IMG/VR virus record: IMGVR_UViG_3300023174_000038
Span: 124,001-188,000 of that record
Direction: 5' to 3' (one strand)
DNA length: 64,000 bases
Shown: positions 1 to 64,000 of the stretch, piece by piece
How positions within the stretch are numbered: the stretch's first letter is position 1
How the letters are laid out: each line of letters opens with the position of its first letter
The notes under the pieces: generated by a model
What the model was told of the DNA's origin: nothing
The model's database searches: none
What the model saw: only the letters and a program-made list of their open reading frames with translations
Position numbers and translations under genes: made by a program

Positions 1-3000
1 CAACCAAACATAACTTCAGTTGGTAGTTTAACTGGCTTAACTGTAAGCAATGCAACTGGCGTAGTTAACTTCACTACAACAGCTAACGTAACACTAGGTG
101 CTGTGGCTAACTTACATATCTCCGGCGGAACAACTGGTCAGTATCTATCAACTGATGGGTCTGGTACATTAACATGGTCTACAGTTAGTTCTGGTTCAAG
201 TAGTAATATCAGTAATGGCAATAGTAATGTTAACATACCGGCTGCAAATGGCAATGTTAATATTAGTGCAGTTGGTAATGCAAATATCGTAGTTGTTACA
301 GGCACTGGTGTTAATGTAGCCGGTACACTAAATGTAACTGGTAATGCGACAGTTGGCAATATTGTCACATCTGGATCAGGTGGTAACGTATCTAATGTCA
401 ACGTTATCTCAGCAAATACGTTTATTGCGTCCGGTAACTTAACTGCAGGCAATATCAATACAACTGGTAGTGGTGGTAATATTGGTAATGCAAACGTTAT
501 CTCAGCTAATACATTCACTGCATCTGGTAACATAACTTCTGGTAATGCAAACTTAGGTAACGGTGTAACAGCTAATTACTTTACGGGTAACTTCTATGGG
601 ACAGCCAATCTAGCAACATATGCAACTACTGCTAATGCGGTTGCCGGGGGTAATGTCTCTGGGCAAGTAGCTAACAGTTTAATAGCCGGTACAGTATACA
701 CTAATGCACAACCAAATATAACAAGTGTTGGTAGTTTAACCGGTTTAACAGTAAGCAATGCAACAGGTGTTGTAAACTTTACAACATCAGCTAACGTAAC
801 ACTGGGTGCAGTAGCTAATCTACATATCTCGGGTGGTACAACTGGTCAATACTTATCTACAGATGGATCAGGAACATTGACATGGTCTACTGTTTCAAGC
901 GGGGCATCAAGTAACATCAGCAATGGTAATAGTAACGTAAACATTCCATCAGCAAACGGGAATGTTAATATCAGTGCAGTAGGTAATGCAAATATACTAG
1001 TTGTTACTGGAACAGGCGTTAATGTAGCCGGTACATTAAATGTTACAGGTAATGCTACCGTTGGCAATATTGTTACGTCGGGTAGTGGTGGTAATGTATC
1101 TAATGTTAATGTTATATCAGCTAATACATTTATTGCTAGTGGCAATCTTACAGCAGGTAATATTAACACAACAGGTAGTGGTGGTAATATTGGTAATGCA
1201 AACGTTATCTCAGCTAATACATTCACTGCATCTGCTAATATAACTAGTGGTAATGCAAACTTAGGTAATAGTGTAACTGCTAATTACTTTACTGGTAACT
1301 TCTATGGAACAGCTAATCTAGCAACATATGCTACAACTGCAAATGCGGTTGCCGGCGGCAATGTCTCTGGCCAAGTAGGTAACAGTTTAATAGCCGGTAC
1401 AGTATACACTAATGCACAACCAAATATAACTTCAGTTGGTAGTTTAACCGGATTAACAGTAAGTAATGCAACAGGTGTTGTAAACTTCACTACTACAGCT
1501 AACGTTACTTTAGGTACGGTTGCTAATTTACACATAGCCGGCGGTACAAATGGTCAATATTTACAGACAGATGGATCAGGAACATTAACTTGGGCTACGG
1601 TCAGTTCTGGTGCCGCAAGTAATATTAGTAACGGAAACAGTAATGTAAATATTCCGGCTGCAAATGGCAACATCAATTTAACTGCAGTTGGTAATACTGT
1701 AATGGTAGTAACCGGAACTGGAGTTAATGTTGCCGGATACACAACTATAACTGGTAATTTAACTGCTGGAAATATCAATGCTGGTTCAGGTACCGGTGGT
1801 AATATTACTGGTGCTAACTTAGTTAGTGCTAATTTCTTTACAGGCACATTAACAACTAATGCTCAACCAAATATAACAAGTGTTGGTACATTAACTAGTT
1901 TAACTGTTACTGGTAATATCACTGCCGGTAACGTCAATGCTGGTAATTTAATAACAGCAAATTACACAACTGCTGTAATTACCACAGCGGCACAACCAAA
2001 TATAACAAGTGTAGGTACACTAACTAGTTTAATTGTTTCAGGTAATGGTACATTTGGAAACATATTAGGACCACTTGCAAATGGCAATAGTAATGTAAAC
2101 ATACCAGCCGCAAATGGCAATGTAAACATTAGTGCTGCCGGCAATGCTAACGTAGTAGTAATTACCGGTACTGGTGCAAACATCACTGGTACAGCAAACA
2201 TAACAGGTAATTTAAGTGCAGGTAATATTAGTGCTGGTTCTGGTTCTGGTGGTAACATCACCGGCGGTAATGTTATTTCAGCTAATACGTTTACTGCATC
2301 CGGCAACATAACTGCAAGTAATTTATCTATAACCGGTCTATCTAATTTAGGAGCTGTGGGTAATGTAACAATCACCGGCGGTACTAATGGTTATGTATTA
2401 AGCACAAATGGTTCAGGTGTACTAAGTTGGATAGCTCAATCAGGTGGTAGCAGTGCAAATATCAGTAATGGCAATAGTAATGTTAACATACCAGCTGCAA
2501 ATGGCAATGTAAACATTAGTGCTGCCGGCAATGCTAATATATTAGTAATTACCGGTACTGGTGCAAATATATCCGGTACAGCAAATATTACTGGTAATTT
2601 AATTGCAGGTAATATTAGTGCTGGTTCTGGTTCAGGTGGTAACATCACCGGCGGTAATGTTATCTCAGCTAATACATTCACGGCTAGTGGTAATATCACT
2701 TCGGGTAATGCAAATTTAGGTAATGCAGTAACTGCTAACTACTTTATCGGTAACTTTTATGGAACAGCTAACTCAGCAACAACTGCAGGTACTGTAACAA
2801 CTGCGGCTCAACCAAACATAACTTCAGTCGGAAGTCTAACTGGTTTAACTGTAAGCAATGCAACTGGAGTAGTCAATTTCACTACTACAGCTAATGTCAC
2901 GTTAGGTGCTGTAGCTAACTTACATATCAGCGGTGGCACAAATGGTCAATATTTACAAACAGATGGTTCAGGAACATTAACCTGGGCTACAGTCAGTAGT

Positions 3001-4284
3001 GGTGCCGCAAGTAACATTGCAAATGGGAACAGTAACGTTAACATACCGGCCGCAAATGGCAATGTAAACATTAGTGCTGCCGGCAATGCTAATATATTAG
3101 TAATTACCGGTACTGGTGCAAATATATCCGGTACAGCAAATATTACTGGTAATCTAATTGCAGGTAATATTAGTGCTGGTTCTGGTTCAGGTGGTAACAT
3201 CACCGGCGGTAATGTTATCTCAGCTAACACATTTACCGCTTCAGGTAACATAACCGCCGGTAATGCTAACTTAGGTAATAGTGTAACTGCTAACTACTTT
3301 ACTGGTAATTTTTACGGCACTGCTAACTTAGCAACATACGCAACTACTGCAAATGCAGTAGCCGGCGGTAATGTATCCGGACAAGTAGCTAATGCATTAG
3401 TTGCTGGCACTGTATACACAAACGCTCAACCTAATATTACGTCAGTTGGTACACTAACAAGTTTAAGTGTTACTGGTAATATCACTGCGGGCAATGTTAA
3501 TGCCGGTAATTTATTAACAGCAAATTACTCAACTGCTGTGATTACAACTGCGGCTCAACCAAACATAACAAGCGTTGGTTCATTGACTGGATTGACAGTA
3601 AGCAATGCAACCGGTGTTGTCAATTTCACAACTACTGCTAACGTTACTTTGGGAGCGGTTGCAAATCTACATATCAGCGGTGGCACAAATGGTCAATATT
3701 TACAGACAGATGGATCTGGTACATTAACTTGGTCTACTGTCAGTAGTGGCGCCGCAAGTAACATTAGTAACGGAAATAGTAATGTAAATATTCCAAGTGC
3801 TAACGGAAATGTAAATATAAGTGCAGTTGGTAATGCAAATATACTAGTTGTAACTGGTACTGGTGCAAATATCACAGGAACATTAAAAGTTACTGGTCAA
3901 AGTAATTTAGGTGCTGTGAGTAATGTAGTTATTACAGGTGGAACAGCAAATTATTTACTTAAGACTGATGGTGCAGGAAACTTAAGTTGGACAGCTCCCC
4001 CGCAAAGTGCAAATATAACAGTAGATAACTTTACGGGCAATGGTGTACAAACAGTATTTACTTTAAGTACTACGCCAACAGGCATAAATCAAACTAGTGT
4101 TAACTATAACGGAGCAACAGTATTGCGTACGGATTATTCATTGACCGGGGCTAATATCACATTTAGCAGTGCGCCTGCAAATGGTAGTTTGATAGAAGTA
4201 ACAACAGTAAATCTAACCTCTGGAAGCGGAGGCGGAACATCAGCGGCAGCCGCAGTAGGCTATTCATTAATATTTGGAGGATAA
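1..4284 (+). CDS. Giant repeat fibre/virion protein, 5'-truncated by window edge
   Basis: Frame 1 is open from base 1 (QPNITSVGSLTG...), so the GTG at 103 is not the true start. About 236-aa (708-nt) N/G/S/T-rich repeats with GQYLxTDGSGxLxW and SNGNSNVNIPAANG motifs; ends ...AVGYSLIFGG. Confidence 0.8.
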   Translation, partial: QPNITSVGSLTGLTVSNATGVVNFTTTANVTLGAVANLHISGGTTGQYLSTDGSGTLTWSTVSSGSSSNISNGNSNVNIPAANGNVNISAVGNANIVVVTGTGVNVAGTLNVTGNATVGNIVTSGSGGNVSNVNVISANTFIASGNLTAGNINTTGSGGNIGNANVISANTFTASGNITSGNANLGNGVTANYFTGNFYGTANLATYATTANAVAGGNVSGQVANSLIAGTVYTNAQPNITSVGSLTGLTVSNATGVVNFTTSANVTLGAVANLHISGGTTGQYLSTDGSGTLTWSTVSSGASSNISNGNSNVNIPSANGNVNISAVGNANILVVTGTGVNVAGTLNVTGNATVGNIVTSGSGGNVSNVNVISANTFIASGNLTAGNINTTGSGGNIGNANVISANTFTASANITSGNANLGNSVTANYFTGNFYGTANLATYATTANAVAGGNVSGQVGNSLIAGTVYTNAQPNITSVGSLTGLTVSNATGVVNFTTTANVTLGTVANLHIAGGTNGQYLQTDGSGTLTWATVSSGAASNISNGNSNVNIPAANGNINLTAVGNTVMVVTGTGVNVAGYTTITGNLTAGNINAGSGTGGNITGANLVSANFFTGTLTTNAQPNITSVGTLTSLTVTGNITAGNVNAGNLITANYTTAVITTAAQPNITSVGTLTSLIVSGNGTFGNILGPLANGNSNVNIPAANGNVNISAAGNANVVVITGTGANITGTANITGNLSAGNISAGSGSGGNITGGNVISANTFTASGNITASNLSITGLSNLGAVGNVTITGGTNGYVLSTNGSGVLSWIAQSGGSSANISNGNSNVNIPAANGNVNISAAGNANILVITGTGANISGTANITGNLIAGNISAGSGSGGNITGGNVISANTFTASGNITSGNANLGNAVTANYFIGNFYGTANSATTAGTVTTAAQPNITSVGSLTGLTVSNATGVVNFTTTANVTLGAVANLHISGGTNGQYLQTDGSGTLTWATVSSGAASNIANGNSNVNIPAANGNVNISAAGNANILVITGTGANISGTANITGNLIAGNISAGSGSGGNITGGNVISANTFTASGNITAGNANLGNSVTANYFTGNFYGTANLATYATTANAVAGGNVSGQVANALVAGTVYTNAQPNITSVGTLTSLSVTGNITAGNVNAGNLLTANYSTAVITTAAQPNITSVGSLTGLTVSNATGVVNFTTTANVTLGAVANLHISGGTNGQYLQTDGSGTLTWSTVSSGAASNISNGNSNVNIPSANGNVNISAVGNANILVVTGTGANITGTLKVTGQSNLGAVSNVVITGGTANYLLKTDGAGNLSWTAPPQSANITVDNFTGNGVQTVFTLSTTPTGINQTSVNYNGATVLRTDYSLTGANITFSSAPANGSLIEVTTVNLTSGSGGGTSAAAAVGYSLIFGG

Positions 4285-4285
4285 C

Positions 4286-4657
4286 ATGGCAGCACCAAAC
4301 ATAATCAGTGCAACAACAATCAATGGTAAAACAACGGGTGCAAACCTAACAACAACCAGCGCAACTACGGTATTAAACAATGCTAGTGGTAGTGGTAAAT
4401 GCTTAAAAGTTAACACACTAAATGTAGCTAACTATGGAAATGCAGCTGTCAGTATAACAATAGGTTATTATAATGCCGCTAACATCGGTGGAACATTATT
4501 TCAACTTGTAGGTAATGTTAGTGTTCCTGGCAATAGTACATTGAATGTTATTGACAAAACAAGTCAGTACTACTTAGAAGAAAACAGTAGTTTAGGAGCA
4601 ACAGCGGGAACAGCAAACACATTATGTGTTACTTGTAGTTATGAGGATATAAGCTAA
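4286..4657 (+). CDS. Small virion structural protein (fibre-associated)
   Basis: GGAGG RBS precedes ATG 4286 (MAAPNIIS...YLEE...SYEDIS); coupled to the end of the fibre gene. Confidence 0.65.
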   Translation: MAAPNIISATTINGKTTGANLTTTSATTVLNNASGSGKCLKVNTLNVANYGNAAVSITIGYYNAANIGGTLFQLVGNVSVPGNSTLNVIDKTSQYYLEENSSLGATAGTANTLCVTCSYEDIS

Positions 4658-4658
4658 A

Positions 4659-5627
4659 ATGGTTAAAAGATATTATGGTGGTGTAATATCTGCTACACAA
4701 GCAGTAGCCAATGCTATATCAGCCTCTGGATTTTTTAATACTAGCCAGCAGATGCAGGCAACCCAAGCTCAAAACTGGCCATCACTCTTACCATCAATAG
4801 AATATCTAGTGATTGCTGGTGGCGGTGGTGGTGGTACGTTTGAGTCTTCAGCTTTTTCAGGTGGAGGTGGTGGAGCCGGTGGCTATAGAACTGCATCCGG
4901 ATTACAAGTTATTGCGGGATCTCCTATTACGGTTACAGTTGGTGCAGGTGGTGGTGGTAGTACTAACAGAACTGCGCCAGGTTCCAATGGATCTAATTCT
5001 GTGTTTGGTTCAATTACCTCTACTGGCGGAGGCGGCGGGGGTTCAGACGCCAGCTCTTCAGGCTTGTCTGGCGGGTCCGGAGGAGGTGGCGCTGCAAGTT
5101 TTAGCGCTAACGCCAATGGTGGCGCAGGAAATACCCCGTCAACTTCCCCTTCACAAGGAAATAACGGAGGTCTGAGTTATGGGGTCGCTGGCGGCTACGG
5201 AAATGGTGGAGGTGGAGGTGGAGCCGGTGCCGCCGGGCAAGCTTCTGGAACTACGCCGAGCTCTGCTAATAAAGGCGGCGATGGTGGTGCAGGTACATCA
5301 TCATCTATATCAGGCTCAACTGTCATCTATGCAGGTGGAGGTGGAGGAGCCGGATATCAAAACTCTGCCGCCGGAACTGGTGGAGGTGGGACTGGCTGGA
5401 GTAGTGTAGGACAAACAGCAACAGCAGGTACAGTTAACACCGGCGGAGGTGGCGGAGGTAATGGATATACAGGTGGAAACGGAATGTCAGGGGGTTCCGG
5501 CATTGTAATCATTCGCTATGGAGACACATATGCAGCCGCAACAAGTACAACAGGTAGTCCAACAATAACTGTAGCCGGTGGATATAGAGTTTACAAATGG
5601 ACCAGCTCAGGATCAATAACATTCTAA
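4659..5627 (+). CDS. Glycine-rich domain virion/tail protein
   Basis: EYLVIAGGGGGG ... GGSGIVIIRY ... YRVYKWTSSGSITF pattern of phage Gly-rich domains. Confidence 0.7.
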   Translation: MVKRYYGGVISATQAVANAISASGFFNTSQQMQATQAQNWPSLLPSIEYLVIAGGGGGGTFESSAFSGGGGGAGGYRTASGLQVIAGSPITVTVGAGGGGSTNRTAPGSNGSNSVFGSITSTGGGGGGSDASSSGLSGGSGGGGAASFSANANGGAGNTPSTSPSQGNNGGLSYGVAGGYGNGGGGGGAGAAGQASGTTPSSANKGGDGGAGTSSSISGSTVIYAGGGGGAGYQNSAAGTGGGGTGWSSVGQTATAGTVNTGGGGGGNGYTGGNGMSGGSGIVIIRYGDTYAAATSTTGSPTITVAGGYRVYKWTSSGSITF

Positions 5628-5646
5628 ATATAGGATAAAACAAATA

Positions 5647-6681
5647 ATGGCAATAACTTTTTCAGGCGTAAATTTTAGTGGTGGATTTCAAATTCAACCA
5701 ACCTTTGCACCCGATGCACCAACAGTTGGTTCAGCTACAGCTACAGGAAGTACAACTGCAACGGTAGCATTCACTGCTCCAAGTTACGGTGGCTCTACAA
5801 CTATAACAACTTATACAGCAACAAGTAGTCCAGGTGGTATCACCGGTACATTAAGTCAAGCTGGTTCTGGAACAATTACTGTTTCTGGATTAACAGCAAG
5901 TACAAGCTATACATTTACGGTAACTGCTACAAATAGTAATGGTACAAGTGTAGCAAGTAGTGCAAGTAATAGTATTACAACTCAATCTGCTCTTATACCA
6001 ATTACATATTTGGTAGTTGGGCCAGGCGGCTCATCTGGAGGAACTGCATCACCATACGGCTCTACTGGCGGCGGCGGCGGTTCTGGTGGTGCAGTATTTG
6101 GTACTTCAAGTCTTACCGGAACACTAACAGCAACTGTAGGTACTTCTACGGGTCCTTATTATGTGCAAGGTACTAATAGTTCATTAGTTAGTACCGGCTT
6201 TACTAGAACTGCATATGCAGGAGGAAATGGTGGTCTGCGACAAGGCAATACTAATTCAGCAGGCTATGATGGGTATGCAGGTTTGGGGGGTGCTCAGGGA
6301 GATGGTAGTACTTCTGTAGGCGGGTCATTAGGAGCTGGTTCGCTATACGGGGCGGCAGGAACCGGCGGAAATGGAACATTTAGTGGCGGCGGAGGCGGAG
6401 GCGCCGGTGGCAATACGACCGGTGGTTACCCGAACGGTGGTGCAGGCGGTGCAGGCGGCCAACGAAATTGGACTGCATCATCTTGGAATAATATTGGTAG
6501 TACTTGGGGAGCAGGAAAAGCCGCAGGAACATCTGATACCGGCGGTACTCAAGGTATTGTTGCAATACAATATCCAGATACATACCCGGCTGCTACTTCA
6601 ACAACCGGTAGCCCATCAATAGTGGTGACGGGCGGATATAGAGTATATACATGGACTAGTAGTGGTTCAATAACGTTTTAA
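5647..6681 (+). CDS. Fibronectin type III plus glycine-rich virion protein
   Basis: APDAPT...VAFTAP...Y...VSGLTASTSYTFTVTATN FN3 signature followed by a Gly-rich domain. Confidence 0.75.
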   Translation: MAITFSGVNFSGGFQIQPTFAPDAPTVGSATATGSTTATVAFTAPSYGGSTTITTYTATSSPGGITGTLSQAGSGTITVSGLTASTSYTFTVTATNSNGTSVASSASNSITTQSALIPITYLVVGPGGSSGGTASPYGSTGGGGGSGGAVFGTSSLTGTLTATVGTSTGPYYVQGTNSSLVSTGFTRTAYAGGNGGLRQGNTNSAGYDGYAGLGGAQGDGSTSVGGSLGAGSLYGAAGTGGNGTFSGGGGGGAGGNTTGGYPNGGAGGAGGQRNWTASSWNNIGSTWGAGKAAGTSDTGGTQGIVAIQYPDTYPAATSTTGSPSIVVTGGYRVYTWTSSGSITF

Positions 6682-6698
6682 GGTAAATTATGGCAATA
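6661..6698 (+). repeat. 38-nt exact gene-junction repeat (second copy 7554..7591)
   Basis: AGTGGTTCAATAACGTTTTAAGGTAAATTATGGCAATA spans stop, RBS and start at both junctions. Confidence 0.85.
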
Positions 6699-7574
6699 AC
6701 TTTTTCAGGTGTAACAATAACAGGAGGATGGACTATCACTGGTACTGATGGTCCAGGAGTCACACCTACAGTTGAATATCTTGTAGTTGCTGGGGGCGGT
6801 GGCGGGGCACAACTGGGTGGTGGCGGCGGCGCCGGTGGTTATAGAACTGCTACAGGATTTGCAGTAACTGCAGGATCTCCTATTACTGTTACAATTGGTG
6901 CTGGTGGCGCCGGCTCAACCTCTCTATCTGTCAGTGGTGTAAATGGTCAAAATTCAGTGTTTTCTTCAATTACATCAGCCGGCGGAGGTGGTGGTGGTAA
7001 CCCCGTTACTTATAATGGTTCAACCGGTGGATCAGGTGGTGGTGGTGGCGGCCGCGACTCAGGTGGTGTAGGGGCACCGGGCTCCGGTACAGTCGGTCAA
7101 GGATATGCAGGTGGAAATTCTTATGCCGGCGGAACAGCTGGTGGAGGTGGCGGTGGCGCTGGCGCAGTAGGTTTAGCGGGTTCTGCGACTAGAGTGCCCG
7201 GCAACGGTGGTGCTGGTCTACAATCTTCTATATCAGGTACTGCTACATATTATGCAGGTGGAGGTGGTGGTGGTGGCAATCAAGCTATCCCAGCGACTGC
7301 ATCGGTTGGAGGAATAGGAGGCGGGGGATACGGTACAATCACGCCCGTGGCGGGAGGTAGCGGTGATACTAATAGTGGTGGTGGTGGTGGTGGCAGTGGA
7401 TCAAATGATGGAATTTCTTTTGCTACCGGTGGAGCCGGTGGTTCCGGTATTGTAATAATTCGCTATGCAGATACATATACAGCCGCAACAAGTACTACTG
7501 GTAGTCCAACAATAACTGTAGCCGGTGGATATAGAGTATATAAATATACGTCAAGTGGTTCAATAACGTTTTAA
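6690..7574 (+). CDS. Glycine-rich domain virion/tail protein
   Basis: Paralogue of 4659..5627 (VEYLVVAGGGGG, GGSGIVIIRY, near-identical C-terminus). Confidence 0.7.
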   Translation: MAITFSGVTITGGWTITGTDGPGVTPTVEYLVVAGGGGGAQLGGGGGAGGYRTATGFAVTAGSPITVTIGAGGAGSTSLSVSGVNGQNSVFSSITSAGGGGGGNPVTYNGSTGGSGGGGGGRDSGGVGAPGSGTVGQGYAGGNSYAGGTAGGGGGGAGAVGLAGSATRVPGNGGAGLQSSISGTATYYAGGGGGGGNQAIPATASVGGIGGGGYGTITPVAGGSGDTNSGGGGGGSGSNDGISFATGGAGGSGIVIIRYADTYTAATSTTGSPTITVAGGYRVYKYTSSGSITF

Positions 7575-7582
7575 GGTAAATT

Positions 7583-10363
7583 ATGGCAATATTAAGTGGG
7601 TTAACAATATCAGGCGGTGGAATAACTATTGTAGGCGGTCCTACGGCTGCCGCAAATGATCCATACTTTATGTACAATACATTATTGTTACCGGGCAATG
7701 GAACTAACGGTGCACAAAATAATACATTTACAGATGGTAGTACAAATAACTTTACTGTCACACGCTATGGTAATACTACTCAAGGTACATTCAGTCCGTA
7801 TGGTGGTAACTGGAGTAACTACTTTGATGGTACTGGCGATTATTTAACAACACCCTCGTCACTTGCAATGGCACTTGGATCAACATTTACAGTTGAATGT
7901 TGGATTTATGTTCTTGCATGGAATGTTAGTAGTCCAACTATTCTTGATGTTCGTGATTCAAATATTGTAGGTGCTATATATCTTGAAAATAACGGAACTG
8001 CAAGGATGCAAACAACAGGTACCGGTACTATAGCATCTCAAACCGGCATTACACTTAATACATGGATACATGTTGCTTTTGTAAGTGATGCAACTTCTTC
8101 TAGAGTTTATGTAAACGGATCAAACACAGGTGCAACAAATCAAGGTCAAGCATTATTCCCTACTACTGCTAAAGTTGGATTTATTGGCGCTGACTTTAGT
8201 GGTGGCTATGGTTTTAATGGGTACATTTCAAATATGCGTGTAGTTAAAGGTACAGCATTATATACTGCAAACTTTACTCCAAGCACAACACCATTAACCG
8301 CAATAGCAAACACAAGTTTATTGACTTGCCAATCTAATAGATTTATTGACAATAGTACTAATGCTTTTTCTATTACCGTAGTCGGTAATACTAACATACA
8401 ACGTTTCAGTCCATTCAGTCCATCATCATTAACCCCAACAAGTTATAGTGGTTATTTTGATGGTAATGGGGATTATTTAACTCCTACTGCTAGTTCTGAA
8501 TATGCATTTGCTACAGGTGATTTTACAGTTGAATGCTGGGTATATCTTCCTTCTGTTCCTGGAGGAGAAGTAGGTTTTGTTAGTACATTTAATACTGGTA
8601 GTGGACAAGGATTTATTCTAGGTACAGGTGGCGGTGGCAATGCTGGTAGATTACATATTGGTTTAGGAAATGGTACCGGTTCGGGTAACTTTGATTTGTA
8701 TGATTCTGTAAGTGTGGTAGCAAATACATGGATTCATGTTGCGGCAGTTCGTAGCTCGGGTACAGTAACTTTATATAAAAACGGTGTCTCAGTTGGTTCG
8801 GGTTCTGGAACAAATAATATTGAAAGAACTTTACTTGGTATTAGTATCTCATATCCTAATAGCCCTCAAGGTTATGTAACCGGTTATATTTCTAACGTGC
8901 GTATAGTTAAAGGTGTTGCTGTTTATACCGGAGCATTTACTGTACCCACAAGTCCATTAACAGCAACTCAAAGTAGTGGTACAAATATTGCCGCAATTAC
9001 AGGTACATCAACAAGTTTATTAACCTGTCAATCAACTACATTTATAGATAACAGTACAAACAACTTTACGATTACTGCTAACGGTGATACTAAACCAACA
9101 CAACAAAACCCATTCGGTTTTACTACTGCAACTACAAATGGTTACACAACAAGTACAATTGGCGGGTCAGGATACTTTGATGGTACAGGGGATTATTTAG
9201 TTACTCCTGCAAGTTCTGCGCTAGCACTAGCAACAAATGCGGCAGACTTTACTATGGAATGCTGGGTATATAATAATGGTGGTGCTGGTAGTCAATATGG
9301 TAGAGGAATTTCTATTTATTATCCTTCGGGAGGATATGGTTCTAATAGATTAATGTTTCGGTTAATAGCTGGAGGAGACAGATTAAATTTGTACCTGCTA
9401 GCTAATGGTAGTGCAGAGTTTGGCGGCCCCGGCGTTGATGGTACTGCTACAATAACTATTGGTGCATGGACGCATGTTGCCTTAGTAAGGAATACAGGCG
9501 TATTTTATGCATATGTAAATGGCGTATTAGACATTACCGTAAATTCGTCATCCGCTGCTTCAAGTATACCTTTCACTACTTTTAATACAATGGAGGTTGG
9601 TAGAACACAAGACGGCGCTAGCCCTGATTGGTTTGGTAATATTTCTAACTATCGTTTTGTTAAAGGTACAGCAGTCTATACTAGTAACTTTGTGCCACCA
9701 TCACAGTCAATAACAGCAGTAACAAATACAGCATTATTACTTGATATGACAAATGCCGGTATCATTGACAATGCAATGATGAACAACTTAGAAACAGTTG
9801 GTAATGCACAGATTTCTACTACACAAAGTAAGTTTGGTGGAAGTAGCATGTATTTTGATGGTACTGGTGACTGGTTAGTATCACCTGTCTCTACTAATTT
9901 AGGAATGGGAACTGGTGACTTTACAATTGAAGGATGGTTCTACGCAACAAGCCCAACTTATGCACAAGGCTTCTTTCATATCAATCAAACCGCTATAGGT
10001 GCAACTGTTGCGGGTTATGCAATTGGTGTAACAGCATCAGGTGCAATTCAATATTACGCTGGTAATACTTTTACAACTTCGTCATCTACTATAACTGCTA
10101 ACACATGGACACACTTAGCATTAGTTAGGTCGGCCGGTACTGTTAAGGTATATGTAAATGGAATCTTACCAGCTTCAGGCGGCTCAATAGCTGATTCACA
10201 AAATGTAACATCTGCGCTTGCATATCTAGGAGTGTTTTATACAGTATCCGGGGGTGTTGCATATACAATGACAGGATATATTGATGATTTCCGCATCACA
10301 AAAGGTTACGCACGTTATACTGCTAACTTTACTCCATCAACAACGGCATTCCCAACATATTAA
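7583..10363 (+). CDS. Concanavalin A-like/LamG multi-domain virion protein (4 domains)
   Basis: Four copies of YFDGxGDYL...FTxECW...WxHxAxV...GYISNxR LamG-type motifs. Confidence 0.8.
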   Translation: MAILSGLTISGGGITIVGGPTAAANDPYFMYNTLLLPGNGTNGAQNNTFTDGSTNNFTVTRYGNTTQGTFSPYGGNWSNYFDGTGDYLTTPSSLAMALGSTFTVECWIYVLAWNVSSPTILDVRDSNIVGAIYLENNGTARMQTTGTGTIASQTGITLNTWIHVAFVSDATSSRVYVNGSNTGATNQGQALFPTTAKVGFIGADFSGGYGFNGYISNMRVVKGTALYTANFTPSTTPLTAIANTSLLTCQSNRFIDNSTNAFSITVVGNTNIQRFSPFSPSSLTPTSYSGYFDGNGDYLTPTASSEYAFATGDFTVECWVYLPSVPGGEVGFVSTFNTGSGQGFILGTGGGGNAGRLHIGLGNGTGSGNFDLYDSVSVVANTWIHVAAVRSSGTVTLYKNGVSVGSGSGTNNIERTLLGISISYPNSPQGYVTGYISNVRIVKGVAVYTGAFTVPTSPLTATQSSGTNIAAITGTSTSLLTCQSTTFIDNSTNNFTITANGDTKPTQQNPFGFTTATTNGYTTSTIGGSGYFDGTGDYLVTPASSALALATNAADFTMECWVYNNGGAGSQYGRGISIYYPSGGYGSNRLMFRLIAGGDRLNLYLLANGSAEFGGPGVDGTATITIGAWTHVALVRNTGVFYAYVNGVLDITVNSSSAASSIPFTTFNTMEVGRTQDGASPDWFGNISNYRFVKGTAVYTSNFVPPSQSITAVTNTALLLDMTNAGIIDNAMMNNLETVGNAQISTTQSKFGGSSMYFDGTGDWLVSPVSTNLGMGTGDFTIEGWFYATSPTYAQGFFHINQTAIGATVAGYAIGVTASGAIQYYAGNTFTTSSSTITANTWTHLALVRSAGTVKVYVNGILPASGGSIADSQNVTSALAYLGVFYTVSGGVAYTMTGYIDDFRITKGYARYTANFTPSTTAFPTY

Positions 10364-10393
10364 ACAAATAAATAACTTAAAGGAAATAAAAAA

Positions 10394-10753
10394 ATGAGTC
10401 ATTTCGCACAAATAGATGAAAATAACATCGTAACACAAGTAATCGTAATAGAACAGGATGTAGTAGATACTGGTCTATTTGGTGATCCAAATAGCTGGAT
10501 TCAAACAAGCTACAACACCTCTGGTGGTGTACATACATTAGGTGGTACACCATTACGTAAAAATTATGCTGGTATAGGCTATACATATGATAGTATCAGA
10601 GATGCATTTATACCACCAAAACCATTCAACAGCTGGACATTAAATGAATCTAGCTGTTTGTGGGAAGCTCCTACACCAATGCCAACTGATGATAAAATGT
10701 ATCGTTGGGATGAGGAAACAACAAGTTGGATTGAAATTGCTATGCCTGAGTAA
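10394..10753 (+). CDS. Conserved phage protein typically adjacent to tail/fibre genes
   Basis: AAGGA RBS; MSHFAQID...RKNYAGIGYTYD...DAFIPPKP..SW...CLWEAP pattern. Confidence 0.6.
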   Translation: MSHFAQIDENNIVTQVIVIEQDVVDTGLFGDPNSWIQTSYNTSGGVHTLGGTPLRKNYAGIGYTYDSIRDAFIPPKPFNSWTLNESSCLWEAPTPMPTDDKMYRWDEETTSWIEIAMPE

Positions 10754-10832
10754 CTGTTAGGAGTTAAATTGGATTAAATACATATATGCGATTTAAAAAA
10801 TAATCCAACTACACAAATAAGAGAATTACTAC

Positions 10833-13800
10833 ATGGCAATTACAAAGTTACAACCGTTCAACCTAGATACAACTGCTAATTACACCTTTGCCAATATTAC
10901 CGCAACTAATGCTAATTTAGGCAATGCGGCTACTGCTAATTATTTCATTGGATCTGGCAATAATCTAAGTAATATTCAAGGTGCAAACGTTACAGGTGCT
11001 GTATCTAGTGCTACCACTTCCGGTACGGTAACAACTGCCGCCCAACCAAATATCACTAGTGTTGGGACATTATCTGGTGTAATAAGCACCGGAAATGTTA
11101 ATTTAACTAGTGCAAGTAACGTAGCATTGGGTCCTGTAGCTAATGTACATATCACCGGTGGTACTACAGGACAATATTTACAAACAGATGGATCAGGAAA
11201 TCTTTCATGGTCTACTGTCAGTAGTGGTGCCGCAAGTAATATCAGCAATGGAAACAGTAATGTAAATATTCCTTCAGCAAATGGCAACATCAATTTAACC
11301 GCTGTTGGTAATACAACTATGGTAATTACTGGTACTGGTGTTAATGTAGCCGGTACATTAAATGTTACAGGTAATACTACTGTAGGTAACTTAGTTACTA
11401 GTGGATCAGGTGGTACATTATCTAATATTAACGTTGTTTCTGCTAATACATTTACTGCATCAGGTAACATAACATCCGGTAATGCTAACTTAGGTAATAG
11501 TGTAACTGCTAACTACTTTACCGGTAACTTCTATGGAACAGCTAATTTAGCTACATATGCAACTACCGCTAATAGTGTTGCTGGCGGAAACGTTTCTGGA
11601 CAAGTAGCTAATGCATTGATATCAGGTACAGTATATACAAATGCACAACCCAATATCACATCAGTTGGTACACTAAGTAGTTTAGCAGTAACAGCTAATA
11701 TAACATCTGGAAACGCTAACTTAGGTAATAATGTAACAGCTAATTATTTTACTGGTAATGGTAGTCTGTTAACCGGTATTACAACGTCCGGCTTATCAAA
11801 TGGTAATAGTAATGTAAATATACCGGCTGCTAATGGTAATGTTAATATTAGTGCAGTTGGAAACGCCAACATATTAGTAGTAACTGGTACTGGTGTTAAT
11901 GTAGCCGGCACACTAAATGTAACTGGAAATGCTACAGTTGGTAATATCGTCACATCAGGTAGTGGCGGTAATGTATCTAATGTTAATGTTATATCAGCTA
12001 ATACATTTATTGCTAGTGGAAATATCACTGCTGGCAATGTTGTAACATCTGGTTCAGGTGGCAATATTAGTAATGCCAATGTTATTTCAGCTAATACATT
12101 TACTGCATCAGGTAATATAACTTCAGCCAATGCTAATTTAGGTAATGCAGTAATTGCTAATTTCTTTATAGGAAGTGGCAACAACTTAAGCAATATACAG
12201 GCTGCTAATGTATCCGGTCAAGTAAGTAATAGTTTGATATCTGGTACAGTATATACAAATGCACAACCAAACATTACATCAGTTGGAAGTCTAACTGGTT
12301 TAACTGTAAGCAATGCAACCGGCGTAGTTAATTTTACTACGACCGCTAACGTCACTTTAGGTGCTGTAGCTAATTTGCACATCAGTGGTGGTACTAGTGG
12401 GCAATACTTATCTACTGATGGATCAGGTACTCTTTCATGGGCTACAGTAAGCTCAGGTGCATCAAGTAATATCAGCAATGGAAATAGTAATGTAAATATT
12501 CCATCAGCTAATGGCAATGTTAATATCAGTGCAGTAGGTAACGCTAACATATTAGTAGTTACTGGTACAGGCGTTAATGTAGCCGGTACACTAAACGCTA
12601 CAGGAAATGCGTCATTAGGTAATTTAGTTACAACTGGTTCAGGTGGTAATATTAGTAATGCCAACGTTGTATCAGCTAATACATTTATTGCTAGTGGAAA
12701 TATCACTGCTGGCAATGTTGTAACATCTGGTTCAGGTGGTAATATTAGTAATGCAAACGTTATTAGTGCAAATACATTTACTGCATCTGGTAATATCACT
12801 AGTGGTAATGCTAACTTAGGTAATAGTGCAGTAGCTAATTATTTCACTGGTAATCTTTACGGGACAGCTAACTTAGCTACATATGCTACAACTGCAAATG
12901 CAGTAGCCGGTGGTAACGTTTCTGGTCAAGTGGCTAATGCATTAATATCGGGTACTGTGTATACAAATGCACAACCAAATATAACAAGTGTTGGTACATT
13001 GAGTAGTCTAGCAGTAACAGCTAATATTACTTCTGGTAATGCTAATTTAGGTAATTTAGTAACTGCAAATTACTTTACAGGAAATGGTAGTCTATTAACT
13101 GGTATTACAGTTAGTGCTGGTAATTCAATTGTAAATGGTAACAGTAATGTAAGTATACCGGCCGCAAATGGCAATGTTAATATATCGGCAGTTGGTAATG
13201 CCAATATTGTTGTAGTCACTGGCACGGGTGCTAACATCTCTGGTACACTAAACATTTCAGGTAACACGACTGTAAGTAACTTAATATCATCTGGATCAGG
13301 CGGTAATATTAGTAATGCAAACGTTGTATCAGCTAATACGTTTACAGCATCAGGTAACATAACTGCAGGTAATATCACAACTGGTGCAGGATCTGGCGGC
13401 AACATTACTGGTGCAAATGTAATATCAGCTAATACTTTTACTGCATCTGGTAATATTACAGGAGCTAATGCTAACTTAGGTAATAGTGTAACAGCCAATT
13501 ACTTCATTGGTAACTTCTATGGAACTGCCAACTCAGCAACCACTGCAGGTACAGTTACAACTGCGGCACAACCAAATATTACAAGTGTTGGTACATTAAC
13601 TGGAATAACAAGTACAGGCACTGTCAATTTAACTAGTGCAAGTAACGTATCATTAGGACCAGTCGGTAATGTAAAAATCACAGGTGGTACTACTGGTCAA
13701 TACTTATCAACAGATGGATCAGGAAATCTATCTTGGTCTACTGTTAGTAGTGGTTCATCAAGCAATATAAGTAATGGCAATAGTAATGTAAATATACCAT

Positions 13801-16800
13801 CAGCAAATGGCAATATCAACTTAACTGCAGTTGGAAATACAACTATGGTTGTTACTGGAACTGGGGTTAACGTAGCAGGTACATTAAATGTAACCGGTAA
13901 TGCTACAATTGGTAATATCACTACAGGTGCAGGATCTGGCGGCAATATCACTGGTGCTAATGTAATATCAGCTAATACTTTTACTGCATCTGGTAATATA
14001 ACTGGTGGTAACGCCAACTTAGGTAATAACGTATCTGCTAACTACTTCACTGGCAATCTCTATGGCACAGCTAATCTAGCTACATATGCAACAACAGCTA
14101 ACAGTGTAGCCGGTGCTAATGTATCTGGTCAAGTAGCTAATAGTTTAATATCTGGTACAGTATATACAAACGCACAACCAAACATAACTAGTGTCGGTAC
14201 ATTGAGTAGTTTAGCAGTAACAGCTAATATTACTTCCGGTAATGCTAATTTAGGAAATAACGTAACAGCTAACTATTTTACAGGAAATGGTAGTTTATTA
14301 ACTGGTATTACAGTTAGTGCTGGTAATACTATAGTTAATGGGAATAGTAATGTATTAGTATCTGCAAACGGAAACGTAACTACTAGTGTTGCAGGTAATG
14401 CTAATATACTAATTGTAACTGGCACTGGTGTTAATGTAGCCGGTACGTTAAATGTTACAGGTAATGCGACTGTTGGCAACATTGTTACGTCTGGATCAGG
14501 GGGTAACGTATCTAATGTTAATGTTATATCAGCTAACACATTCATTGCATCCGGTAATCTTACAGCAGGTAACATCAATACAACTGGTTCAGGAGGTAAT
14601 ATTGGTAATGCCAATGTCATCTCAGCTAATACATTTACTGCATCCGGCAATATAACAGCAGGCAATGCTAACTTGGGTAATAGTGCAGTAGCTAATTATT
14701 TTACTGGTAACTTTTATGGAACAGCTAACTTAGCAACTTATGCAACTACTGCTAATAGTGTTGCCGGCGGTAATGTATCCGGACAAGTAGCTAATGCATT
14801 GATATCAGGCACTGTATATACAAATGCACAACCAAATATCACTAGTGTTGGAAGTTTAACTGGCTTAACTGTAAGTAACGCATCAGGTGTGGTTAATTTT
14901 ATAACTACTTCCAATGTATCATTGGGTGCTGTAGGCAATGTAAAAATTACAGGTGGTACTACTGGTCAATATTTATCTACTGATGGATCTGGTAATCTCT
15001 CATGGTCTACTGTAAGTAGTGGGTCAACCAGTAACATCAGCAATGGAAATAGTAATGTAAATATACCGGCTGCTAATGGCAATGTAAACATAAGCGCAGT
15101 TGGTAATGCAAACATACTAGTAGTAACAGGCACCGGGGTTAATGTAGCAGGTACATTAAATGTAACCGGTAACGCTACTGTGGGTAATATTGTCACGTCT
15201 GGTTCTGGTGGTAATGTATCTAACGTTAACGTCATATCCGCGAATACATTTATTGCTAGTGGCAACTTAACTGCGGGTAATATCAATACAACAGGTAGTG
15301 GTGGTAACATTGGTAATGCTAACGTTATCTCAGCAAACACATTCACAGCAAGTGGCAACATAACTTCTGCCAATGCTAATTTAGGTAATAGCGCAGTAGC
15401 TAATTACTTTACTGGTAACTTCTATGGAACAGCTAACTTGGCAACATATGCAACTACTGCTAATAGTGTTGCAGGTGCTAACGTTTCTGGACAAGTAGCT
15501 AATGCATTGATATCAGGTACTGTATACACAAATGCACAACCCAATATTACAAGTGTTGGCACCTTAACAGGTATAACAAGTACCGGTACTGCTAATTTAA
15601 CCGGTGCAAGTAACGTAGCATTAGGTCCAGTTGCCAATGTACATATTACCGGAGGTACATCAGGTCAATATCTATCAACAGATGGATCTGGTACATTATC
15701 ATGGTCTACTGTAAGTTCTGGCGCCGCAAGTAATATCAGCAACGGAAATAGTAATGTAAACATACCAGCCGCAAATGGAAATGTTAATATTAGTGCAGTG
15801 GGCAACGCCAACATATTAGTTGTAACAGGCACTGGTGTTAACGTAGCCGGCACATTAAATACAACAGGTAATACTACAGTTGGTAATCTATTCAGTAGTG
15901 GTAGTGGTGGTAACATATCCAACGTTAATGTTATATCAGCTAACACCTTTACTGCTAGTGGTAATATAACAGCAGGTAATGTGGTAACATCTGGCTCTGG
16001 TGGTAACATTAGCAACGCAAACGTTATATCAGCTAATACATTTACCGCATCCGGTAACATCACATCTTCTAATGCTAATTTAGGTAATGCAGCCACAGCT
16101 AATTTCTTTATTGGATCTGGTAACAACTTAAGTAACATACAAGCCGCCAATATATCCGGACAAGTAGCTAATAGTTTAATAGCCGGGACAGTCTATACAA
16201 ATGCACAACCTAACATAACAAGTGTTGGTTCATTGACTGGCTTAACAGTAAGTAATGCAACAGGTGTTGTAAATCTTACAACTACTGCAAACGTAACTCT
16301 CGGAGCCGTAGCTAATTTACATATTAGTGGTGGTACCTCAGGTCAATACTTATCAACGGATGGATCTGGTACATTATCTTGGTCTACAGTTTCTAGCGGC
16401 TCAACAAGTAATATCAGCAATGGAAATAGTAATGTAAATATACCAGCTGCAAATGGTAACGTTAATATATCTAGTGCTGGTAATGCAAACATATTAATTG
16501 TAACTGGCACTGGCGTTAATGTAGCAGGAACATTAAACACAACAGGTAATACAACTGTTGGTAATCTATTCAGTAGTGGTAGTGGTGGTAACATTAGCAA
16601 TGTCAATGTTATATCAGCTAACACCTTTACTGCAAGCGGTAACATAACTGCTGGCAATGTTGTAACATCTGGTTCAGGTGGTAATATTAGTAATGCAAAC
16701 GTTATTAGTGCAAATACATTTAGTGCATCTGGTAACATTACTTCGGGTAATGCTAACTTAGGTAATAGCGCAATTGCTAACTACTTCACTGGTAACTTCT

Positions 16801-19800
16801 ATGGAACAGCTAATCTAGCTACCTATGCCACTACTGCAAATGCGGTAGCAGGAGCTAATGTTTCTGGACAAGTGGCTAATGCATTAGTTGCGGGAACAGT
16901 TTATACAAACGCACAACCAAATATAACTTCAGTTGGTAGTTTAACTGGCTTAACAGTAAGCAATGCAACTGGGGTGGTTAATTTAACAACTACAGCAAAC
17001 GTAACTCTTGGTGCTGTAGCTAACTTACACATCAGTGGTGGTACTAGTGGTCAATATCTATCAACTGATGGATCTGGCACATTAACCTGGTCTACAGTAA
17101 GTGCAGGAGCCGCAAGTAACATCAGTAATGGCAATAGTAATGTAAACATACCAGCCGCAAATGGTAACGTTAATATATCTAGTGCCGGTAATGCTAATAT
17201 TGTAGTAGTTACCGGTACTGGAGCAAATATAACCGGCACACTAAATGTAACTGGCAATGCAACAGTTGGTAATATAGTAACTAGTGGTTCAGGTGGTAAT
17301 GTATCTAATGTTAACGTTATATCTGCAAACACTTTTATTGCATCTGGTAATCTTACTGCAGGAAACATCAGTACAACAGGCAGTGGTGGCAACATTGGTA
17401 ATGCTAATGTTATATCAGCTAATACATTCACTGCATCCGGTAATATCACATCTGCTAATGCTAATTTAGGTAATAGTGTTGTAGCTAATTACTTTACTGG
17501 TAACTTCTATGGAACGTCAAACTTAGCTACATATGCTACAACTGCAAATGCAGTAGCCGGAGGCAATGTCTCTGGTCAAGTAGCTAATGCACTAGTAGCC
17601 GGTACAGTGTATACAAATGCACAACCAAACATAACTTCAGTTGGTTCATTAACCGGCTTAACTGTAAGCAACGCAACCGGTGTAGTTAATCTAACTACGA
17701 CAGCTAATGTAACGTTAGGAGCCGTGGCTAACTTGCACATATCAGGCGGTACATCAGGTCAATATCTATCAACTGATGGATCTGGCACATTAACTTGGTC
17801 TACGGTAAGTGCAGGAGCTGCGAGTAACATTGCAAATGGCAATAGTAATGTAAATATACCAGCCGCAAATGGTAATGTTAACATCAGTGCTGTAGGTAAT
17901 GCTAACGTATTAGTTGTAACAGGTACGGGAGTCAACGTAGCGGGTACATTGAATGTGTCAGGTAATACAACGGTAAGTAATTTGATATCATCAGGCGCCG
18001 GAGGTAATATTAGTAATGCTAATGTCATTAGTGCTAACACATTTAGTGCTACTGGTAATATCACGGTAGGTAATTTAGTAACTAGTGGTAGTGGTGGTAA
18101 TATTACAGGTGGTAATGTTATTAGTGCTAATACATTAACTGCTAGCGGTAATATTACAGCCGCTAATGCAAACTTAGGCAACAGTGTTGTAGCTAATTAC
18201 TTTACTGGTAATTTCTATGGAACAGCTAATACTGCAACAACAGCCGGTACTGTAACTACTGCGGCACAACCAAATATCACATCAGTTGGAAGTTTAACTG
18301 GCTTAACAGTAAGCAATGCAACTGGGGTGGTTAATTTAACAACTACAGCTAATGTCACTTTAGGTGCAGTAGGTAACTTACACATCAGTGGTGGTACATC
18401 AGGTCAATATTTACAAACAGATGGCTCTGGTACATTAACTTGGGCTACTGTAAGTTCCGGATCAACTAGTAACATCAGTAATGGAAATAGTAATGTAAAC
18501 ATCCCAACTGCAAATGGTAATGTTAACATTAGTGCTGTTGGTAATGCAAATATATTAGTTGTGACCGGTACGGGAGTTAATGTAACAGGTACATTGAACA
18601 CAACAGGTAACACGACTGTCGGTAATCTATTCAGTAGTGGATCCGGTGGTAACATATCTAATGTCAACGTTATATCAGCTAATACATTTACTGCATCCGG
18701 TAACATCACATCTGCTAATGCTAACTTGGGTAATAGTGCAGTAGCTAATTATTTCACTGGTAACTTTTATGGAACAGCTAACTTAGCAACTTATGCAACT
18801 ACTGCAAATGCGGTAGCAGGTGGTAATGTATCTGGACAAGTAGCTAATGCATTAGTCTCAGGTACTGTATATACAAATGCACAACCTAATATCACTAGCG
18901 TAGGTAGCTTAACTGGTCTAACTGTAAGTAATGCAACAGGTGTAGTTAATTTCACTACTACTGCAAATGTAACATTGGGTGCAGTAGCTAATTTACATAT
19001 AGCAGGTGGTACTAATGGACAATACTTATCAACAGATGGATCTGGAACATTAACATGGTCTACTGTCAGTTCTGGATCTACTAGTAACATCAGTAACGGA
19101 AACAGTAATGTAAATATCCCAGCTGCAAATGGTAATGTTAACATCAGTGCTGTAGGTAATGCTAACATATTAGTTGTAACTGGTACAGGGGTTAACGTAG
19201 CAGGTACACTAAACGTTTCAGGCAATACTACTGTAAGTAATTTAATATCATCGGGCACTGGTGGAAATATTAGTAATGCAAATGTCATTAGTGCTAACAC
19301 ATTTAGTGCTACTGGTAATATAACAGTAGGTAATTTAGTAACTAGTGGTAGCGGTGGCAATATAACTGGTGGTAACGTTGTATCTGCAAACACACTAATC
19401 GCTAGCGGCAACATTACAGCCGCTAATGCTAACTTAGGTAATAGCGTAGTAGCTAATTACTTTACTGGTAACTTCTATGGAACTGCTAATTCAGCAACTA
19501 CTGCTAGCACGGTCACAACTGCGGCACAACCAAATATCACATCAGTTGGTACATTATCTGGCGTAACAAGTACAGGAACAGTTAATTTAACTGGTGCTAG
19601 TAATGTATCATTGGGACCAGTCGGTAATGTAAAAATTACAGGTGGTACCAATGGTCAATATCTACAAACAGATGGCTCTGGTACATTAACATGGGCTACA
19701 GTCAGTAGTGGTTCATCAAGTAACATCAGTAACGGAAACAGTAATGTAAATATTCCATCAGCTAATGGCAATATCAATCTAACTGCAGTTGGTAATACAA

Positions 19801-22800
19801 CTATGGTAATTACTGGTACTGGTGTTAATGTAGCCGGTACATTAAACACTTCAGGTAATACTACAGTTGGTAATCTATTCAGTAGCGGATCTGGTGGTAA
19901 TATTAGTAATGTTAATGTCATATCAGCTAATACATTTACTGCATCCGGTAATATTACATCAGGTAACGCTAATTTAGGTAATAGTGTAGTAGCTAATTAC
20001 TTCACTGGTAACTTCTATGGAACAGCCAATCTAGCAACTTATGCAACTACTGCTAATGCGGTAGCCGGTGGTAATGTTTCAGGACAAGTAGCTAATGCAT
20101 TGATAGCAGGTACAGTATATACAAATGCACAACCAAATATCACAAGTGTTGGTAGCTTAACTGGATTAACAGTTAGTAATGCAACCGGTGTAGTAAACTT
20201 TACAACTACGGCTAATGTAACTCTCGGAGCTGTGGCAAATCTACACATAGCAGGTGGTACTAATGGTCAATACTTGTCAACAGATGGTTCTGGTACATTA
20301 ACATGGTCTACGGTTAGTAGTGGTTCATCAAGTAATGTCAGTAATGGCAATAGTAACGTAAACATACCGGCAGCTAATGGCAACGTTAACATTAGTGCTG
20401 TAGGTAATGCAAATATTGTAGTTGTAACTGGCACTGGAGTTAATGTAGCCGGTACACTAAACGTTTCAGGTAATACAACTGTTGCTAATTTGGCTACAAC
20501 TGGCACTGGTGGCAATATATCTAATGTTAATGTTATATCAGCTAATACATTTACTGCTAGTGGTAATATCACTGCCGGTAATGCTAATTTGGGTAATGCA
20601 GTAATCGCTAATTTCTTCATTGGTTCAGGTGCTAATTTAACAAGTTTAACCGGTGCTAATGTATCTGGACAAGTAGCCAATAGCTTAATAGCTGGCACAG
20701 TTTATACAAACGCACAACCAAATATTACAAGTGTTGGTACACTAACCGGAATAACAAGTACCGGAACAGTCAATTTAACTGGTGCTAGTAATGTATCATT
20801 AGGTCCTGTAGGTAATGTAAAAATCACAGGTGGTACTAATGGTCAATATCTATCTACTGATGGATCAGGAAATCTATCTTGGTCTACCGTTGCAGGTGGT
20901 TCATCAAGCAACATAAGTAATGGAAACAGCAACGTAAACATACCGGCAGCTAATGGTAACGTTAACATTAGTGCTGTGGGTAATGCAAACATATTAGTTG
21001 TAACAGGCACCGGTGTTAATGTAGCCGGCACATTAAATGTTTCAGGCAACACCACTGTTGCTAATTTGGCTACAACTGGCACCGGTGGTAATATCAGTAA
21101 CGTAAATGTAGTTTCAGCTAATACATTCACTGCTAGCGGCAATATAACTGGCGGTAATTTAGTAACCAGTGGTGGTAATATTACAGGTGGTAATGTCGTT
21201 TCAGCTAATACGTTAATTGCTAGTGGTAATATTACATCAGGTAATGCTAACTTAGGTAATTTAGTTACAGCTAACTTCTTTAGTGGTAATGGCAGTTTAT
21301 TAACTGGTATTACCGTTAGTGCAGGCAATTCAATTGTAAATGGCAACAGTAATGTAGTAGTATTTGCAAATGGTAATGTAACGACTAGTGTTGCAGGCAA
21401 CGCAAACATTTTAATTGTAACTGGCACCGGAGTTAACGTCTCTGGTACATTGAATGTTACAGGTAATACTACTGTAGGTAACTTAGTTACTAGTGGATCA
21501 GGTGGTACATTATCTAATATTAACGTTGTATCAGCTAATACTTTTACTGCATCTGGTAATATTACAGGAGCTAATGCTAACTTAGGTAATAGTGTAATTG
21601 CTAATTACTTCACGGGTAATTTTTACGGAACTGCCAACTCAGCAACAACTGCAGGTACAGTTACAACTGCGGCACAACCAAATATTACATCAGTTGGTAC
21701 ATTAACTGGTGTAACAAGTACAGGCACTGTCAATTTAACTGGTGCTAGTAATGTATCATTGGGCCCAGTAGCTAATGTACATATTACAGGTGGTACTAAT
21801 GGTCAATATCTATCTACTGACGGGTCTGGTACATTATCTTGGTCTACCGTCAGTTCAGGCGCCGCAAGTAATATTGCAAATGGCAATAGTAATGTAAACA
21901 TACCATCAGCTAATGGCAATGTTAATATCAGTGCAGTTGGTAATGCCAATGTTGTAGTAGTCACTGGCACAGGAGCTAACATTGCTGGTACACTAAATGC
22001 TACAGGTAATATTATTGCCGGTGGAGGGACCGGTGGTAGTATAACTGGTGCTAACTCAATTAGTGCTAATTACTTTATTGGTACCTTATATGGAACAGCT
22101 AACTTAGCAACTTATGCAACAACAGCTAATAGTGTAGCTGGTGGTAATGTCTCCGGACAAGTAGCTAACGCATTAGTCTCAGGTACTGTCTATACAAATG
22201 CACAGCCAAACATCACATCAGTTGGATCATTAACTGGATTAACAGTAAGCAATGCAACAGGAATTGTTAATTTCACAACTACCGCAAACGTAACTCTTGG
22301 TGCTGTAGCTAACTTACATATAGCAGGTGGTACTAATGGTCAATATCTGTCTACTGATGGATCAGGAAATCTATCTTGGTCTACAGTTAGTAGTGGTTCA
22401 TCAAGTAATGTCAGTAATGGAAATAGTAATGTAAACATCCCGACAGCTAACGGTAATATTAACTTAACTGCAGTTGGTAATACAACTATGGTGGTAACTG
22501 GCACTGGTGTTAATGTAGCCGGTACATTAAATGTTACAGGTAATACTACTGTAGGTAACTTAGTTACTAGTGGATCAGGTGGTACATTATCTAATATTAA
22601 CGTTGTTTCTGCTAATACATTTACTGCATCAGGTAACATAACATCCGGTAATGCTAACTTAGGTAATAGTGTAACTGCTAATTATTTTATTGGATCCGGT
22701 AATAACTTAAGTAACATACAAGCCGCTAATGTATCTGGACAAGTAGCCAACGCATTAGTCTCAGGTACTGTCTATACAAATGCACAACCAAATATAACAA

Positions 22801-25800
22801 GTGTCGGTTCACTAACTGGGTTAACTGTAAGCAATGCAACAGGTGTAGTTGATTTTACAACTACAGCTAATGTCACATTAGGAGCAGTTGCTAACGTACA
22901 TATCAGTGGTGGCACTAATGGATATGTATTAAGTACAAATGGATCAGGCGCATTAAGTTGGGTAGCTCAATCGGGTGGAGGTGGTGGTAGTAATATCAGT
23001 AATGGAAACAGTAATGTTAACATACCGGCTGCTAATGGAAACGTTAACATAAGTGCAGTTGGTAATGCTAATGTAGTAGTAATTACTGGTACTGGAGCAA
23101 ATATCACCGGTACAGCAAATATTACCGGTAATCTAAGTGCAGGTAATATCATTGCTGGTTCAGGTTCAGGTGGTAACATATCTAATGCAAATGTTATTTC
23201 AGCTAATACATTCACCGCTACTGGTAATATAACTAGTGGTAATGCTAATTTGGGTAATAGTGTAACTGCTAATTACTTCACTGGTAACTTCTATGGTACA
23301 GCTAACTTAGCTACATACGCAACTACTGCTAATAGTGTTGCCGGTGCTAATGTATCTGGACAAGTAGCTAATAGTTTAATAGCCGGCACAGTATATACAA
23401 ATGCACAACCAAACATAACATCAGTTGGTACATTAACCGGTATAACAAGTACCGGAACAGTTAATTTAACTGGTGCAAGTAACGTATCATTGGGACCTGT
23501 AGGTAATGTAAAAATTACAGGTGGTACTAATGGGCAATATCTATCTACTGATGGATCAGGAAATCTATCTTGGTCTACTGTAGCAAGCGGTTCATCAAGT
23601 AATATCAGTAATGGAAACAGTAATGTAAATATACCAGCCGCTAATGGCAATATTAATCTAACTGCAGTTGGTAATACAACTATGGTTATTACTGGCACAG
23701 GGGTTAATATAGCAGGGACATTAAACACTTCAGGTAATATTACATCAGGTAATGCTAATTTAGGTAACAGTGTAACTGCTAATTACTTCACTGGTAACTT
23801 CTATGGAACAGCTAACTTAGCAACTTATGCAACAACAGCTAATAGTGTAGCTGGTGGTAATGTCTCCGGACAAGTAGCTAACGCATTAGTCTCAGGTACT
23901 GTCTATACAAATGATCAACCAAATATCACTAGTGTTGGATCATTAACTGGTTTAACTGTAAGCAACGCCTCAGGTGTAGTTAATTTCACTACTACTGCAA
24001 ATGTAACACTAGGTGCAGTTACTAACGTACATATCAGTGGTGGCACTAATGGTTATGTATTAAGTACAGATGGATCAGGAACATTAAGTTGGGTAGCCCA
24101 ATCAGGTGGAGGTGGAGGCGGTAGTAATATCAGTAATGGAAACAGTAATGTAAACATACCAGCCGCTAATGGAAACGTTAACATATCAGCAGTTGGTAAT
24201 GCTAATGTAGTAGTAATTACTGGTACCGGGGCAAACATCACTGGTACAGCAAATATTACCGGTAATCTAAGTGCAGGTAATATCATTGCTGGTTCAGGTT
24301 CAGGTGGTAATATATCTAATGCAAACGTTATCTCAGCTAATACATTTACTGCATCTGGTAATATCACATCCGGTAATGCTAACTTGGGTAATAGTGCAAC
24401 TGCTAATTATTTTACTGGTAACTTTTATGGAACAGCTAACTTAGCAACTTATGCCACTACAGCTAATAGTGTTGCAGGAGCTAATGTATCTGGACAAGTA
24501 GCTAATGCATTGATATCAGGCACCGTATATACAAATGCACAACCCAATATCACATCAGTTGGTACACTAAGTAGTTTAGCAGTAACAGCTAATATCACAT
24601 CCGGTAATGCTAACTTGGGTAATAGTGCAGTAGCTAATTATTTTACTGGTAACTTTTATGGAACAGCTAACTTAGCAACTTATGCCACTACAGCTAATAG
24701 TGTTGCAGGTGCTAATGTATCTGGACAAGTAGCTAATAGTTTAATAGCCGGCACAGTATATACAAATGCACAACCTAATATCACTAGCGTAGGTAGCTTA
24801 ACTGGTCTAACTGTAAGCAACGCAACCGGTGTAGTTAATTTCACTACTACTGCAAATGTAACATTAGGTGCAGTTGGAAATCTACATATTTCTGGTGGTA
24901 CAAGTGCATATGTGTTAAGCACTGATGGTGCTGGTAATTTAAGTTGGGTAGCTCAAACAGGAGGTGGAGGCGGCAGTAATATCAGTAATGGAAACAGTAA
25001 TGTAAACATACCGTCTGCTAATGGAAACATTAATTTAACCGCAGTTGGCAATACAACTATGGTAATTACTGGTACTGGTGCAAACATAGCCGGTACAGCA
25101 AACATAACTGGTAATTTAAGTGCAGGAAATATCATTGCTGGTTCAGGATCAGGTGGTAATATATCTAATGCAAATGTTATCTCAGCTAACACATTTACTG
25201 CATCCGGCAACATAACTGCAGGTAATTTATCTATAACTGGTCTATCTAATTTAGGTGCAGTAGGTAATGTTGTCATTACAGGCGGAACCAATGGTTATGT
25301 GTTAAGTACAAATGGCTCAGGTGGATTAAGTTGGATTGCATCTGGTGGCGGTGGAGCCAATATTAGTAACGGCACAAGTAATATTAATATTGCGGCATCA
25401 GGTGGTAACATCACAATGGGTGTTGGTGGAACAGCAAATGTAGTAGTTGTTAGTACTACTGGCATTTCAGCTGCCATACAACCTAGAGTTGTAACTATTG
25501 CAGACGGAACATCAATTAGTATAAATGCTGATACTACTGATATGGCTATTCAAACAAATACACAAGCGGCCGGTACATTAACTATTAATGCACCATCAGG
25601 GACCTTATATCAAGGTCAAAAAATTATGTTAAGATTGCAATCTACTAATGTACAAACGTTCAGTTGGAATGCAGTGTTTAATAGTTCAACAGATTTAAAT
25701 TTACCTACAACATCATCCGGAAGTAGTAAATATGATTATATAGGATTTATATATAATTCAACTCAATCAAAATGGAATATAATTGCCAAAAACTTTGGCT

Positions 25801-25805
25801 TCTAA
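10833..25805 (+). CDS. Giant (4990 aa) repeat fibre/virion protein
   Basis: Single 15-kb ORF with about 20 copies of the W-containing G(Q)Y(V)LxT(D/N)GxGxLxW junction, built from the same modules as 1..4284; distinct globular C-terminal domain (QPRVVTIADG...KWNIIAKNFGF). Confidence 0.85.
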   Translation: MAITKLQPFNLDTTANYTFANITATNANLGNAATANYFIGSGNNLSNIQGANVTGAVSSATTSGTVTTAAQPNITSVGTLSGVISTGNVNLTSASNVALGPVANVHITGGTTGQYLQTDGSGNLSWSTVSSGAASNISNGNSNVNIPSANGNINLTAVGNTTMVITGTGVNVAGTLNVTGNTTVGNLVTSGSGGTLSNINVVSANTFTASGNITSGNANLGNSVTANYFTGNFYGTANLATYATTANSVAGGNVSGQVANALISGTVYTNAQPNITSVGTLSSLAVTANITSGNANLGNNVTANYFTGNGSLLTGITTSGLSNGNSNVNIPAANGNVNISAVGNANILVVTGTGVNVAGTLNVTGNATVGNIVTSGSGGNVSNVNVISANTFIASGNITAGNVVTSGSGGNISNANVISANTFTASGNITSANANLGNAVIANFFIGSGNNLSNIQAANVSGQVSNSLISGTVYTNAQPNITSVGSLTGLTVSNATGVVNFTTTANVTLGAVANLHISGGTSGQYLSTDGSGTLSWATVSSGASSNISNGNSNVNIPSANGNVNISAVGNANILVVTGTGVNVAGTLNATGNASLGNLVTTGSGGNISNANVVSANTFIASGNITAGNVVTSGSGGNISNANVISANTFTASGNITSGNANLGNSAVANYFTGNLYGTANLATYATTANAVAGGNVSGQVANALISGTVYTNAQPNITSVGTLSSLAVTANITSGNANLGNLVTANYFTGNGSLLTGITVSAGNSIVNGNSNVSIPAANGNVNISAVGNANIVVVTGTGANISGTLNISGNTTVSNLISSGSGGNISNANVVSANTFTASGNITAGNITTGAGSGGNITGANVISANTFTASGNITGANANLGNSVTANYFIGNFYGTANSATTAGTVTTAAQPNITSVGTLTGITSTGTVNLTSASNVSLGPVGNVKITGGTTGQYLSTDGSGNLSWSTVSSGSSSNISNGNSNVNIPSANGNINLTAVGNTTMVVTGTGVNVAGTLNVTGNATIGNITTGAGSGGNITGANVISANTFTASGNITGGNANLGNNVSANYFTGNLYGTANLATYATTANSVAGANVSGQVANSLISGTVYTNAQPNITSVGTLSSLAVTANITSGNANLGNNVTANYFTGNGSLLTGITVSAGNTIVNGNSNVLVSANGNVTTSVAGNANILIVTGTGVNVAGTLNVTGNATVGNIVTSGSGGNVSNVNVISANTFIASGNLTAGNINTTGSGGNIGNANVISANTFTASGNITAGNANLGNSAVANYFTGNFYGTANLATYATTANSVAGGNVSGQVANALISGTVYTNAQPNITSVGSLTGLTVSNASGVVNFITTSNVSLGAVGNVKITGGTTGQYLSTDGSGNLSWSTVSSGSTSNISNGNSNVNIPAANGNVNISAVGNANILVVTGTGVNVAGTLNVTGNATVGNIVTSGSGGNVSNVNVISANTFIASGNLTAGNINTTGSGGNIGNANVISANTFTASGNITSANANLGNSAVANYFTGNFYGTANLATYATTANSVAGANVSGQVANALISGTVYTNAQPNITSVGTLTGITSTGTANLTGASNVALGPVANVHITGGTSGQYLSTDGSGTLSWSTVSSGAASNISNGNSNVNIPAANGNVNISAVGNANILVVTGTGVNVAGTLNTTGNTTVGNLFSSGSGGNISNVNVISANTFTASGNITAGNVVTSGSGGNISNANVISANTFTASGNITSSNANLGNAATANFFIGSGNNLSNIQAANISGQVANSLIAGTVYTNAQPNITSVGSLTGLTVSNATGVVNLTTTANVTLGAVANLHISGGTSGQYLSTDGSGTLSWSTVSSGSTSNISNGNSNVNIPAANGNVNISSAGNANILIVTGTGVNVAGTLNTTGNTTVGNLFSSGSGGNISNVNVISANTFTASGNITAGNVVTSGSGGNISNANVISANTFSASGNITSGNANLGNSAIANYFTGNFYGTANLATYATTANAVAGANVSGQVANALVAGTVYTNAQPNITSVGSLTGLTVSNATGVVNLTTTANVTLGAVANLHISGGTSGQYLSTDGSGTLTWSTVSAGAASNISNGNSNVNIPAANGNVNISSAGNANIVVVTGTGANITGTLNVTGNATVGNIVTSGSGGNVSNVNVISANTFIASGNLTAGNISTTGSGGNIGNANVISANTFTASGNITSANANLGNSVVANYFTGNFYGTSNLATYATTANAVAGGNVSGQVANALVAGTVYTNAQPNITSVGSLTGLTVSNATGVVNLTTTANVTLGAVANLHISGGTSGQYLSTDGSGTLTWSTVSAGAASNIANGNSNVNIPAANGNVNISAVGNANVLVVTGTGVNVAGTLNVSGNTTVSNLISSGAGGNISNANVISANTFSATGNITVGNLVTSGSGGNITGGNVISANTLTASGNITAANANLGNSVVANYFTGNFYGTANTATTAGTVTTAAQPNITSVGSLTGLTVSNATGVVNLTTTANVTLGAVGNLHISGGTSGQYLQTDGSGTLTWATVSSGSTSNISNGNSNVNIPTANGNVNISAVGNANILVVTGTGVNVTGTLNTTGNTTVGNLFSSGSGGNISNVNVISANTFTASGNITSANANLGNSAVANYFTGNFYGTANLATYATTANAVAGGNVSGQVANALVSGTVYTNAQPNITSVGSLTGLTVSNATGVVNFTTTANVTLGAVANLHIAGGTNGQYLSTDGSGTLTWSTVSSGSTSNISNGNSNVNIPAANGNVNISAVGNANILVVTGTGVNVAGTLNVSGNTTVSNLISSGTGGNISNANVISANTFSATGNITVGNLVTSGSGGNITGGNVVSANTLIASGNITAANANLGNSVVANYFTGNFYGTANSATTASTVTTAAQPNITSVGTLSGVTSTGTVNLTGASNVSLGPVGNVKITGGTNGQYLQTDGSGTLTWATVSSGSSSNISNGNSNVNIPSANGNINLTAVGNTTMVITGTGVNVAGTLNTSGNTTVGNLFSSGSGGNISNVNVISANTFTASGNITSGNANLGNSVVANYFTGNFYGTANLATYATTANAVAGGNVSGQVANALIAGTVYTNAQPNITSVGSLTGLTVSNATGVVNFTTTANVTLGAVANLHIAGGTNGQYLSTDGSGTLTWSTVSSGSSSNVSNGNSNVNIPAANGNVNISAVGNANIVVVTGTGVNVAGTLNVSGNTTVANLATTGTGGNISNVNVISANTFTASGNITAGNANLGNAVIANFFIGSGANLTSLTGANVSGQVANSLIAGTVYTNAQPNITSVGTLTGITSTGTVNLTGASNVSLGPVGNVKITGGTNGQYLSTDGSGNLSWSTVAGGSSSNISNGNSNVNIPAANGNVNISAVGNANILVVTGTGVNVAGTLNVSGNTTVANLATTGTGGNISNVNVVSANTFTASGNITGGNLVTSGGNITGGNVVSANTLIASGNITSGNANLGNLVTANFFSGNGSLLTGITVSAGNSIVNGNSNVVVFANGNVTTSVAGNANILIVTGTGVNVSGTLNVTGNTTVGNLVTSGSGGTLSNINVVSANTFTASGNITGANANLGNSVIANYFTGNFYGTANSATTAGTVTTAAQPNITSVGTLTGVTSTGTVNLTGASNVSLGPVANVHITGGTNGQYLSTDGSGTLSWSTVSSGAASNIANGNSNVNIPSANGNVNISAVGNANVVVVTGTGANIAGTLNATGNIIAGGGTGGSITGANSISANYFIGTLYGTANLATYATTANSVAGGNVSGQVANALVSGTVYTNAQPNITSVGSLTGLTVSNATGIVNFTTTANVTLGAVANLHIAGGTNGQYLSTDGSGNLSWSTVSSGSSSNVSNGNSNVNIPTANGNINLTAVGNTTMVVTGTGVNVAGTLNVTGNTTVGNLVTSGSGGTLSNINVVSANTFTASGNITSGNANLGNSVTANYFIGSGNNLSNIQAANVSGQVANALVSGTVYTNAQPNITSVGSLTGLTVSNATGVVDFTTTANVTLGAVANVHISGGTNGYVLSTNGSGALSWVAQSGGGGGSNISNGNSNVNIPAANGNVNISAVGNANVVVITGTGANITGTANITGNLSAGNIIAGSGSGGNISNANVISANTFTATGNITSGNANLGNSVTANYFTGNFYGTANLATYATTANSVAGANVSGQVANSLIAGTVYTNAQPNITSVGTLTGITSTGTVNLTGASNVSLGPVGNVKITGGTNGQYLSTDGSGNLSWSTVASGSSSNISNGNSNVNIPAANGNINLTAVGNTTMVITGTGVNIAGTLNTSGNITSGNANLGNSVTANYFTGNFYGTANLATYATTANSVAGGNVSGQVANALVSGTVYTNDQPNITSVGSLTGLTVSNASGVVNFTTTANVTLGAVTNVHISGGTNGYVLSTDGSGTLSWVAQSGGGGGGSNISNGNSNVNIPAANGNVNISAVGNANVVVITGTGANITGTANITGNLSAGNIIAGSGSGGNISNANVISANTFTASGNITSGNANLGNSATANYFTGNFYGTANLATYATTANSVAGANVSGQVANALISGTVYTNAQPNITSVGTLSSLAVTANITSGNANLGNSAVANYFTGNFYGTANLATYATTANSVAGANVSGQVANSLIAGTVYTNAQPNITSVGSLTGLTVSNATGVVNFTTTANVTLGAVGNLHISGGTSAYVLSTDGAGNLSWVAQTGGGGGSNISNGNSNVNIPSANGNINLTAVGNTTMVITGTGANIAGTANITGNLSAGNIIAGSGSGGNISNANVISANTFTASGNITAGNLSITGLSNLGAVGNVVITGGTNGYVLSTNGSGGLSWIASGGGGANISNGTSNINIAASGGNITMGVGGTANVVVVSTTGISAAIQPRVVTIADGTSISINADTTDMAIQTNTQAAGTLTINAPSGTLYQGQKIMLRLQSTNVQTFSWNAVFNSSTDLNLPTTSSGSSKYDYIGFIYNSTQSKWNIIAKNFGF
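11334..11512 (+). repeat. 179-nt exact direct repeat (second copy 22503..22681)
   Basis: Base-by-base comparison by eye within the giant gene. Confidence 0.75.
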
Positions 25806-25824
25806 TTAACAAGGAAAATTTAAA

Positions 25825-26040
25825 ATGGATGATATTATTAATCAAATAGATGGACAGGTGCAAATCATATTTGAAAAAACTGACAGCACTATTAATCAAA
25901 CGTTTCGTGATGCTTTATGGATGACACAAGAGGAGTATGATGCTTCATCTATTGACAGAATTAATGAATTAAAGCAAGAAAGATTTGCTAATTGGTTAGC
26001 CATTGTAACTGAAACTTATACTACAGTAACACCTGAGTAA
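25825..26040 (+). CDS. Small acidic protein, possible fibre chaperone/adaptor
   Basis: AAGGA RBS; 71 aa between the giant fibre and a beta-helix protein. Confidence 0.5.
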   Translation: MDDIINQIDGQVQIIFEKTDSTINQTFRDALWMTQEEYDASSIDRINELKQERFANWLAIVTETYTTVTPE

Positions 26041-26046
26041 TAAAAT

Positions 26047-29000
26047 ATGGCAAACAGATATTGGGTCGGCGGAACAGCACAGTGGACTTCATCCAATACA
26101 GCATTATGGAGTGCCAGTTCTGGCGGATCTAGTGGTGCAAGTGTCCCTACTGCATCAGATTCTGTATTCTTTGACCAAGCAGGCCCTTATACAGTAACAA
26201 TGGGTAACTTTACCCTCAACTGTTTAGATTTTACTATATCAGGGGCAAGTGTAACTATAGCGGGTGTTGCTGGACCCCCTCAACTTAATATATATGGTAG
26301 TTTTTCTATAGTTTCAACAACTGTTTGGAGTGCTACTCAGATAACTGTTAACTTTGTTGCAACTACAACTGGTAAAACAATTAATACTAATGGCGTAACT
26401 GTTAATTTTAATGGTCTTACTTTTAACGGCGCAGGCGGTGGCTGGACATTAAGTGGTGCACTTACTACTGGTACTAGTTGCACTACAACTTTAACTGCAG
26501 GCAGTTTAGATATAGCAGGATTTACACTTAGTACAGGTTTATTTAGTTCAAATAATTCAAATACTCGTTCAATTGCATTTGGAGCAGGTTTTATAGCATT
26601 AACAACTACTTCCACTGCACAAACTGTGTTACAAATGTCAACTCTTACTGGTTATTCACAAACAGGAACTGGTGGATTTTCTACGGCAACAAACGTGACA
26701 AAAACGTTTTCATCAGGTATTACTGCGGGCGGTTCTGCAACTACCGGCCCAAGTATGTTTGTTACAGCTGGGGCAGGAGTAATTACATTGAACGGATCCA
26801 GTTACTGGAATACTCTTAATTTTGTGGGTTCAACTTCTACTGTTAATTCTAGTGGTGCTCAAACTTTAGTATATGCTAATAATTTAATTTTTGGAAGCGG
26901 TAGTTATTATATAAACGCAACACCGACTTTTAATATGACTGTTACAGGCAATACTAAAAGTTTAATTGGTACATTAACTGTTAACAATGCTGCCGTTACC
27001 TTTACTTGGGATACTTCTGGAGGTCTTTGTTTTGCAACTACTACTATTTTAAGTGCGGGGAAAATAGCATGTACTGGTGCCGGGACAATAGGTTCTACTA
27101 CTGGGGGTACTATGGCTCACAGTGGTGGGGAATTAGCCATTAATGGATGTACATGGAGAAATCTTACATATACTTATACCGGTGGTACAATTACTGATAC
27201 CGGTGGTGGCACTATTAGGGTCAGTGATAACGTTGGAAATAATGGAACATTTACATTAAACGGACCAACTCTAAGTCTACCTATCACTCCCACTACTAGT
27301 TTTATAATAGATCGCCGATTTGTCTTAACTTCTGGAGCTATCACATTAACTGCAAACGCTAGTATGACAACAACTGGTGTAAGTTGTTTTGTTGAATTTG
27401 CTGCCGGTACAATTACACTTAATAATTACAATTTAACCCTTGGTACTTTGACTGGCGCTACTATTTTGAGCGTTTATAGTACTGCTGCTAGGACAATAGC
27501 TTTTGGTACGGGTTATATATATTGTACCACTGTAGATATGGCTGTAGCAAATAATATTACTTTGACGGGAGACGGGGGGTTTGGACCGCCCGGTGGTGTA
27601 GCTAGTGTAACAACTGGCTTTACTTGGGGAACAACATCAGGGGCCTCAATATCTATGGCACCTAATATTTATTATGCTAGTGGAGCAACTGCATCAACTT
27701 TAACTACAGGTAGTTGGTTTAATAAAGTTGATTACGGTGCCTCTTCATTTACAATGGCTGTTACATCAGTAAATTTAAATACATTAATTTTAGGTTCCGG
27801 TACATATACTAGTTTAACCGCAAATATGCGAGGTACAGGTACAATCAATACTAACAGCAGACCGTGTATTTTAGTAATAAACAACGATGTAAATACTACT
27901 ACTTTAACTGCTGCCGCAAATGCCGCAACATTTACAATGACAGCAGGAACTATTAATTTTGCTACATTTAATTTAACTTGCACTACTACAGCAACATATA
28001 CTAGTGGCACACTAAGTAATATTGGTACTATTAGTTGTACTACTTTTACAGTTAGTACCGGTACATTTACATTAACTAGTGGTAATATTACACCTAGTAC
28101 TAGTGTTGTAATTTCTTCAAATGGCACATTTAACTATAACGGTGGAACATTAGGCTCGGTTGCAACATTTACTCAAACTTTAGGAACAATGAATTTTAAT
28201 AAAGCATATTCATTGACCGCAACCGGAGCATATACATTAACCGCAGGTTCATTAACATTAAATGGATTTGATTTGACTACAGGTAGATTTTCCTCAACTA
28301 ATCTAAACACTCGGTCAATAAGTTTTGGATCAGGTAACATCATACTATCAACTTCTAGCTCCGGTCAGACATGTTTGGATATGGCAGATACTCGTAATTT
28401 TACTTATACTGGAGTAGGTGGATTCACTTCCCCAATGAGTGTAACTAGGACCTTTCAATTTGGTACCGGTGGTACAGGTAGTGCATCTATTAGTTGTAAT
28501 TTAACATTAACATCAGGTTCAGCAGTTCCAACTTTTACAACTGGTAGTTATTTTAATAAACTTGATTTTAGTGGTACTAGTGCCGGTGTAGTACCATTAA
28601 CAACAGTAAATCTTAATAGTTTGACACTAAGTAGCGGTGGAACATTTACTAGCTTCACTGCAAATTTTGTAGGTTCTGGTACTATTATAAGCAGTACAAA
28701 TACTACACTATTTGCATTAACACTAGCTACTGCAGGTGTAACAACTACCTTAGGATCTGATGTTTCGCTGACTGCAACCGGTACAACAACAGTAACAGCC
28801 GGTACATTAAACTTAAATGGATATACACTAACCACCGGTATCTTTAGTTCAACTGGTACCGGCGTTCGTTCTATTACATTTGGTACTAATAATATTGTAT
28901 TAGCACATACAACGGCTGCTACAACTGTATTATCAATGGCAGATGTTACTAACTTTACATATACGGGTACTGGTGGGTTTACTGCAGCCGCAAATATAAC

Positions 29001-29913
29001 AAGAACATACACCTTTGGAACTACGGGCGGTAGCGCAACGAATGCACCTAATTTAACCTTAACTGGTAGTGGTATCGCAATACAAACATTAACTACTGGT
29101 AGTTATTTTAATAAATTAGATTTTGGAACTACCGCATTCACGCTAGCTATCACTACACAAAATGTTAATAGTCTAACACTAGCGTCAGGAGGAACTTATA
29201 CTAATTTGACAGTTACTGCAGTGGGAACTGGTAATATTATATCTAATGGTAGAACATTTGGTTCTATTACAATTAATCATTCCGGCACTACTACTTTAGG
29301 TGATGCACTAACCACTAGTGGTACTACAACAATAACTGCAGGAACATTAAATCTAGCCACATTTACAATGACTACTACAACTGTATCTTCTAGCTCTTCC
29401 TCTGCAAGATCAATTACCGGAGCAGGTACTCTTGCAGTAACCGGCAGTTGGTCAATCAGTGATGGAACTAATTTTACAGGAAATAACTATACAATTAATA
29501 TGACTAGTGCTTCTGGAAAAACATTTGGTGGCGGTGGTGGTAGCTATGGAAATTTAGTTCAAGCAGGAGCCGGAGCATTAACTATATCCGGATCAAATCA
29601 ACTTAATAACATATCTGCAAACACACGACCATCTACTATTAGTTTTACCGCTGGCACAACTCAAACATTAACAAACTTCACTGCATCCGGTACTTTGGGT
29701 AGTCTAGTAACTATTAATAGTGTGACTGTAGGTACAAAATTTAATTTACTTAAAACTTCGGGTACAGTTAATGTAAGTTACTTAAATATTACTGATAGTA
29801 ATGTTAGCGCGGCATTTTTTGCTAATATTAATTCAACTAATTCAGGCAATAATATTGGTTGGAATTTTGCCGCACCGGCTACAGTACAAAGCGGATTCAA
29901 CGCATTCTTCTAA
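26047..29913 (+). CDS. Large Thr/Gly-rich beta-helix-like virion/receptor-binding protein
   Basis: MANRYWVGG...GASVPT..DSVFFD N-terminus; internal repeats (TLxAGxLxLNGxxLTTG.FSS...RSIxFG; TTGSYFNKLDF). Confidence 0.65.
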   Translation: MANRYWVGGTAQWTSSNTALWSASSGGSSGASVPTASDSVFFDQAGPYTVTMGNFTLNCLDFTISGASVTIAGVAGPPQLNIYGSFSIVSTTVWSATQITVNFVATTTGKTINTNGVTVNFNGLTFNGAGGGWTLSGALTTGTSCTTTLTAGSLDIAGFTLSTGLFSSNNSNTRSIAFGAGFIALTTTSTAQTVLQMSTLTGYSQTGTGGFSTATNVTKTFSSGITAGGSATTGPSMFVTAGAGVITLNGSSYWNTLNFVGSTSTVNSSGAQTLVYANNLIFGSGSYYINATPTFNMTVTGNTKSLIGTLTVNNAAVTFTWDTSGGLCFATTTILSAGKIACTGAGTIGSTTGGTMAHSGGELAINGCTWRNLTYTYTGGTITDTGGGTIRVSDNVGNNGTFTLNGPTLSLPITPTTSFIIDRRFVLTSGAITLTANASMTTTGVSCFVEFAAGTITLNNYNLTLGTLTGATILSVYSTAARTIAFGTGYIYCTTVDMAVANNITLTGDGGFGPPGGVASVTTGFTWGTTSGASISMAPNIYYASGATASTLTTGSWFNKVDYGASSFTMAVTSVNLNTLILGSGTYTSLTANMRGTGTINTNSRPCILVINNDVNTTTLTAAANAATFTMTAGTINFATFNLTCTTTATYTSGTLSNIGTISCTTFTVSTGTFTLTSGNITPSTSVVISSNGTFNYNGGTLGSVATFTQTLGTMNFNKAYSLTATGAYTLTAGSLTLNGFDLTTGRFSSTNLNTRSISFGSGNIILSTSSSGQTCLDMADTRNFTYTGVGGFTSPMSVTRTFQFGTGGTGSASISCNLTLTSGSAVPTFTTGSYFNKLDFSGTSAGVVPLTTVNLNSLTLSSGGTFTSFTANFVGSGTIISSTNTTLFALTLATAGVTTTLGSDVSLTATGTTTVTAGTLNLNGYTLTTGIFSSTGTGVRSITFGTNNIVLAHTTAATTVLSMADVTNFTYTGTGGFTAAANITRTYTFGTTGGSATNAPNLTLTGSGIAIQTLTTGSYFNKLDFGTTAFTLAITTQNVNSLTLASGGTYTNLTVTAVGTGNIISNGRTFGSITINHSGTTTLGDALTTSGTTTITAGTLNLATFTMTTTTVSSSSSSARSITGAGTLAVTGSWSISDGTNFTGNNYTINMTSASGKTFGGGGGSYGNLVQAGAGALTISGSNQLNNISANTRPSTISFTAGTTQTLTNFTASGTLGSLVTINSVTVGTKFNLLKTSGTVNVSYLNITDSNVSAAFFANINSTNSGNNIGWNFAAPATVQSGFNAFF

Positions 29914-29952
29914 CTAATTTTTTCAGCATCAACTCTCCTACTAAATATCTAC

Positions 29953-30609
29953 ATGTCAATATTAATAGGATTACCCTGCTACGGTGGAGTAGTATCAGAT
30001 AAAACAACTAACGCCCTCTTTAAATTGGGTAAACAATTCGTTAGAAATAACATAGACCACGGCATTCTCACACTAGCAAACGAAAGTTTAATAAGTCGTG
30101 GTCGTAGCCGTATCGCTAACTTCTTCATCAACAATACCGATTTTGAATATCTATTCTTCTTGGATAGCGATGTTGGATTTGAAGCTGATGATGTACTAAA
30201 ACTTCTTAATCACAATAAAGAAATGGTATGTGGTGCTTACCCAATGAAAACAGTACCACTAAAATGGAACTTTACTCTCACTCAACCACAACAACGTGAA
30301 GGTGATCTAGTTGCTATAGATAAAATAGGTATTGGGTTCAGTCTAATTCATCGTGATGTATTAATTCGTATAGCAAAACAATACCCAGAACTTAAATATA
30401 TACCAACAAACGAAAGTACTACACATAACCCAACTGAAGCTGAATACGATAATAGCTATCACTACTTCCATGAAATGCGTCAAGGTGATATCTATCTACC
30501 AGAAGATTTAAGCTTCTTCACACGGGCACGTAGTATTGGTATGCAGGCTTGGATGGATACTAGTATCAATCTATGTCACGTTGGTAGTCATGTTTTTCAG
30601 GAACAATAA
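29953..30609 (+). CDS. Glycosyltransferase (GT-A fold, GT2-like)
   Basis: YLFFLDSD DxD motif, GIGFSLIHR and EDLSF motifs. Confidence 0.75.
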   Translation: MSILIGLPCYGGVVSDKTTNALFKLGKQFVRNNIDHGILTLANESLISRGRSRIANFFINNTDFEYLFFLDSDVGFEADDVLKLLNHNKEMVCGAYPMKTVPLKWNFTLTQPQQREGDLVAIDKIGIGFSLIHRDVLIRIAKQYPELKYIPTNESTTHNPTEAEYDNSYHYFHEMRQGDIYLPEDLSFFTRARSIGMQAWMDTSINLCHVGSHVFQEQ

Positions 30610-31223
30610 TGAAAACTAATATTGTAATCATTGATGATTTCTTAGATGATCCATATACAATGCGATTAAACGCATTAAATGCTAATTATCCAACACCAGA
30701 AAGCCATACTTATCCAGGTAGAAACTCTGACAAATCTTACTTCACAGAAGAAATGTTAGAGAAGGTACAAAATCGTTGGGGTGATTACTTAATACCAGCA
30801 GAGGGTAGCAGTTGTGGTTACTTTAGAATTAGTTTAGCAACTGATACCTTTGAACAAAACATACATATTGATCCAGGTTGGGATGTGGGTGGTGTACTAT
30901 ACCTTAATACACCAAATCAATGTCGTCCAGAATCTGGCACACACTTCTACTATCATAACAGATTAGGTATAGAACGTGCTCCAGCTACACCAGAAGAAGG
31001 TAAATATTTAGGCTTCACTAACTATGAAGAAATACGTAAAAATATAATCTATGGTGATGGGCTTGATAAAACATTATGGACAAGATATGCATCTAGTCCA
31101 ATGAAATATAATCGTTTAGTATTGTTTGATCCGTTATTATGGCACAGTCATGGTGATAACTTTGGTGATTGTATGGATAACGGCAGGTTGGTTATGCTAT
31201 TCTTCTTCACAAAACAAAAATGA
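30609..31223 (+). CDS. 2OG-Fe(II) oxygenase-like protein (DUF6445-like)
   Basis: IIDDFLDDP start, HID, VLYL, GTHFY, YNRLVLF..LWHS, R: HxD...H triad. Confidence 0.7.
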   Translation: MKTNIVIIDDFLDDPYTMRLNALNANYPTPESHTYPGRNSDKSYFTEEMLEKVQNRWGDYLIPAEGSSCGYFRISLATDTFEQNIHIDPGWDVGGVLYLNTPNQCRPESGTHFYYHNRLGIERAPATPEEGKYLGFTNYEEIRKNIIYGDGLDKTLWTRYASSPMKYNRLVLFDPLLWHSHGDNFGDCMDNGRLVMLFFFTKQK

Positions 31224-31717
31224 AACAGGCATACTTTGTACCAAACTTCCCCATAAATCGTATCACACAAACCGGAGAAGATGGTTGGTGTCACATGCCA
31301 AATCATCCAAGAAATCTATATAATTATCTAGGTGCAATACTAGAACATATGGATAACAGTAAACGTATAGATCCAATACAAATAACTATACATGATGAAC
31401 AACAGGTACATGCTGGACCAAGTGGTGTATCCAGATTGTTTGCATTAACCCATCAAAGACAGTATACTCATATACCATGTATTGTTAGTAGTCCAATACA
31501 CTATGAATGGTTTGGGGAAAATGTAGTTAAAATCAATACAACTGAAGAATTACTAAGTTACTTTGATCCACAATATTTACCTAAAAGCTATGAAGTAGAT
31601 GAAAATGGTGTAGCTTGGCATAATGGTGCTTGGAGTTATGAGGAACTAGAACGTACTATGAATGTGTCCGAAGCTACTAAACTACGTATGAAACAAATGA
31701 TGACAGAGACAAATTAA
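31220..31717 (+). CDS. Hypothetical protein, possible ParB/sulfiredoxin-like fold
   Basis: DPIQI...SGVSRLFAL...IPCIV loosely matches the ParB/Srx core; ATGA-coupled to the upstream gene. Confidence 0.4.
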   Translation: MKQAYFVPNFPINRITQTGEDGWCHMPNHPRNLYNYLGAILEHMDNSKRIDPIQITIHDEQQVHAGPSGVSRLFALTHQRQYTHIPCIVSSPIHYEWFGENVVKINTTEELLSYFDPQYLPKSYEVDENGVAWHNGAWSYEELERTMNVSEATKLRMKQMMTETN

Positions 31718-31718
31718 T

Positions 31719-32564
31719 ATGAAACAAGAATTCTTTTTCTATAGTGGATTGCCAAGAGCCGGTGGAACAATGTTAGCTTCAGTAATGAATCAACATCCAG
31801 ACATGTATGTAAGCCCATTAAGTCCAACTGTAGAGTTACTATATTACACAGAGAAATACTTTGATGAAGGTAGTGAAGCATATAACGCTAATCCACAACC
31901 AGTAGCTAAACAAAGTGTTTTAGAATCACTGCCCAGAGAGTATTACAAGAATATACCTAAGAAGTATATTATGGATAATAATCGTGCATGGCCTAACAAT
32001 ACTGATAGAATTTGTAAATTTATTACTAAAACTCCAAAGATTGTATGTATTGTTAGAGATGTACCATCTATCTTAGCTAGTTTTATTGATTTAGTTAATC
32101 GTAGCAATAATCCAGGAAATAACTTTATTGATCGTTGGTTAGTAGACAATCGTATGGAATTGAACACTAAGAACAGATGTTATTATTTGATGCAACCAAC
32201 TGGTATTGTGAACCAGAGTTTATGGAGTATGTATCAGGGTTATAGTAATCCAAATGTAAAATCCTGTATGCATATGGTAGAGTATGATGATTTGATTAGT
32301 AATCCGGAAGAAACATTGAGTGATATTATTGATTTTTTAGATATTCCATCGTATAAGTTTGTTTTTAACAATATTAAGAATGTAACACCCGTAGATGATG
32401 TAACTTACAATTTAGAAGGTATGCATAGTGTACGTCCTAAGTTAGCTAGTAGAAACTTAGATCCTATGGAAATATTAGGTCCTGAATTAGTTAGAGAGTA
32501 TTCTGGATTAGAATATTGGAGAGAAGTTGTAAAACCGAGCAAAGTCAAGCTGTTTAGTATATAA
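31719..32564 (+). CDS. Sulfotransferase family protein
   Basis: SGLPRAGGTML 5'-phosphosulfate loop, IVRD..SILAS 3'-phosphate motif, VEYDDLISNP. Confidence 0.8.
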   Translation: MKQEFFFYSGLPRAGGTMLASVMNQHPDMYVSPLSPTVELLYYTEKYFDEGSEAYNANPQPVAKQSVLESLPREYYKNIPKKYIMDNNRAWPNNTDRICKFITKTPKIVCIVRDVPSILASFIDLVNRSNNPGNNFIDRWLVDNRMELNTKNRCYYLMQPTGIVNQSLWSMYQGYSNPNVKSCMHMVEYDDLISNPEETLSDIIDFLDIPSYKFVFNNIKNVTPVDDVTYNLEGMHSVRPKLASRNLDPMEILGPELVREYSGLEYWREVVKPSKVKLFSI

Positions 32565-32597
32565 TATTGATAAATATACTAAAGAGAGAGAGATATT

Positions 32598-33569
32598 ATG
32601 CCAGTAACGATAACAGCGGGAATTACATTTAGTGGGGGTGGATTGACTATGGCCTTTGCACCACCCTCAGGACCAACAGCAGGTTGGTTTGGTAGCGGGA
32701 TAACTTCGGGGGTAACGGTATCATTAGTAAATAGAATAACATATGCAATTGATACGGCGACAGCTAGTGTGCGCGGTCCGCTAAGTTTAGGGAGAAAAGG
32801 ATTAGTTGCTACCGGTAATCTTGATTATGGTTGGTTTGGTGGAGGTACTATAGCAGCTGGTAGTGGCGTTCTTGTAACTCTAGTTGATCGCATTATATAT
32901 GCGACAGATACCGCTACTGCAGGCGTTCGCGGCCCATTAAGTACAGCTAGAGGATATTTAGGCGCAACAGGTAATACAACTGATGGTTGGTTTGGGGGAG
33001 GTGCTGCCACCTCCCCCTTCGTATATTATTCAACTGTAGACCGCATCACTTATGCAACTGATACTGCAACAGCAACTACACGTGGACCGTTGAGTTCAGC
33101 AAGAGTCAATGTGATTGCAACGGGCAATACAACTAATGGATGGTGGGCAGGCGGCTACGCAGGTAGCCCAACTCCCGCAGGATTCCGGTCTACTATAGAT
33201 CGTGTAACATTTTCAACTGACACTGCAACCGCTAGTGTTCGTGGTCCATTAAATAATACAAATGGGAGAATGGCTGCAACCGGTACTCCAACTGACGGAT
33301 GGTTTGGCGGCGGCTATAGAGGCTCTATCGTAGAACGAGTAACATTTTCAACAGATACGGCGACAGCTAGTGTTCGCGGTCCGTTAAGTTCAGGAAGAAG
33401 CTATTTGGCGGCATCAACCGATAGTACAACATATGGTTGGTTTGGTGGCGGTGGATCAATTTCTACAGTAGACCGAATAACATATGCTACAGACACTGCA
33501 ACTGCAACTGCACGTGGACCGTTGAGTTCAGCAAGAAGCTACTTGGCAGCAACCTCAGGTGTCCAATAA
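32598..33569 (+). CDS. Kelch-like six-repeat beta-propeller virion protein, paralogue 1
   Basis: Six ~50-aa repeats GWFGGG...VDRITYATDTATASVRGPLS.AR. Confidence 0.65.
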   Translation: MPVTITAGITFSGGGLTMAFAPPSGPTAGWFGSGITSGVTVSLVNRITYAIDTATASVRGPLSLGRKGLVATGNLDYGWFGGGTIAAGSGVLVTLVDRIIYATDTATAGVRGPLSTARGYLGATGNTTDGWFGGGAATSPFVYYSTVDRITYATDTATATTRGPLSSARVNVIATGNTTNGWWAGGYAGSPTPAGFRSTIDRVTFSTDTATASVRGPLNNTNGRMAATGTPTDGWFGGGYRGSIVERVTFSTDTATASVRGPLSSGRSYLAASTDSTTYGWFGGGGSISTVDRITYATDTATATARGPLSSARSYLAATSGVQ

Positions 33570-33584
33570 TAGAAAGAATATCTA

Positions 33585-34598
33585 ATGCCAGTAACAATAA
33601 CAGGTGGAGTAACAATTACAGGGACCGGTGTCACAATGTTTGGTCCAGCCCCGGGCCCGGCTCCAGTATCTACAGCAGGATGGTTTGGTGGTGGATATGC
33701 TCCTGGAGCAGGTCCTGGAGCAGGAAACTATTCTACAGTAACTAGACTTACTTTTGCAACAGATACCGCAACAGCTACAGTTCGTGGACCATTAAGTTTG
33801 GCTAGATATGGATTCGCTGGATCAGGTACTTCAACTAATGGCTGGTTTAGTGGTGGACAAACATCTACATTAGAATCAACTATTGACCGTATAACTTATT
33901 CAAATGATACAGCTACTGCAAGTGTACGTGGACCATTAAGTTCAGCTAGAAGATATGCTTCTTCGGTAAGTGATAACTCAACTTATAGTTGGGTTAGCGG
34001 AGGAATAGATATATCTTTACCGAGCGTATATTCATCACAGGTAGCTCGCATAATTTATGCCACAGATACTGCTACTACAACTAACCGAGGACCATTAAGT
34101 ATAGCTAGATATGCAATTACTAGTATTGGTACTACTCAATATGGATGGAATATGGCAGGATATGAGGTGAATGGGTTTGTATCTACAGTTGACCGTATAA
34201 CTTATTCAAATGACACAGCTACAGCAAGTGTACGTGGTCCATTAACCGGTGGCAAATATAAAGCATCAACATTAACTGATAGTACTACATATGGTTGGTA
34301 TGCAGGTGGAACTAGCGGCTTCCCACTTTCAATAGTTAACCGTATCACATATGCAACAGATACAACTACCGCAAGTACACGAGGTTTTTTATCTGTGCCA
34401 AGAAGTAACTCAGCTGGCGTATATGACAATACAGCTGGGTGGGTTGGAGCTGGCCTAGCCAATGGCGGACCTCTTCCTACAGTATTATCATCAAGTATTG
34501 ATAGAATAATTTATGCTACTGATACCGCTACTGCAACCTCTAGAGGTTCAGTAGGCACAGCTAGAGCATATCCCGGCAGTTCATCTGGCGTACAATAA
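33585..34598 (+). CDS. Kelch-like six-repeat beta-propeller virion protein, paralogue 2
   Basis: Same repeat; ends SSGVQ. Confidence 0.65.
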   Translation: MPVTITGGVTITGTGVTMFGPAPGPAPVSTAGWFGGGYAPGAGPGAGNYSTVTRLTFATDTATATVRGPLSLARYGFAGSGTSTNGWFSGGQTSTLESTIDRITYSNDTATASVRGPLSSARRYASSVSDNSTYSWVSGGIDISLPSVYSSQVARIIYATDTATTTNRGPLSIARYAITSIGTTQYGWNMAGYEVNGFVSTVDRITYSNDTATASVRGPLTGGKYKASTLTDSTTYGWYAGGTSGFPLSIVNRITYATDTTTASTRGFLSVPRSNSAGVYDNTAGWVGAGLANGGPLPTVLSSSIDRIIYATDTATATSRGSVGTARAYPGSSSGVQ

Positions 34599-34601
34599 AA
34601 C

Positions 34602-36419
34602 ATGATCTCAGGCGCTACCCAATCAGGGTTTCACTTTCTACAACAACATATCAATTTCTCGTCTGATACTTCAGTAGATTTTGACCCGCATAAACTAATC
34701 AATAGCAATAAACAAATAAAGATATTATGGGCACACTATGCTCACGATCAACCAATCTTTTTAAACGTAGATTGGACTAAAATAACACATATAGTATGTG
34801 TAAGTAATTGGCAAAAAACTCAATTCATTAAGTATTTTAAGATACCACAACATAAAATATCTGTAATACGTAACGGTGGTGCAGACTATTTTACATATAA
34901 ACAAAAAACAAACAAAACTCTTATATACGCTAGTACACCATTTCGTGGACTAAAATATCTACCCTATATCTTTAAACAAGTACTAAAATGTCATCCAGAC
35001 GCCATTCTTAAAGTATTCTCGGGTATGAAACTGTACGGAGATAATGATACACAAGAGTTCAAACAAATATACAATGAACTAAAAAACACACCAAATACAA
35101 TCTACAGTGAACCAATTAGTCATCAACAACTAGCTAATGAGTTTAAAGAAGCATCAGTATTAGTTTATCCAAATATATGGGAAGAAACAAGCTGTGTAAC
35201 ATTGATTGAAGCAATGCGTTCAGGATGTTACCCAATATTAAGTGATATAGGTGCATTGCCCGAAACAAGTAATGGTTATGGGACTATTGTTCCATTAGAT
35301 GCAACATATCATGCAAGTGGATGGATACCAAGTGTACAGTTTTTAGATGATTTTGTAGATAATATTTGCCAAGTACTATCACAAACTAAATATACTCATA
35401 CTAAAGAGCAGGCTGAGTGGGCTTGTGAATACTATAACTGGAACACTATTGCTATTGAATGGCATACATTACTAAACAAACTATCAACAAAAGGATCAAC
35501 AATGAAAAAGAAAATGGAAATCTCTAGTCTAACATCACATACAGGTGATAAAATTGTACATGATGAAAAAGTACTATCACAAGTATTTGATGAAATCTTC
35601 CGCTGGGAAGAAGCAGATAAAGAACATGCTCAAGGACGTAGCAACTTCCAAATTGAAAAGTTTATCACATTAGATAACTATACAATTCCAAGTGCTTTCA
35701 ATGCTATGTTGAAGAATCGTAGAATTATGGCAGAAGGATTATTCAGCAAGATTACTGAGATGAAAGAACATCAACGTGAGTTTGATTATAAGTGGAATAA
35801 GAAAAACAAAGAAGAACCAATTCAATGGCCAACTAAAGATGGTGGCACTAAGTTGTGCTGGTATGATTTAGATTACTTAAATCTACAAAATTTCTTAAAG
35901 AGTAGTGAGTTAGAGATCCGTGATCGGGTACAACAGATTGCTACGTTTGATAAGATACTAGATAGATTAGTAGAACAGAATGGTGGTCCAATCACACGTG
36001 AACAGTTTGAGAATGAAGATCATGTATATTGGGAACGTAGATTAGCTAACCAAGCTATGGATGAGATGATTAGTCGTAACACTGGTATTGGTGTTGGTAA
36101 CATTCACAGTATGCGTAGAGCCAGTGCTCCTACATTAATTTCTGGTGATGTAAATCGTGTTAAGAATGATTTCCCTGATTTAGGTAAAGCATTGACTGGT
36201 GGCGAACATAGTGTAGAGTTCTTATTAGAGTTGCAAAAGAAAGTTGTTGCTGGTATTGAAGAAGTAACTAGTAGTGATATACTAGCATTAGCTAATGAAA
36301 AGGTTACAGAGCGTATTGGCATTACTGAACGGTTAGACAGAATGCATGAGAAACCGGCACAAGGTAAATCAGAAGTATCACCAAAGAGTTTGTTTAATGA
36401 CAAATGGAATAGTAAATGA
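34602..36419 (+). CDS. GT-B (GT4-like) glycosyltransferase fused to a helical domain
   Basis: VCVSNWQ, YASTPFRGL and EETSCVTLIEAM (EX7E) in aa 1-300; aa 301-605 is an unrelated helical region with its own RBS and ATG. Confidence 0.75.
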   Translation: MISGATQSGFHFLQQHINFSSDTSVDFDPHKLINSNKQIKILWAHYAHDQPIFLNVDWTKITHIVCVSNWQKTQFIKYFKIPQHKISVIRNGGADYFTYKQKTNKTLIYASTPFRGLKYLPYIFKQVLKCHPDAILKVFSGMKLYGDNDTQEFKQIYNELKNTPNTIYSEPISHQQLANEFKEASVLVYPNIWEETSCVTLIEAMRSGCYPILSDIGALPETSNGYGTIVPLDATYHASGWIPSVQFLDDFVDNICQVLSQTKYTHTKEQAEWACEYYNWNTIAIEWHTLLNKLSTKGSTMKKKMEISSLTSHTGDKIVHDEKVLSQVFDEIFRWEEADKEHAQGRSNFQIEKFITLDNYTIPSAFNAMLKNRRIMAEGLFSKITEMKEHQREFDYKWNKKNKEEPIQWPTKDGGTKLCWYDLDYLNLQNFLKSSELEIRDRVQQIATFDKILDRLVEQNGGPITREQFENEDHVYWERRLANQAMDEMISRNTGIGVGNIHSMRRASAPTLISGDVNRVKNDFPDLGKALTGGEHSVEFLLELQKKVVAGIEEVTSSDILALANEKVTERIGITERLDRMHEKPAQGKSEVSPKSLFNDKWNSK

Positions 36420-37123
36420 AAAACAATTTATTAACTAACATATTAATTGCACCCAATGTAATATCAAAAGAGGGTGTAGCTTTTATTATGGAGCATGCCA
36501 AGAGTCAACGAAAAGAAGATTTATCTGTATTTGATCCAGAACAAAGTAACAAAAGTGGCAACACCAAATTTAGTGTAGACAAGAAGGTTAGAGATACACA
36601 GATGATTGACCTAGAAGATATTGCTAGTGAGATTATTGATTTGTTTCGTAATGTTGTAACCAATGTTATTAATCCATTTTATGAGTTTGAGGTTAAAGAT
36701 TCTGAGTTGCCACAACTATTACATTATGGTGTAGATGGGCATTATATGCCGCATTGTGATGGTGAGTCACTATGGAAGCCACCTGGTAATGAGCCATTGA
36801 TTTGGCGTAAGAGTACTGATAGAGATTTAAGTACAGTATTGTTTTTGAATGATGATTTTGAAGGTGGGGATTTTGTATTCCCTGAATTAAAAGTAAGAGT
36901 TCGCCCAGAGCCGGGTATGTTAGTTTGTTTCCCTTCTACACATGAGTATTTGCATGGAGTTGAGCCAGTTACTAAAGGAACTAGATATAGTATTGTAAAT
37001 TGGATGACAGTTAAGGGTTTTCCAAGTATGGCAGACGAAACTAATATGATTAATCATAAATACAATATAGGTATTGATAAGCCTATATCTAATAAAAAGG
37101 AAAAAACATGGCTAAGTACATAA
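36416..37123 (+). CDS. Prolyl 4-hydroxylase-like 2OG-Fe(II) oxygenase
   Basis: HYMPHCD, LFLNDDFEGG, FPS...HGVEPVTKGTRYS. Confidence 0.85.
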   Translation: MKNNLLTNILIAPNVISKEGVAFIMEHAKSQRKEDLSVFDPEQSNKSGNTKFSVDKKVRDTQMIDLEDIASEIIDLFRNVVTNVINPFYEFEVKDSELPQLLHYGVDGHYMPHCDGESLWKPPGNEPLIWRKSTDRDLSTVLFLNDDFEGGDFVFPELKVRVRPEPGMLVCFPSTHEYLHGVEPVTKGTRYSIVNWMTVKGFPSMADETNMINHKYNIGIDKPISNKKEKTWLST

Positions 37124-37521
37124 AGCATTATTACGTAGATGGTGAGAATTTAGTAGAGTTCTTTGTTGATAAGAACATGGGACCAAACGGTAAGACACAT
37201 CCAAGAATTGACGGATTAGATGTTAAGTTTTGGTTTGTAGACACTAATGGTATTGATTACTGTATGAGTGTAGTACCAGATGAGACTGTTATTACTCCAG
37301 AAAATGGCTTGGGTGAGGGTACATATGAGCAGTGGTCCAATGAAATTGCTGGTCAATTTGAGTCACAGAGAGCAAGTGTAGCTAGCAATAGTGATATGTT
37401 GACACGATTGAGTAAGACTGAAGCTGAAGTATTAGCTATGGCTTTTGACAATAGTAGTGTTGAGTCAATGTTAGCTAGTTTTGCACAATTAGCACCCACT
37501 CCAGAAGTATTAGGCAGTTGA
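37108..37521 (+). CDS. Hypothetical protein
   Basis: AAGGA RBS; 137-aa ORF overlapping the upstream stop. Confidence 0.6.
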   Translation: MAKYIKHYYVDGENLVEFFVDKNMGPNGKTHPRIDGLDVKFWFVDTNGIDYCMSVVPDETVITPENGLGEGTYEQWSNEIAGQFESQRASVASNSDMLTRLSKTEAEVLAMAFDNSSVESMLASFAQLAPTPEVLGS

Positions 37522-37542
37522 TCCTTAAGCCATATTAGAAGT

Positions 37543-37550
37543 TATAAATA
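37543..37550 (+). promoter_or_regulatory. T4-type late promoter
   Basis: Intergenic TATAAATA upstream of Kelch-like paralogues 3-6. Confidence 0.65.
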
Positions 37551-37583
37551 GTGTGATAAATACACTATGATAAAGGTAAATAT

Positions 37584-38537
37584 ATGGCGATTGAGATAGG
37601 ACCAGGTTGGACGATAGGTGGTGGAATAACAGTTTCCAGTCCACCTTCTGCTCCTACAGTAGCAACAGCAGGCTGGTTTGTAGGTGGTACAGGTGGTGGC
37701 GCCGGCATTACCACTGTAAATAGAGTAACATTTGCAAATGACACAGCAACAGCAAGTGTTCGAGGTCCACTAAGTGTAGCCTTAAATGGGGGAGCAGGCA
37801 CCGGTAATACGACTTATGGTTGGTTTGGTGGCAGTTCCCTTAGTTCAGTGTATCAATCAACGGTCCAACGAATCACATATGCAACTGATTCAGCAACTGC
37901 AAGTGTGCGTGGTCCATTAAGTACAGCTAGAGGATATTTAGCCGCAACCGGTAACACAACTGATGGTTGGTTTGCTGATGGATTTGGTAGCATATCAATA
38001 GTAGACCGTATTACATATGCATCTGATACAGCAACTGCAAGTGTGCGCGGCCCCTTAAACTTGGGGGTATATGCCTTAGCCGCTACCGGCGATAGCACTA
38101 ATGGTTGGTTTGGCGGCGGAAGTGGAACTAGTGCAATACAACGTATCACCTATGCAACAGATACAGCCACTGGAACTATACGAGGGGCATTAAGCGGTAC
38201 AATAAGAGGTTTGGCGGCATCAACTGATAGCACTACATATGGCTGGTTTGGCGGAGGATACCAAACTATTGCACCTGTTTGGGCATCATTAGTTCAACGT
38301 ATTACTTATGCAACTGATACAGCCGCAGTAAGTGTTCGTGGTCCATTAAGTGCAGGAAGATTTTATTTAGCGGCATGCGGTAATACAACTGATGGTTGGT
38401 TTGGTTCAGGATACACACCTGCAGCAGTGTCATTAATAGATAGAATTACCTATGCAACAGATACAGCAACAGCCAGTGTGCGTGGTCCGTTAAGTTTAAG
38501 CACCTACTATCTCTCAGCGGCAGCAGGGACACAATAA
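37584..38537 (+). CDS. Kelch-like beta-propeller virion protein, paralogue 3
   Basis: Six GWFGG/ATDTATASVRGPL repeats. Confidence 0.65.
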   Translation: MAIEIGPGWTIGGGITVSSPPSAPTVATAGWFVGGTGGGAGITTVNRVTFANDTATASVRGPLSVALNGGAGTGNTTYGWFGGSSLSSVYQSTVQRITYATDSATASVRGPLSTARGYLAATGNTTDGWFADGFGSISIVDRITYASDTATASVRGPLNLGVYALAATGDSTNGWFGGGSGTSAIQRITYATDTATGTIRGALSGTIRGLAASTDSTTYGWFGGGYQTIAPVWASLVQRITYATDTAAVSVRGPLSAGRFYLAACGNTTDGWFGSGYTPAAVSLIDRITYATDTATASVRGPLSLSTYYLSAAAGTQ

Positions 38538-38558
38538 TAGAAAGAATAATATATGTCA
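38531..38558 (+). repeat. 28-nt exact gene-junction repeat (second copy 40451..40478; partial copy 33564..33580)
   Basis: ACAATAATAGAAAGAATAATATATGTCA spans the stop and start of Kelch-like genes. Confidence 0.85.
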
Positions 38559-39494
38559 GTAACATTTAGTGGTGGAATAACATTTACAGGTGGAGGGTTT
38601 AGTTTCACTGCCGCACCTCCGGTTGGTGCTACAGCTGGTTGGTTTGGTGGTGGTATACCAACGTATAGCACAGTACAACGTATGACATTTGCAACAGATA
38701 CTAGTGCTACTAGTATACGAGGCCCACTTAGTTCCGGCAGATACGGTCTATCGGGTGCCGGTACTCTCACAAATGGTTGGTTTGGCGGCGGCGCCACACC
38801 CGCATTATTATCAACAGTAGACCGAGTAACATATGCAACTGACACAGCAACTGCTAGTGTACGTGGTCCATTAACTGTTGCAAGAATGCAACTAGGAGCA
38901 TCAACTGATAGTACTACTTACGGTTGGTTTGGTGCGGGATATCTTGGATATCCGACTACTCTATCTACAGTAGACCGAATAACATATGCCACTGATACAG
39001 CAACAGCAATTAGTCGAGGGCCGGTACATCAGGCACTTGGGGTAGCGGCTACGGGTACAACTGCATATGGTTGGTTTGGTGGAGGTTATAAATACCCTAC
39101 TGGAAGCATGTCAACCATAAGCCGTATTGATTATTCAAGTGATGCATCAACTGCTAGTGTGCGCGGCCCATTAAGTGTGGCAAGGTTCCTGACCGGGGCT
39201 ACAGGTAATGATACTAATGGCTGGTTTGCTGGTGGGCAAGGTACCGTTGTAGATAGAATTACATATGCAACAGATACTGCAACAGCTAGTGTGCGTGGAC
39301 CATTAAATAGTCCGACACGTGAAGGTATAGCTGGTGTTGGTAATACTACAAACGGTTGGTTTGCCGGTGGCTTTAATACTAGTACTATAAACCGTATTAC
39401 ATATGCAACTGATACTGCGACGGCAAGCCTAACCGGTACTTTAAGTGAATACTTTCAAATTACAAAAGTCGGCGGCACCTCCGGTCAACAATAA
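38553..39494 (+). CDS. Kelch-like beta-propeller virion protein, paralogue 4
   Basis: Six GWFGG/ATDTATASVRGPL repeats. Confidence 0.65.
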   Translation: MSVTFSGGITFTGGGFSFTAAPPVGATAGWFGGGIPTYSTVQRMTFATDTSATSIRGPLSSGRYGLSGAGTLTNGWFGGGATPALLSTVDRVTYATDTATASVRGPLTVARMQLGASTDSTTYGWFGAGYLGYPTTLSTVDRITYATDTATAISRGPVHQALGVAATGTTAYGWFGGGYKYPTGSMSTISRIDYSSDASTASVRGPLSVARFLTGATGNDTNGWFAGGQGTVVDRITYATDTATASVRGPLNSPTREGIAGVGNTTNGWFAGGFNTSTINRITYATDTATASLTGTLSEYFQITKVGGTSGQQ

Positions 39495-39512
39495 CATAAA
39501 GGTTTAAAAAGA

Positions 39513-40457
39513 ATGAGTATAACAATAACTGGCGGATTTACAATGGCAGGCGGTGGATTTACACTGGTAGCTGCACCTCCATCTGATCCTACTGCTAGTT
39601 GGGTTGCCGGCGGAGTAGCTAGTGGAGTTGATATATCTACTGTGCAACGTATCACCTATGCAACAGATACAGCTACTGCAACTATACGTGGTTCATTAAA
39701 TTTAGCAAGAGATAGATTTGCGGCAACAGGTAATACAACTGATGGTTGGTTTGGCGGCGGAGCTTACCCTGCAAATTCTACAATACAACGAATAACATAC
39801 GCAACAGATACCGCAACAGCATCAGTGCGTGGCCCCTTAAGTTCAGCTAGATATAATTTGGGAGCAAGCGGTAATACAACTAATGGTTGGTTTGGCGGCG
39901 GTACTGATTACCCCGGAGTTTCTACAGTAGACCGTGTCACTTACTCAACAGATACAATAACCGCAAGTATACGTGGTCCATTAAGTTTGGCCCGCATTAC
40001 CCCGGCTGCAGCCGGTAATACAACTGATGGTTGGTTTGGTGGAGGAGCAACTGGAGCAACAGTGGTGTCAACAGTAGATCGCATTACATACGCTACAGAT
40101 ACAGCAACAGCAAGTGTACGTGGTCCACTAAGTTTAGCCCGCAAACAGGCTGCAGCCGCAGGTAATACAACGTACGGATGGTATGCTGGTGGCTATGCCG
40201 GCGGCTCGGTTGGTGGACTAGTGGATCGTATAACATATGCAACAGATACCGCAACCGCATCGGTACGTGGGCCGGTATATGATTCTTATCAAATAGCAGC
40301 ATCTGGAAATTCAACGTACGGATGGTTTGCTGGCGGTAGTGGTGACCTATCAACAGTACAACGTATCACTTATTCAAATGATACTGTTGCGGCAACTCCG
40401 CGTGGTCCATTAAGTGTAGGCGCCACAGGACAAGCGGCTGCATCAGGCGTACAATAA
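39513..40457 (+). CDS. Kelch-like beta-propeller virion protein, paralogue 5
   Basis: Six GWFGG/ATDTATASVRGPL repeats. Confidence 0.65.
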   Translation: MSITITGGFTMAGGGFTLVAAPPSDPTASWVAGGVASGVDISTVQRITYATDTATATIRGSLNLARDRFAATGNTTDGWFGGGAYPANSTIQRITYATDTATASVRGPLSSARYNLGASGNTTNGWFGGGTDYPGVSTVDRVTYSTDTITASIRGPLSLARITPAAAGNTTDGWFGGGATGATVVSTVDRITYATDTATASVRGPLSLARKQAAAAGNTTYGWYAGGYAGGSVGGLVDRITYATDTATASVRGPVYDSYQIAASGNSTYGWFAGGSGDLSTVQRITYSNDTVAATPRGPLSVGATGQAAASGVQ

Positions 40458-40472
40458 TAGAAAGAATAATAT

Positions 40473-41414
40473 ATGTCAATAACAATAACAACGGGTGGAA
40501 TAACAATGACTGGTGGAGGTGTAAGCTTTAGTGCCGCACCACCCTCCACACCAACAGCCAGTTGGGTAGCCGGCGGAGGAAATATATTATCAACGGTAGA
40601 TCGTATTACATATGCTACTGATACTGCTACTGCAAGTGTGCGTGGCCCTCTTAGTTGGGCAACTAACAAACAGGCAGCTACTGGTAATTTGACTTATGGT
40701 TGGTGGGCCGGCGGATTTGATGGTGTTGCTCCTACTGATTTTGCAAGTACAGTACAACGAATTACATATGCCACAGATACTGCTGCCTCAAGTATTCGCG
40801 GTCCAATAAATTCAGAAAAAACTATGTTGGCTGCTGCAGGAACCACAGATTATGGATGGTTTGCCGGTGGAGCTTTGTATGTACAAACAGAACAATCAAC
40901 AGTAGATCGTATAACATATGCAACTGATACAGCAACTGCATCATTACGTGGTACAATAAGTTTAGCTAGATACTATTTGGGCGGAACATCAGATGGTAGT
41001 ACGTATGGATGGTTTGGTGGTGGTTATGCACCTTATAGAAGTAGGGTGGATCGTATAACATATGCAACAGATACAGCAACTGCTAGTGTACGTGGTCCAT
41101 TAAATATATCTATAATAATACCGGCAGCAACAGGTAATACAACTAATGGTTGGTGGGGAGGCGGATATGCTTCCGGTGCTTCAACAGCAGTATATCGTGT
41201 AACTTATGCAACCGATACAAATACAGCAAGTGTTCGTGGACCATTAAGTCAATCTGTGGGTACTGCATCAGGAAACTTGTCTTATGGTTGGTTTATGGGT
41301 GCTATTAACGTAGATAGAATTGATTATTCAAATGATACTGCTACTGCAAGTTTGCGTGGACAACTAGCAACAAATAGATCTACTTATGGTGCATCAGCTT
41401 CGGGTGTACAATAA
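40473..41414 (+). CDS. Kelch-like beta-propeller virion protein, paralogue 6
   Basis: Six GWFGG/ATDTATASVRGPL repeats. Confidence 0.65.
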   Translation: MSITITTGGITMTGGGVSFSAAPPSTPTASWVAGGGNILSTVDRITYATDTATASVRGPLSWATNKQAATGNLTYGWWAGGFDGVAPTDFASTVQRITYATDTAASSIRGPINSEKTMLAAAGTTDYGWFAGGALYVQTEQSTVDRITYATDTATASLRGTISLARYYLGGTSDGSTYGWFGGGYAPYRSRVDRITYATDTATASVRGPLNISIIIPAATGNTTNGWWGGGYASGASTAVYRVTYATDTNTASVRGPLSQSVGTASGNLSYGWFMGAINVDRIDYSNDTATASLRGQLATNRSTYGASASGVQ

Positions 41415-41438
41415 AATATACGGGTAAGCTATCTCTAC

Positions 41439-41446
41439 TATAAATA
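41439..41446 (+). promoter_or_regulatory. T4-type late promoter
   Basis: Intergenic TATAAATA upstream of the kinase/nucleotidyltransferase gene. Confidence 0.65.
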
Positions 41447-41468
41447 TTTTTATATCAGGAGATAAAAC

Positions 41469-42260
41469 ATGACACAACGTATTCTTATTATGGGCTTGCC
41501 CGGCGCAGGCAAAACTTATTTGGCACAACACTTACTTGGGCATCTACAAACGGCTAATAAACGAGTAGCTTGGCTTAACGCAGACGATGTCCGTAAAAAA
41601 TATAACGACTGGGACTTCAGTAAAGAAGGTCGCATTCGTCAAAGTCTACGTATGCGTGAACTAGCAGATAACATGACTGACACTGACTACGTTATATGCG
41701 ATTTTGTTGCACCATTGGTTGAAATGCGTAATAACTTTAAAGCTGATTGGACTATCTGGGTTGATACTATCAGTGAAGGTAGATACGAAGATACTAATAA
41801 AGCATTCGTCCCACCAGAAGTATATGACTTCCGTATCACAGAACAAAATAGTGAAAAATGGAGTGAGTTCATCTTTGCACATATATACGATAATAGACGT
41901 AGACCAACATTCAATTGGCAAAAAGAAACGGTACAGATGCTAGGAAGGTGGCAACCATGGCATGATGGTCATCGTGCATTGTTTGAACGTGCTATTGCTA
42001 AAACAGGACAAGTAATTATTCAAATACGTGACTGTCAAGGCTGGCAAGGTAGTAACCCATTTGAAATAGAAAAGGTCAAATCATTCATTAAACGTGATTT
42101 GGACATGTTATATCAAGGTCAATATGAAATTCAAGTTGTACCAAATATCACTAACATTACTTATGGGCGTGATGTTGGTTATAAAATTGAACAAGAAACA
42201 TTTGACGAAAAAATTCATGCTATAAGTGCCACAAGTATACGTAAAATGTTAGGATTATAA
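41469..42260 (+). CDS. Adenylylsulfate kinase (CysC)-like domain fused to an HxGH nucleotidyltransferase domain
   Basis: GLPGAGKT P-loop, LNADDVR, DFSKEGR; C-terminal GRWQPWHDGH and ISATSIR motifs. Confidence 0.75.
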   Translation: MTQRILIMGLPGAGKTYLAQHLLGHLQTANKRVAWLNADDVRKKYNDWDFSKEGRIRQSLRMRELADNMTDTDYVICDFVAPLVEMRNNFKADWTIWVDTISEGRYEDTNKAFVPPEVYDFRITEQNSEKWSEFIFAHIYDNRRRPTFNWQKETVQMLGRWQPWHDGHRALFERAIAKTGQVIIQIRDCQGWQGSNPFEIEKVKSFIKRDLDMLYQGQYEIQVVPNITNITYGRDVGYKIEQETFDEKIHAISATSIRKMLGL

Positions 42261-42294
42261 ACCAGTCTTTTTAAATTAGATAAGTAGTTATCTA

Positions 42295-42732
42295 ATGAAT
42301 ACATTTCAATCGTCTTACGACAATAGATTACAATCTTGGTATAATTTACGCAATCAAATCAAATCACTTGATTTAGCTCAACAATGTGTGGAAATTGACA
42401 AGTGGTGGCAACAAGCCCCACTTGTCAACCACTATCTACACCCAATTGATTTACCCACATGGCCCGGGCCTTGGGAGCTTTTGGTAGAAAACACCTACTG
42501 TACGCTTGCAAGAGGACTAGGAATGTGCTATACTCTACTATTAATGAATATTACTGATATAGAGTTTGTGTTAGCTACTGATAGTCAAGGAAATGACACA
42601 TCATTAGTCTTGGTAGACAACGCAAAATATCTGCTTAATTACTGGCCAAACACCGTGATAAGTAATAATCTACAAGATTTTAAAATAGTAAGCAAATTAG
42701 ATATAACAACAATTAATAATAAGATAGGGTAA
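42295..42732 (+). CDS. Hypothetical protein, weak transglutaminase-like (BTLCP) resemblance
   Basis: WPGPWELL...YC...YTL pattern; no clear catalytic His. Confidence 0.4.
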   Translation: MNTFQSSYDNRLQSWYNLRNQIKSLDLAQQCVEIDKWWQQAPLVNHYLHPIDLPTWPGPWELLVENTYCTLARGLGMCYTLLLMNITDIEFVLATDSQGNDTSLVLVDNAKYLLNYWPNTVISNNLQDFKIVSKLDITTINNKIG

Positions 42733-42734
42733 AA

Positions 42735-44207
42735 ATGAAAATATACGTCACCAAAAGAGATGGGACAAAAGAGCCATTAATGTTAGAAAAATGGCAAGCG
42801 CAAGTAGCAAAAATATGTGTGGGGATACCTGATGTTAGCCCTTCAATGGTAGAGATAAAATCACAACTACACTTCTATGATGGAATTTCAACACAAGAAA
42901 TTGATGGAATTACATTACGTGCAGTTGTTGATTTGATTGACGTAGAAAACAATCCAGATGTAGGACATACAAACTATCAATATGTAGCAGGTAAACAACG
43001 TCTATCAATGTTACGTAAAGATGTATATGGTAACTACGAGCCTCCCCGTCTGTATGATATCGTAGTAACTAATGTAGCTACAGGATTATATACACCAGAA
43101 TTACTAGAATGGTATAGTGAAGAAGATTGGAACAAGATGGATGACATGCTTGACCATTCTAAGGACGAGCAATATAGTTATGCCGCCATTGAACAATTGA
43201 TTGAAAAATATCTAGTAAAGAATAGATCAACAAAACAAACATATGAAACACCTCAAGTTAGATACATGGTTGCAGCCGCTACAGTTTTTCATAAAGAAGA
43301 ACCTAATAGTGCCCGTATGCGTTATATTAAAGAATATTATAATGCAGCCAGTGATGGGTTGTTTACTCTTGCTACTCCTGTGCTTGCAGGCTTGGGTACT
43401 CCAACAAAGCAATTTTCATCCTGTGTTCTTATTCGCTCCGACGACGATTTGGATAGTATTTTTGCTAGCGGAGAAATGATGGCAAAATATGCTAGTAAAC
43501 GTGCTGGCATTGGTTTAGAAATAGGAAGACTACGACCATTAGGCAGTCCTATTCGTGGTGGTGAGATTATGCATACAGGCATGATCCCATTCTTAAAGAA
43601 ATGGTTTGGTGACTTAAGAAGTTGCAGTCAAGGAGGTATTCGTAATGCAAGTGCTACAGTATTTTATCCCATTTGGCATCATCAGTTTGATGACCTTATC
43701 GTACTTAAAAACAATCAAGGAACAGACGAAACTAGAGTCAGGTTCATGGACTATGGGGTTGTTCTTAGTGCATTCTTCTGGAGACGATTTAAAAACAAAG
43801 AACAAATAACATTCTTTGATCCCAATGAAGTGCCTGACTTATATGAAGCATTTTACAAAAACACAGAACTATTTGAAGAACTATATGTAAAATACGAAAA
43901 ACGTAAAGACTTACGAAAGAAAACAATGTCGGCCGAAGAAGTATTCAAGTCGGGCATTCTTAAAGAACGAACAGATACAGGACGTATCTACCTAGTGTTC
44001 GTTGATAATGTTATGAATCAAGGACCATTTGATCCTGAATATCATACAATTTACCAGTCAAATTTATGTTGCGAGATCCTTTTGCCCACCAAGAGTTTCA
44101 AGAGAATGAATCCGGAACGCAAGTTAATTCGTGTCAAGAAATCTAATGTTGACGAGTTTATGAAAACGAAATCAAACGACATTGTTAACATTAGGAAGAT
44201 AAAATAG
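42735..44207 (+). CDS. nrdA: Ribonucleotide reductase class Ia alpha subunit, N-terminal fragment
   Basis: ATP-cone start (VTKRDG), QFSSCVL, CSQGGIR, ER..TGRIY and QSNLCCEI active-site loop; ends 33 aa after PTKSFKR. Confidence 0.95.
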   Translation: MKIYVTKRDGTKEPLMLEKWQAQVAKICVGIPDVSPSMVEIKSQLHFYDGISTQEIDGITLRAVVDLIDVENNPDVGHTNYQYVAGKQRLSMLRKDVYGNYEPPRLYDIVVTNVATGLYTPELLEWYSEEDWNKMDDMLDHSKDEQYSYAAIEQLIEKYLVKNRSTKQTYETPQVRYMVAAATVFHKEEPNSARMRYIKEYYNAASDGLFTLATPVLAGLGTPTKQFSSCVLIRSDDDLDSIFASGEMMAKYASKRAGIGLEIGRLRPLGSPIRGGEIMHTGMIPFLKKWFGDLRSCSQGGIRNASATVFYPIWHHQFDDLIVLKNNQGTDETRVRFMDYGVVLSAFFWRRFKNKEQITFFDPNEVPDLYEAFYKNTELFEELYVKYEKRKDLRKKTMSAEEVFKSGILKERTDTGRIYLVFVDNVMNQGPFDPEYHTIYQSNLCCEILLPTKSFKRMNPERKLIRVKKSNVDEFMKTKSNDIVNIRKIK

Positions 44208-44215
44208 TAGGTAAT

Positions 44216-44251
44216 AGTATTTCAAGTATAAATAAGAGTATAGGAAATACT
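44216..44251 (+). promoter_or_regulatory. Late promoter within an RBS-sequestering hairpin upstream of the GIY-YIG gene
   Basis: AGTATTTC (44216-44223) is complementary to GAAATACT (44244-44251), which overlaps the AGGA RBS; TATAAATA (44227-44234) lies between the arms. Confidence 0.7.
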
Positions 44252-44254
44252 TTT

Positions 44255-45079
44255 ATGAAGAAATACATTATCTATTGTCATACACTAAATGGTAAGAAAT
44301 ACATAGGTTATACAAGTAAAACGATGGAAGAACGATTGCAGGATCATATTGGAGAAGCATTAGAAGGAAGTGATAGACATTTCCATCGTGCTATCAAAAA
44401 GTATGGGTCTGAAAATATTGTCTCAGAAATCTTAGCAGAAGTATACAATAAAGACGAAGCCAAAAAGTTAGAAGAAACTTTCGTTGAAAAGTTAGATACT
44501 TTCAAAAATGGCTATAATATGACTCGCGGCGGTGATGGTGGCAACACTCTTGAAAAATATACAGACGAAAAGATGAAAGAGCATCGTAAATTGAAATCTT
44601 ATAACGCTGTTGGAATGAACAATGGCAACGCAAAGCCTAATATTACCAAAGAAATGATAGTAGATGCTGTAGTTCAATTTTGTATTGAGAACAATAAACA
44701 AGGCGATTATTTGTTAAGAAAAGAGATTGAATCGATCCTCAAAGAGCAATTGGGCGTTAGTCAAATGATATTAAAGAATAGAATTGATAATGGGCTAAAA
44801 CAGTTAATTGATGAAGTAAACAAGAAGTTATCTACCCCTGTAAAATATGATCCATACTATAGAGGTGAGGATCATAAGAAGCGGTTAGCATCGGCAACAT
44901 CAAAGTTGCGCTGGGCGACAAATGGTATTGATAATGTAAAACTACCGGCAGATGAATTGGATAAATTTCTCAAAGAAAACCCAACATATAAACAAGGTAG
45001 AAAATTGAAGAATAGTGAAGATAGAAAAGAAATTAAATCAAAGTTGGGTTATAGTAGAATAGGATTAGGGAATGTATGA
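44255..45079 (+). CDS. GIY-YIG homing endonuclease (free-standing, inside split nrdA)
   Basis: YIIY...KKYIGYT...R...H...E...GYNMTRGG GIY-YIG motifs. Confidence 0.85.
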   Translation: MKKYIIYCHTLNGKKYIGYTSKTMEERLQDHIGEALEGSDRHFHRAIKKYGSENIVSEILAEVYNKDEAKKLEETFVEKLDTFKNGYNMTRGGDGGNTLEKYTDEKMKEHRKLKSYNAVGMNNGNAKPNITKEMIVDAVVQFCIENNKQGDYLLRKEIESILKEQLGVSQMILKNRIDNGLKQLIDEVNKKLSTPVKYDPYYRGEDHKKRLASATSKLRWATNGIDNVKLPADELDKFLKENPTYKQGRKLKNSEDRKEIKSKLGYSRIGLGNV

Positions 45080-45372
45080 ACAAACGAATCAAACAGTTAG
45101 CAACAGAAGTTGGTATCAGTGTTGAATACTTAAACAATACCAAACAGTGGCCATTGATAGAGGCATTAGCCGAAAGAATTGTAGAAGAATGTATCGGATG
45201 TTGTGAACAAGTTATTAGTGATCCTGTTCCTGAATCAGTTGATACTTTTGAACAAGGTGGAATTCATTGTATAGATGAGATTCGACAACACTTTGGTATT
45301 GGTATGAGCACAGAAGATAAAAAGATCCTAATCAAAGAACTGTTAGGAGTAAAAAATGAACGATCGGATTAA
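45076..45372 (+). CDS. Hypothetical phage protein (MNxRIKQLA family)
   Basis: ATGA-coupled; similar to the next ORF (RIKQLA...AExIxxEC). Confidence 0.6.
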   Translation: MNKRIKQLATEVGISVEYLNNTKQWPLIEALAERIVEECIGCCEQVISDPVPESVDTFEQGGIHCIDEIRQHFGIGMSTEDKKILIKELLGVKNERSD

Positions 45373-45574
45373 ACAACTCGCTGAACAGGCTAGACAAGAA
45401 TTTTTACAATTGCCAACAGGATACACAGCAGAACAAGTTGGAATGTATCCCCAGTTGATGGAACGGTTCGCCGAACTAATCATCACAGAATGTTTGGATA
45501 TTGCCAACGACACACGATATGATGGCAAGGTAGTTGCCAACCGTATCAAGTTTGTTTTTGAAGTTGAAGAATGA
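45356..45574 (+). CDS. Hypothetical phage protein (MNxRIKQLA family)
   Basis: AGGAG RBS; MNDRIKQLAEQA...ERFAELIITEC. Confidence 0.6.
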   Translation: MNDRIKQLAEQARQEFLQLPTGYTAEQVGMYPQLMERFAELIITECLDIANDTRYDGKVVANRIKFVFEVEE

Positions 45575-45843
45575 TTGATTATTACCAAGCACTAAGAGAA
45601 ATGCACCAGGGCAATGTAGTTAAATATGTTGGCACGGTAAATGGAAATGTAATGAGCGACAAGGGTGCTAGTTTCTGTATGTGCCGTGGTTGTATCTTTT
45701 TATTCGACAACGGTGTAATCAAATGGAACAAGTTGGGATATATGGTTTACGACCCAGACTATCGTTATGAGCTAACTGGAGAGACAGTTGATCCAAGGGC
45801 ATGGAAACCAGAAGAGACAAAAAAGCAAAAGGATAAAGAATGA
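45571..45843 (+). CDS. Hypothetical protein
   Basis: ATGA-coupled at both ends; CxCxxC motif. Confidence 0.55.
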   Translation: MIDYYQALREMHQGNVVKYVGTVNGNVMSDKGASFCMCRGCIFLFDNGVIKWNKLGYMVYDPDYRYELTGETVDPRAWKPEETKKQKDKE

Positions 45844-46856
45844 ACAAGTTATACGAAGAAATAGAATATCTACCCGAAGAGTTAGATGACGAATATGAAT
45901 ACTATGAAATTGACGAAGCGGAGGGACGAATCGCTTTATGTACGCTGGGATCTATTAACTGGGGTGCGTTCCGTAATCCTGAAGACATGCGCCGTGCTTG
46001 TCGCATATTGCATCGTAGCCTCAATAACATTCTTGACTATCAAGATTTTCTATCCATTCAATCTAAACTATCAAACGATGAAATCAGACCTCTTGGAATT
46101 GGAATCACTAATCTTGCCTACTGGCACGCCAAGCGAAGTCTTAAGTACGGAGAGAAAGACTCCTTGGCTGAAGTCAAGACGTGGATGGAACACTTATCCT
46201 TCTACTTAACTGAAGCAAGTGTAGAACTAGCACAAGAACGCGGTCGTTGTGAACATAGCGATAAAACACGTTATGGTCAAGGCATCTTCCCCTGGGAACT
46301 ACGTGCTAAAGGTGTAAACGAATTAACTAACTTTGATCCAGAACTTAATTGGGAAGGACTACGTGCTATGATGCGTAGTCATGGTGTCCGTAATGCTACG
46401 CAAATGGCTGTTGCTCCTGTAGAATCAAGTAGTGTAGTTATTAATAGCACTAATGGTATTGAAATGCCAATGAGTTTGATAAGTGTTAAAGAAAGTAAAG
46501 CAGGAAGTTTTGTACAAGTTGTTCCAGAATATCATAAGTTGAAAAACAAATATCAATTGATGTGGGATCAAAAAGATTGTGATGGTTATCTAAAAACAGC
46601 GGCAGTGATTGCAGCCTATGTTGACCAAAGCATAAGTACTAATACGTTTTATAATCCAGCACATTTCCCTGAGCGTAAAGTCCCAACAACATTGATTGCT
46701 AAGAACTTAATGCAGGCACACTATTATGGTATCAAGACCTTCTATTATAGCTTGATTAACAAAGCAGGTAGTAAGAGCCAAGATGAAACTGTATTAGATT
46801 TACCAAGTGGCTTTAATGATATGGATGAAGAAGATTGCGAGGCTTGTAAATTATAA
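45840..46856 (+). CDS. nrdA: Ribonucleotide reductase class Ia alpha subunit, C-terminal fragment
   Basis: AAGGA RBS; EGRIALCTL resolving Cys, RPLGIG, APVESSS, NGIE, DQSIS, KTFYY tyrosine pair, C-terminal CEACKL. Confidence 0.95.
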   Translation: MNKLYEEIEYLPEELDDEYEYYEIDEAEGRIALCTLGSINWGAFRNPEDMRRACRILHRSLNNILDYQDFLSIQSKLSNDEIRPLGIGITNLAYWHAKRSLKYGEKDSLAEVKTWMEHLSFYLTEASVELAQERGRCEHSDKTRYGQGIFPWELRAKGVNELTNFDPELNWEGLRAMMRSHGVRNATQMAVAPVESSSVVINSTNGIEMPMSLISVKESKAGSFVQVVPEYHKLKNKYQLMWDQKDCDGYLKTAAVIAAYVDQSISTNTFYNPAHFPERKVPTTLIAKNLMQAHYYGIKTFYYSLINKAGSKSQDETVLDLPSGFNDMDEEDCEACKL

Positions 46857-47563
46857 TGAACTATCAAAAAATATATAATAATTTAATAGAGCGTTCAAAA
46901 AACCGATTAGTTGAAGGATATAGTGAAAAACATCACATTATCCCTCGCTGCCTAGGTGGAACAAATGAAAAAGAAAATATTACTCGGTTAACTGCGGAAG
47001 AACACTATTTGGCTCATCAACTTCTTGTTAAGATGTATCCTAACAATTTTAAACTAATTCGTGCAATGCATATGATGACAGTTAATAGTAATTATACTAT
47101 AAGAAACAATAAATCATTTGGTTGGATTCGCAGACAAAACGCCATTGCAATGTCGGTAAGTATGAAGGTATATCAAAAAGAAAACGGTCACCCAAGAGGT
47201 ATGGCAGGTAAAACTAATACAATAGCGTCTAACATTAAACGCTCGGGTAGTATGAAGGGTATACCGTGCCCAAGTCGCGGTGTAAGAGGGCCGAGAGGAT
47301 CACGGGCATCCCCGCTAAAAGTAGTATGTCGGTTAGATAATAGAAAAGAGTTAGATATGGCAAATTTTATGGCATACTGCAAGAGATTAGATAATCCTGC
47401 AAAAGCAATAGAACAAGATGCTAATCGTTCAAAAGCAACAAAAGGTATTCCAAAACCGCAAGAAAAAGTTAAATGTCCGCATTGTCTATTAATCGGCGGA
47501 GCAAATATTATGAAGCATCATCATTTTGATAATTGTAAAGAAAAGAAAGAAGAACATGTCTAA
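46856..47563 (+). CDS. HNH homing endonuclease (MobE-like) between nrdA and nrdB
   Basis: EKHHIIPRCLGG...N...LTAEEHYLAH; C-terminal CPHC...H...C finger; same position as T4 mobE. Confidence 0.85.
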   Translation: MNYQKIYNNLIERSKNRLVEGYSEKHHIIPRCLGGTNEKENITRLTAEEHYLAHQLLVKMYPNNFKLIRAMHMMTVNSNYTIRNNKSFGWIRRQNAIAMSVSMKVYQKENGHPRGMAGKTNTIASNIKRSGSMKGIPCPSRGVRGPRGSRASPLKVVCRLDNRKELDMANFMAYCKRLDNPAKAIEQDANRSKATKGIPKPQEKVKCPHCLLIGGANIMKHHHFDNCKEKKEEHV

Positions 47564-48656
47564 AGCACAGTATAATTTATCTAAACCAACTGATTACCTA
47601 AATCGTAAAATGTTTTTAGATCCTGCAGGTCCGGTCACCGTACAGAGATTTGAAGAATTTAAATATCCCAAAATTGCTAATTTTGAAGCAACGGCACGTG
47701 GTTTCTTTTGGGTTCCAGAAGAAATTTCACTAACTAAAGATGCCAATGATTTCAAAGATGCAAGCGATGCGGTTAAGCATATCTTTACTAGTAATCTATT
47801 ACGACAAACCGCATTAGATAGTTTACAGGGTAGAGGTCCAACTCAAGTTTTTACTCCGGTAGTATCTTTACCTGAATTAGAAGCATTGATGTTTAATTGG
47901 GGATTTTTTGAATCAAATATTCATAGTAGGTCATACAGTCATATTATTCGTAACATTTATGCTGTGCCAAAATCTGTATTCAATACTATCCATGATACAA
48001 AAGAAATTGTAGACATGGCAAGTAGTGTTGGACTTTATTATGATGAATTACATAAAGTTAATTGCCGTAAAGAGTTAGGTCAAGATGTTAACGAAAAAGA
48101 ACACATCAAAGCAATCTATATGGCATTACATGCTAGTTACGCATTAGAAGCATTTAGATTTATGGTATCATTTGCTACAAGTTTAGCAATGGTTGAGAAC
48201 AAAATCTTTATTGGTAATGGTAACATTATTAGTTTAATTCTCCAAGACGAATTGTTACATAAAGGTTGGACTGCTTACCTTATCAATCAAGTAGTAAAAG
48301 AAGATAGCAGATTTGCACAAGTAAAATCAGAGTGTGAAGCTGAAGTATATCAACTTTATCTAGATGTGATTCGTGAAGAAAAAGATTGGGCCGATTACCT
48401 GTTTAAGATGGGTCCAGTTATTGGTTTAAATGCAACTGTATTAAAAGACTTTGTAGATTATACTGCTGTTAGCGCATTGAAAGAGATAGGTATACGATAT
48501 AATAGTCCCGCACCAAAGAGTACACCTATTCCCTGGTTCAATAAACACAGTGATACAAGTAAAAAACAATCTGCATTGCAAGAAACAGAATCAACAAATT
48601 ATGTTATAGGAATAATGAGTGAATCATTAGACTATGATGACTTACCAAATATTTAA
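47556..48656 (+). CDS. nrdB: Ribonucleotide reductase class Ia beta subunit
   Basis: FFWVPEEI, LDSLQGRGP, ESNIHSRSY (radical Tyr), LEAFRF, DELLH; likely start ATG 47556 (MSKAQY). Confidence 0.95.
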   Translation: MSKAQYNLSKPTDYLNRKMFLDPAGPVTVQRFEEFKYPKIANFEATARGFFWVPEEISLTKDANDFKDASDAVKHIFTSNLLRQTALDSLQGRGPTQVFTPVVSLPELEALMFNWGFFESNIHSRSYSHIIRNIYAVPKSVFNTIHDTKEIVDMASSVGLYYDELHKVNCRKELGQDVNEKEHIKAIYMALHASYALEAFRFMVSFATSLAMVENKIFIGNGNIISLILQDELLHKGWTAYLINQVVKEDSRFAQVKSECEAEVYQLYLDVIREEKDWADYLFKMGPVIGLNATVLKDFVDYTAVSALKEIGIRYNSPAPKSTPIPWFNKHSDTSKKQSALQETESTNYVIGIMSESLDYDDLPNI

Positions 48657-48667
48657 GGAGAACAAAA

Positions 48668-48898
48668 ATGAAAGCAGTTATTTGGTCAAAGTACCATTGT
48701 CCCTATTGTGACCAAGCAAAGGCATTATTGGGACAACTAGATATACCGTTTGAAGAAAAGAAAATCGGAGACGGGTATACAAAAGAAGAACTATTAGAAG
48801 CAATTCCATCAGCAAGAACAGTACCACAGATTATTATCAATGGTGAATTAATCGGTGGATTTAACGAACTTAAACAATTTTTAACAAAGGCAGCGTAG
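48668..48898 (+). CDS. Glutaredoxin
   Basis: CPYC, RTVPQI and IGGF motifs; AAGGAG RBS. Confidence 0.92.
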   Translation: MKAVIWSKYHCPYCDQAKALLGQLDIPFEEKKIGDGYTKEELLEAIPSARTVPQIIINGELIGGFNELKQFLTKAA

Positions 48899-49483
48899 TT
48901 ATTTAAACTTGCACTTATTACCATGTGATCTGGCAAAGTTCCTTATGTCCACCTCTTTATTGCAGTGTGGACATAATTTTTTAGGTACTGGTTTTCCGTA
49001 CATAGGATTCTTTTCACCCTTATTAGCACACTGTGGTAGTTTATATCCTGATTTACCTTTATTCCATACCGTCTTACCTAGCATTTTTAATCTTCTTTTT
49101 TCAACTGACTCAGAAGATTGTTTCCTCCCGATAGCTTTATTTCTAATCAATTCCTTTGAATCATTAGACATAGTTGAACCTAATTTCCTTCCAGCTCCTG
49201 AACCTGATTCAGGTATTTTGTTAGCCCAAATTTTATTACCGTAATCATCTTGTGCTGATACTATATTCCAAAGTGTGCTATAAAAAATACCCCAATGGAT
49301 TAATACTGCTTTATCATCAGTTTGTAACAATACTTCTGTATCTATCATGTATCCATACTTACTAAGGTGCTTTTTCCAATCGGTACCTGAACCATAATAC
49401 GTATATGGATTTTGTTTTGTGTAACCAAAGTATCTAAGACCTGTCTTTTTATGGGTCTTTATATATAGTGAATAAATAGTCAT
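48899..49483 (-). CDS. Seg-like GIY-YIG homing endonuclease with NUMOD3-like repeats and Zn finger
   Basis: YSLYIKTH..TGLRYFGYT...YYGSG; WNKG, KNPMYGK, CPHC; likely start MTIYS at 49483 after AAGGA. Confidence 0.75.
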   Translation of the reverse strand: MTIYSLYIKTHKKTGLRYFGYTKQNPYTYYGSGTDWKKHLSKYGYMIDTEVLLQTDDKAVLIHWGIFYSTLWNIVSAQDDYGNKIWANKIPESGSGAGRKLGSTMSNDSKELIRNKAIGRKQSSESVEKRRLKMLGKTVWNKGKSGYKLPQCANKGEKNPMYGKPVPKKLCPHCNKEVDIRNFARSHGNKCKFK

Positions 49484-49543
49484 GCTGTGATTCCTTTTCA
49501 ATCATAGAGTAGTTGGGAACTCCAATTCCGCGAACTACACTCT

Positions 49544-49551
49544 TATTTATA
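49544..49551 (-). promoter_or_regulatory. T4-type late promoter for the minus-strand endonuclease
   Basis: TATTTATA on + is TATAAATA on -, about 60 nt upstream of ATG 49483. Confidence 0.65.
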
Positions 49552-49565
49552 CAAAAAGGATAAAA

Positions 49566-49871
49566 ATGAAATTTATAACAGGGTCGGTCATGACGATAAA
49601 AATGAATAGCGGAGAAGAGTTAATAGCCAAAGTGACTAGCACACCTGATGAAGGTGGGTTTATCACCATTGAAGAACCAGTATCTATTGCACCAAGTCAA
49701 CAGGGTATGCAAATGATTCCAAGTATCTTTACCGCAGATCCGAAGGGTGAATTTAAGCTAAATACTACTAGTGTTGCAATGTATGCAGAGACAGATGATA
49801 ACATCAAAGACAAGTACCTAGAAGCAACAACTGGCATTAAGGTACCTAGTAAAAAAATCGTATTGGGATAA
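49566..49871 (+). CDS. Conserved T4-like phage protein, probable Sm-like beta fold
   Basis: TIKMNSGEELIAKV...EP pattern; AAGGA RBS. Confidence 0.5.
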   Translation: MKFITGSVMTIKMNSGEELIAKVTSTPDEGGFITIEEPVSIAPSQQGMQMIPSIFTADPKGEFKLNTTSVAMYAETDDNIKDKYLEATTGIKVPSKKIVLG

Positions 49872-49872
49872 A

Positions 49873-50160
49873 ATGGCACAATTAAGTCGTGTGGGTGATA
49901 CAAATCAGGAAGGTGGCGCAATAATGCGTGGTGCTGATACTGTATTTGCTAATGGAATTAAAGTTGGATTACATGTTAGTCAGCTTACCCCACATGCGCC
50001 TTGGAAGTCAGCAAAAACTCATGCACCACATAAAGTAGCAACAACTACTAGTGGTAGTCCTACTGTATTTTGTGAAGGTGTACCAGTACTCAGAGTGGGG
50101 TCAGGAAACAGTTGCGGTCATAGTATCGTACAAGGTAGTCCTGATATTAATGTTCCATGA
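49873..50160 (+). CDS. PAAR-repeat baseplate spike tip protein (gp5.4-like)
   Basis: SRVGD, GSPTVFCEGVPVLRVG, CGH..VQGSPDI. Confidence 0.85.
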   Translation: MAQLSRVGDTNQEGGAIMRGADTVFANGIKVGLHVSQLTPHAPWKSAKTHAPHKVATTTSGSPTVFCEGVPVLRVGSGNSCGHSIVQGSPDINVP

Positions 50161-51425
50161 GTGATACAGGAAAACAAAGTCCCTTAGGTGTTAACACATT
50201 AAGTTCATTATTACAAAATATTGGATTTAATATTAATCCTATAATGGTAACCTTTACTGGTTCTAGCACCACTGCATCATCCGCTACACAATTAGGTAAA
50301 ATTGTTAATGAAACTTGTTTACGATTACTTACATATGCTATTAATGATGCTTATACTAGAGGTGCACCTAATAGCGGAACAACAGTATCTAATGCTGTAT
50401 ATGATAATTTGATTACTATTGGAGCCAACTCTATTCCTGCATTAGGTAATACTCCACCTACAACATATGATTGGACCGGCTATCCTAATTGGGTATATGA
50501 TACTAGTACAACTCCGCAACCTAATTATAACCATACTAATTCAGTAACTCAATGGGGTTATACTAGATTATTTGCATTGCAAGGTTATAATGAATTTAAT
50601 TACAACAGTGGACTATCAGCCGATAGCGGGGCATATAAAGATTTCTTATCTGGCTTTATGTCATCTTATAGTTTTATTGAATATAGTAATGAGTCTATCT
50701 TAGCAGTACACAATTCACAAGAATTTTTAGATGGTACATATAGTAATATGAACGATTTAATAACGGCTGATATTACCGGTGTTAGTATTGCAACTACCGT
50801 ATTTGGACAAGATTTAATTGCTAGTGGTAAAGCAATAAATTTACAATCAATTGCTACATTTGGTTTGCCTAGTAATTTATTATCTACCCTACAGAAAAAC
50901 AACGCTATTACTAAATCAGTAAGCCTTGCATTGATTGCAAGCAATATAACTGCAACAGAGTTAGAACAGATATTAGGTAATATTTCATCTGTAACTAAAG
51001 ACCAAGAACGTAAAATATACGGAGCATTTGGTATTATATTAGGACAAGATTTAAAAGATGTATTAGTATCATTAAATTGTAAGACCGTAGGGTTAGAATC
51101 ACTAGCAGATTTATTGAATCCGCAAAAGTTATTCCCTAATAGTTATCAAACATTAACCGTACCGGTATATAATACAGTAGGTGGTAATGCAAATAGTAAA
51201 ATATATTATCCTATCTATGTAAATGAAGGATTGAACAGCCAATTAAATTCACCTACAATTGGGTCACAATTAGTAAATGCATCAGCTGGTAAGAGTGTAA
51301 CTGAAGTATCTACCGATACTATCGCCGCACCCGTTTGGGATAACCAAGGTGGAGGCGATGGCGGTGGTGGAGGAGGAGCCGGAGGCGGTGGAGCCGGCGG
51401 TGGCGGCGGTGGAGGTGCAATGTAA
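50157..51425 (+). CDS. Putative virion structural protein
   Basis: ATGA-coupled to the PAAR gene; S/T/N-rich; poly-Gly C-terminus. Confidence 0.5.
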   Translation: MSDTGKQSPLGVNTLSSLLQNIGFNINPIMVTFTGSSTTASSATQLGKIVNETCLRLLTYAINDAYTRGAPNSGTTVSNAVYDNLITIGANSIPALGNTPPTTYDWTGYPNWVYDTSTTPQPNYNHTNSVTQWGYTRLFALQGYNEFNYNSGLSADSGAYKDFLSGFMSSYSFIEYSNESILAVHNSQEFLDGTYSNMNDLITADITGVSIATTVFGQDLIASGKAINLQSIATFGLPSNLLSTLQKNNAITKSVSLALIASNITATELEQILGNISSVTKDQERKIYGAFGIILGQDLKDVLVSLNCKTVGLESLADLLNPQKLFPNSYQTLTVPVYNTVGGNANSKIYYPIYVNEGLNSQLNSPTIGSQLVNASAGKSVTEVSTDTIAAPVWDNQGGGDGGGGGGAGGGGAGGGGGGGAM

Positions 51426-52933
51426 TGGCAGGCTTTTTTCAAAATATAATAAATTTACAAGAGGATAGAAGTGCTCCTCCTAGTAGTGAAGCCTATGCAA
51501 CTACTGGTCCTACGTCTACAGACCAAACAGTAGCAATACCTTCACAAAATAATACATTAACAGTACAAGCTATTCCACAAGGATTTGGTGCATATTTAAG
51601 TGGTATATTGCCACCTGATATTGCTAAAGCAGCCGGCTCATTTAGTGTTTCAATGCAACAGATTAAAAACATTTCTAGTGTGCCTATTGAAAAGTTTGCA
51701 CAAGTAGTTAATAGTTTAGAAACAATTAAAAATTTAAATGTTAATGGTACTAATGTCCCGACTGATACTACATTAGCACAACAGGGATTAGCATTAATTG
51801 CACTAGGTAACGGTCCATTTGGTACTTATACAATGAGTAATTTCTTAGGATGTATGAGTGGATTACCTTATCTTGGTATAGATATTGACGGATTAACAAA
51901 GAATTTACAAACTACTACCCTATCTGATATATATAAAAATCTATATCTAGCAGTTACATGGGAACAAGCAACTGCTACATGGAATGGAACATCTTTTACT
52001 TACACCGATACAGGTGGAGGATATGCAACTGCTCCGGTAGTAACAATAGGTGGTAATCCTGCAACTGCTACAATAGGTACTGATTCTACAGATATAGCTA
52101 CATATGGTAGACTTATATCTATCAGTTATTCTGGTGCAGCCGATACTGTAGTCATAGCTCCTCCTCCCGGTGGCGGCTGGCCAACAATGAATACAGTAGT
52201 TCAAGGTTACATTGATGCGGCTAATGCAGAAATACTAGCAATTAAAAATTCTAAGCCTGCAACTGCACAACAATTAATTACTAATTGGGAATTGACTGGT
52301 ACAATTCTCTCAACTGAACAACGTGCAATTGCTACAGGAATGTCAATTGGTGTACCAAACAGTTCACCCGATCATTTAAGAGAACCAACAATAGCTTCAT
52401 ATCCTACAACACAATATTCGTTTGTAGATAGTATACCACGTTATGCAATGTTCACACAACCACATATGTATTCACAAACATTAGAAGCTATTGCTGATTT
52501 AAATACAGTCGGTGGAAGAAGTCTTGTAGCAATGTTGCGTGAATCTCGCAATCAAGCTAGATTGCAAGAAGCAGGTATACCAGTAGATAATAACATAGAA
52601 AACAAATTAACTAAACAACAAGAAGCAGAGTTAATTGCTAATGGAACATTGGGTGGTAGTGTTCCCGCAACCTTAAAAACTTCATTAGGATCACCTGATC
52701 CGTTTGGATACTATGATCCAATTGATGACCGTTATTATAGTGACGGTGTAGCAATAGATATAGGTGAAGCAGTTGAGCCGGGTAGTTTTGCAGGCTCAAG
52801 ATATAGTAATTTAATACCACCTCAGCTTTCGGTAATATATGCATCTGATGTACTATTACCTGCAACTTATTCCGTACCAGAAGCAATTGATGAAGTAATT
52901 CGTTGTAATTGTGACTGCTGGGATAACATTTAA
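51425..52933 (+). CDS. Putative virion structural protein
   Basis: TAATG-coupled; contains GGGYATAPVVTI sheath/baseplate-type motif; ends CNCDCW. Confidence 0.5.
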   Translation: MAGFFQNIINLQEDRSAPPSSEAYATTGPTSTDQTVAIPSQNNTLTVQAIPQGFGAYLSGILPPDIAKAAGSFSVSMQQIKNISSVPIEKFAQVVNSLETIKNLNVNGTNVPTDTTLAQQGLALIALGNGPFGTYTMSNFLGCMSGLPYLGIDIDGLTKNLQTTTLSDIYKNLYLAVTWEQATATWNGTSFTYTDTGGGYATAPVVTIGGNPATATIGTDSTDIATYGRLISISYSGAADTVVIAPPPGGGWPTMNTVVQGYIDAANAEILAIKNSKPATAQQLITNWELTGTILSTEQRAIATGMSIGVPNSSPDHLREPTIASYPTTQYSFVDSIPRYAMFTQPHMYSQTLEAIADLNTVGGRSLVAMLRESRNQARLQEAGIPVDNNIENKLTKQQEAELIANGTLGGSVPATLKTSLGSPDPFGYYDPIDDRYYSDGVAIDIGEAVEPGSFAGSRYSNLIPPQLSVIYASDVLLPATYSVPEAIDEVIRCNCDCWDNI

Positions 52934-52961
52934 ATTCTCTATAGTTTGGAAAGGAAAACTT

Positions 52962-53549
52962 ATGAATTTGAGCCAACCTATTAAAATTTTAGTAGTACTA
53001 CTACTGTTAACCGTATTACTTACATTTGACCAATTAATAGTAGAAAATACTATTGTAGAAGAAACTAAGGTAGCAAAAATAGTAGATCCAAAACAATTAA
53101 ACTGTTTAGCAAAAAACATATTTTATGAAGCTGGTAGCGAACCATTGAATGGTCAAGCGGCAGTAGCACGGGTAGTGATGAATAGAATAGCACATGGTTT
53201 TGGTAAAAACCCCTGTGCAGTGGTATATCAAACTACACATGTGGATAAACTTGTAGATGATGAAGTACAAAAAGTTAAACTATGTCAGTTTAGTTGGGTA
53301 TGTGAGGGTAAGGGCGACCCAAATAAAAACAGTACAAAATACAAACAAGCTGAACAAGTGGCATATGATGTACTAGCATATGACGCATACAAAGATGTAA
53401 TACCTAAATCAGCACTATTTTTTCATAATTTAAGTGTAGACCCATTATGGCCCTATAAACAAGTAGCTAAAATTGGTAATCATATATTCTATAGTAAGGC
53501 TAAAAAGCCTACCCAAAATACTGTTACTAAATCAGAAAATAATATATAA
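52962..53549 (+). CDS. Cell wall hydrolase, SleB/Hydrolase_2 family, with N-terminal hydrophobic anchor
   Basis: CLAKNIFYEA..E...GQ.AVA.VVMNR, CQFSW, IGNHIFY; AAGGA RBS before ATG 52962. Confidence 0.88.
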   Translation: MNLSQPIKILVVLLLLTVLLTFDQLIVENTIVEETKVAKIVDPKQLNCLAKNIFYEAGSEPLNGQAAVARVVMNRIAHGFGKNPCAVVYQTTHVDKLVDDEVQKVKLCQFSWVCEGKGDPNKNSTKYKQAEQVAYDVLAYDAYKDVIPKSALFFHNLSVDPLWPYKQVAKIGNHIFYSKAKKPTQNTVTKSENNI

Positions 53550-53555
53550 TAGCTA

Positions 53556-54032
53556 ATGAGTGACAAACCAAATTCAGCTAACGGTGTCAGTAGTTATGAT
53601 TCTACTGGTACCGGATCACTAATTCATTTTTTTAATCGTAATGTTACACCCTACGCTACGGAATCTAGTGGGCCTAAATTTGATTTAGTACCCGTTGAGA
53701 AGCATAAAGATATTATGCTTAATGTTGCAAGATTACATGCCAAGCAAGAATATGATAGAATTATGGAGCTTGTTGCTGTATTACAGAAACAAGCTGAACA
53801 GATTAAACATAGATTAGACTTAACTGATATGGTTCACGCAGCCAAATATGACTTTCAATTATTCAATGGACAAATATATTGGTTGTTATACGACCATAGA
53901 AAACAATTTACTAGATTAAGTATTAATGGTCCCAATGATTGGTCAACTGGTAAACCTGTTGATTATGAATATATATGTAAAGTTAAATGGTTAGGTGACC
54001 ACACTTGGATAGAGGTAGAAGATGATAAGTAG
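53556..54032 (+). CDS. DUF2452-like protein
   Basis: PY....GPKF, coiled coil, A.Y.F...GQIYWL...LS..P..W...D.TW pattern. Confidence 0.6.
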   Translation: MSDKPNSANGVSSYDSTGTGSLIHFFNRNVTPYATESSGPKFDLVPVEKHKDIMLNVARLHAKQEYDRIMELVAVLQKQAEQIKHRLDLTDMVHAAKYDFQLFNGQIYWLLYDHRKQFTRLSINGPNDWSTGKPVDYEYICKVKWLGDHTWIEVEDDK

Positions 54033-54585
54033 TAGTCCAGAAAAACATACCTTTCAGAAAGAAGGTTATGTTAAACGTTGTGAAGAAGAAGGAAAGTTGC
54101 CTAATCCTGACTATATTGAAATGTATAAGTCTTGGAAACAGCAAACATTAGAACTTGAAGAATCTGATGAGTGGAAAGTAGATAACATGGAGTATGACCT
54201 ACGTTCTACTCAATGGATCATTGACAAAGTAAAGGCTGATGATGTATATGCACAACATCTTTATGCTTCTATGTGTAACAATGATTTCACTAAGAATGAT
54301 GTATGGCCTATATTAACTGAGAAAAAATGGAGTTGTAGTTGGAGACATGCCGGCGGTATAATTGCTGATATGCAAGAGAAGGGCGACTATATTGATTGGT
54401 ATTGTTCTGGTATTAAAGATAGTAAGATACTAGATGATGATGAATTTCGTGCCCTTACTAAAGAACAACAAGAATCGTACATTCAAGGTAAAAAGTTTGT
54501 TCCAGAAAGTTGTGTAACTGATGAGATACGAGAAGATTTGTTAAAGTTGGGTTGGATTGTAATTGATGATAAAGAAGAATACTAA
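54022..54585 (+). CDS. Conserved hypothetical phage protein
   Basis: YAQHLYASMCNN, WSCSWR..GGIIA and YIDWYCSG motifs. Confidence 0.6.
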   Translation: MISSSPEKHTFQKEGYVKRCEEEGKLPNPDYIEMYKSWKQQTLELEESDEWKVDNMEYDLRSTQWIIDKVKADDVYAQHLYASMCNNDFTKNDVWPILTEKKWSCSWRHAGGIIADMQEKGDYIDWYCSGIKDSKILDDDEFRALTKEQQESYIQGKKFVPESCVTDEIREDLLKLGWIVIDDKEEY

Positions 54586-54610
54586 ATACAATACATACAA
54601 GGAGTATATT

Positions 54611-54727
54611 ATGTTAGAAACATTATTTTGGTTAGCACTAGGTGCTTTTATTGGTTGGAATTTCCCTCAACCTCAGTTTGCAAAGAACATTCAAACAAAA
54701 ATTTTAACTATGTTCAAAAAGGATTAA
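54611..54727 (+). CDS. Small membrane protein (38 aa), absent from the ORF track
   Basis: AAGGAG RBS; MLETLFWLALGAFIGWNFPQPQFAKNIQTKILTMFKKD; TAAATA upstream. Confidence 0.7.
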   Translation: MLETLFWLALGAFIGWNFPQPQFAKNIQTKILTMFKKD

Positions 54728-54765
54728 TAACCCTCACAAACGGGAGCACCTAGATAAATAGTTAT

Positions 54766-55371
54766 ATGAAAAATAAATATGGCTTATTAGTGTATTGCTC
54801 GCATTGTGGAACTGAGTTTGTAACTAAACCTAGATTTTTAGAGTTTTGTTCAACTCCTTGTAAAAACCCGATCAATCGTGTAGGTAATATACCTTGGAAC
54901 AAGGGTATAAAAATGACACCTGATCAGGTGTCCAAATTAAACACAAAAGGTCTTAAAAAGGGTCACGGATGGAACAAGGGGAAAGATAATCCAAGACAAA
55001 AAGAAAAATGGACTGGCTCATCAAATCCAAATTGGGAAGGAAAATTAAACAATCAAAGGCCTAAAAAACAAATAAATGATGAATTAGTTAAATACAAGAG
55101 GGAATGTAGGAAAGCAACTCGCCGGTCTCTATACAGACTTAGAAAGCAAAATTTAATGCCAGTCACTGGCAAAAAGAAAACAGATATTCAAGTAGATCAT
55201 ATCATACCCTTTAGACAGGGATATGAACTTAAAATTGACCCTATAATTATAGGACATCTATGCAATTTAAGATTTATAACAGGTGAAGAAAACAGAAAGA
55301 AATGGGATACGTTTCAATCTGAGGAAATAATTAATAATATATTGGAGAACTATAATGGCATATTCAGATAA
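54766..55371 (+). CDS. HNH homing endonuclease with Zn-finger and NUMOD3-like N-terminus
   Basis: CSHC...FCS..C, PWNKG repeats, QVDHIIP...NLRFI...EN..K; overlaps the iscU start by 17 nt. Confidence 0.85.
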   Translation: MKNKYGLLVYCSHCGTEFVTKPRFLEFCSTPCKNPINRVGNIPWNKGIKMTPDQVSKLNTKGLKKGHGWNKGKDNPRQKEKWTGSSNPNWEGKLNNQRPKKQINDELVKYKRECRKATRRSLYRLRKQNLMPVTGKKKTDIQVDHIIPFRQGYELKIDPIIIGHLCNLRFITGEENRKKWDTFQSEEIINNILENYNGIFR

Positions 55372-55753
55372 AGTGGTTGACCACTACGAAAACCCACGAA
55401 ATGTGGGAACTTTTAATAAGGAGGACACGCACGTTGGGACTGGTATGGTAGGAGCCCCGGCGTGTGGTTAGTTAGGTGATGTAATGAAACTCCAAATAAA
55501 AGTAAATAAAGAAACAGGAATTATAACAGATGCCAAATTTAAAACATATGGGTGTGGGTCGGCAATTGCTTCTTCAAGTCTTGTCACAGACTGGGTCAAG
55601 GGTAAAACATTGGATGAAGCAACATCCATTAAAAACTCCCATATTGCCGACGAACTCAGCCTCCCCCCAGTCAAAATCCACTGCAGTATCCTCGCCGAAG
55701 ACGCCATCAAAGCCGCAGTAGAAGATTATAGAAAGAAGTATAATGGCCAATAA
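55355..55753 (+). CDS. iscU: Fe-S cluster scaffold IscU, interrupted by a 9-nt in-frame insertion containing TAG
   Basis: GGAGA RBS, ATG 55355: MAYSDKVVDHYENPRNVG...GMVGAPACG*LGDVMKLQIKV...GCGSAIASSS...LPPVKIHCS. The ORF track shows only the part from 55484. Confidence 0.92.
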
Positions 55754-56045
55754 ATTAGCAAAATTTTTAAACTCACAACGCCGTCATCGGGACGAACTAG
55801 CAGTTAAGAAACAAGTTAAGATAGCAAAAGCACACGGATTAACAAATAAAGATAAAGCAATAAAAGAACCACATAGATTAGCAAAACATCATGCTATGGA
55901 TTGTGGTATCCCAGGATGTCCTTTATGTAGTAACCCACGTAGGTCACATAAAGACAAACTTACAGCACAAGAGAAACGTTTGTTTCAGGACGTTGAGAAA
56001 ACGACAGATAAACACAGTAACGGATTACCACCTAGTAACGAATAA
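55743..56045 (+). CDS. Small basic hypothetical protein with CxxxxCxxC motif
   Basis: HAMDCGIPGCPLCSNPR. Confidence 0.6.
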   Translation: MANKLAKFLNSQRRHRDELAVKKQVKIAKAHGLTNKDKAIKEPHRLAKHHAMDCGIPGCPLCSNPRRSHKDKLTAQEKRLFQDVEKTTDKHSNGLPPSNE

Positions 56046-56061
56046 GTTACCCGTTTCAATG

Positions 56062-56069
56062 TATAAATA
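56062..56069 (+). promoter_or_regulatory. T4-type late promoter upstream of ahpC
   Basis: Intergenic TATAAATA followed by an 8-bp hairpin. Confidence 0.65.
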
Positions 56070-56118
56070 ATATTGAGTATGTTATACTCAAACAGACTAT
56101 TACACACAAGGAGAAAAT

Positions 56119-56694
56119 ATGAAAACAGTCGGAGATAAATTAACAGCATTTGCAATTACAGGTGTCAAACCAGGACAACCAGAAGATGCATACTTCACAA
56201 TTACAGAGAAATCATTTGAAGGTAAGTGGAAAGTAATCGTTTACTATCCAAAAGACTTTACATTTGTATGTCCTACAGAAATTGTAGCCTATGACAAGTT
56301 GACTACGGACTTTGCTGACCGTGATGCAGTATTGCTCACAGGATCAACAGACAATGAGTTCTGTAAGACTGCTTGGCAAAAAGCACATCCTGACTTAGCA
56401 AAGATTAGTCATACTCAGTTTGCTGACACACAACGCCGTAGCAGTGAGTATAATGAAGACACCGGACGCTATGAAAACTTCAGTCTGATTGAACAATTAG
56501 GTGTATTCTATGCCCCCGCTGGTGCGGCACTACGTGCAACATTTATTGTTGATCCACAAAATGTTATTCAACATATTACAGTTAACAACTTAGATGTTGG
56601 TCGTAACCCAGAAGAAACATTGCGTGTATTAGATGCATTACAAACTGGCGAACTATGTCCATGTAATCGTGCTATCGGTGGAGAAACACTATAA
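56119..56694 (+). CDS. ahpC: Peroxiredoxin (alkyl hydroperoxide reductase C)
   Basis: YPKDFTFVCPTE, RATFIVDP, VGRNPEETLR, LCPC. Confidence 0.93.
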   Translation: MKTVGDKLTAFAITGVKPGQPEDAYFTITEKSFEGKWKVIVYYPKDFTFVCPTEIVAYDKLTTDFADRDAVLLTGSTDNEFCKTAWQKAHPDLAKISHTQFADTQRRSSEYNEDTGRYENFSLIEQLGVFYAPAGAALRATFIVDPQNVIQHITVNNLDVGRNPEETLRVLDALQTGELCPCNRAIGGETL

Positions 56695-57233
56695 TGAATC
56701 CAATCACCTTAAATGGTGATTGGGTACAATCTGTAAAAGATAGTATTCCAGATCACTCTAAAGACATTAAACTAAACATTGATGCAGTTATTAATCGTTC
56801 AGGATTAGATCCAGTTGATACACATGCTATTGCTTATGTATCAGCATTAGCCGCAGGCAATGGTGGTTTAGCATTTGAGATTGAGCATAACAGTCCATTG
56901 TTTAGTAACGAAGCAGAGCGTGAAGCCGCAAAGACAGCCGCAAGTTTGATGGGTCAAAACAATATTTGGTATCCATTTACTGAGATGGCTAATGACGAAT
57001 CAATGAAGGGTTTACCAGCTAGTTTGCGTATGAATGCTTATGCAACTCACGGTGGTGTATCTAAGAAGAAATTTGAAATGTATTCATTAGCCGCAAGTAT
57101 TATTGGTAAATGTCATTTCTGTGTGAAAGCACATTATGATACATTAAAGAAAGAAGGCATGACTACACAAGAGTTGATGGCTATTGGCCGTATTGCTGCC
57201 GTAGTTAATGCTATAGGTAAAGTATCTATTTAA
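56694..57233 (+). CDS. ahpD: Alkyl hydroperoxide reductase D (carboxymuconolactone decarboxylase fold)
   Basis: KDIKLN, AASLMGQNNIWY, LRMN, FEMYSLAAS..GKCHFCVKAH; TAATG-coupled to ahpC. Confidence 0.9.
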   Translation: MNPITLNGDWVQSVKDSIPDHSKDIKLNIDAVINRSGLDPVDTHAIAYVSALAAGNGGLAFEIEHNSPLFSNEAEREAAKTAASLMGQNNIWYPFTEMANDESMKGLPASLRMNAYATHGGVSKKKFEMYSLAASIIGKCHFCVKAHYDTLKKEGMTTQELMAIGRIAAVVNAIGKVSI

Positions 57234-57825
57234 TTAAATTCCAATCAAAATCAAACGATGAATCAAGTTTTTCATACATGATCCATTGTTTTGTGTATTG
57301 AATAGTAACAGGGAACTCCAGTTCATTCACTCCATTATAAAATATGTGATGTGACTGTCTAGGAGTTCTTTTTTCGCCAAAACGAATACGTTGCCATATT
57401 TTAGGCATGTTCTTATTATAATCATTAAAGCAAATAGCAATAGCTTTAAATTTGTTCTCAATAGCCCATGCTTTTTCTGTAGGTAATAACATCTCTCTTG
57501 CTACTGAGTTATTCCTATAATCTTTATGAATCCAAGTTCTTGTTCCACCAATTGCTAGTTCAGGACAAAATGTACTTGTGTATACACCGCTACAACCTAC
57601 TATAGTATCATTATCAAACACAATATGATATTTTCCATCTATCTTAAATCTGTCAGTCTTTTCTAATAGATATGGTAATGTACTGTTTTTATTAATCCAA
57701 TCATCATCCCACATATTAACATGTGCGGGTTGTGTTGTTTCTTTACTTGCATCTTTAAGAAAGTCAAAGAAAGCGTTATGTTGGTGATGAGTTAAATCAG
57801 AATAGGATACTATTTTGTATTGCAT
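57226..57825 (-). CDS. GNAT-fold acyltransferase-like protein
   Basis: IVGCSGV...RTWIHKDYRNNSVA resembles the acyl-CoA binding motif; likely start MQYKIV at 57825. Confidence 0.5.
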   Translation of the reverse strand: MQYKIVSYSDLTHHQHNAFFDFLKDASKETTQPAHVNMWDDDWINKNSTLPYLLEKTDRFKIDGKYHIVFDNDTIVGCSGVYTSTFCPELAIGGTRTWIHKDYRNNSVAREMLLPTEKAWAIENKFKAIAICFNDYNKNMPKIWQRIRFGEKRTPRQSHHIFYNGVNELEFPVTIQYTKQWIMYEKLDSSFDFDWNLIK

Positions 57826-57829
57826 AAGA

Positions 57830-57841
57830 TATTTATAAATA
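57830..57841. promoter_or_regulatory. Bidirectional T4-type late promoter (palindromic TATTTATAAATA)
   Basis: TATAAATA on both strands between divergent ATGs at 57825 (-) and 57847 (+). Confidence 0.7.
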
Positions 57842-57846
57842 CTTGT

Positions 57847-58395
57847 ATGCAATACTATAAAAAGATAGATATAGATTACTATGATGACATAGTAAATGAT
57901 ACCTTAAAATATCTCAAAGAACAAAAGCCAAATATTTATAATAAAACGCTTGAGGCTACATACTATGTACTTGATTTAAATGAGTTTAAAAAACATTGTC
58001 CTAAACTAGATTTAGGATTTGCAAAATACAATTTAGTATGTAATTTTGCAGTAGCATTTGTTATGCACAACTCTATGGATGTAAAAATACATATTGATAA
58101 TTATTCAATGGGTGTCGCTAGAATAAACATACCTATATTAAACACAAAAAATACGTTTACTAGATTTTTTACAGGCGGTGAATTTACTAAGATTACAAAC
58201 CCTTTAACTAATATAACCGCATTACGTTTAACAGGGCCAAAAGACCTACAGTTTGTAGATAAAGTAGAGATTGACCAACCTACTGTTATTCGTGTAAATG
58301 AACCACACGATATAGTCAAATTAAATAAAGAAATTCCTAGAATTACACTTACATTGGGATTTGATAAAGATCCTGTATTCTTACTAGAAGATTAA
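57847..58395 (+). CDS. DSBH/2OG-Fe(II) oxygenase-like protein
   Basis: IHID...RINIPI...EPHDI...RITLT (HxD...H...R); likely start MQYYKK at 57847. Confidence 0.55.
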   Translation: MQYYKKIDIDYYDDIVNDTLKYLKEQKPNIYNKTLEATYYVLDLNEFKKHCPKLDLGFAKYNLVCNFAVAFVMHNSMDVKIHIDNYSMGVARINIPILNTKNTFTRFFTGGEFTKITNPLTNITALRLTGPKDLQFVDKVEIDQPTVIRVNEPHDIVKLNKEIPRITLTLGFDKDPVFLLED

Positions 58396-59861
58396 ATCAT
58401 CATTAACTGTTCTCTATAGTTATTCTTTAATACATTACTTTCGGTAAGTAATCTGTTATTGATTATAGTATGATTTAAAGTAGGGTCTTGCATTATCTTA
58501 AAGATATCTTCTACTGAGTATCCTAAATTAATTACTCTGCCAATCCAAGTAGCGGCGTGAAATTTACTTTTTTGATTTACTCTAGGGTCGGTCATAATAC
58601 GATGAACTAACATAGAAGCATCTTTGAACGACATAGAAGTATTTTGCCATTGATTACCATCTTCTATTATATAGCCAAATTTATTAGGATCCTGATCAAT
58701 TTTGCTTGTTCCCCTACCATCATGGTCAGAGCGAATATATAAAGGTAAAAATCCAAACACATCTAATGGGCAATCATTGCTAGTTAAGTAATTTACTGTA
58801 CTGTTTATACTAGCCTCGTCCTCACCTGGCAATCCTACAATAAAATTGCTACTGGTAATGATATTACCTTTCCAAGTTTCGGCACAGTAATTTAATGTAT
58901 CTTTAACTCGTTTCTCTCCAAGACCTTTACCGATCTTTTTACCGGCAACTTCATTAAGTGTTTCTATACCAAATGCTAAACTTTTAGCACCGGATTCAAG
59001 CAATAGTTCTCGCATTTCAGGGAATTTCCAAATCAAATCTAATCTAGCATAACTTGTATATGAAATCTTAAATGGTAGTTTAGTAAACACCCTATGTAGC
59101 ATTTCCATCTTAGGTAGACTTTCATTAATTAGTTCATCTGTAAACATAAAATGAGTAGTACCATACAATTCATAATTACGTATTAATTCATTACGTAAGC
59201 TATCTTCTGCTTTTTGCCAATCCCCAACTTTTTTACCAATCAAATCAAAATGACAAAAAGCGCATTGAAATACACATCCTCTAGCCACTTCTACTGGTAA
59301 TGCCTCATTATGAAATATAATATCATTTGGAATATATTCTATAATGCTTCTAGCAAATTGTTCTTGTGTATAAAAATAATCATTACCATCTAATACTTTA
59401 CACTTATGTTCTTTTGCAACTTTTAAATCAGCACCATTGGCTAAATGGTCTAGTAGTTTAAGAATTACAGTATCACCTTTATTTACAACAACATAGTCAA
59501 CTCCTTCCCAATATGAGAAGTATGTCATTCTTGCACCACCTAATACAATTTTAGTAGTACTGTTTTTTGTTTTAATATGGTCTACAATAGAAACAAATTC
59601 TTCTGTAGGTCTTCCAAAGTTAAAGACTTGTCCGCCTTTTCTTTTTTCCATAAGGGTACAGCTAAAACCTACAAGTAGTGTGTCACTAGTTACAAACTTG
59701 TCAACAATCTTTTCTAATTGGTCATATGTGTAATAGCTGAATAAATCAACAACCTGACATGAATAGCCGGCGTTACGTATTTCAGTAGCTATCTTATAAG
59801 ATCCAGCATACTTCCCATAACCCAAAGTATCAGCTACGTCGGTAAATAAAATAACTTGCAT
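58392..59861 (-). CDS. Radical SAM enzyme with N-terminal B12-binding-like domain
   Basis: RGCVFQCAFC (CxxxCxxC), FTDE, GIET, FIVGLPGE; N-terminal VGFS and IVLGG. Confidence 0.85.
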   Translation of the reverse strand: MQVILFTDVADTLGYGKYAGSYKIATEIRNAGYSCQVVDLFSYYTYDQLEKIVDKFVTSDTLLVGFSCTLMEKRKGGQVFNFGRPTEEFVSIVDHIKTKNSTTKIVLGGARMTYFSYWEGVDYVVVNKGDTVILKLLDHLANGADLKVAKEHKCKVLDGNDYFYTQEQFARSIIEYIPNDIIFHNEALPVEVARGCVFQCAFCHFDLIGKKVGDWQKAEDSLRNELIRNYELYGTTHFMFTDELINESLPKMEMLHRVFTKLPFKISYTSYARLDLIWKFPEMRELLLESGAKSLAFGIETLNEVAGKKIGKGLGEKRVKDTLNYCAETWKGNIITSSNFIVGLPGEDEASINSTVNYLTSNDCPLDVFGFLPLYIRSDHDGRGTSKIDQDPNKFGYIIEDGNQWQNTSMSFKDASMLVHRIMTDPRVNQKSKFHAATWIGRVINLGYSVEDIFKIMQDPTLNHTIINNRLLTESNVLKNNYREQLMMI

Positions 59862-59892
59862 TGTTGATTATTTAGTTCAATAAGACATACTG

Positions 59893-59900
59893 TATAAATA
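59893..59900 (+). promoter_or_regulatory. T4-type late promoter upstream of desaturase 1
   Basis: Intergenic TATAAATA, then GAGGA RBS. Confidence 0.65.
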
Positions 59901-59915
59901 CTCTGAGGAACATAT

Positions 59916-60674
59916 ATGAAATTCGGATCCACTGCAACAAATATTAATATATTAACTATATGTACATCTACTGTAACTGTATTAGGTCTATATAATACTA
60001 GTATGTTTACTTGGACTAACGTTATTATAATGCTAATTAGTTTTTATGTTCTTAATATATTAGGCATATGGATGACCCTCCACAGATATTATTCACATAA
60101 ATCATTTGAATTTAAAAATGTTTTTTTAAAATGGATTTTTACTTTATTAGCTGTAATTGCAGGTAGAGGCAGTCCTTTAGGGTGGGTATATTTACATCGT
60201 AAACATCATGCATATTCTGATACTGAACAAGATCCGCACAGCCCTAAATATTTAGGATATAAGCTATTTGGGTTTAGTCATTATAAAAAACAAGAAGAAA
60301 AAATGCAACTGTTTTTGATTAAAGACATGATGATTAAAGAACACCTATTCATACATAAATGGTATATGTTAATTATATTATCTTTTATTACAATATTTGT
60401 TTTAGTAGATGTTGAATTATTTTATTTTATTTGGATAGTTCCGTCGTTTTTAATACAGCTTAGTCAGTACAATTTTAATTATTTTGGTCATATGCATGGT
60501 TATCGTAACTTTGAAACAAAAGATGATAGCAGAAATAATAAATGGTTATTTCCTATTCTATTAGGAGAAGCTTGGCACAACAATCATCATTATGATGCTA
60601 AAAATTATTCTATGAAAAAGAATGAATACGAATATGATCCAATGGCAACATTTATCCAGTACATTAAAAAATGA
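59916..60674 (+). CDS. Membrane fatty acid desaturase (delta-9-like) 1
   Basis: His boxes HRYYSH, HRKHH, HNNHH; DPHSP; GEAW. Confidence 0.88.
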   Translation: MKFGSTATNINILTICTSTVTVLGLYNTSMFTWTNVIIMLISFYVLNILGIWMTLHRYYSHKSFEFKNVFLKWIFTLLAVIAGRGSPLGWVYLHRKHHAYSDTEQDPHSPKYLGYKLFGFSHYKKQEEKMQLFLIKDMMIKEHLFIHKWYMLIILSFITIFVLVDVELFYFIWIVPSFLIQLSQYNFNYFGHMHGYRNFETKDDSRNNKWLFPILLGEAWHNNHHYDAKNYSMKKNEYEYDPMATFIQYIKK

Positions 60675-61264
60675 TATTATACACACCTATTAATATTCCT
60701 AAACTACAGATAAATGATTGGACCGAATGGTGGGATGTGTGGAACGCTAATATAGATTTTATTAATAAAGTATCAGTTAATCATAATCAAACTAATAGAG
60801 ATATGTTAAAGGGATTTGATATATATCAGGATGGGGATACGATCAAGTATTCATTATACAAAGCTGTAATGGCACCAAAATGTAATGTCATAGATAATTT
60901 AATAGAGCAAATATTTGAGCATGTTCCGTTGATTCCTAAATTAATTAGAGTTATGGAAAACACTAGTAAAGTAGGAGCACATTCAGATTATTCATCACCG
61001 CGTGATGAGTTTAGAGCATTATTATGGAATACATATAATGAACCCATATGGGAATTCTCCTACATGAATGAAAAAAGAAAGTTACATCTACCCGAAGATA
61101 CAAATTCATTTTATTATAAAGACTATCCATTAACACATTCTGCAATACACAATAGTGATAAAACAAAAGGTTTACTTCTTGTATACGGTCCTTTAAAGGA
61201 TAACCACAGTGAGCTAATACAAGAAAGTGCAAGAAAATACAAAGAACATGCATGGGTAATATAG
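60671..61264 (+). CDS. Hypothetical protein, possible DSBH oxygenase
   Basis: AHSD ... THSA ... K pattern. Confidence 0.45.
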   Translation: MILYTPINIPKLQINDWTEWWDVWNANIDFINKVSVNHNQTNRDMLKGFDIYQDGDTIKYSLYKAVMAPKCNVIDNLIEQIFEHVPLIPKLIRVMENTSKVGAHSDYSSPRDEFRALLWNTYNEPIWEFSYMNEKRKLHLPEDTNSFYYKDYPLTHSAIHNSDKTKGLLLVYGPLKDNHSELIQESARKYKEHAWVI

Positions 61265-61292
61265 ATTTTTATCATTTAGTTGCATAATAATT

Positions 61293-61300
61293 TATAAATA
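61293..61300 (+). promoter_or_regulatory. T4-type late promoter upstream of desaturase 2
   Basis: TATAAATA 5 nt before ATG 61306. Confidence 0.65.
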
Positions 61301-61305
61301 GAGAT

Positions 61306-62079
61306 ATGACACACTTTCTAGCATCAAGCACTCGCGGAGCACAAACATTTATGATTCTATCATTGATAGGAACTATATCAGCCATTGGCTTATATGGTAT
61401 ATCAACTGAGGAATTATTATTAGTATTATTAGGATATTTCTTGTATGGTTGTTTGGGTATTGTAGTAACCTACCATAGACGATTAACACATGATAGCTAT
61501 CAAACATATCCTTTACTAACTAAAACTATGTCAGTATTGGGATGTTTTGCCGGTACAGGTAGTCCATTAGCATGGGTAGCAATACATATTAACCATCATT
61601 TAAAAAGTGATAAGATAGATGATCCGCATAGCCCGTTGTACAAAGGTATCAAAATATTCACACTTGACTATGTAAACGAAGTAAATGATGATACTAAATG
61701 GCGTATGCGTAGTTTAGTAACTAACAAGTTCCAACAGTTCTTACACCGTTACTACTTTGCTATCTTAGCTGTATATAGTATAACATTGTTTATTATAGGT
61801 GGTTTTTGGTTAATGATATTTCTACATTGGGCACCTGCATTAATTACAGGTCTTATGAGTAATGTAGTTAATTATGTAGGACATAAACCAAGTTGGTGGG
61901 GAGGTTATCGTTCATATAATCTTAATGACCAAAGTGCTAATAATTGGTTATGGTCTATCCCTAGTTGGGGTGAAGCATGGCATAACAATCATCATAGATT
62001 CCCAAAAGATTATACGTTTAAAAAGCAATGGTGGGAATTTGACATATCTGGACTTATCATAAAACTGATAAAAATTTAA
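61306..62079 (+). CDS. Membrane fatty acid desaturase (delta-9-like) 2
   Basis: His boxes HRRLTH, HINHH, HNNHH; DPHSP; WWEFD. Confidence 0.88.
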   Translation: MTHFLASSTRGAQTFMILSLIGTISAIGLYGISTEELLLVLLGYFLYGCLGIVVTYHRRLTHDSYQTYPLLTKTMSVLGCFAGTGSPLAWVAIHINHHLKSDKIDDPHSPLYKGIKIFTLDYVNEVNDDTKWRMRSLVTNKFQQFLHRYYFAILAVYSITLFIIGGFWLMIFLHWAPALITGLMSNVVNYVGHKPSWWGGYRSYNLNDQSANNWLWSIPSWGEAWHNNHHRFPKDYTFKKQWWEFDISGLIIKLIKI

Positions 62080-62511
62080 ATGTTTGTTTTGTATTTTTTG
62101 TTATGGACTCTAATGTTATATTGGATCCATAGAATAGGTCATTATCTACCTGTGATGCGTAATATACATATGCATCATCATAGATTTGTACTACAACATA
62201 AGACCACGTGGCATTGGTCTAATCTATTCTTGTTTAATGATGACTGGACTAGTACTATAGATTTATGGCTTACTGAAGTTATACCTACATTACTTTTTAG
62301 TCTAGTAACAGGACAATGGTGGATAAGTATATTTTATTATATATGGGCAGCGTTTATACAAGAAACAATAGAACACAATAAAAATTTTAACACCCCTATA
62401 TTAACTAGTGGCAAATGGCATTTAATACATCACCGCTCTACTTTTAATTACGGGTTGTTTATACCCATATGGGATATAATATTTAGGACATACATACGTG
62501 TACACAAGTGA
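62080..62511 (+). CDS. Fatty acid hydroxylase/sterol desaturase family protein
   Basis: YWIHRIGH, HMHHH, EHN, HLIHH, NYG...WD..F.T. Confidence 0.8.
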   Translation: MFVLYFLLWTLMLYWIHRIGHYLPVMRNIHMHHHRFVLQHKTTWHWSNLFLFNDDWTSTIDLWLTEVIPTLLFSLVTGQWWISIFYYIWAAFIQETIEHNKNFNTPILTSGKWHLIHHRSTFNYGLFIPIWDIIFRTYIRVHK

Positions 62512-63424
62512 AAACAATTGGTATCAATGGCAATATGGTGATGAACCACTATTTGGTCGTCAAACAAGTAATTTGCCGTTTAACACATTCTACAGTAAAT
62601 CAGATGTGCTGATTGGTTCCTTTAAGGAAGAATTACAGAAGGCAGCAAAAAGTACATTGGATCATTACCCCGGATTAAAACCTTGCATATTCTTTAGTGG
62701 TGGGGTAGATAGTGAATTGATTCTACGTGCTTATTTAGATATAGGTGCTAATCCTGAAGTATATATTGTACGATATAAAAACGATTTAAACATTTATGAT
62801 GTAAGCTATGCTATAACCATTTGTACGATATTAAAAGTTGAATATAATTTAATAGATTTTAATTTACAACAATTTTATGAAAATGATGCTGAAAAAATAG
62901 CAGAGGATGCTCAGATAGATCGTCCTAGAATGTTGCCTCACATTAAATTTACTGAATGTGCAGATGGATTAATTATTGTAGGTCATAGCGATATCCGATG
63001 GTATAGACCACACGATGATTATACTAAAAAAGCTACGTGGTTAGCACAAGACTTTGAGCATGATATTGGTTGTGACAAATATAATATATTGCACAATCGT
63101 CCTGCAATCTATCAATGGTGGAAATGGACACCCGGTTTAGTAATATCTTATACTCAACTTAAATGGTTTAAACAATTAGTCAATGATGAAATAATAGGAA
63201 AATTGGGACTTAATTCTTCAAAACTATTAGGATTCAGAGAAGCATATCCCGACTTAATAACTAGAGAAAAACAAACTGGTTTTGAAAAGACTGATGAATT
63301 AATAAATGAATTTGAATCTTTCCTCAAACAAAAATATAAAGGTTTGCCTTATAGACAACTAGTAAATAGAACGTTAGATGACCTATTGACAGAGATAATT
63401 GGAATCCCGCATGATATTAAGTAA
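62498..63424 (+). CDS. PP-loop (adenine nucleotide alpha hydrolase/asparagine synthetase-like) protein
   Basis: FFSGGVDSE PP-loop; late REK.TGFE motif; GTG start after AGGA. Confidence 0.65.
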   Translation: MYTSENNWYQWQYGDEPLFGRQTSNLPFNTFYSKSDVLIGSFKEELQKAAKSTLDHYPGLKPCIFFSGGVDSELILRAYLDIGANPEVYIVRYKNDLNIYDVSYAITICTILKVEYNLIDFNLQQFYENDAEKIAEDAQIDRPRMLPHIKFTECADGLIIVGHSDIRWYRPHDDYTKKATWLAQDFEHDIGCDKYNILHNRPAIYQWWKWTPGLVISYTQLKWFKQLVNDEIIGKLGLNSSKLLGFREAYPDLITREKQTGFEKTDELINEFESFLKQKYKGLPYRQLVNRTLDDLLTEIIGIPHDIK

Positions 63425-64000
63425 TAAAACTAATGGCTATTACATTGTCAATGGTGTCTCTACTGGTAACAAATTACAAGCAATACTTGAGGCTAGTAAA
63501 ACAAAATCAGAATTACGTTGGAATTTCTATGATGATATATTTTCTGCAGCCAGTAGTAAATTCAACAACAATCACATATTGCTTAAAGAATTATATAGAG
63601 CAAGAGCCCAGCAATTAAGAGATAGTAATGAATATCTAATTCTAAATTATAGTGGCGGTAGCGATAGTCATAATATACTAATGACTTTTTTAGAGTATAA
63701 TATAAAACTAGATCATATTTTTGTTCAATGGCCTGAACAATTAATGGACAAAGGTATATATACTCCTAATAGATTAGACAGAACTAACGCAAATTTTCAC
63801 AGTGAATGGGATTTAGTATTAAAGAAAGACTTAGTTTGGTTGAGTAGTAAGTATCCTGAAATTACTATTGAGATAGCAGATTGGACTACTACAGTAAAAG
63901 AGCAATTTTACAAAGATGATATATTTGCCAATGATGTTAGTAACCTGCCTAGCATTGCTAGGGCCCAAAAACAAAATACATTTAGTATAACAGAAGGTAC
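63411..64000 (+). CDS. Second PP-loop protein, 3'-truncated, absent from the ORF track
   Basis: ATG 63411 open to the window end: MILSNKTNGYY...LYRARAQQLRD..EYLILNYSGGSDSHNIL. Confidence 0.75.
   Translation, partial: MILSNKTNGYYIVNGVSTGNKLQAILEASKTKSELRWNFYDDIFSAASSKFNNNHILLKELYRARAQQLRDSNEYLILNYSGGSDSHNILMTFLEYNIKLDHIFVQWPEQLMDKGIYTPNRLDRTNANFHSEWDLVLKKDLVWLSSKYPEITIEIADWTTTVKEQFYKDDIFANDVSNLPSIARAQKQNTFSITEG

What the first reader, a model, noticed from the sequence alone, without database searches (positions are those of the whole stretch)
5647..41414. Nine different virion proteins share an N-terminal ~20-aa docking-like peptide
Seen: MAITFSGVNFSGGFQIQP (FN3/Gly), MAITFSGVTITGGWTITG (Gly), MAILSGLTISGGGITIVGGP (LamG), and in the Kelch-like set MPVTITAGITFSGGGLTM, MPVTITGGVTITGTGVTM, MAIEIGPGWTIGGGITV, MSVTFSGGITFTGGGFSF, MSITITGGFTMAGGGFTL, MSITITTGGITMTGGGVSF. 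Most are followed by a Pro-containing linker. The pattern is three short beta-strands with Gly turns preceding unrelated head domains. Inference: a universal plug (beta-helix rungs) that lets interchangeable adhesin heads assemble together or attach to repeated sites on the giant fibres or capsid, giving a combinatorial display system.
Basis: partly seen in the sequence, partly recalled or inferred. Interest (0 to 1): 0.62.

Follow-up and report, generated by a model that had tools for sequence, protein, structure and literature searches.

The report
Swappable N-terminal tag on phage adhesin-like proteins
A giant uncultivated T4-like phage puts the same short, uncharged N-terminal peptide on 13 proteins with three kinds of binding domain, most likely as an attachment tag like the docking peptides of other phages' receptor-binding proteins, but binding has not been shown.

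Summary
The motif is real. All nine window ORFs start with it. The 348.7-kb phage genome holds 13 clear copies, every one at Met1, and composition does not explain it (real 21-35 bits, shuffles at most 7.8).

There are three head classes, not nine: a six-bladed Kelch propeller (six window paralogues), a TNF-like/glycine-rich adhesin domain (two, one with FN3) and 4x LamG (one).

The tag is an independent module.
- It is unstructured in both AF2 models.
- The same heads occur elsewhere with other N-terminal modules.
- Identical 18-aa tags sit on heads only 26-78% identical.

At least ten tag subtypes coexist per genome. Each is nearly frozen at the DNA level across phages (91% identical codons, against 51% in the heads).

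Virion location is inferred, not shown. The evidence is late-promoter-like motifs, fold matches of the glycine-rich head to the Pam3 fibre and Bxb1 tail tip, and a parallel in phage CBB. There, nine small proteins, five annotated with LamG or Kelch domains, share a different N-terminal peptide, and seven are annotated structural proteins.

The closest known kind is the conserved N-terminal docking peptide of secondary receptor-binding proteins. No partner was found, and the one complex prediction gave no answer. I call this a new variant of a known kind.

The parts
5647..6681 (+). Tagged protein, 344 aa: tag (about residues 1-18), Pro linker, FN3, then the C-terminal end of a glycine-rich domain
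   Evidence: PF00041, 1.2e-7; the C-terminal 42 aa are 79% identical to ORF 6690-7574. Tag HMM 24.2 bits at Met1.
6690..7574 (+). Tagged protein, 294 aa: tag, linker, then a TNF-like/glycine-rich adhesin-type domain
   Evidence: PF21722 2.7e-21. AF2 pLDDT 92, with the tag at pLDDT about 51. Foldseek matches the Bxb1 tail tip and the Pam3 fibre.
7583..10363 (+). Tagged protein, 926 aa: a divergent tag, then four LamG (Laminin_G_3) domains
   Evidence: PF13385 8.3e-70 in 4 stretches. PHROG matches are annotated virion structural protein or baseplate wedge. Tag HMM 16.8-27 bits. The same head carries another tag subtype in a 524-kb phage.
32598..33569 (+). Tagged Kelch-like six-bladed propeller paralogue, 323 aa; first gene of a tandem pair
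   Evidence: phrog_19111 2.7e-33. Tag HMM 26.8 bits.
33585..34598 (+). Tagged Kelch-like propeller paralogue, 337 aa
37584..38537 (+). Tagged Kelch-like propeller paralogue, 317 aa; first gene of a tandem run of four
38553..39494 (+). Tagged Kelch-like propeller paralogue, 313 aa; the one that was modelled
   Evidence: AF2 pLDDT 89.8. Residues 1-27 are coil at pLDDT 71-76 and the propeller starts at residue 28. Foldseek matches KLHL12/Keap1 Kelch domains at about 1e-15. At least 945 homologues in metagenomes.
39513..40457 (+). Tagged Kelch-like propeller paralogue, 314 aa
40473..41414 (+). Tagged Kelch-like propeller paralogue, 313 aa
4659..5627 (+). Glycine-rich-domain paralogue with a different N-terminal module ('type B', about 40 aa, ending G-x-W-P). 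It shows that the same head takes alternative N-modules.
   Evidence: PF21722 8.9e-26. 64% identical to ORF 6690 over the start of the domain. The same type-B module sits on Kelch-like heads in metagenomes. It is the only type-B protein in the genome.
32569..32576 (+). GATAAATA, a T4-late-promoter-like motif 22-29 nt upstream of the first tagged Kelch gene
   Evidence: The same motif at the same distance precedes many structural-looking genes and the other tagged clusters.
37555..37562 (+). GATAAATA, a late-promoter-like motif upstream of the four-gene tagged run
10833..25805 (+). Context: a 4,990-aa N/G/T/S-rich fibrous protein with a 236-aa repeat. It is a candidate carrier of attached heads, which is untested.
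   Evidence: autocorrelation peak at lag 236. No PHROG match. No tag-like segment inside it.

Best explanation
The peptide is about 18 residues long, uncharged, and patterned like three short beta-strands joined by two Gly-Gly turns. I read it as a self-contained N-terminal attachment tag. A short Pro-containing linker joins it to a binding head, which is a Kelch propeller, a TNF-like/glycine-rich adhesin domain or a LamG array. The tag is disordered on its own. It most likely becomes ordered by adding its strands to a partner on the virion: a fibre, the baseplate or another structural protein. In that way it would hold many different heads on one particle.

The genes are late genes of a T4-like jumbo phage. 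The tag comes in at least ten discrete subtypes per genome. The boundary between tag and head is also where heads are exchanged between loci and between phages.

Shown: the motif, its strict N-terminal position, its modularity, the folds of the heads, and the DNA-level conservation. Inferred: virion location, docking, and the identity of the partner.
For: 1. Position. The tag is strictly N-terminal, in 13 proteins, and is not explained by composition.

2. Heads. Three unrelated head classes carry it in this genome. A 524-kb phage has 16 tagged proteins with propeller, glycine-rich, LamG and FN3 heads.

3. Alternative N-modules. The same heads occur with other N-modules. Of the 120 best Kelch-like homologues, 85 carry this tag, 6 carry type B and at least 5 carry type C. 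The S-SKS1 copy carries type C. Glycine-rich heads carry types A, B, C or D, or long fibre N-termini.

4. Decoupling. 18/18-identical tags sit on heads only 26-78% identical. The best-matching heads carry other tags.

5. Not part of the fold. The tag is coil at pLDDT 71-76 in the Kelch model and about 51 in the glycine-rich model, while both bodies exceed 90.

6. Head function. The glycine-rich head matches the Bxb1 tail tip and the Pam3 fibre gp24. [quoted passage not shown]

7. Timing. GATAAATA lies 23-34 nt upstream of the first gene of each tagged cluster, as it does before many structural-looking genes.

8. Parallel in a cultured phage. This genome's MCP is nearest to PA5oct-type jumbo phages. 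In Pectobacterium phage CBB, described as Rak2-like, nine small proteins all start with one shared, different 12-aa peptide. Two are annotated LamG and three Kelch. Seven are annotated structural proteins, and the paper names several as found by mass spectrometry (PMC5259590).

9. Precedent. Conserved N-terminal peptides of 7-29 aa are the docking elements of secondary receptor-binding proteins. Deleting one abolishes incorporation, and fusing it to a foreign head restores it (PMC6872550, PMC13352976).

10. Distribution. It hit one contig in 185,579 prokaryote genomes, and that contig also carries a tagged propeller.
Against: - There is no direct evidence that any tagged protein is in a virion, and no partner was identified.
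- The T4 gp9/gp10 N-terminal family, taken here as the nearest Pfam stand-in for the known socket for such peptides, gives only a sub-threshold match (20.2 bits against a cut-off of 25).
- The homotrimer prediction of residues 1-30 gave no answer.
- Several tagged genes sit among replication and transcription genes (DNA polymerase B, PP-loop ATPase, a sigma-70 region 4 protein), not in a structural block.
- Cultured relatives by capsid protein (Vibrio phage 2.275.O, PA5oct, Phosso) have no such tag.
- Synonymous sites inside the tag are far too conserved for protein-level selection alone. Some of the conservation therefore has another cause.
- In CBB about half of the shared peptides contain an L/M/I-x-E motif. 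They could be capsid-targeting or cleavage signals rather than external docking peptides.
Confidence: 0.55

Rival explanations
1. The conserved unit is mainly a DNA or mRNA cassette. On this view the first ~60 nt of these genes is kept for efficient translation initiation of abundant late proteins. Alternatively, or in addition, it serves as a short homology handle at which heads are exchanged by recombination. The peptide would be tolerated rather than functional.
For: - Codons inside identical tags are identical in 481 of 526 cases (91%). For identical residues in the heads of the same gene pairs the figure is 2,425 of 4,737 (51%).
- In 60-nt windows the tag is 93-100% identical, while both flanks are 43-85%.
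- Heads are exchanged at this boundary.
- The -30..+60 RNA segments fold no better than shuffles, with z from 0.03 to +2.3. That fits selection for an open initiation region.
Against: - Between subtypes within one genome the codons differ as much as in the heads (59% same codon). The amino-acid pattern is nevertheless kept: Met, hydrophobic/hydroxyl alternation, two Gly-Gly turns, then Pro. That is protein-level selection.
- A pure recombination handle should be homogenised within a genome. Instead at least ten subtypes persist side by side.
- Alternative N-modules of quite different sequence occupy the same position on the same heads.
- The two readings do not exclude each other.
Confidence: 0.17
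2. The tag is a sorting signal for packaging into the capsid or for export, comparable to the capsid-targeting sequence of the T4 internal proteins. The heads would then act inside the host after injection.
For: - T4-like phages are known, from general knowledge of T4, to use a short shared N-terminal sequence to load unrelated proteins into the prohead.
- Kelch propellers are protein-binding modules.
- Some tagged genes lie outside structural modules.
- The CBB peptides often contain L/M/I-x-E.
Against: - The tags lack the Glu-containing cleavage motif, with 1 Glu in 234 residues. This phage's own capsid protein N-terminus does carry L-L-E-G motifs.
- There is no positively charged n-region, no hydrophobic core and no Cys, so it is not a Sec, Tat or lipoprotein signal.
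- LamG and glycine-rich adhesin heads are external receptor-binding domains in solved phages (PMC9608196).
- Three tagged genes lie between giant fibre genes.
Confidence: 0.1
3. The tag is a leader that recruits the neighbouring modification enzymes to these proteins. Those enzymes are a sulfotransferase, a GT1 glycosyltransferase, a 2OG-Fe(II) oxygenase, a DUF6445 protein and an APS-kinase-like protein.
For: - These enzymes are interleaved with the Kelch-like genes.
- The sulfotransferase and the oxygenase flank a Kelch-like gene in Synechococcus phage S-SKS1 too, at 37% and 48% identity.
- A Pro-rich linker follows the tag.
Against: - In S-SKS1 the same enzyme neighbourhood goes with a head that carries a different N-module, type C. 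The link is therefore to the head, not to this tag.
- The tagged genes at 5647-10363 and those elsewhere in the genome have no such neighbours.
Confidence: 0.06
4. There is nothing beyond paralogy or chance. The shared start would merely reflect recent duplication of one gene family or its Gly/Thr/Ile-rich composition.
For: - Six of the nine window proteins, and ten of the thirteen in the genome, are paralogues of one propeller superfamily.
- Two more share a glycine-rich domain.
Against: - The tag is also on LamG and glycine-rich proteins that have no detectable similarity to the propellers.
- Shuffles and the bodies of the proteins do not score.
- Tag and head histories are decoupled.
Confidence: 0.02

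Closest known systems
Conserved N-terminal docking peptides of secondary receptor-binding proteins (Klebsiella phages KP32, K11, KP34, the Menlow and PhiK64-1/RaK2 groups; K1E/K1-5/SP6)
   Same: Both are short N-terminal peptides (7-29 aa in those phages), conserved while the rest of the protein varies. Both sit in front of interchangeable receptor-binding heads, with several such proteins per phage. In KP32, deleting the peptide prevents incorporation and fusing it to a foreign head gives incorporation (PMC6872550, PMC13352976).
   Different: - I did not compare the sequences.
- Here the heads are monomer-type binding domains (Kelch, LamG, TNF-like/glycine-rich) rather than trimeric depolymerase spikes.
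- There are 13-16 tagged proteins per genome, in at least ten subtypes.
- No T4 gp10-like socket was confirmed.
- Nothing has been tested experimentally.
The shared-N-terminus family of Pectobacterium jumbo phage vB_PcaM_CBB (CBB_536, 537, 548-554)
   Same: CBB is described as a Rak2-like jumbo phage, a group related to this genome's nearest capsid relatives. It has small tandem genes, two annotated with LamG and three with Kelch domains. All begin with one shared peptide of about 12 aa. Seven of the nine are annotated structural proteins, and the paper names several as found by mass spectrometry (PMC5259590).
   Different: - The peptide sequence is quite different. It is charged, starts Met-Leu-Pro-Phe, and often contains an L/M/I-x-E motif.
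- CBB's Kelch proteins are not detectable homologues of the ones here.
- I found no mention of the shared peptide in the passages of the CBB paper that I read. A search for 'MLPF' together with 'phage' found nothing relevant.
Pam3 gp24 tail fibre and T-even/S16 gp38 adhesins
   Same: The distal TNF-like plus glycine-rich domain is used for receptor recognition, and a separate N-terminal element attaches it to the baseplate or fibre tip (PMC9608196). Foldseek matches ORF 6690-7574 to Pam3 gp24 and to the Bxb1 tail tip.
   Different: - Their attachment element is alpha-helical and trimerises. Here it is an 18-aa Gly/Thr/Ile peptide with no predicted structure on its own.
- The TM-scores are low (0.35-0.47), although Foldseek gives probability 1.00.
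T4 capsid-targeting sequence of the internal proteins
   Same: It is a short N-terminal sequence shared by unrelated proteins of a T4-like phage, and it directs them to one place in the particle (my own knowledge of T4).
   Different: The T4 signal ends in a Glu-containing site cut by the prohead protease. The tags here have essentially no Glu, and their heads look external.

Membership tests
Conserved N-terminal docking peptide of phage receptor-binding proteins (functional class) | A short N-terminal peptide that is conserved while the remainder of the protein diverges or is replaced | tested here: met
   Tags are 18/18 identical on heads 26-78% identical. Three head classes carry the tag.
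Conserved N-terminal docking peptide of phage receptor-binding proteins (functional class) | A cognate socket in the same phage, such as the T4 gp10-like branching domain of a primary receptor-binding protein | tested here: inconclusive
   PF07880 (T4 gp9/gp10 N-terminal family), used as the nearest Pfam stand-in for that socket, gives 20.2 bits against a cut-off of 25 at genome 17508-17678(-), and 9.3 bits at 316847-317113(-).
Conserved N-terminal docking peptide of phage receptor-binding proteins (functional class) | The peptide is required and sufficient for incorporation of the head into the virion | not testable with these tools
   The phage is uncultivated. The only complex prediction (three copies of residues 1-30) gave no answer.
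Conserved N-terminal docking peptide of phage receptor-binding proteins (functional class) | The proteins are virion components | tested here: inconclusive
   The evidence is indirect only: late-promoter-like motifs, fold matches to fibre and tail-tip proteins, PHROG annotations of the LamG matches, and the CBB parallel.
T4-type capsid-targeting sequence or prohead-protease propeptide | An N-terminal signal ending in an L/I-x-E cleavage site | tested here: not met
   One Glu in 234 tag residues, and none in a (L/I)-x-E arrangement.
Sec, Tat or lipoprotein signal peptide | A positively charged n-region, a continuous hydrophobic core, and an A-x-A site or lipobox Cys | tested here: not met
   There is no K or R and no Cys, and Gly-Gly turns interrupt every hydrophobic run.
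Kelch-type six-bladed beta-propeller (head of six window proteins) | Six four-stranded blades that form a closed propeller | tested here: met
   Six repeats of about 48 aa. AF2 pLDDT 89.8. Foldseek matches KLHL12, Keap1 and designed six-blade Kelch proteins at E about 1e-15 to 1e-16, TM 0.75-0.86. No Pfam Kelch model matches.
Glycine-rich adhesin domain (Pfam PF21722 Gly_rich_2; Pam3 gp24 / ALK-type TNF-like plus glycine-rich fold) | A Pfam match over the cut-off, and a fold match to solved glycine-rich receptor-binding domains | tested here: met
   77 and 91.7 bits against a cut-off of 24.3. Foldseek matches 9d93 chains Qa/Qb, 7ypx_A and ALK/LTK glycine-rich domains. The TM-scores are low.
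   Only about three six-residue units are present. AF2 predicts coil. No Pfam hexapeptide match. There is no similarity to the repeats of the giant fibres.

The most novel reading that the evidence does not exclude
The tags form an address code. Ten or more discrete subtypes, each almost frozen at the nucleotide level across a lineage of uncultivated giant phages, would each direct a different binding head to its own site on the particle. The same 60-nt element would also be the recombination joint at which heads are swapped between loci and between phages. Together this would be a natural, genome-wide plug-and-display system on a scale not described for any phage (13-16 tagged heads per virion).
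Probability: 0.2. Interest if true: 0.75.

Novelty: new variant of a known kind. Interest (0 to 1): 0.55.

Why it matters
Phage host range is set by how receptor-binding heads are mounted on the particle. Short docking peptides are already used to engineer host range in Klebsiella phages. An 18-residue, uncharged tag that nature has placed on at least three unrelated binding folds would extend that principle in three ways:
- to giant phages of uncultivated aquatic hosts;
- to monomeric lectin-like heads;
- to a scale of 13-16 copies and at least ten subtypes per genome.

It would also give a compact handle for display or engineering once its socket is known.

The near-frozen codons of the tag are a separate, testable puzzle about how modular phage genes exchange parts.

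The parallel family in phage CBB offers a cultured system in which the general idea can be tested now. That family's shared peptide is not mentioned in the passages of the CBB paper that I read.

Tried and rejected
- Complex prediction, three copies of residues 1-30 of ORF 38553 with alignment A1: score 0.02 against a mark of 0.42, controls not run. Verdict 'no answer', so it is evidence neither way.
- The protein-atlas search on residues 1-24: no usable feature hit, and the structural rows are meaningless for a 20-residue coil.
- Tag profile against PDB sequences: only chance matches at E about 5, to a loop of photosystem II CP47.
- megablast of the region and tblastn of the glycine-rich protein against cultured phages: no match. 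The second is probably lost to the low-complexity filter.
- Tag profile against Vibrio phage 2.275.O, PA5oct, Phosso and S-SKS1: no match.
- PHROG scan of the three giant fibrous proteins and ORF 4274-4657: no match.
- RNA structure around the start codons: no excess folding, z from 0.03 to +2.3.
- I first took the identical 20 nt upstream of ORFs 6690 and 7583 for a shared regulatory cassette. It is the conserved 3' end of the preceding glycine-rich paralogues plus a short spacer.
- 'Velcro' strand of the propeller: rejected. The tag is outside the fold in the model and also sits on non-propeller heads.
- Literature searches for the CBB peptide and for PF21722 found nothing relevant.
- The large profile search (search of protein representatives) and the third word search were not used. 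An 18-residue profile cannot reach significance against billions of proteins, and the virome DNA-pattern scans answered the question.

Full report
WHAT THE GENOME IS

The window is bases 124001-188000 of a single 348,701-bp IMG/VR virus record with 36% GC, which CheckV rates 100% complete. It encodes a T4-type major capsid protein (PF07068, 329 bits) and a large terminase. The nearest cultured capsid proteins are those of Sinorhizobium phage Phosso (73%), Vibrio phage 2.275.O (71%) and Pseudomonas phage PA5oct (68%). It is therefore an uncultivated jumbo myovirus related to PA5oct-type jumbo phages.

THE OBSERVATION

A profile of the nine was run against all stop-to-stop frames of the genome. 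It finds 13 clear matches, every one beginning at the initiator Met, and then the E-value jumps from about 0.01 to 2.4. A 13-sequence profile gives the same set. Four copies lie outside the window, on the minus strand, ending at genome 283001, 284972, 321121 and 331591.

Composition does not explain the motif. Real tags score 20.8-35.4 bits. The same proteins without residues 1-25 score at most 1.9 bits. 2,600 shuffles score at most 7.8 bits.

The tag has no charged residue apart from a single Glu, and no Cys, His or Tyr. Hydrophobic residues alternate with Thr/Ser, two Gly-Gly turns interrupt them, and a Pro-containing stretch follows.

WHAT THE HEADS ARE

There are three head classes, not nine different proteins.

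1. Kelch-type propeller. Six window proteins, plus three elsewhere in the genome, are paralogues with six repeats of about 48 aa. AF2 gives a six-bladed propeller at pLDDT 89.8, and Foldseek matches KLHL12, Keap1 and designed Kelch proteins at about 1e-15. A tenth protein (284040-284972) belongs to a divergent branch of the same repeat superfamily (hhalign probability 95%).

2. Glycine-rich domain. ORFs 6690 and 5647 carry Pfam PF21722, and 5647 has an FN3 domain inserted. The AF2 model (pLDDT 92) matches the Bxb1 tail tip, the Pam3 fibre gp24 and ALK/LTK glycine-rich domains. The TM-scores are low.

3. LamG. ORF 7583 has four Laminin_G_3 domains.

ORF 4659 is a further glycine-rich paralogue with a quite different N-terminal module of about 40 aa.

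THE TAG IS AN INDEPENDENT MODULE

- In both models the tag is unstructured, at pLDDT 71-76 and about 51, while the bodies exceed 90.
- Of the 120 best homologues of the Kelch-like protein, 85 carry this tag, 6 carry the ORF-4659-type module and at least 5 carry a third type. The copy in Synechococcus phage S-SKS1 carries the third type.
- Glycine-rich heads occur with four short N-module types or at the end of long fibres.
Each match is a Met at most 22 codons downstream of an in-frame stop, so each sits at or near the start of its open frame. The heads behind them are propellers of both branches, glycine-rich domains and an FN3. Two patterns for other subtypes found syntenic glycine-rich and LamG genes.
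- The same pattern hit a single contig in 185,579 prokaryote genomes, and that contig also carries a tagged propeller.
- A 524-kb phage record has 16 tagged ORFs. One class is a LamG head close to that of ORF 7583 but with another tag subtype.

SUBTYPES AND DNA-LEVEL CONSERVATION (NEW)

The 13 tags of this genome are 13 different subtypes. Several recur in other phages with 18/18 identical residues on heads that are only 26-78% identical. The closest heads to a given window paralogue often carry a different tag.

In such pairs the codons of the tag are identical in 481 of 526 positions (91%). For identical residues in the heads the figure is 2,425 of 4,737 (51%). The pairs are not independent of one another.

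In 60-nt windows the tag is 93-100% identical, while the sequence on both sides is 43-85% identical. Between subtypes within the genome the same-codon fraction is 59%.

So the subtypes are old, but each is almost frozen at the nucleotide level. RNA folding of -30..+60 shows no structure, and if anything less than shuffles. I cannot decide between a synonymous constraint on the initiation region and repeated short-patch exchange. Either way, the tag-head joint is where genes are recombined.

The effect is weaker for the 5647, 6690 and 7583 tags.

ARE THEY VIRION PROTEINS?

This is not shown. The indirect support is as follows.

- GATAAATA resembles the T4 late promoter TATAAATA (my knowledge of T4). 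It lies 23-34 nt upstream of the first gene of each tagged cluster and of many structural-looking genes.
- The glycine-rich head matches fibre and tail-tip proteins. In Pam3 gp24 the N-terminal domain docks to the baseplate and the distal domains bind the receptor (PMC9608196).
- The PHROG families matched by the LamG protein are annotated as virion or baseplate proteins.
- Three tagged genes lie between giant fibrous genes. One of these is 4,990 aa long with a 236-aa repeat.
- In the jumbo phage CBB, CBB_536, 537 and 548-554 are small proteins that all begin with one shared 12-aa peptide. Two are annotated with LamG and three with Kelch domains. Seven are annotated structural proteins, and the paper names several as found by mass spectrometry (PMC5259590). 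I found no mention of the shared peptide in the passages I read.

Against: tagged genes at genome 282-285 kb sit between a sigma-70 region 4 protein, a PP-loop ATPase and DNA polymerase B, and this arrangement is conserved in many related contigs. Cultured relatives by capsid protein lack the tag.

MECHANISM

The best-supported reading is an attachment tag. It is disordered alone and is placed before a Pro linker and a binding head. It would become ordered on a virion partner, and it comes in several subtypes.

The known class it resembles is the conserved N-terminal docking peptide of secondary receptor-binding proteins. Those peptides are 7-29 aa. Deleting one abolishes incorporation, and fusing it to a foreign head restores it (PMC6872550, PMC13352976).

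Membership in that functional class is only partly tested. Conservation with variable heads is met. A gp10-like socket is inconclusive. Binding is untestable here, and the one complex prediction gave no answer.

A T4-type capsid-targeting signal and Sec-type signals fail their defining features. A leader for the neighbouring sulfotransferase, glycosyltransferase and oxygenase genes is unlikely, because that neighbourhood goes with the head and not the tag.

VERDICT

This is a new variant of a known kind. The two items most worth following up are the unexplained nucleotide-level freezing of the tag and the untested parallel in CBB.

Noticed in passing
window 29953-32564, 34602-37521, 41469-42260; L001 (S-SKS1) 3512-6654: The Kelch-like genes are interleaved with a sulfotransferase, a DUF6445 protein, a GT1 glycosyltransferase, a 2OG-Fe(II) oxygenase and an APS-kinase-like protein. 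In Synechococcus siphovirus S-SKS1 the sulfotransferase (37% identical) and the oxygenase (48%) flank a Kelch-like gene too. This suggests a conserved link between these propellers and a sulfation or hydroxylation/glycosylation pathway.
   Followed up: partly
L001 4343-6225 (S-SKS1 record HQ633071, about 201.8-203.7 kb): The S-SKS1 Kelch-like gene is annotated as a 168-aa protein. It continues for about 450 more residues of the same repeat in another frame, after a run of six A at about L001 4840. This may be a frameshift, a sequencing error or slippage. The downstream part is unannotated.
   Followed up: partly
L092 19369-30465 (Pectobacterium phage CBB, KU574722, CBB_536, 537, 548-554): Nine small proteins share one N-terminal peptide of about 12 aa that starts Met-Leu-Pro-Phe. 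Two are annotated with LamG and three with Kelch domains. Seven are annotated structural proteins. About half of the peptides contain an L/M/I-x-E motif like a T4 prohead-protease site. I found no mention of the shared peptide in the passages of the CBB paper that I read.
   Followed up: partly
window 4659-5627, and metagenomic proteins P0002, P0005, P0147, P0180 and others: A second family of N-terminal modules ends in a G-x-W-P motif. It comes in a long form, a short form with only the W-x-L...G-x-W-P half, and a short form with only the R-Y-x-G-G half. It is found on Kelch-like, FN3 and glycine-rich heads in many metagenomic proteins and in S-SKS1, and its function is unknown.
   Followed up: partly
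genome 281974-282027 (-) and 215747-216286 (-), both outside the window: There is a weak internal tag-like match (E 5.6e-4) in a 94-aa open frame just downstream of the tagged gene 282063-283001. It may be a remnant. There is also a 179-aa ORF with a divergent tag-like start and a GATAAATA motif 23 nt upstream.
   Followed up: no
window 10833-25805 and 1-4284: Two giant N/G/T/S-rich proteins (4,990 aa, and more than 1,427 aa running off the window start) are built on a 236-aa repeat. They have no PHROG match.
   Followed up: partly
window 42735-48656: From their translated N-termini, the ORFs here look like a ribonucleotide-reductase-like gene followed by GIY-YIG-like and HNH-like homing-endonuclease ORFs. 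This is by eye only and no family scan was run.
   Followed up: no
window 10394-10753: A 119-aa ORF between the LamG protein and the giant fibre matches phrog_7759 (1.2e-37), a phage family of unknown function.
   Followed up: no

What the first reader, a model, noticed from the sequence alone, without database searches (positions are those of the whole stretch)
29953..42260. Self-contained hydroxylation-glycosylation-sulfation pathway embedded among fibre genes
Seen: GT-A and GT-B glycosyltransferases, two 2OG-Fe(II) oxygenases (one P4H-like), a sulfotransferase and an APS-kinase-like gene are interleaved with structural genes under late-type promoters. Candidate substrates are adjacent: S/T/N-rich fibres and Pro-rich linkers (APP, GPAPGPAP). 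Known: sulfotransferases need PAPS, which APS kinase makes, and hydroxyproline can be a glycosylation acceptor. Inference: the phage decorates its virion with possibly sulfated glycans.
Basis: inference. Interest (0 to 1): 0.62.

Follow-up and report, generated by a model that had tools for sequence, protein, structure and literature searches.

The report
Phage protein-decoration module with Kelch propellers
A 349-kb T4-like freshwater phage carries a conserved gene block in which a sulfotransferase, two glycosyltransferases and a prolyl-hydroxylase-like enzyme alternate with six near-identical Kelch-propeller proteins. It ends in an unusual two-domain enzyme that may be a miniature maker of the sulfate donor PAPS; this would be a kind of phage protein modification not yet described, but no chemistry has been shown.

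Summary
The genes are real and lie exactly at 29953-42260, all on the + strand. Firm calls: a PAPS-type sulfotransferase, a GT4-like GT-B, and a P4H-type 2OG oxygenase. Moderate call: a GT-A. The second "2OG oxygenase" (DUF6445) is only a lead.

The interleaved "structural genes" are not fibres. They are six paralogous six-bladed Kelch propellers, and the genome holds at least ten. True S/T/N-rich giant fibres lie upstream.

The enzymes and Kelch paralogs recur together in IMG/VR relatives down to about 40% identity, in shuffled order. The giant fibres and the kinase are not constant neighbours. The Kelch proteins are therefore the best candidate substrates or partners.

The "APS-kinase-like" gene is a fusion of an APS-kinase-fold domain and a truncated NadM-like HxGH nucleotidyltransferase.
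- The same transferase domain is fused to canonical CysC in small marine bacterial genomes. No Sat or CysD was found in them, and they hold sulfotransferases nearby.
- In phages the fusion often sits beside sulfotransferases.
- Against: the family is far more widespread than sulfotransferases, and five other phage genomes carrying it show no recognisable sulfotransferase.

Verdict: the module is real and conserved. Virion decoration is plausible but unshown. "Self-contained" is only partly right. The mini PAPS synthase is an attractive, untested hypothesis.

The parts
29953..30609 (+). GT-A-like glycosyltransferase (218 aa) with a DSD motif
   Evidence: phrog_1574 at 1e-25 and a weak glycosyltransferase PHROG hit. 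PDB STIV A197 at 8.6e-6. Conserved in all module loci. A paralog with 32% identity lies elsewhere in the genome.
30609..31223 (+). DUF6445 protein (204 aa), possibly a cupin or 2OG-oxygenase-like enzyme
   Evidence: PF20043 at 1.8e-12. Atlas lead to 2OG-FeII_Oxy_3 clusters, 0.91. No profile match to the P4H. Present once or twice in every module locus.
31220..31717 (+). Conserved 165-aa protein of unknown function
   Evidence: No Pfam, PHROG or NCBIfam hit. Retained in the close relatives L005-L010.
31719..32564 (+). PAPS-dependent sulfotransferase (281 aa)
   Evidence: Sulfotransfer_3 at 1.3e-12 and Sulfotransfer_1 at 8e-9. The 5'-PSB and 3'-PB motifs are invariant. The family profile best matches TPST1 (3.7e-13), TPST2 (5e-10) and CurM ST (5e-9). 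It is the only sulfotransferase found in the genome.
32570..32576 (+). ATAAATA late-promoter-like motif, 28 nt before the first Kelch gene
   Evidence: genome-wide enrichment upstream of ORFs.
32598..34598 (+). Kelch-propeller paralogs 1 and 2 (32598-33569, 33585-34598)
   Evidence: phrog_19111. About 50-57% identical to the other paralogs. The blade block RITYATDTATASVRGPL is near-invariant.
34602..36419 (+). GT-B (GT4-like) glycosyltransferase in the N-terminal half; about 300 aa of uncharacterised C-terminal region (605 aa in all)
   Evidence: Glycos_transf_1 at 3.2e-9 and Glyco_trans_1_4. phrog_2170 at 1e-29.
36416..37123 (+). P4H-type 2OG-Fe(II) oxygenase (235 aa)
   Evidence: 2OG-FeII_Oxy_3 at 2.4e-16. 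PDB prolyl 3-hydroxylase 1 at 1e-9 and Bacillus anthracis P4H at 2e-7. One of three such genes in the genome.
37108..37521 (+). Conserved 137-aa protein of unknown function, always following the P4H gene
   Evidence: No family hit. Syntenic with the P4H gene in L005-L013 and L057.
37543..37550 (+). TATAAATA late-promoter motif, 41 nt before Kelch paralog 3
37584..41414 (+). Kelch-propeller paralogs 3-6 (37584-38537, 38553-39494, 39513-40457, 40473-41414)
   Evidence: AlphaFold2 model of paralog 5: pLDDT 86.5, pTM 0.87. Foldseek to Keap1/KLHL12 Kelch domains: E about 1e-17, TM 0.78-0.91. Copy number varies between close relatives.
41439..41446 (+). TATAAATA late-promoter motif, 30 nt before the kinase gene
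41469..42260 (+). Two-domain enzyme (263 aa). Residues 1 to about 145 are an APS-kinase-fold P-loop kinase. Residues about 150-263 are a truncated NadM-like HxGH/ISxTxxR nucleotidyltransferase. Proposed mini PAPS synthase.
   Evidence: APS_kinase at 1e-11, N-terminal part only. Model pLDDT 94.3. APS kinases fill the top of the Foldseek list (1.4e-7) and give VIA Z 16-18.6, against 14.8 or less for other kinases. Transferase profile to NadM NMNAT at 3e-8, N-terminal half only. Domain fusions and gene contexts.

Best explanation
The region is a late-expressed 'decoration' module of a T4-like jumbo phage. Its enzymes are a P4H-type hydroxylase, a GT-A and a GT-B glycosyltransferase, a TPST-like sulfotransferase, DUF6445 and two conserved unknowns. 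I propose that they post-translationally modify the phage's own family of six-bladed Kelch-propeller proteins encoded among them.

Every blade of these propellers carries the same hydroxyl- and proline-containing block, RITYATDTATASVRGPL. Each protein also starts with a short APPS- or GPAP-type motif. These are the likeliest acceptor sites. The propellers are most likely exposed virion proteins (receptor-binding or decoration proteins).

The last gene supplies the sulfate donor. Its small HxGH nucleotidyltransferase domain would adenylylate sulfate to give APS. Its APS-kinase-fold domain would then phosphorylate the 3'-OH to give PAPS. It would thus act as a miniature PAPS synthase. Sugar donors, 2-oxoglutarate and iron come from the host.

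Shown: gene identities, folds, conserved synteny, domain fusions and promoter motifs.
Inferred: the substrates, the virion location, and both catalytic activities of the fusion enzyme.
For: 1. Conserved module.
- All enzyme genes and Kelch paralogs recur together in IMG/VR loci L005-L010 (sulfotransferase 90-95% identical).
- They also recur, in a different order and with double-length Kelch proteins, in L011-L013 (41-43%) and in L057.
- Synechococcus phage S-SKS1 has sulfotransferase, an unannotated Kelch homologue and a 2OG oxygenase together.
- S-SRM01 has RCC1 propellers, a 2OG oxygenase, a sulfotransferase, a glycosyltransferase and an epimerase beside its long tail fibre.
- The fibres and the kinase are not constant neighbours.

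2. Closest solved relatives modify proteins or are viral: TPST1/2, prolyl 3/4-hydroxylases, STIV A197.

3. Propellers.
- Confident Kelch fold.
- 163 blades from 28 proteins share the block, with R, D, T, R and G at 94-100% and P at 82%.

4. Timing and setting.
- T4-type late motifs lie before Kelch genes 1 and 3 and before the kinase gene.
- gp55 and gp23 homologues are present.
- The neighbourhood is structural.

5. PAPS supply.
- The kinase domain is structurally closest to APS kinases, with a clear gap to other kinases.
- The residues aligned to the APS-kinase substrate-binding motifs (D39, R42, F50, R55, P82) are at least 90% conserved across 51 homologues.
- The same transferase domain (41% identity, all motifs kept) is fused to a full canonical CysC in a family of at least 120 protein clusters.
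- In two bacterial genomes of about 1.1-1.2 Mb, that fusion lies 7-16 kb from two or three Sulfotransfer_3 genes. No Sat and no strong CysD/CysH were found in these genomes or in the other 24 small relatives searched.
- In 80 phage loci holding the fusion, 17 have a sulfotransferase-family gene within 6 genes. Eight of these are directly adjacent, in several different contexts.
- One homologue has the kinase domain fused to a sulfotransferase-like domain.
- The phage has no Sat, no second APS kinase and no PAPS reductase. The sulfotransferase is therefore its only recognisable PAPS user.
Against: - No experimental data exist for any step, and no RNA run holds the region.
- Virion location of the Kelch proteins is inferred from position and promoter motifs only.
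- The conserved blade block could be purely structural.
- The sulfotransferase-Kelch complex prediction gave no verdict.
- The kinase fusion is hugely more common than the sulfotransferase: at least 594 IMG/VR hits against 9, and 8000 or more 90% clusters.
- Phage Sano, DLP_6 and three jumbo genomes carry the fusion but show no match over any family's cut-off to three sulfotransferase Pfam families. The PF09037 search did not ring in any control genome either, so it says little.
- About 22 of 80 loci place the fusion among FolE/QueD/QueE and cytidylyltransferase genes.
- In the relatives L006/L009 the module lacks the kinase nearby.
- Cyanophages with the sulfotransferase lack this kinase.
- By sequence the transferase domain is NMNAT-like, not Sat-like.
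- The kinase domain lacks the APS-kinase lid and falls below NCBIfam cut-offs.
- For PBCV-1, a virus with its own P4H, a review lists an unpublished amino-acid analysis of purified particles that detected no hydroxyproline (reference 162 of PMC7019647).
Confidence: 0.42

Rival explanations
1. The enzymes remodel host envelope glycans (LPS, capsule, S-layer) or a small molecule during infection, for example to mask receptors or exclude superinfection. The Kelch propellers are co-located receptor-binding or lectin-like proteins, not substrates.
For: - GT4-type and GT-A enzymes and Sulfotransfer_3 members commonly act on glycans; there is a weak NoeE hit.
- Related phages carry carbamoyltransferase, SGNH, UDP-Galp-mutase-like and methyltransferase genes in the same variable island.
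- Propellers are typical binding modules.
Against: - The one-to-one interleaving of enzymes and Kelch genes is conserved at about 40% identity.
- The closest solved relatives of the sulfotransferase and the oxygenase are protein-modifying enzymes.
- Late-type promoter motifs are not early ones.
Confidence: 0.2
2. The module modifies the giant S/T/N-rich fibre proteins upstream rather than the Kelch proteins.
For: - ORFs 1-4284, 10833-25805 and 26047-29913 have 22-37% Ser+Thr and almost no charge.
- The first enzyme gene starts 40 nt after the 1288-aa fibre gene and has no promoter motif of its own.
Against: - The 1288-aa protein has no homologue in any related module locus.
- In L006 and L009, where the enzymes are 94% identical, ordinary proteins flank the module instead of fibres.
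Confidence: 0.1
3. The kinase-transferase fusion has nothing to do with sulfate. It is a nucleotide or cofactor enzyme, and it merely borders a hypervariable island. Candidate activities: NR kinase plus NMNAT for NAD salvage; PPAT plus a 3'-kinase for CoA; or a kinase and adenylyltransferase acting in DNA hypermodification.
For: - The transferase domain matches NadM-type NMNATs.
- The family is present in many phages without recognisable sulfotransferases.
- It often lies among FolE/QueD/QueE genes, or among early DNA-metabolism genes in Sano and DLP_6.
- In this window it sits next to ribonucleotide reductase.
- Other fusions join the kinase domain to an NTP_transferase or to SGNH-like domains.
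Against: - APS kinases are clearly the nearest fold: Z 16-18.6, against 10.6 for NRK1 and 11 for dephospho-CoA kinase.
- The residues aligned to the APS-kinase substrate-binding motifs are conserved.
- The transferase lacks about 24 residues between the two stretches that align to archaeal NMNAT.
- The same transferase domain is fused to canonical CysC.
- That fusion occurs in genomes that hold sulfotransferases and in which neither Sat nor CysD was found.
- Adjacency to sulfotransferases recurs in several contexts.
Confidence: 0.33
4. There is no pathway. The genes are independent passengers of a recombination-prone variable island, and their adjacency reflects island dynamics only.
For: - Copy number of the Kelch genes varies.
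- The position of the kinase varies.
- Neighbours of the kinase differ widely among 80 loci.
Against: The same seven non-Kelch genes stay together with Kelch genes across 95% to 40% identity, despite rearrangement. This is not expected for unrelated passengers.
Confidence: 0.1

Closest known systems
Virus-encoded virion glycosylation: chlorovirus PBCV-1 capsid glycans and viral prolyl 4-hydroxylase (reviewed in PMC7019647; Eriksson et al. 1999, cited there); mycobacteriophage capsid and tail glycosylation (Freeman et al. 2023, PMC10527164, cited in PMC12801897)
   Same: The virus carries its own glycosyltransferases, and in PBCV-1 also a P4H. They lie next to or among structural genes and act in the host cytoplasm.
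   Different: - This module adds a sulfotransferase and a putative PAPS-making enzyme.
- The conserved partners are an expanding family of Kelch propellers, not the capsid protein.
- Nothing has been shown biochemically here.
- A review of PBCV-1 lists an unpublished analysis that detected no hydroxyproline in purified particles.
Bifunctional PAPS synthases (human PAPSS1/2; Aquifex Sat-CysC, PDB 2gks) and dedicated PAPS supply for a sulfotransferase (rhizobial NodPQ with NodH; own knowledge)
   Same: An adenylyltransferase and an APS-kinase-fold domain sit on one chain. In many phage loci the gene is placed beside a sulfotransferase.
   Different: - The transferase domain has about 110 aa and is NadM/NMNAT-like. 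It gives no match to the ATP-sulfurylase family.
- The kinase domain lacks the lid region.
- The whole protein has 263 aa, against about 550-620 aa.
- Activity is untested.
Protein-tyrosine sulfotransferases (TPST1/2; bacterial RaxST acting on RaxX, own knowledge)
   Same: They are the closest solved sequences to the phage sulfotransferase family (3.7e-13). The PAPS-binding motifs are shared.
   Different: - The stretch aligned to the segment of TPST that, by my reading, holds its catalytic Glu carries no conserved acid in the phage family; an invariant His lies elsewhere.
- CurM-type sulfotransferases score almost as well.
- The acceptor (tyrosine, sugar or other hydroxyl) is unknown.
Cytoplasmic hydroxyproline glycosylation of Skp1 in Dictyostelium and Toxoplasma (PhyA P4H followed by Gnt1 and further glycosyltransferases; own knowledge)
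   Same: A soluble P4H and soluble glycosyltransferases act in sequence on a proline of a folded protein.
   Different: This is a eukaryotic single-site pathway without sulfation. No homology beyond the enzyme superfamilies was tested.
Kelch / RCC1 beta-propeller proteins of phage variable islands (phrog_19111; 'regulator of chromosome condensation' proteins of S-SRM01)
   Same: Six-bladed propellers occur in tandem paralog arrays next to tail-fibre genes and next to sulfotransferase and 2OG genes.
   Different: Function is unknown in all cases. The family here gives no Pfam Kelch or RCC1 hit and has a near-invariant blade motif.

Membership tests
APS kinase (CysC, PF01583 / TIGR00455) | P-loop fold closest to solved APS kinases | tested here: met
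   Foldseek: APS kinases fill the top of the list (1.4e-7 and weaker). VIA-align Z 16-18.6, rmsd 1.8-2.4 A over 130-144 residues; the next family is gluconate kinase at 14.8.
APS kinase (CysC, PF01583 / TIGR00455) | Substrate-side motifs (DGDxxR Asp/Arg, GFS Phe, following Arg, FISP) | tested here: inconclusive
   D39, R42, F50, R55 and P82 are at least 90% conserved in 51 homologues and align to these motifs. The first Asp of DGD is replaced (NADD). The functional reading of the motifs is from my own knowledge of APS-kinase structures.
APS kinase (CysC, PF01583 / TIGR00455) | Full-length domain including the lid region; score above curated equivalog cut-offs | tested here: not met
   The Pfam match covers profile positions 5-94 of 152 only. 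TIGR00455 scores 36 bits against a cut-off of 138.7.
ATP sulfurylase (Sat, PF01747) | Sequence membership of the transferase domain, or any Sat gene in the phage | tested here: not met
   No PF01747 match anywhere in the 348.7-kb genome. If the transferase domain makes APS, it is not a member of this family.
NadM-type NMN adenylyltransferase | GRFQPxHxGH and ISxTxxR nucleotide-binding motifs | tested here: met
   Both motifs are conserved: R160, Q162, P163, H165, G167, H168, and I252, S253 at 90% or more; R258 invariant. Profile to 2qjt at 3e-8 and to MJ0541 at 7.6e-6.
NadM-type NMN adenylyltransferase | Complete domain including the acceptor-binding segment; curated score | tested here: not met
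   Only the N-terminal half aligns. About 25 residues stand where MJ0541 has 49. NCBIfam scores are 22-26 bits, against cut-offs of 127-418.
PAPS-dependent sulfotransferase (Sulfotransfer_3, PF13469) | Score above the gathering threshold, and conserved 5'-PSB and 3'-PB motifs | tested here: met
   48.8 bits against 27. G10, R13, G15, T17 and R113, S121 are invariant in 18 homologues of 20-95% identity.
Protein-tyrosine sulfotransferase (TPST) | Catalytic acid of TPST and protein-tyrosine specificity | tested here: inconclusive
   TPST is the best solved relative. The aligned stretch has no conserved Glu in the phage family. Specificity cannot be tested in silico.
Prolyl 4-hydroxylase-type 2OG-Fe(II) oxygenase (PF13640) | Domain score; HxD...H iron triad and a basic 2OG-binding residue | tested here: met
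   60.9 bits against 27. An HCD, a later His and an Arg-x-Ser are visible in the translation. Prolyl hydroxylases are the best PDB matches. Proline specificity itself was not tested.
2OG-Fe(II) oxygenase (for the DUF6445 protein) | Detectable homology to a 2OG oxygenase family | tested here: inconclusive
   Pfam gives only DUF6445. No PDB sequence match. hhalign to the P4H family gives probability 0.3%. Atlas feature score is 0.91 with 154 shared features, a lead only.
Kelch beta-propeller | Six four-stranded blades; structural match to solved Kelch domains | tested here: met
   pLDDT 86.5, pTM 0.87. Keap1/KLHL12/KLHL17 at E 1e-17 and TM 0.78-0.91 over 290-300 residues. No Pfam Kelch hit by sequence.
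GT-A glycosyltransferase | DxD motif and homology to a known GT-A | tested here: inconclusive
   A DSD motif is present in the translation. STIV A197 at 8.6e-6 over 114 residues. No Pfam or NCBIfam hit.
GT-B glycosyltransferase, GT4-like (PF00534) | Score above the gathering threshold | tested here: met
   37 bits against 26.4, plus Glyco_trans_1_4 at 31.8 against 27. Only residues of about 55-295 are covered; the C-terminal 300 aa are unassigned.

The most novel reading that the evidence does not exclude
The roughly 110-residue HxGH domain is a new, minimal class of sulfate adenylyltransferase. Joined to an APS-kinase(-like) domain, it would form the smallest known PAPS synthase.

This enzyme would be widespread in phages (thousands of 90% clusters). 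As a fusion with canonical CysC, it would also occur in streamlined marine bacteria in which no Sat or CysDN was found.

In this phage it would feed a TPST-like sulfotransferase. Together with a prolyl hydroxylase and two glycosyltransferases, that enzyme would build sulfated, glycosylated Kelch-propeller proteins on the virion. This would be a kind of phage surface chemistry not described so far.
Probability: 0.3. Interest if true: 0.85.

Novelty: new variant of a known kind. Interest (0 to 1): 0.66.

Why it matters
**Phage sulfotransferases.** Their role is explicitly called unclear in the literature (PMC10580990). I found no paper in the library searched that describes sulfation of phage proteins or a phage PAPS supply. 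A conserved enzyme-plus-propeller module gives a concrete, testable system for this question.

**Host recognition.** If the Kelch proteins are modified virion proteins, phage host recognition or environmental stability in lakes may depend on surface chemistry that gene-based host-range prediction ignores.

**Sulfur metabolism.** Separately, a miniature PAPS synthase would add a third route to APS, next to Sat and CysDN. It could explain how some streamlined marine bacteria make PAPS for their sulfotransferases although neither enzyme was found in their genomes.

Tried and rejected
- Megablast of the whole region against isolate phages: no match.
- Sigma-70 promoter and terminator scans: not above shuffles.
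- Pfam, PHROG and NCBIfam for ORFs 31220-31717, 37108-37521 and 42295-42732, the 1288-aa fibre and the GT-B C-terminal half: nothing.
- DUF6445 against PDB sequences and against the P4H profile: nothing.
- Complex prediction, sulfotransferase with Kelch paralog 5: no verdict (score 0.00). This is evidence neither for nor against binding.
- hhalign of neighbour clusters against the sulfotransferase family: only c84 reached 82% probability. c25, c70 and c16 did not. Pfam on them was blank or below cut-off. The looser count of 31/80 loci with 'sulfotransferase-like' neighbours is therefore soft; the strict count is 17/80.
- Context of the first transferase-CysC protein, P0221: contigs too short.
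- Rfam search for an intron in the split nrdA: none. tRNA scan: none.
- Sequencing runs: DNA only, from freshwater and lake metagenomes; no RNA holder.
- The idea that the conserved blade Tyr is a sulfation site was dropped. It corresponds to the usual structural Tyr/Phe of Kelch blades (75% Y, 25% F).
- No alternative genetic code was needed.

Full report
**Setting**

The window is bases 124001-188000 of a 348,701-bp IMG/VR virus record rated 100% complete. The phage is T4-like. It has a gp23-type capsid gene (32% identity, 9e-48) and a gp55-type late sigma factor (1e-10). The region occurs in lake and freshwater DNA metagenomes from about ten studies, and no RNA run holds it. All genes of the finding are on the + strand and are tightly packed.

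**What the genes are**

- 29953-30609: a 218-aa GT-A-like protein. It has a DSD motif, matches the virus STIV A197 glycosyltransferase at 8.6e-6 and has PHROG support. It has no Pfam hit.
- 30609-31223: DUF6445. That it is a 2OG oxygenase is only a lead.
- 31220-31717 and 37108-37521: conserved unknowns.
- 31719-32564: a PAPS-type sulfotransferase.
  - Both PAPS-binding motifs are invariant in 18 homologues.
  - The family profile is closest to the protein-tyrosine sulfotransferases TPST1 (3.7e-13) and TPST2 (5e-10), then to CurM ST (5e-9).
- 34602-36419: a GT4-like GT-B with an unassigned C-terminal half.
- 36416-37123: a P4H-type 2OG oxygenase. Its best solved relatives are prolyl 3- and 4-hydroxylases.
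- Six ORFs of about 315 aa (32598, 33585, 37584, 38553, 39513, 40473): paralogs 50-60% identical to one another.

**The paralogs are Kelch propellers, not fibres**

- An AlphaFold2 model (pLDDT 86.5) is a six-bladed propeller. It matches Keap1/KLHL Kelch domains at E about 1e-17 and TM 0.8-0.9.
- Across 163 blades from 28 proteins, the block RITYATDTATASVRGPL is almost invariant.
- The genome holds at least four more paralogs outside the cluster.
- The real fibres lie upstream. ORFs of more than 1427, 4990 and 1288 aa have 55-70% S/T/N/G/A and about 1% charged residues.

**Promoters**

- TATAAATA is rarer than my rough composition-based estimate (14 per strand against about 34).
- Even so, 17 of 28 copies lie within 70 nt upstream of a same-strand ORF. 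For the + strand only about 2.6% of positions qualify by chance.
- Copies lie before Kelch gene 3 (37543) and before the kinase gene (41439).
- An ATAAATA lies before Kelch gene 1 (32570).
- The first four enzyme genes have none. They may be read through from the fibre gene.

**Is it a module?**

Yes.
- Six IMG/VR loci with 90-95% identical sulfotransferases keep the order GT-A, DUF6445, unknown, sulfotransferase, Kelch, GT-B, P4H, unknown, Kelch. The Kelch copy number varies.
- Three loci at 41-43% identity, and L057, keep the same enzyme set with Kelch genes in another order.
- In L006 and L009 the module is flanked by ordinary genes. Neither the giant fibres nor the kinase is nearby. The 1288-aa fibre has no homologue in any related locus.
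- Cyanophage S-SKS1 has a sulfotransferase, an unannotated Kelch homologue and a 2OG oxygenase together.
- S-SRM01 has RCC1 propellers, a 2OG oxygenase, a sulfotransferase, a glycosyltransferase and an epimerase beside its long tail fibre.

The conserved association is therefore between enzymes and propellers. This makes the propellers the best candidate substrates or partners.

**The kinase gene (41469-42260)**

It is a fusion of two domains.
- *Kinase domain (residues 1 to about 145).*
  - The full model has pLDDT 94.3.
  - APS kinases fill the top of the Foldseek list.
  - They give VIA Z 16-18.6, against 14.8 for gluconate kinase, 13.4 for PSTK/Kti12, about 11 for dephospho-CoA kinase and 10.6 for NRK1.
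  - The residues aligned to the APS-kinase substrate-binding motifs are conserved in 51 diverse homologues.
  - The lid is missing and curated cut-offs are not reached.
- *Transferase domain (residues about 150-263).*
  - It carries the GRFQPxHxGH and ISATxIR motifs of HxGH nucleotidyltransferases.
  - It aligns to NadM-type NMNATs only in its N-terminal half. About 24 residues are missing between the two stretches that align to archaeal NMNAT.

**Evidence linking the fusion to sulfate**

1. The same transferase domain (41% identity, all motifs kept) is fused to a complete, canonical CysC (PF01583, 5.7e-63). This family has at least 120 protein clusters, many of them from marine samples.
2. 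In two bacterial genomes of about 1.1-1.2 Mb, that fusion lies 7-16 kb from two or three large Sulfotransfer_3 genes.
   - Neither ATP sulfurylase nor a strong CysD/CysH match was found in them, nor in the other 24 small relatives searched.
   - Genome completeness is unknown, so this is 'not found', not 'absent'.
3. Among 80 phage loci holding the fusion, 17 have a sulfotransferase-family gene within six genes. Eight are directly adjacent, in several different gene contexts.
   - One homologue fuses the kinase domain to a domain with sulfotransferase-like features. Relatives of that domain also sit beside the kinase gene.

The phage itself has no Sat, no second APS kinase and no PAPS reductase. 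My reading is a two-step mini PAPS synthase: sulfate is adenylylated by the small transferase domain, and the product is then 3'-phosphorylated.

**Evidence against that reading**

- The fusion family is enormous: at least 594 IMG/VR hits, and 8000 or more clusters, many about 80-85% identical. Sulfotransferase relatives gave 9 loci.
- Xylella phage Sano, Stenotrophomonas phage DLP_6 and three complete jumbo genomes carry it without a match over any family's cut-off to three sulfotransferase Pfam families. The PF09037 search did not ring in any control genome, so that search says little.
- About 22 of 80 loci place it among FolE, QueD, QueE and a cytidylyltransferase. In Sano and DLP_6 it lies among early DNA-metabolism genes.
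- In this genome the FolE-QueE cluster is elsewhere, at about 267-271 kb.
- A nucleotide, cofactor or DNA-modification role therefore remains a serious rival. I put it at about one in three.

**What 'self-contained' means here**

- No sugar-1-phosphate nucleotidyltransferase was found in the genome. Two epimerase-family genes lie far from the cluster. Sugar donors would therefore be the host's.
- Only the sulfate donor may be phage-made.

**Comparison with the known**

- Virus-encoded virion glycosylation is known for chloroviruses and mycobacteriophages, and PBCV-1 encodes a P4H (PMC7019647; Freeman et al. 2023, cited in PMC12801897).
- For PBCV-1, an unpublished analysis listed in that review detected no hydroxyproline in purified particles. 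This is a warning against assuming the target.
- The role of phage sulfotransferases is stated to be unclear (PMC10580990).
- I found no description of phage protein sulfation or of this fusion enzyme.

**Verdict**

- The substrate assignment shifts from fibres to Kelch propellers.
- Virion decoration is plausible but unshown.
- The putative mini PAPS synthase is the most interesting lead, and it can be tested directly.

Noticed in passing
window 42735-46856 (and 46856-47563): The ribonucleotide reductase large-subunit gene is split into a 490-aa N-part and a 338-aa C-part. A GIY-YIG endonuclease gene (44255-45079) and about 760 nt of non-coding DNA lie between them. A second homing endonuclease gene follows, before nrdB. 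Relatives (L010, L014, L016) have one intact 772-aa nrdA. No Rfam intron was found.
   Followed up: partly
window 1-4284, 10833-25805, 26047-29913: Giant ORFs of more than 1427, 4990 and 1288 aa have 55-70% S/T/N/G/A and about 1% charged residues. They give no Pfam or PHROG hits. They are presumably beta-helical fibres or adhesin-like virion proteins.
   Followed up: partly
G000:C1 119081-119974, 281809-283001, 320171-321121, 330650-331591: Four further full Kelch paralogs and one fragment lie outside the cluster, so the family has at least ten members in this genome. A second GT-A paralog lies at 293008-293637, and two more P4H-type genes lie at about 196.5 kb and 274.2 kb.
   Followed up: no
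L108 (G004:C4), L111-L113; G023:C3: In small marine bacterial genomes the transferase-CysC fusion sits between an MFS transporter and a 655-aa unknown protein. A 1660-aa RTX-like (HemolysinCabind) protein follows. TPR-2OG-FeII_Oxy_5 proteins flank the group, and TPR-sulfotransferases lie 7-16 kb away. This is a cellular parallel: a giant secreted protein together with hydroxylase, sulfotransferase and PAPS genes.
   Followed up: partly
loci L014-L093 around the kinase gene: In related phages the kinase fusion borders a hypervariable island. The island holds tandem arrays of RCC1 propellers (up to five copies), fn3/Lcl_C proteins, a NodU-like carbamoyltransferase, SGNH/GDSL proteins, a TctC-like protein, methyltransferase-like genes and others.
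   Followed up: partly
G000:C1 about 267500-271000 (- strand): A FolE / cytidylyltransferase-like / QueD-like / QueE-like cluster suggests 7-deazaguanine or pterin chemistry. In many relatives the kinase fusion is inserted into this cluster, but not here.
   Followed up: no
NC_020851.1 (S-SKS1) 202302-203126, - strand: An unannotated ORF in Synechococcus phage S-SKS1 is homologous to the Kelch paralogs (31% identity over 264 residues). It lies in the annotation gap two genes downstream of its sulfotransferase.
   Followed up: partly
whole genome G000: TATAAATA is under-represented overall against my composition-based estimate (14 per strand, about 34 expected). It is concentrated just upstream of ORF starts, and 9 of the 14 + strand copies lie in this window. 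This is consistent with T4-type late promoters.
   Followed up: yes

What the first reader, a model, noticed from the sequence alone, without database searches (positions are those of the whole stretch)
44106..45914. Complementary charged tails on the two NrdA halves (electrostatic clasp)
Seen: the N-half ends with a 33-aa non-RNR extension MNPERKLIRVKKSNVDEFMKTKSNDIVNIRKIK (10 K/R, 4 D/E). The C-half begins with a 25-aa extension MNKLYEEIEYLPEELDDEYEYYEID (11 D/E, 1 K, 5 Y). Both have alternating beta-strand-like segments (KLIRVK; YEYYEID). Inference: these are an evolved heterodimerisation module that rejoins the split enzyme, like charge-driven capture in split inteins but without splicing. 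It could serve as a portable split-protein tag.
Basis: partly seen in the sequence, partly recalled or inferred. Interest (0 to 1): 0.72.

Follow-up and report, generated by a model that had tools for sequence, protein, structure and literature searches.

The report
Charged assembly tails on split NrdA
A jumbo phage's ribonucleotide reductase gene is cut in two by a homing-endonuclease insertion, and the basic and acidic tails at the cut are real, strongly conserved relatives of the tails already shown to be essential in phage Aeh1, so this is a new member of a known kind.

Summary
The nrdA N-half (42735-44207) ends in a basic non-RNR tail, and the C-half (45840-46856) starts with an acidic, Tyr-rich tail. 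The cut lies in the loop between the Cys439 and Cys462 equivalents. A GIY-YIG homing endonuclease and three small ORFs sit between the halves. No intron or intein was found.

This phenomenon is already published for Aeromonas phage Aeh1 (Crona et al. 2011, PMC3045599). There the tails are essential for activity (about 2000-fold loss on deletion). They are not needed for the two halves to associate; they are needed for dimerisation of the heterodimers and for holoenzyme assembly.

New findings here:
- The N tail is significantly similar to the Aeh1 tail and to that of a Tequatrovirus subgroup (shuffle p = 2e-4). That paper had found no database matches.
- Both tails are under purifying selection as strong as, or stronger than, the neighbouring enzyme core.
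- They persist in sister alleles with different endonucleases, or none, between the halves.
- Tail-split, unsplit and split-intein alleles coexist in this phage group.

A tail profile found nothing outside nrdA, so there is no sign of a portable tag.

The parts
42735..44207 (+). nrdA N-half (NrdA-a equivalent), 490 aa: ATP-cone, all-alpha domain and the first half of the barrel. It carries the Cys225, Cys439 and Glu441 equivalents (Cys230, Cys445 and Glu447 here).
   Evidence: ORF list. Pfam PF03477, PF00317 and PF02867 profile 1-222. 62% identical to the unsplit NrdA of Xanthomonas phage BUDD.
44100..44204 (+). 12 K/R and 4 D/E in 35 aa. Conserved motifs are KLIRVKK, V-EFMK-K and DIV-IRKI.
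   Evidence: Similar to the Aeh1 and FL12 tails, p = 2e-4. Interface residues 445-472, 474-475, 478-479 and 481-489 in the complex model.
44211..44249 (+). Hairpin between the N-half stop and the endonuclease start. Its 3' arm holds the endonuclease's Shine-Dalgarno sequence, and its loop holds TATAAATA (44227-44234).
   Evidence: RNA fold -11.7 kcal/mol, z = -3.45. The same layout occurs upstream of different endonucleases in sister alleles. A role in late-only translation is inferred from the Aeh1 mobE precedent quoted in PMC3045599 and PMC2677866.
44255..45079 (+). Free-standing GIY-YIG homing endonuclease gene, 274 aa.
   Evidence: Pfam PF01541, E = 2e-7. phrog_314 homing endonuclease, E = 1e-26. 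Homologues at 63-81% identity occupy the same gap in L034, L100, L107, L117 and L125.
45076..45843 (+). Three small overlapping ORFs of unknown function: 45076-45372, 45356-45574 and 45571-45843. The last one's stop overlaps the C-half start (ATGA).
   Evidence: No significant Pfam or PHROG match; one sub-threshold HTH_22 hit for the first ORF (E = 0.0053, below the curated cut-off). An ORF like the second one is the only gene in the gap in L102 and L124.
45840..45914 (+). Acidic, Tyr-rich N-terminal tail of the C-half (aa 1-25): 11 D/E, 1 K and 5 Y. The nearly invariant core is LPEELDDEYEYYE. An AAGGA Shine-Dalgarno sequence lies 6 nt upstream of the ATG.
   Evidence: Interface residues 4-11, 16 and 18-40 in the complex model.
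45840..46856 (+). nrdA C-half (NrdA-b equivalent), 338 aa: second half of the barrel. Cys34 corresponds to E. coli Cys462. It ends in the C-terminal CxxC.
   Evidence: Pfam PF02867 profile 222-522. Alignment to E. coli R1 residues 451-749.
46856..47563 (+). mobE-like HNH homing endonuclease between nrdA and nrdB, the canonical T4 mobE position.
   Evidence: phrog_655, E = 2e-59. 58% identity over 103 aa to the endonuclease that splits nrdA in phage FL12, and 39% to Aeh1 mobE.
47556..48656 (+). nrdB, the RNR small subunit. The start was taken at the ATG that matches the relatives' MSKAQY start; the ORF list starts it at the TTG at 47526.
   Evidence: Pfam PF00268. Relatives.

Best explanation
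This is a 'genes-in-pieces' class Ia ribonucleotide reductase large subunit.

1. A free-standing homing-endonuclease cassette sits in the loop between the barrel strands that carry the Cys439/Glu441 and Cys462 equivalents.
2. The two halves are translated separately and assemble without RNA or protein splicing.
3. The basic tail on the N-half and the acidic tail on the C-half are selected parts of the enzyme. They belong to the same tail family as those of phage Aeh1.
4. Most likely the two tails pack against each other and against the barrel at the cut. This restores the geometry of the broken active-site hairpin and of the nearby alpha-alpha dimer interface, so that (a/b)2 and then the holoenzyme with NrdB can form.
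5. The tail-coding DNA travels with the insertion and outlives the endonuclease. It acts as the element's built-in remedy for the damage it causes.

Shown here: the anatomy, the absence of an intron or intein, conservation and purifying selection, N-tail similarity to Aeh1 and Tequatrovirus, persistence with other endonucleases or none, and scattering over the nrdA tree.

Taken from Aeh1 experiments: essentiality for activity, and the role in dimerising heterodimers.

Inferred: that the same holds in this phage, and the tail-tail packing itself.
For: - Anatomy and a clean split at Pfam profile position 222.
- No Rfam intron. The tails have no intein motifs and show only weak similarity (N tail versus C-intein, p = 0.01-0.04, not robust to the number of comparisons) to the split intein found in sister alleles.
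- The C-half has its own ribosome-binding site and start.
- Selection: pN/pS is 0.25 and 0.013 for the two N-tail types and 0.086 for the C tail, with synonymous sites near saturation. The neighbouring core gives 0.16-0.18 and off-frame controls give 0.6-2.0.
- The tails are kept when the gap is 7, 45 or 216 nt with no endonuclease. They are also kept with Seg-like or window-type GIY-YIG genes in the gap.
- N-tail similarity by Smith-Waterman score against composition-preserving shuffles: Aeh1 p = 2e-4 (z 6.4), FL12 p = 2e-4 (z 6.8).
- All three C tails have 11 D/E and 1 K/R.
- Complex model: ipSAE 0.92 in three runs against a best control of 0.00. That mark was reached by 58 of 80 solved complexes and 2 of 110 mismatched pairs. 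Both tails are in the confident interface.
- On a tree of the C-half core, the tail-split label needs 14 changes, at least 5 of them forced by well-supported branches. The window sits in a supported clade of 13 sequences, 11 of them unsplit.
- Aeh1 biochemistry: tail deletion lowers activity about 2000-fold, the heterodimer still forms, and the (a/b)2 dimer and holoenzyme do not (PMC3045599).
Against: - Nothing here measures function in this phage.
- The complex model gives no residue pairs, so tail-tail contact is not separated from tail-barrel contact. RNR barrels are in the model's training data, so part of the score may be memory.
- The isolated halves fold poorly in AlphaFold2 with these shallow alignments (pLDDT 51 and 57), and the C tail is low-confidence coil.
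- Window C-tail similarity to the Aeh1 and FL12 C tails is not beyond what shared composition gives (p = 0.38 and 0.16). Only an intermediate variant, P0070, reaches p = 0.005 against FL12.
- Tree sampling was uneven: unsplit loci came from a top-identity list and split loci from a motif scan.
Confidence: 0.8

Rival explanations
1. One reading: the tails are an electrostatic clasp whose job is to bring and hold the two halves together. Without them the halves would not associate.
For: - Opposite net charges: about +8 on the N tail and -10 on the C tail.
- Both tails are in the modelled a/b interface.
- Electrostatic steering is documented for split inteins (PMC2677866).
- Crona et al. list direct charge-charge contact between the tails as one possibility.
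Against: In Aeh1, tail-less halves still form the a/b heterodimer by gas-phase mobility analysis (GEMMA) and by ultracentrifugation. The defect lies in (a/b)2 formation, holoenzyme assembly and activity. The two halves also share a very large barrel interface without the tails: 396-400 of about 450-465 modelled contacts are confident.
Confidence: 0.2
2. The tails are remnants of a degenerate split intein. It has lost splicing but kept fragment association.
For: - Sister phages carry a real split intein with an HNH endonuclease in nrdA, only 12 codons upstream (L027, L089, L090).
- The N tail weakly resembles the first strand of that C-intein (p = 0.01-0.04).
- Crona et al. raised the idea.
Against: - There is no Cys or Ser at the tail start and no His-Asn at the tail end.
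- The tails total about 58 aa, against 141 aa for the sister intein.
- All other tail-intein comparisons are not significant.
- The weak match is in the wrong order: the N tail resembles the C-intein.
- The N-tail profile finds no intein in 1.84 billion representative proteins.
Confidence: 0.1
3. The tails are neutral read-through into inserted DNA and an accidental upstream start codon. They have no function.
For: Any insertion into an ORF produces such extensions. The N-tail DNA is somewhat AT-rich (29% GC against about 36-37% in the adjacent windows).
Against: - Strong purifying selection with saturated synonymous change.
- Near-invariant motifs across dozens of alleles.
- Retention when the endonuclease is gone.
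- The Aeh1 deletion phenotype.
Confidence: 0.03
4. nrdA is simply inactivated, and the phage relies on the host's reductase.
For: The catalytic cysteines are on different polypeptides.
Against: - Both halves evolve under purifying selection (core pN/pS 0.16-0.18).
- All catalytic residues are kept.
- nrdB and a glutaredoxin-like gene follow.
- The Aeh1 split enzyme is fully active.
Confidence: 0.03

Closest known systems
Aeromonas phage Aeh1 nrdA-a / mobE / nrdA-b (Friedrich et al. 2007; Crona et al. 2011, PMC3045599)
   Same: - The cut is in the same loop, between the Cys439 and Cys462 equivalents (Cys431 | Cys31 in Aeh1; Cys445 | Cys34 here).
- A free-standing endonuclease lies between the halves.
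- The N-half has a basic C-terminal tail, and the C-half has an acidic N-terminal tail with the same 11 D/E : 1 K/R.
- The N tails are significantly similar.
- A hairpin covers the endonuclease's ribosome-binding site.
   Different: - The endonuclease here is GIY-YIG plus three small ORFs, not HNH mobE. A mobE-like gene sits after the C-half instead.
- The host phage is a 349-kb jumbo phage whose NrdA core is only about 40% identical to Aeh1's.
- Window C-tail similarity to Aeh1 cannot be separated from shared composition.
- No biochemistry exists for this one.
Tequatrovirus subgroup with split nrdA (Escherichia phages FL12, HY01, PEC04, vB_EcoM_112; Yersinia phages fPS-2 and fPS-90; 35 records)
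   Same: Same loop and the same tail family. The FL12 N tail against the window gives p = 2e-4. The FL12 C tail against Aeh1 gives p = 2e-4. A mobE-like HNH gene lies in the gap.
   Different: - The inserted gene is an HNH endonuclease.
- The N tail is less basic (6 K/R and 3 D/E).
- The records annotate two 'alpha subunit' genes (HY01 and UFV-AREG1 show no feature under the N-tail match). My paper searches found no paper that discusses these tails.
Split inteins with free-standing endonucleases in 'fractured' nrdA genes (Dassa et al. 2009, PMC2677866)
   Same: The gene order is the same: half, endonuclease, half. The interacting pieces are oppositely charged. Alleles of this type occur in the window's own phage group (L027, L089, L090).
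   Different: Those pieces are true HINT halves (about 107 + 34 aa) with Cys1 and His-Asn-Cys. They are inserted directly before the thiyl-radical Cys and are expected to splice. The tails here have none of these features and lie 12 codons downstream.
T4 topoisomerase II gp39/gp60 split by mobA, with its ~70-aa TOPRIM insertion (PMC11461880)
   Same: An endonuclease-associated split of an essential enzyme, with extra residues at the new termini. These were proposed to act as an assembly aid and were seen by cryo-EM as a pendant outside the domain.
   Different: A different enzyme with no sequence relation. The insertion has little effect on activity when the subunits are fused.

Membership tests
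Endonuclease-fragmented nrdA with assembly tails (Aeh1 type) | nrdA is split into two ORFs in the loop between the Cys439/Glu441 strand and the Cys462 strand, with nothing of the barrel lost or duplicated. | tested here: met
   The Pfam barrel profile ends at position 222 in the N-half and resumes at 222 in the C-half. Loop comparison with unsplit alleles. E. coli numbering.
Endonuclease-fragmented nrdA with assembly tails (Aeh1 type) | A free-standing homing endonuclease gene lies between the halves. | tested here: met
   GIY-YIG, PF01541 and phrog_314. This is a different nuclease family from Aeh1's HNH mobE.
Endonuclease-fragmented nrdA with assembly tails (Aeh1 type) | A basic C-terminal tail on the first half and an acidic N-terminal tail on the second half, both absent from unsplit NrdA. 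| tested here: met
   Composition counts. Unsplit alleles have only a 9-aa loop. Charge outlier test in the phage's own genome.
Endonuclease-fragmented nrdA with assembly tails (Aeh1 type) | Sequence relatedness of the tails to the Aeh1 tails. | tested here: inconclusive
   N tail: met, p = 2e-4, z = 6.4. C tail: window against Aeh1 p = 0.38, so shared composition explains the score. A link exists only through intermediates (P0070 against FL12 p = 0.005; FL12 against Aeh1 p = 2e-4).
Endonuclease-fragmented nrdA with assembly tails (Aeh1 type) | The tails are required for enzyme activity and for the (a/b)2 dimer, but not for a/b association. | not testable with these tools
   Known only for Aeh1. 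Here there is only indirect support from purifying selection and from the modelled interface.
Split intein | HINT blocks: a nucleophile (Cys/Ser) as the first residue of the N-piece, a terminal His-Asn followed by Cys/Ser/Thr, and about 130 aa or more in total. | tested here: not met
   The foreign N-tail part starts at about Asn459 (after native-loop K456-R457 and probably M458) and holds no Cys or Ser nucleophile at its start. The C tail ends ...EID before EAEGR. The total is about 58 aa. No significant similarity to the sister-allele intein.
Group I or group II intron interrupting nrdA | A recognisable intron RNA structure spanning the interruption. | tested here: not met
   A permissive Rfam scan of 42500-49600 gave three weak hits (E 0.3-0.96), all far below their gathering scores and none to an intron family. 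The interruption can be as short as 7 nt in sister alleles that keep both tails.

The most novel reading that the evidence does not exclude
The tail pair may be a conserved, nrdA-specific 'repair module' belonging to a mobile cassette. It would have spread among at least three distant phage lineages: a freshwater-type jumbo-phage group, Aeh1, and a Tequatrovirus subgroup. Interchangeable endonucleases (HNH, two GIY-YIG types, or none) come and go inside it. That would be a third way, beside self-splicing introns and inteins, for a homing element to neutralise its own insertion into an essential gene. It would also contradict the earlier view that the Aeh1 tails are unique, randomly acquired sequence.
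Probability: 0.45. Interest if true: 0.6.

Novelty: new member of a known kind. Interest (0 to 1): 0.45.

Why it matters
The Aeh1 split reductase has been treated as a one-off. Its tails were reported to have no database matches. Here the same kind of tail turns up in a different phage family with a different endonuclease. The N tail is demonstrably related to the Aeh1 tail.

Dozens of natural variants are available, and unsplit, tail-split, endonuclease-free and split-intein alleles coexist in one phage group. This gives a natural mutational series for working out how about 60 added residues rescue an enzyme cut through its active-site barrel. It also allows a test of whether homing elements carry protein-level remedies for the genes they break.

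It does not yet offer a general split-protein tag. Nothing suggests that the tails work outside nrdA.

Tried and rejected
- **Group I intron:** a permissive Rfam scan found no intron.
- **Near-identical phage genome:** megablast found no match.
- **Degenerate-intein origin:** I tested the tails against the 107-aa N-intein and 34-aa C-intein of sister allele L090. Only weak N-tail to C-intein scores appeared (p = 0.01-0.04), not robust to the number of comparisons.
- **Tail-like pairs on other split genes in the phage's own genome:** tail profiles against all six-frame ORFs hit only nrdA.
- **Source or other carriers of the N tail:** a profile search of 1.84 billion representative proteins returned only nrdA N-half fragments, one 79-aa chimera and two repetitive false hits.
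- **Unsplit NrdA with a fused long loop:** none was seen. tblastn matches that seemed to extend into the tail in PEi20, SKML-39 and a Vibrio phage were spurious; those proteins have short loops.
- **Complex prediction:** I left those sequences out and did not send them elsewhere.
- **Isolated halves in AlphaFold2:** confidence was too low to read the tail structure.
- **Word-index search with the Aeh1 C-half tail region:** nothing was found.
- **Promoter and terminator scans:** no more sites than in shuffled sequence. TATAAATA is not enriched in the window.

Full report
**What is there.** The window is part of a 348,701-bp virus record, a jumbo phage. On the + strand the genes run as follows:
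- nrdA N-half, 42735-44207
- a GIY-YIG homing endonuclease, 44255-45079
- three small overlapping ORFs of unknown function, 45076-45843
- nrdA C-half, 45840-46856
- a mobE-like HNH endonuclease, 46856-47563
- nrdB
- a CPYC glutaredoxin-like gene
- a second GIY-YIG gene on the other strand

The Pfam RNR barrel profile is cut cleanly. Positions 1-222 end at N-half residue 455, and positions 222-522 begin at C-half residue 28. The Cys439/Glu441 equivalents (Cys445, Glu447) are on the first polypeptide. The Cys462 equivalent (Cys34) is on the second.

Close relatives with unsplit nrdA have only a nine-residue loop at this point. That fixes the foreign parts at about 32 residues on the N-half and 25 on the C-half. 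Such charge is rare in this genome. Of 283 long ORFs, four have so basic a C-terminus, and only this C-half has so acidic an N-terminus.

**It is not an intron or an intein.**
- A permissive Rfam scan finds no intron.
- The tails lack the nucleophile and the His-Asn of inteins. Together they are about 58 residues.
- They show no robust similarity to the genuine split intein that sister phages carry 12 codons upstream.
- The C-half has its own AAGGA ribosome-binding site, and its start overlaps the stop of the preceding ORF.

**Prior art.** The arrangement and the idea are published for Aeromonas phage Aeh1. There mobE splits nrdA in the same loop. The NrdA-a tail is basic (pI 10.4) and the NrdA-b tail is acidic (pI 3.8). 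[quoted passage not shown] Tail-less halves still form the a/b heterodimer. They fail to form the dATP-induced (a/b)2 dimer and the holoenzyme (PMC3045599). The authors already compared this with electrostatic association of split inteins (see also PMC2677866). They also reported that database searches with the tails found nothing.

**What the tools add.**

*The tails form a family.*
- The window's N tail is similar to the Aeh1 N tail (Smith-Waterman score 48, p = 2e-4, z = 6.4 against composition-preserving shuffles). It is also similar to the N tail of a Tequatrovirus subgroup, exemplified by Escherichia phage FL12 (p = 2e-4).
- That subgroup comprises 35 records of Escherichia, Yersinia, Shigella and Salmonella phages.
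- The three C tails share 11 acidic residues to 1 basic and a D-[DE]-E-Y core. However, the window's C tail does not score above shuffles against Aeh1 or FL12. Only an intermediate variant does (P0070 against FL12, p = 0.005). C-tail homology is therefore probable, not shown.

*The tails are under selection.* More than 90 protein clusters, 78-96% identical to the C-half, keep the tail almost unchanged. About 35 N-half clusters keep theirs.

| Region | pN/pS |
|---|---|
| N tail, common type | 0.25 |
| N tail, second type | 0.013 |
| C tail | 0.086 |
| Adjacent catalytic core | 0.16-0.18 |
| Off-frame controls | 0.6-2.0 |

These values come from DNA of 36 to 41 loci. Synonymous sites are close to saturation.

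*The tails outlive the endonuclease.* Sister alleles with both tails differ in what lies between the halves:
- only 7, 45 or 216 nt
- only a small ORF
- a Seg-like GIY-YIG gene
- the window-type GIY-YIG gene, with or without small ORFs

*The state is mobile.* On a tree of the C-half core, the tail-split label needs 14 changes, at least 5 of them forced by well-supported branches. The window lies in a supported clade of 13 sequences, 11 of them unsplit. Sampling of the two states was uneven, so the counts are rough.

**Structure.**
- ESMFold2 places the two halves together with ipSAE 0.92 in three runs, against a best control of 0.00. That mark was reached by 58 of 80 solved complexes and 2 of 110 mismatched pairs.
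- The confident interface includes N-half residues 445-472, 474-475, 478-479 and 481-489. It also includes C-half residues 4-11, 16 and 18-40, which covers essentially both tails.
- The gaps at 473, 476-477 and 480 fit one exposed face of a helix. AlphaFold2 also predicts a helix at 469-478.
- No residue pairs are reported, so tail-tail contact remains an inference.
- The isolated halves fold with low confidence.
- No split NrdA has a solved structure.

**Mechanism proposed.** The halves are made separately from one operon. They associate through the large barrel interface. The two tails then pack at the cut, restoring the shape of the active-site hairpin and of the neighbouring alpha-alpha interface. 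This allows (a/b)2 and the holoenzyme to form. The last steps rest on the Aeh1 experiments.

The 'portable tag' idea has no support. Tail profiles find nothing outside nrdA in the phage's own genome or among 1.84 billion representative proteins.

**Verdict.** This is a real feature, correctly described, and functionally meaningful. It is a new member of a known kind rather than a new mechanism. Its value lies in showing that the Aeh1-type tails are a conserved family, selected and linked to a mobile cassette, with rich natural variation. My paper searches found no paper that describes this.

Noticed in passing
window 44211-44249 (TATAAATA at 44227-44234); also L029, L034, L091, L095, L099-L104, L120, L127, L132: Between the N-half stop and the inserted endonuclease's ATG, nearly every allele examined has a hairpin. 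Its 3' arm contains the endonuclease's Shine-Dalgarno sequence, and its loop holds a T4-late-promoter-like [TCG]ATAAATA. The layout is kept for unrelated endonucleases (-8.5 to -21 kcal/mol; marginal, -2 to -2.6, in L107, L117 and L125; window z = -3.45). This looks like the late-only translation control known for Aeh1 mobE and T4 endonucleases.
   Followed up: partly
L027:79-2953, L089:358-2390, L090:1233-4953: Sister phages carry nrdA split by a true split intein (N-piece about 107 aa, C-piece 34 aa ending His-Asn before Cys) with a 311-315-aa HNH endonuclease between the pieces. The insertion is directly before the thiyl-radical Cys, 12 codons upstream of the tail split. Unsplit, tail-split and intein-split alleles therefore coexist in one phage group.
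   Followed up: partly
L058:531-3669; proteins P0130, P0137, P0143, P0153: Some relatives have nrdA in three pieces. A 328-aa middle piece starts with a Hint/intein-like domain (PF07591, PF14890) and ends with the basic tail. It is preceded by a 369-aa ORF that was not classified (possibly another endonuclease).
   Followed up: no
L140:1-300 (protein P0037; also P0088, P0097): This is another way of splitting the same loop. The C-terminus of a mobE-like endonuclease runs up to the C-half, which carries only a 14-aa basic extension instead of the acidic tail. The matching N-half is not on the contig, so it is unknown whether a different tail pair is used.
   Followed up: partly
window 46856-47563 and 48899-49501 (- strand): The RNR operon is crowded with endonucleases. 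Besides the one inside nrdA, a mobE-like HNH gene sits between nrdA and nrdB. Its nuclease domain is 58% identical to the gene that splits nrdA in phage FL12. A Seg-like GIY-YIG gene lies after the glutaredoxin-like gene, also with TATAAATA 43 nt upstream (49544-49551).
   Followed up: partly
protein P0242: A 79-aa metagenomic protein has a last 25 residues identical to the second type of N tail, fused to an unrelated N-terminal part. It may be a recombination product or an assembly chimera.
   Followed up: no
window 40473-41414: A 313-aa ORF is built of about eight repeats of a motif like VDRITYATDTATASVRGPL with G-W-(W/F)-G-G spacers. Its function is unknown.
   Followed up: no
L026:5991-6003: In an endonuclease-free allele the N-half stop and the C-half start are 7 nt apart. 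The last codons of the basic tail (AGG AAG ATA AGG) look like the ribosome-binding site for the C-half, which suggests translational coupling of the two halves.
   Followed up: no

Follow-up and report, generated by a model that had tools for sequence, protein, structure and literature searches.

The large-subunit gene (nrdA) of a class Ia ribonucleotide reductase (RNR) is carried in two pieces, around a homing endonuclease cassette, by a freshwater (lake) jumbo phage. The pieces end in tails of opposite charge, and the basic tail is related to that of the one studied case of this kind, Aeromonas phage Aeh1. The window analysed is a stretch of 64,000 nucleotides from the IMG/VR record IMGVR_UViG_3300023174_000038 (positions 124,001 to 188,000). 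The split described in the initial annotation was confirmed. Its interpretation was only partly supported: a gene split through its active site without intron or intein, in parallel with Aeh1, is upheld, while an origin independent of Aeh1, inferred from the GIY-YIG nature of the invader, is not. The two tails, which are the functionally central feature, had been overlooked.

Features of the split nrdA locus (positions in the window).
Position	Strand	Feature	Remarks
42735..44207	+	nrdA-a, N-terminal piece of the class Ia RNR large subunit	490 aa; ATP-cone, all-alpha domain, first half of the barrel
44058..44105	+	5' co-conversion tract	last ~48 nt of native coding sequence; recoded synonymously relative to otherwise 92-98% identical intact relatives; matches the split allele L028
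44106..44204	+	Basic C-terminal tail of nrdA-a	33 aa, 10 K/R against 4 D/E, pI 10.4; motif L-I-R-V-K-K-S-x-V-D-x-F shared with Aeh1-type tails
44211..44256	+	Predicted RNA hairpin over the endonuclease RBS and start codon	dG -11.7 kcal/mol, z -3.5; T4-late-promoter-like TATAAATA (44227-44234) in the loop; comparable hairpins in relatives and in Aeh1
44255..45079	+	Free-standing GIY-YIG homing endonuclease gene	274 aa; 63-84% identical copies at the same place in L005, L036, L105, L119, L124 and L131
45076..45372	+	Small ORF, function unknown	98 aa; ATGA-coupled to the endonuclease gene; weak paralog of the next ORF; variable cargo
45356..45574	+	Small ORF, function unknown	72 aa; weak relatives in the gaps of L036, L115 and L130
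45571..45843	+	Small ORF, function unknown	90 aa; stop overlaps the nrdA-b start (ATGA)
45840..45908	+	Acidic N-terminal head of nrdA-b	23 aa, 10 D/E against 1 K, pI 4.05; conserved in at least 81 of the 120 best protein clusters
45909..45959	+	3' co-conversion tract	first ~50 nt of resumed native coding sequence; diverged from otherwise near-identical intact relatives
45840..46856	+	nrdA-b, C-terminal piece	338 aa; second half of the barrel
46856..47563	+	mobE-like HNH endonuclease gene between nrdA-b and nrdB (the T4 mobE position)	first ~100 aa 39-61% identical to the mobE of Aeh1, L100 and L102
47526..48656	+	nrdB, RNR small subunit	likely true start is the ATG at 47556, because relatives align from residue 8-11 of the listed ORF

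To define the break, the two ORFs were searched against Pfam and aligned with intact NrdAs and with Aeh1, a comparison that had been proposed as a test of the split. Positions 1-222 of the barrel model PF02867 fall on the first piece and positions 222-522 on the second. The cut lies exactly between the thiyl-Cys strand (NLCCE) and the resolving-Cys strand (IALC). C230 (FSSC), N443, C445 and E447 are on the first piece, and C34 (IALC), Y302-Y303 and the C-terminal CxxC are on the second. These residues, which together with the domains identify a class Ia NrdA, are invariant or nearly so in the alignments of split relatives. In intact relatives (related loci are designated L with a number) the two homologous cores abut with no gap and no lost residue, for example at 5594|5595 in L016. 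The insertion therefore lies exactly after PTKSFKR (window position 44105), and native sequence resumes at 45909.

The 1.6-kb gap (44208-45839) is filled by the GIY-YIG ORF and three small ORFs joined by ATGA overlaps, and only 47 nt are non-coding. AAGGA lies about 8 nt upstream of the ATG of the second piece. The endonuclease has a GIY-YIG catalytic domain above the Pfam threshold (PF01541, 31.6 bits against a cut-off of 22.6) and a C-terminal DNA-binding region, and matches the homing endonuclease family phrog_314 at E 1e-26; DNA cleavage was not assayed. An Rfam scan of 43800-46300 at E up to 10 found no group I or group II intron, and Pfam found no intein or Hint domain on either piece.

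The position of the cut and the charge of the extensions were compared with those of Aeh1. The cut lies in the same loop, between the equivalents of E. coli C439 and C462 (PMC3045599). The basic tail and acidic head have pI 10.38 and 4.05; the same calculation gives 9.92 and 4.05 for the Aeh1 tails, for which the published values are 10.4 and 3.8. This polarity has been shown to be essential in Aeh1, where deleting the tails lowers activity about 2000-fold (PMC3045599).

A profile built only from the basic tails of the window's family was then used to examine their relationship to Aeh1-type tails. It hits the tails of Aeh1 (12.8 bits), L100 (12.6), L102 (18.9) and L060 (16.8), a group that includes other mobE-split T4-like phages. 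Between 0 and 2 of 5000 shuffles reach these scores, and no non-NrdA hit reaches 9 bits among 8,215 background ORF fragments (925,000 residues). The ten tails align without gaps, with K12 and F18 invariant. For the acidic head, a shared D-[DE]-E-Y-x-x-hydrophobic-E run in register with the Cys was observed, but the similarity to Aeh1-type heads is not significant beyond composition (fixed-register shuffle p 0.08-0.4; profile score 0.2 bits), and homology of the heads is neither supported nor excluded by it. A further link comes from a sister allele (L107 type), which carries a GIY-YIG endonuclease whose C-terminal 130 aa are 38% identical (E 1e-24) to the DNA-binding half of the mobE-type HNH enzyme that sits in Aeh1-type splits. 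The evidence points to common ancestry of the tail-plus-endonuclease cassette with an exchange of nuclease domains.

The same tails recur in many freshwater phage contigs, with one of three GIY-YIG-type endonucleases between them or nothing at all. In L028, L060, L120 and L122, which lack an endonuclease, both tails are kept with only 7-50 nt between the ORFs, leaving no room for a ribozyme. Both tails are under purifying selection: pN/pS is 0.21 for the tail and 0.06 for the head, against 0.165 for the catalytic core.

Close relatives of the window have an intact gene. Window DNA is 92-98% identical to intact L016, L017 and L019, except for 63-68% in the bins next to the insert; the difference is confined to about 50 nt on each side. 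In an independent metagenome (run X2) the cassette is present at 99% identity (19 differences over 43962-45943), while the neighbouring nrdA is about 85% identical. On a tree of the nrdA body, which may be blurred by recombination within nrdA, the split state needs 5 changes for 6 split rows, and at least 3 of these are forced by well-supported branches. The cassette thus moves between diverged nrdA genes.

Taken together, these results are best explained, with fairly good confidence, by an Aeh1-type genes-in-pieces RNR. In this view, a mobile cassette (basic-tail codons, homing endonuclease gene with variable cargo, acidic-head codons) was copied into the conserved loop of an intact nrdA by endonuclease-driven gene conversion, with about 50 nt of flanking coding sequence dragged along on each side. 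Nothing would be spliced. The two ORFs would be translated separately, and the two half-barrels would associate to rebuild the active site (C230/C445/E447 with C34). The oppositely charged tails would be needed to form the (a/b)2 large subunit that binds NrdB2, as shown experimentally for Aeh1. The tails are the stable, selected part, and the endonuclease between them is exchangeable (three GIY-YIG-type enzymes in this family, HNH mobE in the Aeh1 type) or can be lost. The endonuclease gene is probably kept silent early by the predicted hairpin, which has the RBS in its 3' arm; its function was not examined, and masking of translation is neither borne out nor ruled out by the prediction. The anatomy, the absence of a detectable ribozyme or intein, the homology of the basic tail, purifying selection, patchy distribution and the conversion tracts rest on the sequences analysed here, whereas assembly, activity and the role of the tails are extrapolated from the biochemistry of Aeh1, whose NrdA body is only about 37-42% identical; no biochemical or genetic data exist for this phage. 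Single-chain AlphaFold models gave low confidence for both tails (mean pLDDT 51.5 for the N-piece and about 43-53 for the head), and no docking geometry is known. Selection on both tails and the conserved catalytic residues lend indirect support to a functional enzyme.

Of the alternatives, a separate split of nrdA by a GIY-YIG endonuclease, with similar tails evolving by convergence under the constraints of the same loop and interface, survives best, although it is unlikely. In its favour, the nuclease family differs from that of Aeh1, the NrdA bodies are only ~40% identical, the head similarity is not significant and the junctions differ by 2-4 residues. Convergence of the tails under the same structural constraint cannot be fully excluded. 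Against it stand the positional motif shared by the basic tails at the same offset, with significant profile scores in four separate comparisons, the DNA-binding half that the L107-type enzyme shares with mobE-type enzymes, and the mobility of the cassette. In addition L060, which lies inside the window's own nrdA clade, has an Aeh1-like junction and tail.

Inactivation of nrdA, with the pieces as decaying remnants in a phage that relies on host RNR, is very unlikely. Activity data are lacking and the N-piece alone folds poorly in silico, but both pieces and both tails are under purifying selection, the catalytic residues are conserved, and the split form persists across clusters down to 78% identity and after loss of the endonuclease. 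nrdB and a glutaredoxin gene are kept downstream, and Aeh1 shows that such an enzyme is fully active.

Restoration of a continuous NrdA by an unrecognised ribozyme, a degenerate split intein or ribosomal bypassing is equally doubtful. RNR genes are classic intron and intein targets, a genuine split-intein allele with the expected terminal motifs exists 12 codons upstream (between L444 and C445) in the same clade, and Crona et al. raised a degenerate-intein origin for the tails. However, besides the negative Rfam and Pfam scans, the coupled ORFs filling the gap and the short spacers of endonuclease-less forms, the tail starts with M, L or I rather than Cys or Ser, and the head ends in YYE followed by I, with no HN followed by Cys, Ser or Thr. 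A spliced mRNA, named beforehand as an observation that would overturn the reading, was looked for in metatranscriptome contigs: contigs lie inside the gap and no joint skips it, although these are assembled contigs of libraries that may contain DNA and show presence only. In Aeh1 both tails are present on the mature, separate proteins. An assembly chimera, conceivable for a metagenomic contig, is practically excluded, as the window is 100% identical to a 348,701-bp IMG/VR contig over 41008-50510, the same arrangement occurs in independent samples from 2014 to 2025, independent freshwater runs contain 44-85% of the sampled words of this stretch, a 3160-nt contig from one of those runs, from another study, spans the whole cassette, and dozens of related loci have the same architecture.

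The closest described system is the nrdA-a/mobE/nrdA-b arrangement of Aeh1 (Friedrich et al. 2007, as cited in PMC3045599; Crona et al. 2011, PMC3045599), which likewise has a free-standing homing endonuclease gene between the pieces, a hairpin over its RBS (predicted in the window) and nrdB downstream. Here the endonuclease is GIY-YIG and not HNH mobE, three extra small ORFs lie in the gap, and the genome is that of a ~349-kb freshwater jumbo phage and not of a T4-like Aeromonas phage. Aeh1 was described as unique, whereas the arrangement is widespread and polymorphic here. In fractured genes with split inteins (Dassa et al. 2009, PMC2677866), an essential DNA-metabolism gene, including nrdA, is also cut into two ORFs with a GIY-YIG or other endonuclease gene between them; the fragment ends carry opposite charges, a hairpin with a late-promoter motif lies upstream of the endonuclease gene, and forms without an endonuclease exist. 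True members of this class occur in the same phage clade (L029, L092), but the window lacks a Hint domain and splicing residues, its insertion point lies 12 residues downstream of the intein site, and its fragments must work non-covalently instead of being ligated. Intron-encoded endonucleases of phage nucleotide-metabolism genes (T4 td, nrdB, nrdD) similarly place a GIY-YIG or HNH enzyme inside an RNR-pathway gene and spread by homing with co-conversion of flanking exon sequence; in the window there is no ribozyme and the interruption is neutralised at the protein level. T4 mobE is a free-standing HNH endonuclease gene between nrdA and nrdB (PMC2790892); its counterpart in the window is not the element that splits nrdA.

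A broader reading, about as likely as not, is that the paired tails and an exchangeable endonuclease gene form a distinct class of selfish element. Such an element would invade the active-site loop of an essential gene and carry its own protein-level antidote (non-covalent complementation tails) in place of an RNA or protein splicing activity. It would spread by homing between phages as distant as T4-like Aeromonas phages and freshwater jumbo phages, swap nuclease domains on a shared DNA-binding module, and leave a permanently split but functional gene when the endonuclease is lost.

The Aeh1 enzyme has been the only studied case of an essential enzyme cut through its active site by a mobile element and repaired without any splicing, and its tails had no database match in 2010 (PMC3045599). 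Natural sequence variation can now be used to ask whether the tails are a general, transferable antidote, how they dock, how homing endonucleases exchange nuclease domains while keeping a target, and whether gene fission can become fixed after the invader is gone. The tails could also be useful as small natural fragment-complementation tags. The arrangement is not a one-off: the same site and related tails occur in many environmental phage genomes, with at least three GIY-YIG-type endonucleases, HNH mobE or nothing between the tails, and conversion tracts show that the cassette is currently moving.

In the window, which carries myophage-type baseplate genes and comes from a freshwater sample, nrdA is encoded by two ORFs. 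The stretch 41008-50510 is 100% identical to an IMG/VR viral contig of 348,701 bp, whereas a near-identity DNA search of isolate phages found nothing. Comparison with intact phage NrdA and with Aeh1 had been named in the initial annotation as a test of the split. Alignment with the intact NrdAs of Xanthomonas phage BUDD (62% identity) and Salmonella phage SKML-39 confirmed the break, which lies between the NLCCE strand (N443, C445, E447) and the IALC strand, where C34 of the second piece is located. Fifty-one complete metagenomic relatives were compared, of which 45 have an intact gene. In those, the two homologous cores abut with no gap at all, and the insertion is therefore exact. The 1,632-nt gap contains a 47-nt spacer, a GIY-YIG endonuclease gene and three small ORFs chained by ATGA overlaps, the last one overlapping the start of the second nrdA piece. 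That start also has its own AAGGA. The three small ORFs gave no PHROG, no Pfam hit above threshold and no isolate-phage match; they are absent from most sister cassettes and are treated as cargo. A mobE-like HNH gene and nrdB follow the second piece. The features are listed in the table.

Features of the nrdA region, of other parts of the window and of two related loci
Sequence	Coordinates	Strand	Feature	Observations
window	10833..25805	+	Single ORF, 4,990 aa	Next to baseplate-wedge-like genes; probably a giant virion or fibre protein
window	37584..41414	+	Four consecutive ORFs of 313-317 aa	The first hits phrog_19111 (unknown function); may be tandem paralogs
window	41469..42260	+	ORF, 263 aa	APS-kinase/KTI12-like P-loop kinase N-terminus with a weak cytidylyltransferase-like C-terminus (phrog_10255 'kinase'); conserved upstream of nrdA in relatives such as L105
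window	42735..44207		First nrdA piece, 490 aa	ATP-cone, all-alpha domain and positions 1-222 of the Pfam barrel model
window	44105		End of native sequence before the insertion	Insertion follows ...PTKSFKR
window	44106-44204		Non-native C-terminal extension (tail) of the first piece, 33 residues	10 K/R against 4 D/E, pI 10.4
window	44255..45079		GIY-YIG endonuclease gene	PF01541 above threshold, phrog_314
window	45840..46856		Second nrdA piece, 338 aa	Positions 222-522 of the same Pfam barrel model
window	45840-45908		Non-native N-terminal extension (head) of the second piece, 23 residues	10 D/E against 1 K, pI 4.05
window	45909		Native sequence resumes	
window	46856..47563	+	mobE-like HNH endonuclease gene between the second nrdA piece and nrdB, as mobE in T4	Nuclease half 39-61% identical to the mobE that splits nrdA in Aeh1-type phages; C-terminal half differs
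L060 (IMGVR_UViG_3300027777_001507)	1..3669		nrdA in three pieces	Split intein with a 369-aa ORF at ...RSC/SQGG; further on, a tail-type split with an Aeh1-like junction (PTVAMG...) and no endonuclease between the pieces
L009 (relative)	1152..2251		nrdB called as two ORFs (151 and 213 aa)	Either the small-subunit gene is split too, or there is a frameshift

The initial annotation missed the two extensions, a strongly basic tail on the first piece and a strongly acidic head on the second. This is the situation described for Aeromonas phage Aeh1, in which NrdA-a has a basic tail (pI 10.4) and NrdA-b an acidic tail (pI 3.8), both present on the mature proteins (PMC3045599). Deletion of the Aeh1 tails lowers activity about 2000-fold because the (a/b)2 dimer and the holoenzyme no longer form, and the Aeh1 split also lies between the equivalents of E. 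coli C439 and C462. To address the relationship of the tails, the Aeh1 sequence was compared directly. The basic tails share a run of the form L-x-[KR]-[VI]-[KR]-K-S-x-V-x-x-F at nearly the same offset from the NLC motif. A profile built only from five window-family tails scored Aeh1 at 12.8 bits, two further mobE-split T4-like metagenomic phages (L100 and L102) at 12.6 and 18.9 bits, and L060 at 16.8 bits. Between 0 and 2 of 5000 composition-preserving shuffles reached those scores, and among 8,215 six-frame ORF fragments from all the DNA retrieved, nothing except NrdA first pieces reached even 9 bits. Ten tails align without a gap. The acidic heads share a D-[DE]-E-Y-x-x-hydrophobic-E run in register with the catalytic Cys; against shuffles this is not significant beyond composition, and it is counted as suggestive only. 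L100 and L102-L104, all T4-like metagenomic contigs, are further Aeh1-type loci with nrdA-a, a mobE-like HNH gene and nrdA-b in T4-like gene order (gp32, frd, td, nrdA, nrdB, rnlA). The Aeh1 arrangement is therefore not unique even among T4-like phages.

The origin of the tails was also examined. A profile of ten tails searched against 1.84 billion representative proteins returned only NrdA fragments, one small chimera and one spurious repeat protein, and no outside origin was found. In one metagenomic protein of 79 aa (P0244), an unrelated small protein is fused to the last 25 residues of the L060-type basic tail, which may be a recombination product of the cassette elsewhere. The tail was also considered as a diverged duplicate of the downstream native strand. 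The tblastn hits in Marfa-like Klebsiella phages and in a Vibrio phage turned out to be alignments driven by the 26 native residues, running on weakly into the native sequence, and were rejected as evidence, although in several relatives the first 2-3 tail residues (L-D-P) look like retained native L-D-D. AlphaFold2 models of each piece alone left the tails at low confidence, with a weak helix at 469-476 and a disordered head, from which nothing can be concluded about docking; no complex of the two pieces was modelled. NrdA C-terminal pieces of about 306-309 aa that resemble gammaproteobacterial NrdA (P0154, P0161, P0177, P0204 and P0216, on contigs of 5.6-151 kb) start right at M-x-[DEH]-[IV]-[NH]-D-[EP]-x-G-E-I-A-L-C with no acidic head, and may be another kind of split, or an intron, at the same loop.

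The window nrdA is 92-98% identical at the DNA level to that of intact relatives (L016, L017 and L019), except in the last ~48 nt before the insert and the first ~50 nt after it, where identity drops to 63-68%. On the 5′ side all of these changes are synonymous, and this 5′ stretch matches the split allele L028. An independent 2025 freshwater run holds a 3160-nt contig whose middle part, corresponding to 43962-45943, differs from the window at 19 positions (99% identity). That stretch covers the cassette with all three small ORFs, while the nrdA on both sides of it is only about 85% identical. In a tree of the nrdA body built with the junction flanks removed, the split state needs 5 changes for 6 split rows. 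At least 3 of these are forced by well-supported branches, and the label is no more clustered than shuffled labels. An intact-allele relative (L023) comes from the same metagenome as the window. These results indicate a mobile cassette.

To study the content of the gap, 36 head-bearing loci were examined, comprising 29 stretches found with a head-motif DNA pattern and 7 retrieved earlier. Some are different stretches of one contig (for example L031 and L112), and 4 lack the tail end of the gap. The window-type GIY-YIG gene is present at 7 loci (63-100% identical) with different cargo ORFs, a second type of 254 aa, as in L107, at 13 loci (two of them cut by the contig end), and a third type of 243 aa, as in L031, at 7 loci. 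The gap holds only a small ORF at 2 loci and nothing at 4, and 3 loci are too short to tell (tail outside the locus and no endonuclease hit). The L107 type has a GIY-YIG catalytic domain (PF01541, 24 bits against a cut-off of 22.6), and its C-terminal 130 residues are 38% identical (E 1e-24) to the DNA-binding half of the mobE-type HNH enzyme of the Aeh1-type locus L100. This is a nuclease-domain swap on a shared targeting module, at the same site, between homologous tails, and is taken as independent support that the two groups of cassettes are related.

The 47-nt spacer is predicted to fold into a hairpin (dG -11.7 kcal/mol, z -3.5) whose 3′ arm covers the endonuclease RBS and whose loop carries TATAAATA. 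The function of this hairpin in the window is inferred. Comparable hairpins precede the endonuclease genes of relatives and of Aeh1, and the arrangement matches the published control of Aeh1 mobE and of fractured-gene endonucleases.

A length-restricted protein search, which excludes full-length NrdA, found 1,986 proteins at E up to 1e-10. Of the best 120 clusters, at least 81 carry the acidic head, at 78-96% identity over the whole piece. Across split loci, pN/pS is 0.21 for the tail and 0.06 for the head, against 0.165 for the catalytic core, and the catalytic residues are invariant. The split gene is therefore maintained and is not decaying.

No splicing element was found. An Rfam scan at E up to 10 gave no group I or II intron, and Pfam gave no intein. 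The extension on the first piece starts with Met (Leu or Ile in relatives) and not with Cys or Ser, and that on the second piece does not end in His-Asn followed by a nucleophile. The same phage clade also has a genuine split-intein ('fractured') nrdA allele (L010, L029, L091 and L092), inserted directly before the thiyl Cys, 12 codons upstream of the tail-type site; its 318-aa HNH-type endonuclease has a C-terminal region 28-32% like residues 143-249 of the window GIY-YIG protein. When the tail and head were compared with the IntN and IntC of this sister allele, only a short I-K-I-K-K-like strand pattern appeared, which is not enough, and the topology does not fit. A spliced mRNA had been specified in advance as an observation that would overturn the split reading. 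Contigs from metatranscriptome libraries lie inside the gap at 99-100% identity (44184-44374, 44730-44949 and 45058-45208) and no joint skips the gap, although this is weak evidence, because these are contigs and the libraries may contain DNA. The strongest argument comes from relatives that keep both extensions but have lost the endonuclease. In L028 the stop of the first piece and the ATG of the second are 7 nt apart, and in L060, L120 and L122 they are about 48-50 nt apart. A ribozyme cannot fit there.

Thus, the split of nrdA through its active site without intron or intein, as observed in the initial annotation, is confirmed. Its interpretation holds in part: the reading as an Aeh1-like composite active site is right, but the inference that a GIY-YIG invader points to an independent origin is not supported. 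While the anatomy of the locus rests on the sequence comparisons described here, assembly and activity of the two polypeptides of this phage were not assayed, and neither the docking of the tails nor their source was found. No report of tail-type split nrdA outside Aeh1 was found in the literature searched, which was incomplete. The tail-type split is already known from Aeh1, and one difference here is the GIY-YIG gene between the pieces in place of the HNH mobE. The evidence favours one family of tail-bearing cassettes that moves between phage nrdA genes and exchanges or loses its endonuclease.
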